Position numbers and translations under genes: made by a program
In this document: in pieces, positions 1-26,019 of the stretch
Numbering within the stretch: the first letter of the stretch is position 1
Layout: every line of letters begins with the position of its first letter
DNA from: a virus
Lineage: Duplodnaviria; Caudoviricetes
DNA: 26,019 nucleotides
Virus record (IMG/VR): IMGVR_UViG_3300017902_000614
Coordinates: 1-26,019 of that record
Strand: one strand, 5' to 3'
Notes under the pieces: model-generated
The model's database searches: none
What the model was told of the DNA's origin: nothing
The model's input: only the letters and a program-made list of their open reading frames with translations

Positions 1-224
1 GTTGGGTTTGTCACTGAAGCGACTGTTCCCGGTGCATGAACCATCAAGTCGGTAAAATAACGACCACCGACAACATCTACGTTACCTGCGTTATCACCAA
101 CAAAAAGTCTCTCTCCTTTGTTAGCCTGAGTTCCAGTACCGATTGTAAGACCAAGTTCACCGAACTGAAGACTTCCGGGAGCCGTTGTACCCGTAGATCT
201 TTTTACTCGTATAATACTAGCCAT
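1..224 (-). CDS. Probable tail fibre / fibre-like virion protein, N-terminal 74 aa (runs off the left edge; not in the ORF track)
   Basis: Manual translation from ATG at 224 gives MASIIRVKRSTGTTAPGSLQFGELGLTIGTGTQANKGERLFVGDNAGNVDVVGGRYFTDLMVHAPGTVASVTNP with no stop. The ATG is 2 nt after the TAG of the upstream gene. The I-x-V-K-R-S...P..L..GEL...LFVGD pattern is typical of phage fibre N-terminal attachment domains. Confidence 0.75.
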   Translation of the reverse strand, partial: MASIIRVKRSTGTTAPGSLQFGELGLTIGTGTQANKGERLFVGDNAGNVDVVGGRYFTDLMVHAPGTVASVTNP

Positions 225-226
225 TT

Positions 227-454
227 CTAAAAGTTACCTCCATTGATATCCAAATTTTGTGCCGATCCGGGTGTTAATACTAAAGTTGATTCAAATTTTT
301 GTGTGGTTGAGTTAAAAACTAAGACCATCCCATTTTGTGGATTGTTGATCTCTGTGTCACTAAGTCCTGCAAGAGATCCACTTACGTTTCCTGCTAATGA
401 GGATACGACCTTGGTTGCATTTTGTTGTCCTACGCGGACTCTTATGTTTGCCAT
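227..454 (-). CDS. Small hypothetical protein, probably virion-associated (75 aa)
   Basis: Start overlaps the upstream stop (TGATG at 454). Contains LAGLSDTEINNPQNGMVLVFNSTTQKF, resembling the L..L.DV.....G.VL.Y.....W fibre-associated motif, and ends in DINGGNF. Confidence 0.75.
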   Translation of the reverse strand: MANIRVRVGQQNATKVVSSLAGNVSGSLAGLSDTEINNPQNGMVLVFNSTTQKFESTLVLTPGSAQNLDINGGNF

Positions 455-795
455 CAGCGAGTGACTCCTTGCCTTACTAAAACAGATCCTTCAACAACTC
501 TCGTTACTTCACCTACACTATCGGAAACGATTACGTCATAAACATATCTTCCGGGTTTTAATGTGCCAGTGGTTATGCTAGATAAACCAACTTGTACTTG
601 TCCTTGTTCAGCATTTTGTATGGACGCTGTAAAAGTCGCTGCAATACCTGTGCTTCCCGCATGTTTTCTCATCTGAGATGAAGCTGTAAACCCACTAAGG
701 TCTAATGCATCATTAGATGATATATTTTCTAAAGAAAATGTTTGTGTGAAAGTAGCACCAGTGTTGATAATAAGATTGCTAACATATACTGCCAT
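454..795 (-). CDS. Small beta-rich virion structural/adaptor protein (113 aa), conserved type in T4-like cyanophages
   Basis: N-L-x-I-x-x-G-A-T-F...DLSG.TA.SQMRK...T..LKPGRYVYDV...RVVEG.V.V..GVT pattern. Has its own TATAAATA late promoter at 826-833. A BppU-N/LtfC-like adaptor fold is inference only. Confidence 0.8.
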   Translation of the reverse strand: MAVYVSNLIINTGATFTQTFSLENISSNDALDLSGFTASSQMRKHAGSTGIAATFTASIQNAEQGQVQVGLSSITTGTLKPGRYVYDVIVSDSVGEVTRVVEGSVLVRQGVTR

Positions 796-825
796 TTATG
801 CAATAATATAATATGATCTATAGTT

Positions 826-833
826 TATTTATA
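826..833 (-). promoter_or_regulatory. T4-type (gp55 sigma) late promoter TATAAATA
   Basis: Plus strand reads TATTTATA at 826-833, in the 796-843 intergenic gap, 30 nt upstream of the ATG at 795. Confidence 0.85.
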
Positions 834-843
834 TTTTGTTATA

Positions 844-1044
844 CTATGAATTTTTTTGAATTAATTCATTTAGAAGACCTTTGAGAGTATCTATCTCAGA
901 TTTGAGGTGCTCTATTTCAGATTTTTCAATAAGTTTTTTATCTCTCATCTTTTTATATCTCATATAACCGGATGTGTCGCAATTAATAATAGCTCCAGTT
1001 TCTTCATCACGATAAAGATGTTTATGACCTTCTACTCGTATCAT
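844..1044 (-). CDS. Small conserved hypothetical protein with C-terminal coiled coil (66 aa)
   Basis: ATGA overlap with the stop of the VrlC-like gene. N-terminus VEGHKHLYRDEETGAIIN is followed by the heptad-like EIEHLKSEIDTLKGLLNELI. This type of gene typically follows the large structural gene in cyanomyoviruses. Confidence 0.8.
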   Translation of the reverse strand: MIRVEGHKHLYRDEETGAIINCDTSGYMRYKKMRDKKLIEKSEIEHLKSEIDTLKGLLNELIQKNS

Positions 1045-4000
1045 GCTAATGCAATTGCTCGTAGATCACTTACTCTTGGTGCTTCGGCTTCATTTGTACC
1101 ACTAAACACCACTTTAATTACAAAACCAGTAAACTCTGATAGATTATCAGCAGTAAACTGATATTCTAAGAATTCACCATCAACACTTGATGGAACTTTG
1201 GCATCTGGTCTACCACTATTTTTAGAAGTAGATATTCCTACGTCACCAAATCCGTCACTATTAGTATCAAGCATATTATCAAAACCGGGGAATAAGTCAT
1301 ATGATTGTTCTCCCTCACTTATTTCAGAGTTGAATAATTTATATAAAACTCTAAAATCAGCAGACTCAGATCTCTGAGCAGTAAGAAATACTTGCAATGA
1401 AGTTGCAGGTTGTTTCAAATCAACACGTTTGGAGATATAAACTCCAGCATGAGGATCATTAGTATTGAGTTTAACTCTAGCATCTTTAGAATAATCATCA
1501 ATAGGTTTATTTAACCTATTTCTAATATAAATGATTGAACTATTCATTGTATCAATCACAGGTGATAAATTTTTATCACCAGATAACATTCTTATGCTGA
1601 TTGTATTTGATCTATTCAAGGGGAGTTCAGGTAATCTTGCAGACTCATTAACAGGTGATGCAACTAATCGTGGACTGCTAAGAACATTTATCGTATTCAA
1701 TTCAATATTTTCAAATCCTTGATCTTGGAATGATACTTCACTACCACCAGCACTCGTACCTGAGACAGTTCTTGTTTTAGCTGATATCGCTGTTTGTCCC
1801 GGAGTTATATTATTAATTATAGGATATATCTGGTTATATTGAACGTTTTGTGATGCAAAAATCTGATTTCCTCCTGCAAATGCATCCGTAAAGAAACTTA
1901 ATTGTGAGTTTCCACTTGTTCTGACTGCTGGTGCAGGCCCTGTATTGAATTTTGCACCTCTTGGAATTTCAAGATAATACTTATCAATATCACTTTCAGT
2001 TCTTAAAATAGAAGTAGATGGTAGTGTGTGTACACTATTAATACCAGTAAGTGAGAATCCATTAAACTCATATTTGTAAACTAAACTTCCGACTGCATGT
2101 TCACGAATCGCAGATCCATCAACACCTCTTTCAACTATTGTTAAAGATTCGTTACTAGTATTAATTCCATCATATTGCATGATTTCATTATTTACTTTAA
2201 CATAACCTCTTGATGTACTTATTCCTTCAAACACTTGGAAATCTAAAGTTGAATTTAGACCAGTTGCAGGAGCATTAAGATCAATTGAACTTGATGAGAG
2301 TCCAACAGCAGCATTTAAAACAACAGGTTCAGTTGTTGGTTGAATATTTGAAATTTCAACCTTATTATTACCAGAATGCATACCGTGATTGTATTGAGTT
2401 ACCTCAATTACATTACCACTAAACAATCCTCCACCAATTTCTTGATCTAAATTTCCAACATTATCAACTAATTTATTTCCAGTTAAGGCAACAAATTGAG
2501 TTCCATTAAAATGTAAAAGTGCAGTATTATCTTCAAATTTTTCACCTTGTACATCAGTTAGATATAGAGTATCGATAGATCCTATTGAATCAACGCTAAA
2601 GATTGCACCACTTCCTTGTGTAATTCCTGTAAAAGACGTATTAATTCCGATTAAATCACCAACTGTGTAACCAGTTCCATCGTTGTTATCAGTGATACTT
2701 GAAACAACACCACCAGATCCAAATGTCACATTTAATGTAGCACCAGTTCCATTTCCTGTAATTGCAAAAGTTGTTACATTATTTACAGTGCCTGAACTTG
2801 GATATTCACTACCCGGATTTCTTATCGATAATGTTGCAGTAGGGCCACCATGCCTTTCAACTGTTCCTTTTGGTGTTGTGGAAATACCTGCTTGTCCTGC
2901 AGCAATTATTTTTCCGGCTTCTATTTCTGATTGTGTAGCACCTGTATCTATCTTCACCTTAAGTTTTCGAGGTAAAGATCTTATTGCATTATTACCTAAA
3001 GTTGGAATAAGACTACTCTCATAATTCAACTCAGGATTGTAGAAGATAACTTCTGCATCCCTTGATTTGGAAAAATCTGCTTTATATAAAGTTAATTTAA
3101 GATCCTCGAATTGACTTGGAGTCCAAATAGAACCATTTTGTGATTTAAACAAACTACCACCAATATATTGTTTTGATATAACCACACTTTCAGCATCAGG
3201 TAAACTTTGAGTCTGAATTGTAGGCTCACCCATTCTACCAACCCAGGCCTCATAGTTATTTGAGGAGGGAGCTAAAAGAACTATACAATATTCTTCACCA
3301 GATGGTAAAAATATTGGAGATGGGAACGTAACTCTAGTTGCAACAGAAGCATCTTCAGATATATTTACTTGAGATGGTTCTAAAACAACTTGCGCAAAAT
3401 CTTGTAATAAAACAAGTGTAGGAATACCTAATTCCATAGTTCTAACTTGAACTGTTAGTTTTTCTTTTATATCCTTGGATCTAAAATAAAGATCAACTGC
3501 AGTAAGAAACGCTCCAGATTCATCAACTGTGAAAGATTGTGCTAATGGATCACCCCTTTGGATAATAACTTGTTCACGAATAACCTCAGTTACTTCAGTA
3601 ACATTAGTAATATTATTAGTTACGTTTGTTACGTTAGTTACCTCAGTTACTTCAGTAATATTTGTTATTTCATTCGTTATAAATTCATTCGTTATATTGA
3701 AAACTACTGGTTGAGGTGGTGGTGGTGGAAGACGGACAACCACTGTTGATTGTCTAAAGGTATCAACAACTCCGCTAGTGCGATAGTCTGTTTCAACTTC
3801 ACTAATACTCGGAGACCCTAGAAGAGGTCTTGAATTAGATGCACTTGATGTCAATTTAAATGTTTTTGTTCCATTTTCAAATCTTAATTGTGGAACTGGT
3901 GATCCCAAAGGATCTCTAAAAAAGAACGATCCGATTAAATCTCCAAGTATATCAGAAATAAGTCTTATTGGTCTAATTGTTGCTGTTGCTTGACTTTGTG

Positions 4001-7000
4001 ATCCAACCAGCTTTATTCCCTGTTGTATGAAACCAAAAAATCTTCCTTGTGCCTCTTCAACAAGAGATGCGATGTCAATATTTAAAACTGTTGATGATGA
4101 GGAATATAAACTAGGTAATGTTAACGCAGTATTATATGGATTTGTTGTAAATACTGTGGTTGGATTACTAATACTTCCTGTTTTATGATTTGGAGCACAT
4201 GTTCTTGCTACAAATATTCTATCTGCTCCATCAAATCCCTCTACAGTTTCGTTGATATCAAATGCACCAGAATCCATTGATATTTCAATTAATTTCGGAA
4301 TAATATCAATACCTGATTGACTATCAAAGAAAGCATAAAATCTTGTGTTTGGGCTAAGTCCACTTGCATCAAATGATACATTTCTTGATCTAATATGTGT
4401 ATCAGGAACACTACTTACTATGCGATCATTTGTAAATGTTTCTTCAGTATCACCTAAGACAGTTCTTGTTCCATCATTAAGAATTACGTTACGTGTCCAA
4501 GTATCTGCACTAGGACTTAAAATCATATTACCTCTAAATGAAACAATGTTGAAAGGGTTTACATTTTCAACTCTTGATGCCAAAGGCTGATCAAGAAGCA
4601 CGACTTCATCATAATCAAGAGTAATTAAATCACCTGTTTTTCTTGCACCAGAATCAAGTAATGCTAGATTGTCTGAAAAATCAACTGTAGATGGATTTAA
4701 AGATGGATCAAGTGCTAATTGAGGTTTAATTGAATAAAAATCAGTAGGAGTTACTAATGTTTGTGAACTTTCAATTACATCACACTTACAATCTGGATTC
4801 AAACGATCCAAAAGGTTTGTATTTTTGAAATCATCAACGAAGAAACCAGATTTAAATCTAGACAATCCATCAGCATCTTGAATTTGTAATGCTTTTGTAT
4901 CTAATTCAAGTAATGATAAAGATGTTAATTCTTCAAGATTTTCAATTCTATCTTCAATCTTACCAATATCTCTCATCGTGTATCGACGATTATCTACAAG
5001 ATTTATCTTTACATCTTTTACATTATAAAGGTAGGCTGGAACTTCAATCGTTCCAATTGTCATCGCTGTTTCAATATCAGATGGTACTATGGGATTTTGT
5101 GAAGAAATACCTTTTATAACTTGAATATATCCGTCTGTGTAAGCATTAACAGAATTATCACTTGAATCAATAATAACTTTATCGATTCTAGGTAAGAAAA
5201 ATTTAAAATCTAATGTAGATGCTTCATTAGGTGCAACAATTATGGTTGAGTTAGAGCCAGATGAACTAAAAACTCTTGATGAATAAGCAAAGGGTGAAGT
5301 CGATCCACTAAAGTCAGCAACTCTAGGTCTAAAATCTAAAGTATCAGTTGATCTTAATCCATTTTTAAGTATAGGAACATCTTTGAAGTTTTCAGATGGA
5401 TATGATGCGACTGTAAACACATCTCCTGTATCATTTGCAGGAACTGTAAATTTATCAAAAATAACTCTTAATCTTCTTGATGGTATATTTGAACCATCTT
5501 TTCTTACAATTCTTGAATAATCTGAAAATTCATCTCTTTGTCCATCATCAAGTTTAAAATTACTTGTGACATCTAAGAACAATCCATTAGTAATTCCTTG
5601 TAAATTTGTAGTTATATTCGACTCTTGGAAAGTAACAGATTCTCCTATAATAAACTTATTTGCGGTTAGTGTTGATATCTCAACTGTAGTGGCATTTGTT
5701 CTTTCTGTAACAACTGCAATCGCACCACTTACAGCACCTTTAATTTTTTCACCCAAAATAGAGTTAGTATCTAATGATAATCCACTGACAAAAACTAATT
5801 TATCAAGAACTGGATCGCTTAAATTAACTGATTCAAATACACCGACAATATTAAAAACATCGGGAGTGTTAAGAGATACTTCTTTATCATCGACTCTTAG
5901 TCCATAAGCTTTACTATGTGTAATTCCATTAGTACTCACACCAACTCTTGATGTTTTATTAACAACGATACTATTGCTTCGAGAAATATTTTTAGTTTTG
6001 TTATTAATTAAATCTTTTTCTAGTGTCACACTAATCACTCTTGCACTAGTTCCTGAAAGTCCACTAAATGTAATTGTTCTATTATTATTTGATAAAACGA
6101 CTTGACTTTCATCTAGTTGATCATGAATTGTAGATGCTGATGTTTTTAGAGATATACTATAACGATCACCATCATATGGTGCAAATGTTGAAGTGCTTGC
6201 AAATTCAGGAAAATCGGAACCGATAGTTAATTGAATAGTTCCACCACTTACTGATTTTTGAGCTTGTGCTTTAACAAATAATTTTGATTGTGCTAATGAC
6301 GCATCAGACACATTCTTTTTAGGAAGTTCTGCGTACAATCCAACATTATTTTGAAATATTTGTGGACGGCCGATACGAACACCTGTAAAATTTCCATCCG
6401 CAACACTTGCTACACAAACTCCATTAACATCAGTAACAGCAGAGACTGTAAACTGTTTAAGAGTTCCGGTTGGAGCTGTGCTTACTCTCATAAATCGAGG
6501 ATCATCTTCAACCTCATTGCTTATAATAATAATATCATTAGCCTTGATGGATCTAAATGTTTTTCCTGCACATTTAACTACACCTGAAGCGATATTAATT
6601 GAATCTGAAGGACTGAGTTCTTTGATTGGAACAGGATTTAACACCAAATCTCCTGAAAAATCAACACCGGTGCCAAAAACTGCATCACACTCCTGATGAA
6701 CTGACATGACATCTTCTAATCCAAATTTATCAACAGATACGATTGATCTTACCTCTCCATTAGCTCCAATTGATGTTGAACCATTTATTTTTATTTGCTC
6801 ACCGTCAATAAATGTTCCTGATACTTGTTCAAGAAGTAAAGTACCACTACCAGCTCCTGCAGAGACAGTAAATCCTGTCGCACCACTACTTAATCCTTCA
6901 ATAAAACTACCAACTGGTGCTGTAGAACTACTGAAAGATCCACTCGCTATAATTTGGGTAAAAATTTGAATATCATATACGTATAAATCAAATTTAGTTG

Positions 7001-8375
7001 TTTTATCTAAAAAAGATGCATCAGTATTTTCAAATGCGTAAACTCTTGCAAATCCTATTTGATTTCCTGCAGCTCCGGGATTATTACCGGTACCTTTTCT
7101 TTGATCTCTCAAAGAAATAGTTTGATTAGCAAATGTTTGATTCAATCCTAAAATTGGAGTTCCATGCACATTATTTAACTTAAATAATGTTCCAAGTTTA
7201 AAGTTTACTTTTGAATTTTTGAATTCTTCTTTATCTCTTGTTTTGTCAACATCAATAACAGTTGTTCCTGATTTTTCAATATCATGCCCTCTCACGTAAG
7301 CCTTTCCGGGTGAAACTTTAACACACATTAAAGATTCTTCTGGTGTATTTCTTTGATCTGTAAGTTCTCCTTCTTTAAAAACACCTTCATTTGATATTCC
7401 ATCATCTAGACATTCTGCAACATTAATTTTGAAGTTACCAACAGAATAATTTCCAGATTCTTCAAAAGTTCTTTTTGCGAAATAATCCTTAATAAGAGAA
7501 TAATCTGGTTTTTGCTCATTTTTCTTAAGTTGTCCATTATCAAGACGAACTAATTCTACAAAATTCTTATCATTGTAATCTGTTAATGGTTTTTTTGTAA
7601 GTCTTGTAGTAATTTTAAGTCTATCAGCACCCGGTGCAGCAAAGTTTGAAAATCCCCTTGCATTATCAAATAATGATGAATCATCTTTTGCTTGAATTAT
7701 TTCCTCTTGAATGAATAAACCAACTCTATAGTTTGGTACATTTGAATATGGATCAAGAACAATTTTATCAGCAGCAACATTGACAAAATGACCACGAATG
7801 AAGAATACACCATCACCGATAGATACAGCAGAACCAGTATTACATGCATTCAACTCAATTAAAGTTGCAATTGTTTCACCAGCAGTAATCTGAGTGTTAC
7901 CATATATGAATGACTCCTCTACTAATAAATTTTCACCATCGGCCATGAATGATACTTCATTAGAAGTACCAGCATCAAGATATTTTACAAATATCGTTAA
8001 ATCAGTTATCTCAGATGAATTTTCTGGTAAAGCATAATTATCAACTTTTATTTTTATTCCCGTTTCTTGTCCAACTAATATTTTACCTATAAGATTATCG
8101 ACATAAAGAGATACAGGTACACCTAGATGATCACTCTGCAATTTAATGGAAAAATATTCATAATCATAACTTGTATTTCCGGGGATAACCATTGATCCCT
8201 CTTTAAATATATGACTTCCAAAAGATTCTACCTGATCTTGTAATATAGATTGAAGTGTTGTTAATTCACGAGCTTGTACAGGTCTACCCGGATTAAATAG
8301 AACTCTATAGAACTGATTATCCTTGGAAAAGTCGTCGTAATATGGACTTATATTTAAATTCGTTTTTTGTGGCAT
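1041..8375 (-). CDS. Large virion structural protein, VrlC-like / DUF4815-type (2444 aa)
   Basis: N-terminal NLNISPYYDDF...LFNPGRPVQARELTTLQSILQ; internal APGADRLK, RTFEESGNY, RRYTMRDIGKIEDRIENLE, RFKSGFFVDDF, VNPFN, DPLAQSF, GSLFKSQNGSIW; C-terminal PRVSDLRAIALA. Lies directly downstream of gp8. Confidence 0.85.
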   Translation of the reverse strand: MPQKTNLNISPYYDDFSKDNQFYRVLFNPGRPVQARELTTLQSILQDQVESFGSHIFKEGSMVIPGNTSYDYEYFSIKLQSDHLGVPVSLYVDNLIGKILVGQETGIKIKVDNYALPENSSEITDLTIFVKYLDAGTSNEVSFMADGENLLVEESFIYGNTQITAGETIATLIELNACNTGSAVSIGDGVFFIRGHFVNVAADKIVLDPYSNVPNYRVGLFIQEEIIQAKDDSSLFDNARGFSNFAAPGADRLKITTRLTKKPLTDYNDKNFVELVRLDNGQLKKNEQKPDYSLIKDYFAKRTFEESGNYSVGNFKINVAECLDDGISNEGVFKEGELTDQRNTPEESLMCVKVSPGKAYVRGHDIEKSGTTVIDVDKTRDKEEFKNSKVNFKLGTLFKLNNVHGTPILGLNQTFANQTISLRDQRKGTGNNPGAAGNQIGFARVYAFENTDASFLDKTTKFDLYVYDIQIFTQIIASGSFSSSTAPVGSFIEGLSSGATGFTVSAGAGSGTLLLEQVSGTFIDGEQIKINGSTSIGANGEVRSIVSVDKFGLEDVMSVHQECDAVFGTGVDFSGDLVLNPVPIKELSPSDSINIASGVVKCAGKTFRSIKANDIIIISNEVEDDPRFMRVSTAPTGTLKQFTVSAVTDVNGVCVASVADGNFTGVRIGRPQIFQNNVGLYAELPKKNVSDASLAQSKLFVKAQAQKSVSGGTIQLTIGSDFPEFASTSTFAPYDGDRYSISLKTSASTIHDQLDESQVVLSNNNRTITFSGLSGTSARVISVTLEKDLINNKTKNISRSNSIVVNKTSRVGVSTNGITHSKAYGLRVDDKEVSLNTPDVFNIVGVFESVNLSDPVLDKLVFVSGLSLDTNSILGEKIKGAVSGAIAVVTERTNATTVEISTLTANKFIIGESVTFQESNITTNLQGITNGLFLDVTSNFKLDDGQRDEFSDYSRIVRKDGSNIPSRRLRVIFDKFTVPANDTGDVFTVASYPSENFKDVPILKNGLRSTDTLDFRPRVADFSGSTSPFAYSSRVFSSSGSNSTIIVAPNEASTLDFKFFLPRIDKVIIDSSDNSVNAYTDGYIQVIKGISSQNPIVPSDIETAMTIGTIEVPAYLYNVKDVKINLVDNRRYTMRDIGKIEDRIENLEELTSLSLLELDTKALQIQDADGLSRFKSGFFVDDFKNTNLLDRLNPDCKCDVIESSQTLVTPTDFYSIKPQLALDPSLNPSTVDFSDNLALLDSGARKTGDLITLDYDEVVLLDQPLASRVENVNPFNIVSFRGNMILSPSADTWTRNVILNDGTRTVLGDTEETFTNDRIVSSVPDTHIRSRNVSFDASGLSPNTRFYAFFDSQSGIDIIPKLIEISMDSGAFDINETVEGFDGADRIFVARTCAPNHKTGSISNPTTVFTTNPYNTALTLPSLYSSSSTVLNIDIASLVEEAQGRFFGFIQQGIKLVGSQSQATATIRPIRLISDILGDLIGSFFFRDPLGSPVPQLRFENGTKTFKLTSSASNSRPLLGSPSISEVETDYRTSGVVDTFRQSTVVVRLPPPPPQPVVFNITNEFITNEITNITEVTEVTNVTNVTNNITNVTEVTEVIREQVIIQRGDPLAQSFTVDESGAFLTAVDLYFRSKDIKEKLTVQVRTMELGIPTLVLLQDFAQVVLEPSQVNISEDASVATRVTFPSPIFLPSGEEYCIVLLAPSSNNYEAWVGRMGEPTIQTQSLPDAESVVISKQYIGGSLFKSQNGSIWTPSQFEDLKLTLYKADFSKSRDAEVIFYNPELNYESSLIPTLGNNAIRSLPRKLKVKIDTGATQSEIEAGKIIAAGQAGISTTPKGTVERHGGPTATLSIRNPGSEYPSSGTVNNVTTFAITGNGTGATLNVTFGSGGVVSSITDNNDGTGYTVGDLIGINTSFTGITQGSGAIFSVDSIGSIDTLYLTDVQGEKFEDNTALLHFNGTQFVALTGNKLVDNVGNLDQEIGGGLFSGNVIEVTQYNHGMHSGNNKVEISNIQPTTEPVVLNAAVGLSSSSIDLNAPATGLNSTLDFQVFEGISTSRGYVKVNNEIMQYDGINTSNESLTIVERGVDGSAIREHAVGSLVYKYEFNGFSLTGINSVHTLPSTSILRTESDIDKYYLEIPRGAKFNTGPAPAVRTSGNSQLSFFTDAFAGGNQIFASQNVQYNQIYPIINNITPGQTAISAKTRTVSGTSAGGSEVSFQDQGFENIELNTINVLSSPRLVASPVNESARLPELPLNRSNTISIRMLSGDKNLSPVIDTMNSSIIYIRNRLNKPIDDYSKDARVKLNTNDPHAGVYISKRVDLKQPATSLQVFLTAQRSESADFRVLYKLFNSEISEGEQSYDLFPGFDNMLDTNSDGFGDVGISTSKNSGRPDAKVPSSVDGEFLEYQFTADNLSEFTGFVIKVVFSGTNEAEAPRVSDLRAIALA
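3582..3728 (-). repeat. In-frame low-complexity tract: PPPPPQP followed by T-[N/E]-[V/I] tripeptide repeats
   Basis: Protein reads LPPPPPQPVVFNITNEFITNEITNITEVTEVTNVTNVTNNITNVTEVTEV. DNA has exact direct repeats ACCTCAGTTACTTCAGTAA (3583-3601, 3640-3658) and TTCATTCGTTATA (3669-3681, 3684-3696), plus a GGT run near 3714-3728. Confidence 0.9.
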
Positions 8376-8378
8376 TTT

Positions 8379-9935
8379 TTAAAATTCCAGAATAATTTTT
8401 ATGTCTTCCTTTTGTCTCAAGTTTCTTGAAATGAGAGCCCGATTGTCAATGTACAATACATCGCCCGACCCTTTATTTATCTCAGGAGAAGCAAGACCAC
8501 TTGTAAAAGAAACTCCTAAAGCAACGTTATTATTATTAACATCTGTAGTTATACCAGCACTAAAAGTGGTTTCAACAGATCCACTACCTCCGGAAAAGGA
8601 AATTTGACTGGTCGATGATGTAAATTCATATTGCTGCGATCCACTACTTACATTTGCATAATCAGTTTGATCAACTTTATTTCCAAAATACAACGATCTA
8701 TCTTGAATGTATTTCAAAACATTTGTGTCGCTGTCAAAAGAACTGATATATCCTAAAGCAGTTTGACCAACACCAACATTTTGTTGAAGCAAACCACCAA
8801 CCGTTGGAGTCCCTGTTATAGTATCTAGTTTAATTGATTTCAAACCCGAATACGTGCTGCCTGTGTAAACTGATGTTGTACCAAATGATGTTGGATTTTT
8901 TATTAGTGATACTTGTGCAAATTTGGCATCAATTGGGAAATCTTTTGTTGAATCATCAAATCTTGCATACACAAGAACCCGATCAGCACCTAACTCTTTA
9001 TATAAGTCAAATCCATGTCCTTTTGATGGAGGTATGATGGGTATTAATTTTGCAGGTGTGTTTCCTGCTACGGCAGCACTATTAATTGTACCTAAATCAA
9101 CGACCCCATATGTATAACCTTTACCGCCATTTGATATGGTTGCTTTTGTAATTTTTGTCCCAGAAACCTCAATAACTACTTTACCACCTGTGCCATCACC
9201 TAAAATATTAAATTCACCACCTGTTCCTGTGTAATTAAGTCCCTGATCAGCAATATATACTGTTTTTATTTGATTATTGTTTATATCTGAATCACCATTT
9301 TCTCGAACTGCCTGTATTTGCGCATCAGTTGTAGTTGGCCAATCATTTGGCAGAGAGATAAAATCAGTTGAATCAAACTTTATAATATCACTTGGTTTTA
9401 CGGTGAACAAATACTTCCATATGTATCCATCTTGACTCTCACCTGCTTTAGAGGGTTCTAAATCAGTAAATGTGGGTTCATCCTCAGACGCATTACCTGT
9501 GGTGTTTATTCCTGATGAACCATTTTCAATACAAATATAAACATTAAAATTACTGTTTATAACATAATAATTAGCATCATATAATCGAGTTGCATTTGAA
9601 TTAGGCGCAGTATTTGTAGTACTGTAGTCCTGACGATACATATCGTATTTTACACCTTTTGTCCAATTTATTCTACGAACTAATCTTCTTACATTAGTAT
9701 CTGTAACTCTCTTACCAAACTGTGTTGTATCTCCTACATGATCTATTTCTGAAAAACTATCTACTGGATTAGGGGTAGCAGTGTTCCAATTGTTTGCTCT
9801 TCCAAAACCAACTGAAGCCGGTTGAGGATTTGGTAAACCTAAAGAGATAAAATAAGAATTTGTAGACGAAGAGACCCCTGCAACAAAATTACTTGCATTT
9901 AATATTCTAAACTGGTCTGTTACAATTGCTGGCAT
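8379..9935 (-). CDS. gp8: Baseplate wedge subunit gp8 (518 aa; true start MPAIVTDQFR)
   Basis: W..G..YDMYR.DY...LYDANYYVINS.FNVY.CI.NG...EPT..D......DGYIWKYLFT..P.DIIKFDSTDFI, IIPPSKGHG.D...ELGA and terminal R...QKEDIKIILEF. Start moved from 10073 to ATG 9935, which removes the overlap with gp7 and leaves a late promoter just upstream. Confidence 0.9.
   Translation of the reverse strand: MPAIVTDQFRILNASNFVAGVSSSTNSYFISLGLPNPQPASVGFGRANNWNTATPNPVDSFSEIDHVGDTTQFGKRVTDTNVRRLVRRINWTKGVKYDMYRQDYSTTNTAPNSNATRLYDANYYVINSNFNVYICIENGSSGINTTGNASEDEPTFTDLEPSKAGESQDGYIWKYLFTVKPSDIIKFDSTDFISLPNDWPTTTDAQIQAVRENGDSDINNNQIKTVYIADQGLNYTGTGGEFNILGDGTGGKVVIEVSGTKITKATISNGGKGYTYGVVDLGTINSAAVAGNTPAKLIPIIPPSKGHGFDLYKELGADRVLVYARFDDSTKDFPIDAKFAQVSLIKNPTSFGTTSVYTGSTYSGLKSIKLDTITGTPTVGGLLQQNVGVGQTALGYISSFDSDTNVLKYIQDRSLYFGNKVDQTDYANVSSGSQQYEFTSSTSQISFSGGSGSVETTFSAGITTDVNNNNVALGVSFTSGLASPEINKGSGDVLYIDNRALISRNLRQKEDIKIILEF
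8474..8481 (-). promoter_or_regulatory. Putative late promoter GATAAATA embedded in the gp8 3' end, serving the VrlC-like gene
   Basis: Encoded by GAG ATA AAT AAA (E-I-N-K), about 100 nt upstream of the ATG at 8375. 7/8 match to TATAAATA. Confidence 0.5.
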
Positions 9936-9954
9936 TATTATATTGTTTTTTCTA

Positions 9955-9962
9955 TATTTATA
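9955..9962 (-). promoter_or_regulatory. T4-type late promoter TATAAATA for gp8
   Basis: Plus strand TATTTATA at 9955-9962, between the gp7 stop (9973) and the gp8 ATG (9935). Confidence 0.85.
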
Positions 9963-9972
9963 CAGGAAATCG

Positions 9973-12900
9973 TCATGGTGTGTGAGACCTCTTAATAGCA
10001 CCACTATCACGAATACCAAATCCCCTTCTTTGAATGGTTGGGAATGTGGAAATTCCAAGTCCTTCACCCGCAATAACTGTATTACCAGTCACACCAATTG
10101 ACACAGGATTATTTCTTACAAAATTACCTGATGATGTTGATAAACGTCCCCATGAGAATTTACCTTTCTGTATTTTCTTAACTTTGATTAGACCTTTCAT
10201 CGCATTTGGATGTGATGTACAGTAGTAATGGAATGTAGTGTGTCCAACTCCCGTTGTATTGAACACCACAGTGCCATTTGAGGCACCATTGTTTGTTACG
10301 CCATCACTTACACCTAAAGCAGCACCACCCTCTGTTCTCGAAATTCTAAATGGATGAGCACCCATATTGTTCACAAAACTTACTGTATCACCATCTTCAA
10401 CATACACAGTGCCATTTGCTGCTGAAGATAATGCTGTTTGTGTACTAAATTCATCTCTATGTGGGCCATTAAGTATGTAATTATTCGATCCATTTGCTGT
10501 AACCGCAATACTAAATGATAATCCATACTTAGCAAGATCTATTCCTGTGGTATTGATACCAGAGTGAACATTTACTCTTATGAATGCATTATTAGATAAT
10601 GAACCAATCTCCTTTACCATATAAACATTATCAACAAAAGTTCTTCCTATACCTACAACATCTTCATCTGCACCACTTTCATTCAAACTTGTTACACCGT
10701 GTCCGACTGAGGTTTCAGATATGAAGATTGGAGTCGTTGGTATTAAGTCAGTGAATGCTTGACCTAAAGGTGCTTGTAAACCAAATTCTAAACCAACTGT
10801 GCCACCAATCATAACTGTTGAAATACCAGTAACAATTCCAGAGAATCCTTTGATAGTTTCGATATTTACAAATTCCTCCTTAATCGGTTTATGAGCAGAT
10901 GCGATAACTTTAGGGATAATAGATTGAGAATAACCTGCACCACCACTATTAACTGTAACAGTTGTAATCACTCCATTTGTAATATTTGCAGTTAATACAG
11001 CAGTAGATCCAATTCCAGTTGCTATTGGAGAAACTTTCATAGGAACTGGAGGTTGTGAAATATGCACAGAGGTTGTTGCACCTACATAACCACTACCACC
11101 ATCTACAACATCAATACTTGTAATCGTTCCAGTGTTTGATACTACCGCTGTTAATGCAGCAGATACAGGGTTGTTATTATTAACAACTAATCCTGAAACC
11201 TCTATTGAAGTTACTTGAGAATCTTCATCCTTCTCATATTCAAAGAAATCAGCATCATCAACATAAATTCTATCAGTAGATCCAGTGCCTATATCACCAA
11301 TAATTCTGGCTGTTGGGAATATTAGTGGTTCAATTGAATCTCTTGCTTTTGAAACCACGACTCCATTTACAACTTTATCAATTTTTTGTTTAATCCATGT
11401 TAGTGGTTTATTAGTTGCAGAATCATTTATACCAACTCCAGTGTAAATTTCAGTTTCAAAGGTATCAGTAGTGGTGATACCTGACACTGTTCTTTTGCCT
11501 TGCTCTAAGTCGATAAGAAGTCTAGTATTCGCATTTGTTAAGGTTGATGTATCATTATTTGCATTTATTTGAACAACATCACCCTCTTTAATTGTTTCAA
11601 CTGCATTAATTTCTGTAACATCCTCCGCAGCAGTTCCTTTGTAGAAGAATATTGAAATATTATCATTTGTTTCTGGTGCGGTTGTAAATTCAAATGTTGT
11701 TCCACCATCAAATACATATGCCTCACCTGGCTCCTGCAATACACCATTTACATAAATTGCAAGTAAATTACTCATAACAATTAACTGTGAATCAGTATTA
11801 GACCCAACATCGAAACTTAATAATTCTCCATTAACTCGTAATGGGAATCTAGTTCTAGCACCGTCTTGTAAATTATCAATAGGATCAATATAATCAAATT
11901 CACCGAATTCCCATGAAGAGAATTTATCATTGTAAATTTCAGTGACCTCTAATATGAAGTCCTCTAATGTTGCTCCCCTAGCGGTAACAAGACCAACTGG
12001 TTTGAATTTATCACCACGTTTAAAGGAATGTCCCTCTCTTGCAATTTCAAATGATTCTATTGAGAATAAGGTAGATCCAATACCAACTGTTGAACTCGCA
12101 CCAACATTAAGAGTTACAAGGAGATTTGATCCTGTAGTTGTTCCCGGCACACCATTTCTTGATACTCCAACAACTTCCATGTTTGAATATGTTGGTTCAG
12201 GGAATTCAAATCTTGGGTTTACGTAATTTGTTCCTGCTGCACTTACATTAATATCTAACGTTCCACCAACACCAATATTACCTGTTAACGAAGCCCCAGT
12301 TCCTGCTCCTCCACCAAATCCAATAAATGCAGTTATTGTATTTGTTGTAACTGCAGTGATTACAGTCGCTATTCCAGCGATTGGATCAGGTAGACCTGTG
12401 GTTTTAGAAAGTGCACGAGGATACGCATGATTTGATGCAAAATCATCTCTTGAGCATGTAAATACAAGACTTCCAGTATCAATACCGACAAAGTTACCAA
12501 CACTTAGACCATGATTTGCTATCGTTAATGTCAACAATCCAGTATGTGAAATATATGATGCATCTGTTGCAGTTCTTTGTGTTGCAGCAAAAATATTATT
12601 ACCTGATGCGTTTGTTCTAATTGATCCAACACCTGCACTAACAAATCTATGCACATATGCTAAATCAGTGATTCCAATGGCAACTGTTCCTCCAACAGGT
12701 CTGTAACCAGATCCGAATGTTAATCCAGATGGAGGTCTTGAAGGTGAAACTGATTGATTATAAATTGTTGATCCTATACCAACAGCAGTAATACCACCGA
12801 ATTGATTTAATATACCAGTCACAGCAGCTCCAACCAATGGTGCGACTCCTAATCCACCAGTTGATCCAAGAGAGACAATTTTACCACCTCTTGGTAGTTG

Positions 12901-15900
12901 GTTTTGATTTACATCACCTTGTACAATTACTTGATCTCCTGATAATGCAGATGATACTCCAGTGAAAACAATATCTTGAGTAGATGTTCCTTTAAAGTCA
13001 TAGTTATTACCCAAATTGTTATTAGTGGTTGGTTTTTGAAAAATACCGTTTATTAAAACTAATGAACTTCCAGTTGTAATTCCTGTTGCATTAGTTCCGT
13101 TTGATTTCATTCTAAAAGTAGCACCAACTCCAGTAAATTGAGTTGATAAATCATCAAATATTCTATTTGTAGTATAAGTTTTTCTGAGATATGTTCGACC
13201 TTGGAATGCAGATCTAGGAGTTTCAAGTCCTGAACTATCTCTATCAATATTATTTGTTCCTTTAGGAGCGTCTGCAAAGAACACTGTAGAATCTACTATA
13301 TTAAATGAACCAGAGTTAACCCTCCCTACAGTGCCATCGTTATGTGTAGTGATATTAGTTCCTAATGATCCTCTCTCAACTCCTAAAATATTAAATGTTC
13401 CAATACCAGTTACCGGCCCTGTAGAAGTCGTACCAAATCCAACAGATGTAACCTTCATAAATTCATTATTAAATTTGACATGATCCTCTAAATTAATATC
13501 AGTTGTTGAGTTCACACAAATATCAGATGTAGTAGTTGATATACTGCCTCCATTGTTCACCAATGTGGTTGTAACGGGGGAAAATGCCATTGGTGACTGA
13601 ATAATACCGTCGATAACTAAAACGGTCTTTTCAAGTCGTTTTGCCATTGTCAAACGATGTGAATTACCTGCACCCACATTATTAAATGTGACAGTTGTTC
13701 CACCACTTGATTCGCGAAGTCTAAAATTATTATTATCAATCTTATTAACAAACACAGTTGTGGCTAAATTAGAACCATTTGACTTTTGTAAAGAAGTTGC
13801 TCCTACTCCAGCAAATGTAGATTTAGGTGTATAAGTTAACTGTTCATTTTCTGAGAAAAAGTGATTTGGTATTGTAAATACACCAGTTGTTCTGTTTAAT
13901 TTTAATGTATCTTCTGGATCAAATCCCTTTTCATAAATTGGTGTGCCATTATTTTTTAATACAAAACTTTTCTTATTAGATCTTGTTCCATTAACTGCAT
14001 TATATTGGAAAACTCGAAGTGTTTCATTTACACGGCCGTAACCTAAATCAGGAGGATCATTAAGAATATCGATGTCTTTATAAATTTCTTCACTAAAATG
14101 TTGAACTGTGTGACTTCCAGTTCCTGAATCTGGATGGAATTTAACAACAAAATTAGAAGCAGTTAAATTGGATGAAAATGTTCCTATACCAGATGTGCTA
14201 CCAATCGAAATAAATGGATAATGGATTGTGTGAGTGTCTGTTCCATCATGTATTGCTAAAACTTGATGTACCGCACTTGCTGTTGCAGATTTAATTCTTA
14301 CAACACTCTTTACTGCGCTGAAATTATTTTTATCTAATGAAATAAAGTTAGCAGTATTTGTTCGTGTTGTAATTCCTGATCTTAAGTTGATTGTTCTCTC
14401 TGCACCATCTGGTTGTGCATTATCTTTGAATCTAAAGACATCATTTCCACCAGTTGTATTAAATCCAATAACTTTCGCATTAATTTTAACTGTGGATGCA
14501 ATTCCGACAGAATTATCAAAATCAAGAGATAAAATATTATTATGAATTCTTGATCTAAATGTTCCTATAAAGTTAGATGAGAAATTATTTTGTGATGATG
14601 TATCAGCATAATATTCACTGTAGAACGAGTCTGTGCCATCATGAGTTGCATAAATGTCTACGTGATTCTTTTCACCTGATATTATATTTTCTACTTCTAT
14701 AGTGGCATAGAATGCATCTACAGATGTCGTAGATCCAGTTGCGATTGGCTCTGCTGTAGTTCCAACACTAACAACAGTAGATATACCAACTAAGTTAACA
14801 AAACCAATAGACTGTGTTCCACTTCTTAAGTTTTGATCATTAAAACTATTTTTATAGACTTTGATATCAATATCATCATCATTTGGGTTAAATGGAGAGA
14901 TAACTAAATTTTTTGATCCATTAACTGTTCTCCCTTCAACATCTACAATTGTTGATGCTGTTGAAACTAAACTATTTTTTTCAAACGTAAATGTATCTGT
15001 TTTATCATTAAATATTACAACATCATCAACTTGAATTTCACCACTTGCAATATTTCTAGATTGTATTAAAAATCTTGCAAAAGTTTCACCAAAGGGAATT
15101 GATATATTACCTGATAAGTTTGCTTCACTGTCAGAAAATTCTGAACTAATATCATCTATTTTTAATACTCTGTTTGTATTACACTGTATAAAGTTTGATA
15201 ATTTAGTATTTTTAAGTTGAATAAATTTAGATTTTGATCCAGCATCGATGGTATCAATATCTTTTGCTAAGTCAAAATTGTTTATCGCATCAACTCTTTG
15301 CTCTGTAATAACATCCGCAGAGACAACAGTTTGGTTTGTTATACCTATTCCAGCACTAGCCGTAGATGAAATACCAGCATCAGCAAAGTTTTTAAGTCCA
15401 CTTGTGTGTAATAATCTATTAACAGGGTCAACTATTTCATCAAAAGTTTTTGGACTTTGTATTGTATATGATAAATTTTGGTAGTAGTCATTATCTGAAA
15501 GCACCATAAAGTCTTCACTTAATCTTCCAACTTCATCTTTCCATCCCTTGTTTTGTTTAAGAGAGTAATCAATTTTAAATCTACCTTTATTATTAACGAT
15601 AGAGTTGATTGTCGCAACAGTACCTGAATTTTCACCACGTATTGTGTCACCAACTTTTACTTCATATCTACCTTCAATTTTTATAAATTCATCTGGTCTA
15701 TTATCAATAACGATAAGTCCTGTTGAAAGGAAATTGTTATTAACCCTTACGGCTAATTTTTCACCTGTTCTAAACTCTGATGATTTTTGTGTAGTTGTAA
15801 ATTTAGGATATTCGGAAAATTTAATTATTGTTGCAAATTTTTGAGTAGAATCTGCTATTCCGGGATTTGTTGCAGTATTTGGTAACTCAAATTTAACAAT

Positions 15901-18900
15901 TGCAGGGTCTGTATTATTGTACTCCACAACATTAAAGAATTTAAATCCATTGTCTGCAGAATTAAACCCATCTCCTGTTGATCCTTTTGTTATATTTTCA
16001 ACAAATATTTGCTCACCAACTGAAAATTGTGGAGTAGCAAACCCGTTAATCGGTGTTTTAAGAGTGCATGTAACAATACCACTGGTGCTACTTTCAATAT
16101 TTGTTACACGATATCCATTTGAATTATTAATTGTTCTTAAAATTTGAGGTTTTGAAGTTAATCCTCTTGGTGATTCTAATATATCAACATTAGATAAAGA
16201 ATTTGCCGATAAATTTACTTGTAAAACACCTTGATCATTAGTCAATTTACCCGTATCAGGGTCAACAATTACAAGTTCAGGTGCAGAGGTATAATTTACA
16301 CCTCCATCAGATACAGTTATATCTACTATAGAATCTGAATTTATAAGGGTGACTGTCGGTGATAATCTGGCCTCTGGACGAAGTGTTCTATCAGAATGAT
16401 AATCAAAACCGGGATCTGTTATCCGAACTTCATTAATTTTATTAATATTTGATGACAAACATAATATGTTTTCTCCACCTCCATTTACAGATGTTACACT
16501 CGAAACTCCGGGAATATTTTTATATCCAAATCCACCAGATGTTAGATTTATTTTACTGATTCCACCAGAGGTATTTGTGGATGATGTATCATAAGTTATA
16601 GTTGAAGATGCTCCAACATTATAAGATCCCTGTTCAGGAACATCATTTAAAGATATGTTAAATCCACCAGTTGTAACTCCAAAGGCTACATAATTACCAT
16701 TATATTCACTATCTTTGTAAATAATTTCTGATGCATTTTTTACATCAGGATCTGATGTGCTTATAAATCCAGTTTTTTCAAGAGTATAAAATAATTTTTC
16801 TGGATTTGATTTATTGAATTTTAAAGTTATAGTTGAAGTGGTTCCAACACCGACTGTTCCAACACCAATAACACCAAAATCAGTTGATGATCCAATAGAA
16901 ACAAATTCATTTTTAAATTCTGAATCAAAGTAAAATTTTAAATTATATCCGGATAAAGATGGGTCTGAAACATAGAAAAGTAAATTATCATCTCTTATCA
17001 CTTCTAATCTTGGATTTACTAATGATAATTCCTGATTTCCACCACTATTTGCTGTAATTGAAACTACTTTTGGAGGTTCATTAATAACATCATATCTGGT
17101 TTCAGCCAATTTAAAGTTACTATCATCTACTTTGTAAACAAAATACGATCTTTGAGATGTTAAACCTGTAGCAGGATTTCCATTATAGAATAGTTTTTGT
17201 CCAGTTTTAAATCCATGATTAGCAATATTAATTGTATCTGTGTTGACAGAGGAGTTTGTAAATAATATTGGATTTATTAATAGTTTGTCATTCTGGGCAC
17301 TATATTTTACCACAACTGATGTTGCACCTGCACCAACACCTTTTGTTTGTGTAGATCTTAATTTTAAATTAATATTATCATTGTTTTGAAGACCATGAAG
17401 AGTTGATCCAGCAGATACAGTGGCAACACCAACGTTTACTGTAATCCTTTCAACCTTTCCCTTAACTTGTTCATAATTTGATTCAATTGAGTATTCAAAA
17501 TTATCAAATGACGCTGCATTTCCAGTTTTAAAGAACACTGGAGTTGTATTTGCTGTTAAAGCAATGCCCACAACATCTTCTGAAAATTTTCTTATATAAA
17601 CAGTTTGACTATTTCCTGAAGATGGTAAATTAAAATCACCACCAACTTGGAATCTATCACCTAAACCAATTGTAAATTGTGTTGCAGCATTTGATGGTTT
17701 TCTTAAAATTACTTCTTGATTATCTTTGAATGGATGATTTGGTAAAAATATTCCTTTGGCTGGAATTGAAATTGTTTCAGATAGTTCACCAAGAGTAAAT
17801 GGTTTACCAATTGTTACTGTCCTACCAACAGTATTTGCAACACCAACAGATTCTCTTGGATTAAAGTAAATAATATCATTCTTTTTAGATATAAATTCAC
17901 CAATATCTTGAGAGGCTAAATCAATTGTTTGTGGAATTGTTTGAACTAATCCACCAAGAATATGAGATGTAGATGTATCCCCATATCCCACTAGTCCTCT
18001 ATTAACTCTTAAGATACTTCTATCACGGAATACATTAAGAACTCTTAATTTTTCTGTTCCAATTCCTATACTACTTCCTGCCGATACTGAATTAGGTACT
18101 GTAGCCACATAAATGTCTGTGACGATACCTGCAGTGTTTATTCCAGATAGTGCTTTGTATAATACAGTGCTTTCAGAACTAACACCAATTTTATGAGACC
18201 CTGTTAACTTAGGAATACTTGTTGTTAACCCTGATATTACAACTACATCGCTTGTGTTTAAATTATGAGTTGTTGAAATAAATCCAGATACAGTTCCATT
18301 TCCTCCGTTAACAAATACAACATCATTGTAAGTAGTTACTCCTACTTTAACATTATCTAATTCTTTTCCTTCCACTCTTGAAACTGCAGCAGATGCTCCA
18401 CCACCATCAGTATTTGAATTATCAAAGTTTAAACTGTCACCAACTTTATAATTATCACCTGATGACACAATTTGGAAATCACTTACGTTACCAGAAGTAA
18501 CTGATTCTATTATTGATGTTTGTTGATTAATCTCATACGATTCTATAACAAAATTATAGTCAGCATTATCATCATCAAGTTTATATGGAAGTGAATTCCT
18601 AGTCAATTCAGACTTATTGAAATCAAAATTTCCTTGTGTTAAAGTAAAATTATCAGATACAGGATTAGAACGATAAGTGTCACCTATAAAATATGGAAAT
18701 CTTGGTTCTGCATTAGTGGATGAGATTCCTGCAAAATATGCGTAAGTTCCATTTGGAAAATCTGGTGTCTTACAGAATCTACCATTGTTTTCGTCCAAGT
18801 CTCCTGAATTTTTAAACACATGATCCTCTACAAAAAATCCAGACGCAAAAGTTGATAAACTTGGTCTATTTTCAATTAGTGTGGGATCCAAATCGTATCC

Positions 18901-21900
18901 AGAATTAAGAACTCTTGACAATGAGTTATTATCATCTGCCACTGAGTATCCGTATGGCCCGTAAATTGGGTTGCCATCATATGCCCAACCTATAATTGGA
19001 GAGTGTGTTTGTGGTGAAGAGGTGAGATCATCAAATGCTGTTTGAATTTTACCGGAATATCCTAATACTGAATACTGAAGATTAGTATCTGACTCTCTTA
19101 AAAGTATTTCATCACCAAAACGTGTTAAGTTATTAACAGTCAAACTTCTTACAGAACTATCAATAATAAATCCCGATCCATTAGGTGTAACTTTCACGGG
19201 AGGTGATGATGAATATCCAATGCCCGCATTTATGACTTTTACTTCTGTGATTTTACCACCATTAACGACTGCTCTTAATTTACCGCCTATGCCAGTTCCT
19301 ATTCCAACTAAGTCTAAATCTGGTGCTGATGTATAATTTTTGCCTCCAAATCTAACATCACACCCAATTATTTTACCATCTAAAACAACTACCTTTAACT
19401 CAGCACCTGTTCCATTAAGTATTTTTATATTAGGTTTCTTCTCAAAATTTAATATATTTGATCCATAATTAGTTCCACTTTCATAAAGATAAGCATCTAC
19501 TAAAGGCCCACGAATTTTAGGAGTTAAAACTAGTGATTCTGTTCTGCCAGCAGATACTGGAGAATAAACAGCGTTTACACTTACAACAATTGGTTCAAAG
19601 AAAAATTCATGATTACTTAAACTTGAAACTTCTGATATTCTAACAAAGTTACTTCTTTGAAAATTGGATGAGGGATCTGTCGCACCTATACCAACGTCAA
19701 TCAATCTAAATTTGTTATTATCTAATTTTAGTACTCTATACCTTGTGGTTACACCTAAACCTATTGGAGCATGATTTGCATCACCACTTGATGGAGCATA
19801 CTGCACCAAATCACCTGTAATAAAACCATGATTTTTAAAATTGATAGAATTATCAACTGTTGTTATTCCAACTGCTTTAACTATTAGTTTTCTATTTGTA
19901 TAATTTGATCCTGAGTCAAGAACTTTTATTGATTTTAAATGATTTTTTAAATTAAGAAGAGTAAATTTATGATTTCCTGTTTGATTTTCTACAGTGTATC
20001 CTATAGTATTAATACCTGATAAGTAATCTGTCTCTTTTTCAAATAATTTTATTGTTGTAGAATCAATAACTTCTGGATAATAAGTTGATCCATTTATCAA
20101 AGTTTTATTCTGAATTGTATTCGATCCTGCAAAGGTTCCTATTCCTATAGATGCGTGTCCATTATTATTGTATATTAAAGGTTCACCACTTTGTAAGTTA
20201 TGAGCATAGTAAAAATCTATTACGTCATTAATATGATCAACTCCTCCACGTATGTTTTTTAATCTACCATCAAATGGTAATTCTCTTTGTCTTTTAGTGA
20301 CGATAGGTTTTAGTATAGCACCTGATCCATTTCCTCCGGAGATACTAACTGATAATACTTTTTCAATATCAAAATTTTGTTGATCAACCAACATCTCCTT
20401 TAAATCACCTTTAATAACTGGCTGAACTAGGGCAGTTATTCCTGATCCTACATTCGGAACGGAGATCGTAGCAGGATTAATTACATCAAAATCTTTTCCT
20501 TGATTTAATATTTTAAACTCAGATAATGGGCCAAAAAATATCTTATCTAATGATTTATAGTTCGCTATTTCGACACCATTTTTTAAAATTGCAGTGGTTC
20601 CTACTTTTGTTTCGACTGAAGTTCCAGATTTTATGTTTACATCTGCTGGAAACTTTCTTAAAACCTTTTGAACTCCAATCTGTTCGTTTTTATGTCTAAG
20701 TAAAACAAATTTATGGGATCCTGTTGTGCCAATCCCAACATTAGTAAATTCAATATATGGTGGAGCAGCTTGATTTACGTTTGTGACAGTGATGAAAGAT
20801 CTTGATGGATATAATCTAAGTATTTTGTTTTGACCATTTTGGGCAGTTAGAACTTCAGCATAATAAACACCACCTGTTGTATCTAATCCGACGATAGGTT
20901 CATTTTCTGGAACATATGCGATAGCGTCACCAGTTATAAATGGTATTTCCGAATCAAATTGTAATTTAGAATATAGACCTGTAACCGGATTTTTTTCTAA
21001 AAGTTGTTCAGTTCCAATACCAAGTCCATCTACTTGAGGGTCATCTAAAGTTGCTTTAACTACAGTTTTTTCAATTTTGTACGAAGGCATTGAAGAAGAG
21101 GCCACATAATAATCTTGATCACGATCATTATAAGTATTTTGAACATTCGCAGTAATCGAATCATTACCAAATTCTAAATCTACATCTGTGGCACCAAATG
21201 CTTTATCAAGTTCTCTTTGTATATCATATTCTGTATTACCATCATTTAATACTGTTGTATCTAAATCTATATCTTGTAAATTAACTGTAACTCCAACACC
21301 TATGGAAATTGGTGTGAGTTCACCTCTTCTGAAAATAGATACTTTATCTCCATTTTTTAGTTGAGATTTATCAATATTTGATTTTTGAACAACTGCGGAT
21401 GTTGTAGTATTGATTGCAACATTAGATGGGATGTCTACTTGAATACGACTTGCTGTATTGTAAATCCAAGAATTGAAGAAAACTGTTTTTCGTGTCCTAT
21501 CACTTAGAGAGGGTGGATTAGGTATTTCTTCACCAAGATTTTTGACAGTTATTTTTTCACCCTCAAGAGTTACACTTGATCCTGAACTGGGTAATAATTC
21601 AAAATCAGACAAAACACCGGTTATTCTTAACTCAACTCTTTTTGTTAAATCTCCCTCTTCATATCCAAAAATAAATTCATCACTCCTTAAATCGTCTGTT
21701 GATCTTATTGAATTACCTATACCAGCGCAATTTAAAAATTGATTTATTGTTTTGTCTGAATATGTTATAGTATTAATACCATTTACACCATTTGTAATTA
21801 CTGTACCAGTTGTCCCAAATCCAACTGTAGAATCTACAGTGAGTATTGTAGATCCTATCGGTGCATCTTCTATGACTCTTGTTTTTCCCGGAATAGTAAA

Positions 21901-22830
21901 AGTTCCTTGTATCGCAGATCTTTCATCATATCCAACGAATAAATTTAATTTATAATATGTTGTTATTCCTAAATTACCTGATCTACTAAAAATCTCCACC
22001 TCAGATACAGATCCTGAAGTATTAAGATCAGTTGATTTGGTTATTGTTTGGCCTACTAACTTATTAGGATCGCCAGAAATCTGTTGAGCAACGACTACCT
22101 CTCTACGAAGATATTCGGATGATGATGGTTTAAGAAGTAAATTTTCTAAATCAATAATTTTAGGTGTAATCCCATATAAAACATTAAATAAAATACGAAA
22201 TGACTCCTCTGTTCCTTTAGATTTGTATAAAGATTTAGACTCTTTAATAAAATTACTTATATCTACATTAGGATTTAATACAGTGTCTTCAAGTCCGGGA
22301 GTAATATAAGACTTTGTTTTTTTGTAAAACTCTTTAAGAAATAAAACACTTAAGTTTTCAACTCTTGAATTTATTGCATGGGTTTCAACATCACTAGTCG
22401 AAAAAATAAGTTCTCCTTGATTATCAGGATCAGTATATGATGTTATTCCACTAAAACCCCTTACAAGACCAGTGAATGAATTGGTCGTTATTCCTGTATA
22501 TGTTATTATTTCATCATCTATCTTTAAAAGACCATATTCACTTGGAAAACCTTTTGTCGAAGATACTGATATAGATTCTTGATCTAAATCTGTAATTGGT
22601 GATGTTAGAGTTGTGACACCAACAATCACTTCAGGTGTTAAATTATCAAGTTTAATATATTGATCTAAATTATCAGTTAAATCTGTAACACCTCCACGAT
22701 GTTCTTGAGAAATATAATATTGTTTTAAAAAGTCAACGGCCAATGGACTCTCTGATCTAATAAACTCAGGGAGTTGACTCTCTATTATTTGCTGAACTTG
22801 TATACGCTTGTCTATTCCAGTTCCGATCAT
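9973..22830 (-). CDS. gp7: Giant baseplate wedge initiator gp7-like protein (4285 aa), multi-module
   Basis: Lies between gp6 and gp8. N-terminus IIESQLPEFI...FLKQYY.SQE...NLDQY.KLD, plus FIK....LYKSKGTEESFRILFNVLYG and DNDYYQNLSY.IQS......PVN.LLHTSGLKNF wedge motifs. Many Gly/Thr-rich beta repeats. ATGA overlap with the gp6 stop. Confidence 0.85.
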   Translation of the reverse strand: MIGTGIDKRIQVQQIIESQLPEFIRSESPLAVDFLKQYYISQEHRGGVTDLTDNLDQYIKLDNLTPEVIVGVTTLTSPITDLDQESISVSSTKGFPSEYGLLKIDDEIITYTGITTNSFTGLVRGFSGITSYTDPDNQGELIFSTSDVETHAINSRVENLSVLFLKEFYKKTKSYITPGLEDTVLNPNVDISNFIKESKSLYKSKGTEESFRILFNVLYGITPKIIDLENLLLKPSSSEYLRREVVVAQQISGDPNKLVGQTITKSTDLNTSGSVSEVEIFSRSGNLGITTYYKLNLFVGYDERSAIQGTFTIPGKTRVIEDAPIGSTILTVDSTVGFGTTGTVITNGVNGINTITYSDKTINQFLNCAGIGNSIRSTDDLRSDEFIFGYEEGDLTKRVELRITGVLSDFELLPSSGSSVTLEGEKITVKNLGEEIPNPPSLSDRTRKTVFFNSWIYNTASRIQVDIPSNVAINTTTSAVVQKSNIDKSQLKNGDKVSIFRRGELTPISIGVGVTVNLQDIDLDTTVLNDGNTEYDIQRELDKAFGATDVDLEFGNDSITANVQNTYNDRDQDYYVASSSMPSYKIEKTVVKATLDDPQVDGLGIGTEQLLEKNPVTGLYSKLQFDSEIPFITGDAIAYVPENEPIVGLDTTGGVYYAEVLTAQNGQNKILRLYPSRSFITVTNVNQAAPPYIEFTNVGIGTTGSHKFVLLRHKNEQIGVQKVLRKFPADVNIKSGTSVETKVGTTAILKNGVEIANYKSLDKIFFGPLSEFKILNQGKDFDVINPATISVPNVGSGITALVQPVIKGDLKEMLVDQQNFDIEKVLSVSISGGNGSGAILKPIVTKRQRELPFDGRLKNIRGGVDHINDVIDFYYAHNLQSGEPLIYNNNGHASIGIGTFAGSNTIQNKTLINGSTYYPEVIDSTTIKLFEKETDYLSGINTIGYTVENQTGNHKFTLLNLKNHLKSIKVLDSGSNYTNRKLIVKAVGITTVDNSINFKNHGFITGDLVQYAPSSGDANHAPIGLGVTTRYRVLKLDNNKFRLIDVGIGATDPSSNFQRSNFVRISEVSSLSNHEFFFEPIVVSVNAVYSPVSAGRTESLVLTPKIRGPLVDAYLYESGTNYGSNILNFEKKPNIKILNGTGAELKVVVLDGKIIGCDVRFGGKNYTSAPDLDLVGIGTGIGGKLRAVVNGGKITEVKVINAGIGYSSSPPVKVTPNGSGFIIDSSVRSLTVNNLTRFGDEILLRESDTNLQYSVLGYSGKIQTAFDDLTSSPQTHSPIIGWAYDGNPIYGPYGYSVADDNNSLSRVLNSGYDLDPTLIENRPSLSTFASGFFVEDHVFKNSGDLDENNGRFCKTPDFPNGTYAYFAGISSTNAEPRFPYFIGDTYRSNPVSDNFTLTQGNFDFNKSELTRNSLPYKLDDDNADYNFVIESYEINQQTSIIESVTSGNVSDFQIVSSGDNYKVGDSLNFDNSNTDGGGASAAVSRVEGKELDNVKVGVTTYNDVVFVNGGNGTVSGFISTTHNLNTSDVVVISGLTTSIPKLTGSHKIGVSSESTVLYKALSGINTAGIVTDIYVATVPNSVSAGSSIGIGTEKLRVLNVFRDRSILRVNRGLVGYGDTSTSHILGGLVQTIPQTIDLASQDIGEFISKKNDIIYFNPRESVGVANTVGRTVTIGKPFTLGELSETISIPAKGIFLPNHPFKDNQEVILRKPSNAATQFTIGLGDRFQVGGDFNLPSSGNSQTVYIRKFSEDVVGIALTANTTPVFFKTGNAASFDNFEYSIESNYEQVKGKVERITVNVGVATVSAGSTLHGLQNNDNINLKLRSTQTKGVGAGATSVVVKYSAQNDKLLINPILFTNSSVNTDTINIANHGFKTGQKLFYNGNPATGLTSQRSYFVYKVDDSNFKLAETRYDVINEPPKVVSITANSGGNQELSLVNPRLEVIRDDNLLFYVSDPSLSGYNLKFYFDSEFKNEFVSIGSSTDFGVIGVGTVGVGTTSTITLKFNKSNPEKLFYTLEKTGFISTSDPDVKNASEIIYKDSEYNGNYVAFGVTTGGFNISLNDVPEQGSYNVGASSTITYDTSSTNTSGGISKINLTSGGFGYKNIPGVSSVTSVNGGGENILCLSSNINKINEVRITDPGFDYHSDRTLRPEARLSPTVTLINSDSIVDITVSDGGVNYTSAPELVIVDPDTGKLTNDQGVLQVNLSANSLSNVDILESPRGLTSKPQILRTINNSNGYRVTNIESSTSGIVTCTLKTPINGFATPQFSVGEQIFVENITKGSTGDGFNSADNGFKFFNVVEYNNTDPAIVKFELPNTATNPGIADSTQKFATIIKFSEYPKFTTTQKSSEFRTGEKLAVRVNNNFLSTGLIVIDNRPDEFIKIEGRYEVKVGDTIRGENSGTVATINSIVNNKGRFKIDYSLKQNKGWKDEVGRLSEDFMVLSDNDYYQNLSYTIQSPKTFDEIVDPVNRLLHTSGLKNFADAGISSTASAGIGITNQTVVSADVITEQRVDAINNFDLAKDIDTIDAGSKSKFIQLKNTKLSNFIQCNTNRVLKIDDISSEFSDSEANLSGNISIPFGETFARFLIQSRNIASGEIQVDDVVIFNDKTDTFTFEKNSLVSTASTIVDVEGRTVNGSKNLVISPFNPNDDDIDIKVYKNSFNDQNLRSGTQSIGFVNLVGISTVVSVGTTAEPIATGSTTSVDAFYATIEVENIISGEKNHVDIYATHDGTDSFYSEYYADTSSQNNFSSNFIGTFRSRIHNNILSLDFDNSVGIASTVKINAKVIGFNTTGGNDVFRFKDNAQPDGAERTINLRSGITTRTNTANFISLDKNNFSAVKSVVRIKSATASAVHQVLAIHDGTDTHTIHYPFISIGSTSGIGTFSSNLTASNFVVKFHPDSGTGSHTVQHFSEEIYKDIDILNDPPDLGYGRVNETLRVFQYNAVNGTRSNKKSFVLKNNGTPIYEKGFDPEDTLKLNRTTGVFTIPNHFFSENEQLTYTPKSTFAGVGATSLQKSNGSNLATTVFVNKIDNNNFRLRESSGGTTVTFNNVGAGNSHRLTMAKRLEKTVLVIDGIIQSPMAFSPVTTTLVNNGGSISTTTSDICVNSTTDINLEDHVKFNNEFMKVTSVGFGTTSTGPVTGIGTFNILGVERGSLGTNITTHNDGTVGRVNSGSFNIVDSTVFFADAPKGTNNIDRDSSGLETPRSAFQGRTYLRKTYTTNRIFDDLSTQFTGVGATFRMKSNGTNATGITTGSSLVLINGIFQKPTTNNNLGNNYDFKGTSTQDIVFTGVSSALSGDQVIVQGDVNQNQLPRGGKIVSLGSTGGLGVAPLVGAAVTGILNQFGGITAVGIGSTIYNQSVSPSRPPSGLTFGSGYRPVGGTVAIGITDLAYVHRFVSAGVGSIRTNASGNNIFAATQRTATDASYISHTGLLTLTIANHGLSVGNFVGIDTGSLVFTCSRDDFASNHAYPRALSKTTGLPDPIAGIATVITAVTTNTITAFIGFGGGAGTGASLTGNIGVGGTLDINVSAAGTNYVNPRFEFPEPTYSNMEVVGVSRNGVPGTTTGSNLLVTLNVGASSTVGIGSTLFSIESFEIAREGHSFKRGDKFKPVGLVTARGATLEDFILEVTEIYNDKFSSWEFGEFDYIDPIDNLQDGARTRFPLRVNGELLSFDVGSNTDSQLIVMSNLLAIYVNGVLQEPGEAYVFDGGTTFEFTTAPETNDNISIFFYKGTAAEDVTEINAVETIKEGDVVQINANNDTSTLTNANTRLLIDLEQGKRTVSGITTTDTFETEIYTGVGINDSATNKPLTWIKQKIDKVVNGVVVSKARDSIEPLIFPTARIIGDIGTGSTDRIYVDDADFFEYEKDEDSQVTSIEVSGLVVNNNNPVSAALTAVVSNTGTITSIDVVDGGSGYVGATTSVHISQPPVPMKVSPIATGIGSTAVLTANITNGVITTVTVNSGGAGYSQSIIPKVIASAHKPIKEEFVNIETIKGFSGIVTGISTVMIGGTVGLEFGLQAPLGQAFTDLIPTTPIFISETSVGHGVTSLNESGADEDVVGIGRTFVDNVYMVKEIGSLSNNAFIRVNVHSGINTTGIDLAKYGLSFSIAVTANGSNNYILNGPHRDEFSTQTALSSAANGTVYVEDGDTVSFVNNMGAHPFRISRTEGGAALGVSDGVTNNGASNGTVVFNTTGVGHTTFHYYCTSHPNAMKGLIKVKKIQKGKFSWGRLSTSSGNFVRNNPVSIGVTGNTVIAGEGLGISTFPTIQRRGFGIRDSGAIKRSHTP
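10180..10521 (-). other. Cupredoxin/plastocyanin-like module within gp7
   Basis: VYVEDGDTVSFVNNMGAHPF...GTVVF.......FHYYCTSHPNAMKGLIKV, with His (10354-10356), Cys (10219-10221), His (10210-10212) and Met (10198-10200) in type-1 copper order. Confidence 0.6.
18680..19005 (-). other. YHYH-family-like domain within gp7
   Basis: HSPIIGWAYDGNPIYGPYG...SGY...FVED.....GDLDENNGRFCKTPDFPNGTYAYF...FPYFIG matches the conserved core of the YHYH family, with YAYF in place of YHYH. Confidence 0.7.
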
Positions 22831-24728
22831 GTTCTTGTTAGTTCTCCGTTAGAGTAGCTCGAAGTTACTTTGAAACCAACACCAGATATTTGTTCGCCTG
22901 ATGTAATTGTATCCTTAACCATATTTATTTGACTACTGGGAATGTTAAAATCTAAGTAAAGATCTTGTAAACCAATTACATCATTTGATTCTGGAAATGC
23001 CTGAACTTCAACAATATTATTTGGTTTATCAGTTGAAATTATGTTTATAGTGGATAAATTAATTTCACCATGAACATAATCAACTGTTCCAGCAGATTTT
23101 ACTACAACAATTGTTTCACCACTTGCATTTTTTCTTACAACTGATATAGTTCCAGTTAATTTATCTTCATTAGGAATATCTGTGAAAAATACGGTTTCTG
23201 CAGTTCCTAATATTTTAAATCCAGTGCTCTTAATATTTAACCCTTCAGGTCTAACATTAAATTGATTTCCAAAACATAACTCATATTGGGCAAACTGGTT
23301 AACTAGAGCATTTAAATTACGTCTTATCTTAATTCTTGTTATATTTGAGGTGATTGCTTTATCAATATTATCAACTACGTTTAACACCTTACTGTATTTA
23401 AATCTACCTCCAAATTTATTTACATCACCAGATTTAGAGTATGTTGTTAAAGCCGACACTATTTTTGATTTTAAATCATTAACTGTTGCAATTTTAGTAG
23501 AATCATAGTATATGAATGATTCAACCTCAACATAAAGAACTTGTAAATCAACAATTTTTTGATTAATACCAGTCAATGAGTAACTTTTTAATTTTGTCAA
23601 AATTTGTGTTTTATCAAAATCAGATACAAATTCACCATTTTTTGGTTTTATCGTAATTAATACAGTTCCAAACTGAGGTGGATCAACTTCTTCACCACCC
23701 ACAACAGACACACTTTCTGTATTTGGATATATTGTTTGCACTATCGACTCATAATCCCTTGCTGTAACCGCCCTATACTGCGATGAATATAGTCTAGGTG
23801 CAAAATACTTAATTGAGTCAATACTTTCAATATCACCGCCATTAGAAGCAGGAGAGACTGTGTTTATTACTGGAACTGTGCTAGGAACAATGACTTGACC
23901 ATTATCACCAAGAAAACTACCAGCAAAGTTGAAGAACTCAGGGCCATTCCCCTCAGAACCCGATGTAACAACATATTGAACTGTAATTACTGCACCATTT
24001 TCAGGTTTACGTCCAAAAATACCATCACCAAATAAAAGTTCATATCTCTCATCCTGTATCTCTTGTATAAGATAAGTATCTGATATTGAACTAATTCCAA
24101 CTATATTATCAATCATCTTATATTGTTTACCCAGAACACCCGGAGTGCCCACATAAGCAACGATAGATGATGTATCAATGTTTCCGTTATCCAATATAAA
24201 TCGCTGCTCTAATGACCCGTCAACGACGAACTGAGATGTTAAGAATGTACCCTCTAACACCTCAATAGGTGAACTCACTGATCCAAAAGATGCAGCACCA
24301 ACTCCTGCATTTACAGTTGTATTCGCCACAATGCTTTCTGAGATTGAAAACACTATATCTGAATCATTCTGTCTTCCTACACACACTAGGCCTGGTTGTA
24401 GAGTCATTGTAGGACTTGTTGTGTTAGCAGTGACTGTAAAAGATATAGATGCCCTTGCTGCTGTCTTTGAACGAGGCACATAACCAATATTTCTTGCAAG
24501 AGATACTACATTTTCCCTTAGAGTTGCAGAATCAAGAAAAGACTCATTTACTACAAGGTTTGAGTTGAATGCAGAGATATACGTATTATAAGCCAGTGCG
24601 TCAATTAAGACTGAAAAGTTAGATCCTTCAAAATCAAAGTCAGTAAAGTTTGAATTTGCTCTTAGATAGTCTTTTATCTGTGTTTTAATCTGATCAAAGT
24701 CAAGATTAGTAAATTTAGTAACTGGCAT
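22827..24728 (-). CDS. gp6: Baseplate wedge subunit gp6 (633 aa)
   Basis: LDFDQIK..IK.YLR....FTDFDFEGSNFSVLID.LAYNT...ESFLDSATLRENVVSLAR.IGY.PRS, FGDGIFG, ESIDSIK..APR.Y..Q.RAVTARDY and G.VDY..GEI are all hallmark T4 gp6 motifs. Confidence 0.95.
   Translation of the reverse strand: MPVTKFTNLDFDQIKTQIKDYLRANSNFTDFDFEGSNFSVLIDALAYNTYISAFNSNLVVNESFLDSATLRENVVSLARNIGYVPRSKTAARASISFTVTANTTSPTMTLQPGLVCVGRQNDSDIVFSISESIVANTTVNAGVGAASFGSVSSPIEVLEGTFLTSQFVVDGSLEQRFILDNGNIDTSSIVAYVGTPGVLGKQYKMIDNIVGISSISDTYLIQEIQDERYELLFGDGIFGRKPENGAVITVQYVVTSGSEGNGPEFFNFAGSFLGDNGQVIVPSTVPVINTVSPASNGGDIESIDSIKYFAPRLYSSQYRAVTARDYESIVQTIYPNTESVSVVGGEEVDPPQFGTVLITIKPKNGEFVSDFDKTQILTKLKSYSLTGINQKIVDLQVLYVEVESFIYYDSTKIATVNDLKSKIVSALTTYSKSGDVNKFGGRFKYSKVLNVVDNIDKAITSNITRIKIRRNLNALVNQFAQYELCFGNQFNVRPEGLNIKSTGFKILGTAETVFFTDIPNEDKLTGTISVVRKNASGETIVVVKSAGTVDYVHGEINLSTINIISTDKPNNIVEVQAFPESNDVIGLQDLYLDFNIPSSQINMVKDTITSGEQISGVGFKVTSSYSNGELTRT
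22922..22929 (-). promoter_or_regulatory. Putative late promoter AATAAATA embedded in the gp6 3' end, serving gp7
   Basis: Encoded by CAA ATA AAT ATG (Q-I-N-M), about 92 nt upstream of the gp7 ATG at 22830. 7/8 match to TATAAATA. Confidence 0.5.
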
Positions 24729-25141
24729 TATCTTGTTGCTTTTAATAAGAATGAAAATTCTTGTGTTGGAAATTGTTGTCCAATAATATCGAAGATTATG
24801 AATACTTCATATTCATTTTGATCTGGTCTAGGTTCAACATTTACATCTAAATTAGTAACTCGAAGTTCATAATTCTCTATTGTGTTTCTAATTTGTCCTT
24901 CAATAATTGATGCGGTACCAAAATCAACAAATCCCGGAACATTATTAAATAGAAGATTTCTTACTTCAGATCCAATCGTGGAATTAAAAAATCTTTCACT
25001 AGGAATTGTTTGCACAAGATTTCGCACAGATCTTTTAATCGCATCTGCATTTTTAAGCACACCAATATCTCCGGTCACTGGATGTCTTTTAAAAGACAGA
25101 CTGATATCCTTAAACGCTCTTGATATTCGGGTTATCGCCAT
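24728..25141 (-). CDS. gp25: Baseplate wedge subunit gp25 (GPW/gp25 family, sheath initiator; 137 aa)
   Basis: FKDISLSFKRHPVTGDI...NADAIKRSVRNLVQT...ERFFNSTIGS....LLF...I...IENYE.RV. Stop overlaps the gp6 start (TAATG). Confidence 0.93.
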   Translation of the reverse strand: MAITRISRAFKDISLSFKRHPVTGDIGVLKNADAIKRSVRNLVQTIPSERFFNSTIGSEVRNLLFNNVPGFVDFGTASIIEGQIRNTIENYELRVTNLDVNVEPRPDQNEYEVFIIFDIIGQQFPTQEFSFLLKATR

Positions 25142-25160
25142 TAAACAATGGATTTTTATC

Positions 25161-25168
25161 TATTTATA
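25161..25168 (-). promoter_or_regulatory. T4-type late promoter TATAAATA for the gp25-gp6 unit
   Basis: Plus strand TATTTATA at 25161-25168, 19 nt upstream of the gp25 ATG. A second CTAAATA variant lies at 25175-25181. Confidence 0.85.
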
Positions 25169-25169
25169 C

Positions 25170-25520
25170 CTATCTATTTAGCTGATTCATATTATAGTCG
25201 TCAGAATCAAAATAATTTAGCAACCACCATGCTACTGAACGTGGATTTTTTGATCCACAAGTGAAAATATCGATTGCAACACACCCTTTTTCAGGCCATG
25301 TATGACAAGAAAGGTGACTTTCACCTAAAGTAACGGTACAAGTCACCCCATAAGGGTCAAAATGATGCACATATGTGTTTAAAACTTCCAAACCTTCAGT
25401 TTTACAAGCACTTTCGCATACTTGTTCGATCTTTTTTGCATCATTTAACTTATCAAAGGGCACATTATACACTTCAGCGAGTAAATGATCGCCCATATGA
25501 GCATTTTTGACGTTTTTCAT
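25170..25520 (-). CDS. speD: S-adenosylmethionine decarboxylase proenzyme family (class 1B, pyruvoyl-dependent), auxiliary metabolic gene
   Basis: G.HLLAE.Y...H.F.P.GVT....L.ESH.S.HTWPE.G..AID.FTCG. The self-cleavage site E67|S68 and catalytic His73 and Cys88 are intact. Confidence 0.92.
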   Translation of the reverse strand: MKNVKNAHMGDHLLAEVYNVPFDKLNDAKKIEQVCESACKTEGLEVLNTYVHHFDPYGVTCTVTLGESHLSCHTWPEKGCVAIDIFTCGSKNPRSVAWWLLNYFDSDDYNMNQLNR

Positions 25521-25624
25521 CCGTATGTGTGTACGTTATAGTGTTTTCTACGAGGAGGATACTTGAATTTCTTTACTTTTATCCTTACTGCCTTGTAAAT
25601 TTTCAAAATTTGGTCTGATTTCAT
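25517..25624 (-). CDS. Small basic hypothetical protein (35 aa; below the ORF-track cutoff)
   Basis: MKSDQILKIYKAVRIKVKKFKYPPRRKHYNVHTYG*. It fills the gap exactly, with ATGA overlaps at both ends (25621-25624 with the upstream stop, 25517-25520 with the speD start). Confidence 0.7.
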   Translation of the reverse strand: MKSDQILKIYKAVRIKVKKFKYPPRRKHYNVHTYG

Positions 25625-26019
25625 CCTAATTCTGGGTTATCCTTACGTTCTTTTGCTGTTTTCCAGAAATAATTCTCTTCTGAACCCAATCCATCACGAT
25701 CATGACCGTTTTCCACCTGATAATACACAGTTGAAACCTTAAAATCAGGATTCTTAGGTGTCTCAGGAGTGATACTGTTGTCATATATCCTCATTCTGTT
25801 GTTTGGATAGAGACAAAACTGCCCATTATCGAGTTCTAAGAGGTTATGAGACTTATGTTCAGCAGGCTGCTCACTAGTTGAGTAGTCTATTGAGTCTACA
25901 TCCTGATGATAATTGTCCAAAGTGCAAATATAAGTGCCAGTTTGCGTTCCATAGTCTCTTGTAAGCACTTCATAGTGCATTGAACCGATAAATTGCTTCT
26001 GAACAGCGACCACACCATA
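25621..26019 (-). CDS. Conserved phage hypothetical protein, C-terminal part (start lies beyond the right edge)
   Basis: The frame is open to the window end (YGVVAVQKQFIGSMHY...). G.Y.CTLDNY...YSTSE.P.EHKS.N...LDNGQF.LYPNNRMR..D.S.TP.....PDFKVST pattern, of a type seen in marine T4-like phages. Function unknown. Confidence 0.8.
   Translation of the reverse strand, partial: YGVVAVQKQFIGSMHYEVLTRDYGTQTGTYICTLDNYHQDVDSIDYSTSEQPAEHKSHNLLELDNGQFCLYPNNRMRIYDNSITPETPKNPDFKVSTVYYQVENGHDRDGLGSEENYFWKTAKERKDNPELG

Follow-up and report, generated by a model that had tools for sequence, protein, structure and literature searches.

Synonymous removal of CCWGG and GGWCC, with sparing of CCWGG at RGCY overlaps, in a clade of uncultured marine T4-like cyanophages

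The DNA analysed here (the window, 26,019 nt) comes from an uncultured marine T4-like cyanophage and covers its baseplate region. The genes described lie on the minus strand. A tail-fibre-like gene fragment that runs off the contig (3..224, phrog_15769) is followed by three virion genes of 75, 113 (phrog_3304) and 66 aa (phrog_473; together 227..1044), by a VrlC-like virion protein of 2444 aa (1041..8375, phrog_358) and by a baseplate wedge subunit that is gp8-like by position (8379..10073, phrog_438) and whose real start is probably downstream of the longest-ORF start. Then come the gp7-like baseplate wedge gene (9973..22830, 4285 aa, phrog_2885), baseplate wedge gp6 (22827..24728; 60% to S-SKS1, 58.5% to P-SSM2), the gp25 baseplate subunit (24728..25141) and a SAM decarboxylase-like gene (phrog_3125) with a 5'-open phrog_3704 gene (25170..26019). 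The baseplate module and core genes nearest to those of cyanomyoviruses place the phage among Kyanoviridae-type T4-like cyanophages, an assignment supported by a cyanobacterial auxiliary gene, a bilin reductase (PF05996), in two members of its clade (G017 and G005). Positions 6000-25200 are covered by near-identical contigs from four public marine runs, so the codon pattern described below is no assembly artefact. The search of public runs returned marine metagenomes and one sponge metagenome, besides coded labels. A host search, in which genome contigs were scanned with gp6, was discarded; its four hits were non-cyanobacterial MAGs and probably represent phage contigs binned wrongly.

A sequence-only reading of this DNA had proposed that Pro-Gly codon pairs are recoded so that CCWGG is lost, and our counts agree with it. 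The 11 genes hold 22 Pro-Gly pairs (2 in the fibre fragment, 1 each in the 75-aa and 113-aa genes, 8 in the VrlC-like gene, 7 in gp7, 2 in gp6 and 1 in gp25), and 20 of them use CCC or CCG (CCC 11, CCG 9, CCA 2, CCT 0). The other 300 proline codons are mostly CCA or CCT (CCA 161, CCT 112, CCC 17, CCG 10), as in the poly-Pro tract at minus-strand positions 3714-3728, four CCA and one CCT. Comparing the third base of proline codons before glycine and elsewhere (20/22 vs 27/300) yields an odds ratio of 101 (Fisher test, p = 5.8e-17). The 20 recoded CCC/CCG-GGN pairs (28..24937, minus strand) appear on the plus strand as CCSGG at 28, 175, 267 and 551, the positions already reported, and at 1285, 1798, 2812, 7075, 7306, 7630, 8179, 8287, 12143, 15860, 16409, 16508, 21887, 22295, 24139 and 24933. 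In 1000 amino-acid-preserving codon shuffles 21.5±2.3 CCWGG were expected; the window contains 3, a number as low as this in none of the shuffles, while CCSGG occurs 20 times vs 4.6±2.1 expected.

The mirror motif GGWCC, overlooked in the earlier reading, is absent from the window (0 vs 9.4±1.7 expected in codon shuffles). All eight Gly-Pro pairs (1936..23945, minus strand) are written GGC- or GGG-CCN, compared with 65 of 750 other glycine codons ending in C or G (p = 5e-9), and the resulting GGSCC sites lie at 1936, 2842, 10463, 13415, 18956, 19505, 20528 and 23941. Against codon shuffles GTAC (35 vs 94.7 expected) and AGCT (16 vs 57.3) were low as well. In the clade described below and in nearly all relatives, RGCY too is depleted.

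We used gp6 as the marker that defines this clade. In a tree of 139 gp6 sequences a single clade (support 0.966) has the purge, and its sister (L022, L098) is without it. Pooling partly redundant loci, we counted 43 CCWGG vs 311 expected and no GGWCC vs 145 expected in 42 clade loci (zero in 42/42), and 954 CCWGG vs 939, 652 GGWCC vs 657 and 137 CCGG vs 760 expected in 122 other loci. Most relatives show the opposite pattern, with CCGG missing and CCWGG kept, and at the same composition their Pro-Gly pairs are 814 CCW vs 13 CCS; the clade has switched from the CCGG purge of its relatives to one of CCWGG and GGWCC. Two long clade records repeat the result (G001: CCWGG 5 vs 47.5, GGWCC 0 vs 20.1 expected; G017: CCWGG 4 vs 57, GGWCC 0 vs 35), and in both, as in the window, the two motifs are under-represented beyond amino-acid and codon composition. 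The loss came about through synonymous change with the protein conserved, and it is still maintained: variable homologous sites alternate between C and G only at 10/13 Pro-Gly and 7/7 Gly-Pro positions, but at 2/274 other prolines, which indicates that selection is ongoing. A degenerate gp6 pattern was dropped as clade marker because it was not clade-specific, and L392/G012 was rejected as a member, showing the CCGG-free signature instead.

All three CCWGG that remain in the window (3243, 11726, 24391) overlap RGCY, a feature that had also escaped the first reading. CCAGGCC at 3243..3249 (plus strand) lies in the VrlC-like gene outside any Pro-Gly pair and overlaps GGCC; in gp7 (11726..11732, minus strand) the site belongs to Glu-Pro-Gly, GAG CCA GGT, with its first C within AGCC; and in gp6 (24389..24395, minus strand) Pro-Gly-Leu, CCA GGC CTA, overlaps GGCC. 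Of 25 clade members aligned at this site, 16 share the gp6 codons and 9 have CCS-GGN. Among 271 distinct clade Pro-Gly contexts, which are homologous and not independent, CCW is used in 18/27 that are RG-flanked, 0/11 that are YG-flanked and 1/233 that are unflanked, so that clade-wide the survivors are confined to the overlapping motif in 18 of 19 distinct CCW-GG contexts. Since the rule includes AGCC, a GGCC-only methylase is no explanation. Exceptions are found in L025 (TTT CCA GGT AAT) and at position 77990 of G017, and in a set of loci with a DruA-like gene (see below) 2 of the 6 CCWGG sites at signature loci lack the RG flank. G016 matches the clade at 96% in its stretch of gp6 and carries two unflanked CCWGG and one GGWCC upstream.

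A related rule holds in an independent lineage. In the whole genome of the cultured phage S-SSM7 196 of 206 CCWGG are G-flanked and the other 10 overlap GGWCC (206/206), compared with 36 G-flanked of 316 sites in 242 kb of P-SSM2. S-SSM7 contains neither CCSGG nor GGSCC, and it has no recognisable methylase in searches with PF00145, PF01555 and PF02086. Related loci follow the rule in 58 of 80 cases (373/382 sites).

Avoidance of restriction sites is a well-known phenomenon, and selection against cleavable CCWGG and GGWCC, with RGCY-marked sites exempt, is in our judgement the best and a probable reading of these patterns. Through synonymous codons the clade has lost GGWCC and almost every CCWGG, unmarked copies likely being cut by restriction-type nucleases, and it keeps CCWGG almost only at RGCY overlaps, where the C of RGCY is likely modified and would block the cut. 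Such a scheme would involve one CCWGG cutter and one GGWCC cutter, of the host or a competing phage, a marked first C in those CCWGG that overlap RGCY, and a clade without a dedicated CCWGG/GGWCC methylase. EcoRII/MvaI-type restriction-modification systems target CCWGG; they and AvaII-type systems match the purged motifs, the blocking at the outer C being suggested here by the flank rule. AvaII has the target GGWCC (PMC4390886) and Dcm the target CCWGG (PMC10644984). The earlier suggestion of selection against CCWGG by a system encoded outside the window is supported, whereas its version in which methylated DNA is sensed or cut fits poorly because the surviving CCWGG are the ones that would carry the mark.

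The marks themselves have precedents. RGCY, CCWGG and GGWCC are m4C motifs found by SMRT sequencing on marine myovirus-like V-MAGs (Hiraoka et al. 2022, PMC8919816), and the same three define the purged and exempt sites here; we took the modified position in RGCY from the GGCC-type position-3 top matches in Data S3 of that paper. There the marks were measured and, in the rows covered, viral methylases are unassigned, whereas here the purge would be the sequence-level consequence; no methylase was found in fragments of the purging clade. Hiraoka et al. argued that a self-defence role of these methylations is minor.

At the clamp-loader locus, where relatives carry a D12 methylase, sampled clade fragments have a DruA-like GNAT gene, mostly with a SAM lyase, which lies directly behind it in 32 of 32 signature loci. 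There was no PF02086 match in 15 clade fragments (the longest clade genome being 41% complete), no PF00145 match in fragments G001-G004 and G017, and no PF01555 match in the clade fragments searched, which amount to well under one genome and stop short of the P-SSM2 N4/N6 methylase region. Walking upstream in the clade toward that region yielded no new sequence, and walking downstream essentially one clade locus; the 293-aa gene before the second methylase of P-SSM2 matched no Pfam family. Among 80 loci with a P-SSM2 N4/N6-type methylase, Pro-Gly pairs are 436 CCW vs 4 CCS and none has the clade signature. Methylase loss followed by purge fails as an explanation on its own in 10 of 11 complete genomes without a match to this methylase, in which CCWGG is near expectation and the flank rule is missing (among them low-GC S-SCSM1, 70 vs 69). 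The DruA-like gene is no sufficient cause either, the purge being missing in 48/80 loci of one set and the flank rule in 22/80 of a second; nor is the SAM lyase, homologues of which occur in P-TIM68, AG-345-L05 and P-SSM2, all keeping CCWGG, and it is not necessary, as L762 has the signature without it.

The G017 DruA-like protein is predicted to adopt a GNAT fold (AF2 model, pLDDT 74.8; VIA-align top Z 8.6), its top 50 structural matches are all GNAT/acyltransferase-type by title, and DUF4338 has been named as GNAT (PMC10853773). The fold is common to phage Mu Mom (PDB 8bv8; rank 29, Z 6.8, rmsd 4.4, 170 aligned, in the longest class but tied with many other GNATs), the clade protein being encoded among clamp-loader genes. 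Mom modifies adenine (PMC12801897), whereas the flank rule here points to a G-C pair. The DruA-like GNAT is a candidate only for the maker of the RGCY mark. It is conceivable, if doubtful, that it replaced the D12 methylase to make a SAM-independent (R)GC mark, which would stand in for RGCY m4C, shield restriction sites with a G before their first C, and permit a SAM lyase and the loss of SAM-dependent methylases at the cost of the CCWGG/GGWCC purge.

We also considered a change of specificity, in which the cutters recognise CCNGG and GGNCC, a clade methylase protects CCSGG (CCWGG in relatives), RGCY protects GGSCC, and the codons followed. It would account for an observation in G001 that speaks against the preferred model and is unexplained by it: CCGG outside CCSGG is nearly absent (2 vs 27.9 expected) and NCC precedes glycine in 2/306 cases (p = 8e-9), yet 42 CCSGG are kept. 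Four further members (G005, L543, L545, L568) have 0-1 CCGG outside CCSGG, every GGSCC contains GGCC, and the SMRT motifs include CCNGG and GGHCC (PMC8919816). However, such CCGG is near or somewhat below expectation in the window (13 vs 17.6) and G017 (28 vs 41.4), the searched part of the clade, well under one genome, gave no PF01555 match, and S-SSM7 lacks CCSGG and GGSCC altogether, which makes this account unlikely.

Less likely still is avoidance of methylation, with a host Dcm-type mark on CCWGG and GGWCC leading to mutation or to cutting by a modification-dependent nuclease of host or phage. The flank rule would also arise if a prior mark at RGCY blocked the host enzyme, marine prokaryote MAGs contain homologues of CCWGG m5C methylases (PMC8919816 Data S3), and the SAM lyase behind the DruA-like gene would suit this account, as the T3 SAM lyase prevents phage genome methylation (PMC8406200). 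That association is drawn from one single clade, though, and is weakened by the CCWGG-keeping phages with homologues and by L762; related myoviruses, moreover, bear m4C at the identical motifs (PMC8919816). Dcm-type deamination decay was rejected, as its products are not in excess (CTWGG/CCWAG 50 vs 48.4 and TCWGG/CCWGA 118 vs 120.6 in the window; CTWGG/CCWAG 95 vs 93 in G001 and 142 vs 137 in G017).

A codon-pair or translational preference or a mutational bias, with no DNA recognition, is very improbable given that the palindromic sites have gone from both strands and from Pro-Gly as well as Gly-Pro pairs, that relatives of the same composition choose the opposite codons, and that the exemption tracks palindromic DNA context and not amino acids. 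The alternative offered by the sequence-only reading, that CCGG is selected as a target of methylation, can practically be dismissed: the excess of CCGG in the window (34 vs 21.7 expected) consists wholly of CCSGG at Pro-Gly, CCGG elsewhere numbers 13-14 vs 17.6±4.0 expected and is avoided in G001, and NCC is not raised before glycine (10/196 vs 107/1638 elsewhere, p = 0.54). CCGG is an unselected by-product of the escape from CCWGG; as Pro-Gly must be either CCWGG or CCSGG, leaving CCWGG necessarily brought CCGG back to a lineage with CCGG-purging relatives.

Virulent dsDNA phages are alike in removing short palindromes, and avoidance touches far fewer sites where coliphage myoviruses have a DNA-modifying enzyme (2.4% vs 55.8%; Rusinov et al. 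2018, PMC6286503). The present case differs in that loss is conditional, site by site, on an overlapping motif and that codon choice is opposite in sister lineages. No match to cyano-, Prochlorococcus, Synechococcus or CCWGG occurs in the main text of that study, whose supplements may hold per-genome values, and our search of open-access text turned up no account of CCWGG/GGWCC purging or of rescue by flanks in cyanomyoviruses.

What m4C does on the DNA of marine myoviruses is a question that the study measuring the marks did not settle (PMC8919816). Lineages that lack precisely those motifs, except where another mark would overlap them, are evidence at the sequence level that CCWGG and GGWCC are costly in the ocean when unmarked, and the flank rule predicts the marked base for each phage from its sequence alone. 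S-SSM7, cultured and with no recognisable methylase, allows a direct experimental test of that rule. If the GNAT does make the mark, Pro-Gly codon choice would read out the modification chemistry of each phage, with S-SSM7 as the test case.

The window, an entire contig of 26,019 bp with a GC content of 33.6%, encodes on its minus strand a T4-like phage baseplate module whose gp6 is 60% identical to that of S-SKS1 and 58.5% to that of P-SSM2. All counts of the sequence-only reading hold: 20 of the 22 Pro-Gly pairs use CCC or CCG, versus 27 of 300 other Pro codons (p = 5.8e-17), and the claimed CCWGG deficit was borne out under codon shuffling (3 sites versus 21.5 ± 2.3 expected; 1000 shuffles of the window). 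In the same test GGWCC occurs 0 times versus 9.4 expected, and GTAC and AGCT are partly lost. Gly-Pro pairs use GGC or GGG in 8 of 8 cases (p = 5e-9). Its alternative, selection for CCGG, is rejected: CCGG outside CCSGG occurs 13 times versus 17.6 ± 4.0 expected, and NCC is not raised before Gly in the window. No excess of C-to-T products of CCWGG was found in the window. CAGCTG is missing (0 versus 7.7 expected). TTCGAA is absent from the window, P-SSM2, the cultured phage S-SSM7 and two long records of the window's gp6 clade, G001 and G017 (6–21 expected), and AAGCTT occurs 0–1 times in the same five sets.

We scored 164 gp6 loci, taken from collections of viruses, metagenomes and genomes (contigs partly shared), as the window was. 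A gp6 tree of 139 sequences of at least 500 aa, with duplicates removed and P-SSM2 added, groups the purged sequences in a single clade (support 0.966), and its sister, L022/L098, retains both CCWGG and GGWCC. In the partly redundant pools, the 42 clade loci contain 43 CCWGG versus 311 expected and 0 GGWCC versus 145; the 122 non-clade loci contain 954 versus 939 and 652 versus 657. CCGG is found 137 times versus 760 expected in these 122 loci, with zero in 91, and is absent from the 242 kb of P-SSM2 (L168, L698–L707), where GCGC and CGCG are likewise zero. A Pro-Gly pair can only form CCWGG or CCSGG, which makes the CCWGG and CCGG purges mutually exclusive, and the clade switched from one to the other. 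Third positions at homologous sites within the clade flip between C and G, never via A or T, in 10 of 13 Pro-Gly and 7 of 7 Gly-Pro sites, while C/G-only variation is seen in 2 of 274 other Pro sites; selection is therefore still acting. In a panel of 27 sequence sets taken from named and long genomes, a CCWGG purge is confined to the three that belong to the clade. Several other lineages keep CCWGG and have lost both GGWCC and CCGG (L038, L039, L547–L550, L589–L595, L620–L665), so that loss of GGWCC arose more than once. The subclade of G017 (L460–L463), L174 and L525–L541 additionally purges ACGT (2 versus 152 in G017, 0 versus 26.9 in L174; window 37 versus 46.7). Record G016 (L467) has a gp6 stretch 96% like the clade and an upstream 10 kb with a non-clade signature (GC 37%, unflanked CCWGG, one GGWCC, GATC 15 versus 30); it is a recombinant or a chimeric assembly.

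Many marine metagenome runs hold DNA near-identical to the window, and contigs from four marine runs cover positions 6000–25200 with few differing letters. Clade members encode a ferredoxin-dependent bilin reductase, which makes a picocyanobacterial host likely; low GC and the nearest named relatives would suggest Prochlorococcus as a candidate.

The three surviving CCWGG sites of the window all overlap RGCY. The 271 distinct Pro-Gly contexts of the clade comprise 27 with an RG flank, of which 18 have CCW, 11 with a YG flank, none of which has it, and 233 unflanked ones with a single CCW; these contexts include homologous sites, so p-values drawn from them overstate independence. Both GGCC and AGCC are found as exempting flanks, and some surviving clade sites depart from the rule. 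As controls, ten outgroup loci have a G flank at 28 of their 270 CCWGG sites, and the clade has one at 18 of 271 CCSGG. Hiraoka et al. 2022 (PMC8919816) report that marine myovirus-like genomes bear m4C at differing combinations of RGCY, CCWGG and GGWCC, and the six RGCY-marked genomes looked up there carry homologues of GGCC-type N4-C methylases. If the RGCY cytosine is marked, the mark falls on the first C of CCWGG, and we infer that it blocks a CCWGG cutter. Known enzymes of this specificity include EcoRII and MvaI.

A second lineage shows a related rule. S-SSM7 (L688–L697, L493–L494) retains 206 CCWGG; in 196 of them the first C is preceded by G, and the remaining 10 overlap GGWCC. Across its genome CTGCAG is G-flanked in 27 of 27 cases and CCATGG in 18 of 21, and CCGG, CCSGG and GGSCC are each zero. 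Of 80 related loci, 58 obey the rule, at 373 of their 382 sites and with a median GC of 36.6%, and the other 22 do not (64 of 337 sites, 39.8%), a split drawn on the flank fraction itself. PF00145, PF01555 and PF02086 had no match in S-SSM7 or in G024 (99% complete). S-SSM7 is a cultured phage with a predicted GC mark and without a known methylase.

Two methylases of P-SSM2 belong to PF01555 and one is of the D12 type. Its first PF01555 methylase may, judging by gene order, resemble the M.Cdi630III-type hits in Data S3 of PMC8919816; the best 80 loci for it keep CCWGG (Pro-Gly 436 CCW versus 4 CCS), and the clade signature is missing from all of them. At 54–55.8 kb of P-SSM2 (L256:582–2397) a 293-aa gene that falls in no Pfam family overlaps the beginning of an N6/N4 methylase gene with an HTH; their arrangement and a His...Asn stretch suggest that they may form a phage-borne restriction-modification pair. 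G017, at 79.6 kb (41% complete) the longest record of the clade, carries between gp44 and gp62 (L460:8010–9661) a DruA-like GNAT gene (PF14236), then a SAM lyase (PF23780) and split glycine decarboxylase P genes, where the record G010 has a D12 gene. The D12 gene was matched in 12 of 26 records and the DruA-like gene in 9 of the 14 others; none of the 12 is among the 25 DruA-like records listed out of 31. Among 80 DruA-like loci the 32 with the clade signature, all from one clade, have the SAM lyase directly behind (32/32 versus 0/48); L762, which shows the signature and lacks the lyase, is a counter-example. A SAM decarboxylase-like gene adjoining gp25 (window 25170–25520) is a second SAM-consuming enzyme of the clade. 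The predicted structure of the DruA-like protein is a GNAT fold with Mom among tied matches. It is conceivable, if rather doubtful, that this GNAT would replace the D12 methylase with a SAM-independent (R)GC mark in the clade that has the SAM lyase and purges CCWGG and GGWCC; DruA-like genes are widespread without any flank or purge rule.

Another explanation is that a clade methylase protects CCSGG and the threats are CCNGG and GGNCC cutters. It is sustained by continued avoidance of CCGG outside CCSGG in G001 and some kin: G001 (L169–L171) has 2 such sites versus 27.9 expected, and they are nearly absent from G005, L543, L545 and L568, with CCSGG abundant in all. No methylase was found in the clade records searched, which are genome fragments. 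We regard the CCSGG-methylase explanation as improbable.

Counting against the likely reading, in which unmarked CCWGG is cut, is that of the 11 complete genomes that lack the P-SSM2 methylase, 10 keep the site freely; exposure to the putative cutter would therefore have to differ among phages. No such nuclease was found; the cutter could be the host's or that of co-infecting phages. One V-MAG in Data S3 of PMC8919816 has an RsaI-like nuclease with a GTAC methylase, which makes phage-borne restriction possible. No description of conditional avoidance in cyanomyoviruses emerged from searches of the open-access literature, which also brought up PMC4390886, PMC10853773, PMC12801897, PMC10644984, PMC8406200 and PMC7877911; supplements or closed journals may hold one. 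In its sequence features the clade pattern agrees with classical restriction-site avoidance as outlined in PMC6286503, with a putative cognate nuclease. Unlike in the classical case, avoidance here would be conditional, shaped by an overlapping mark.
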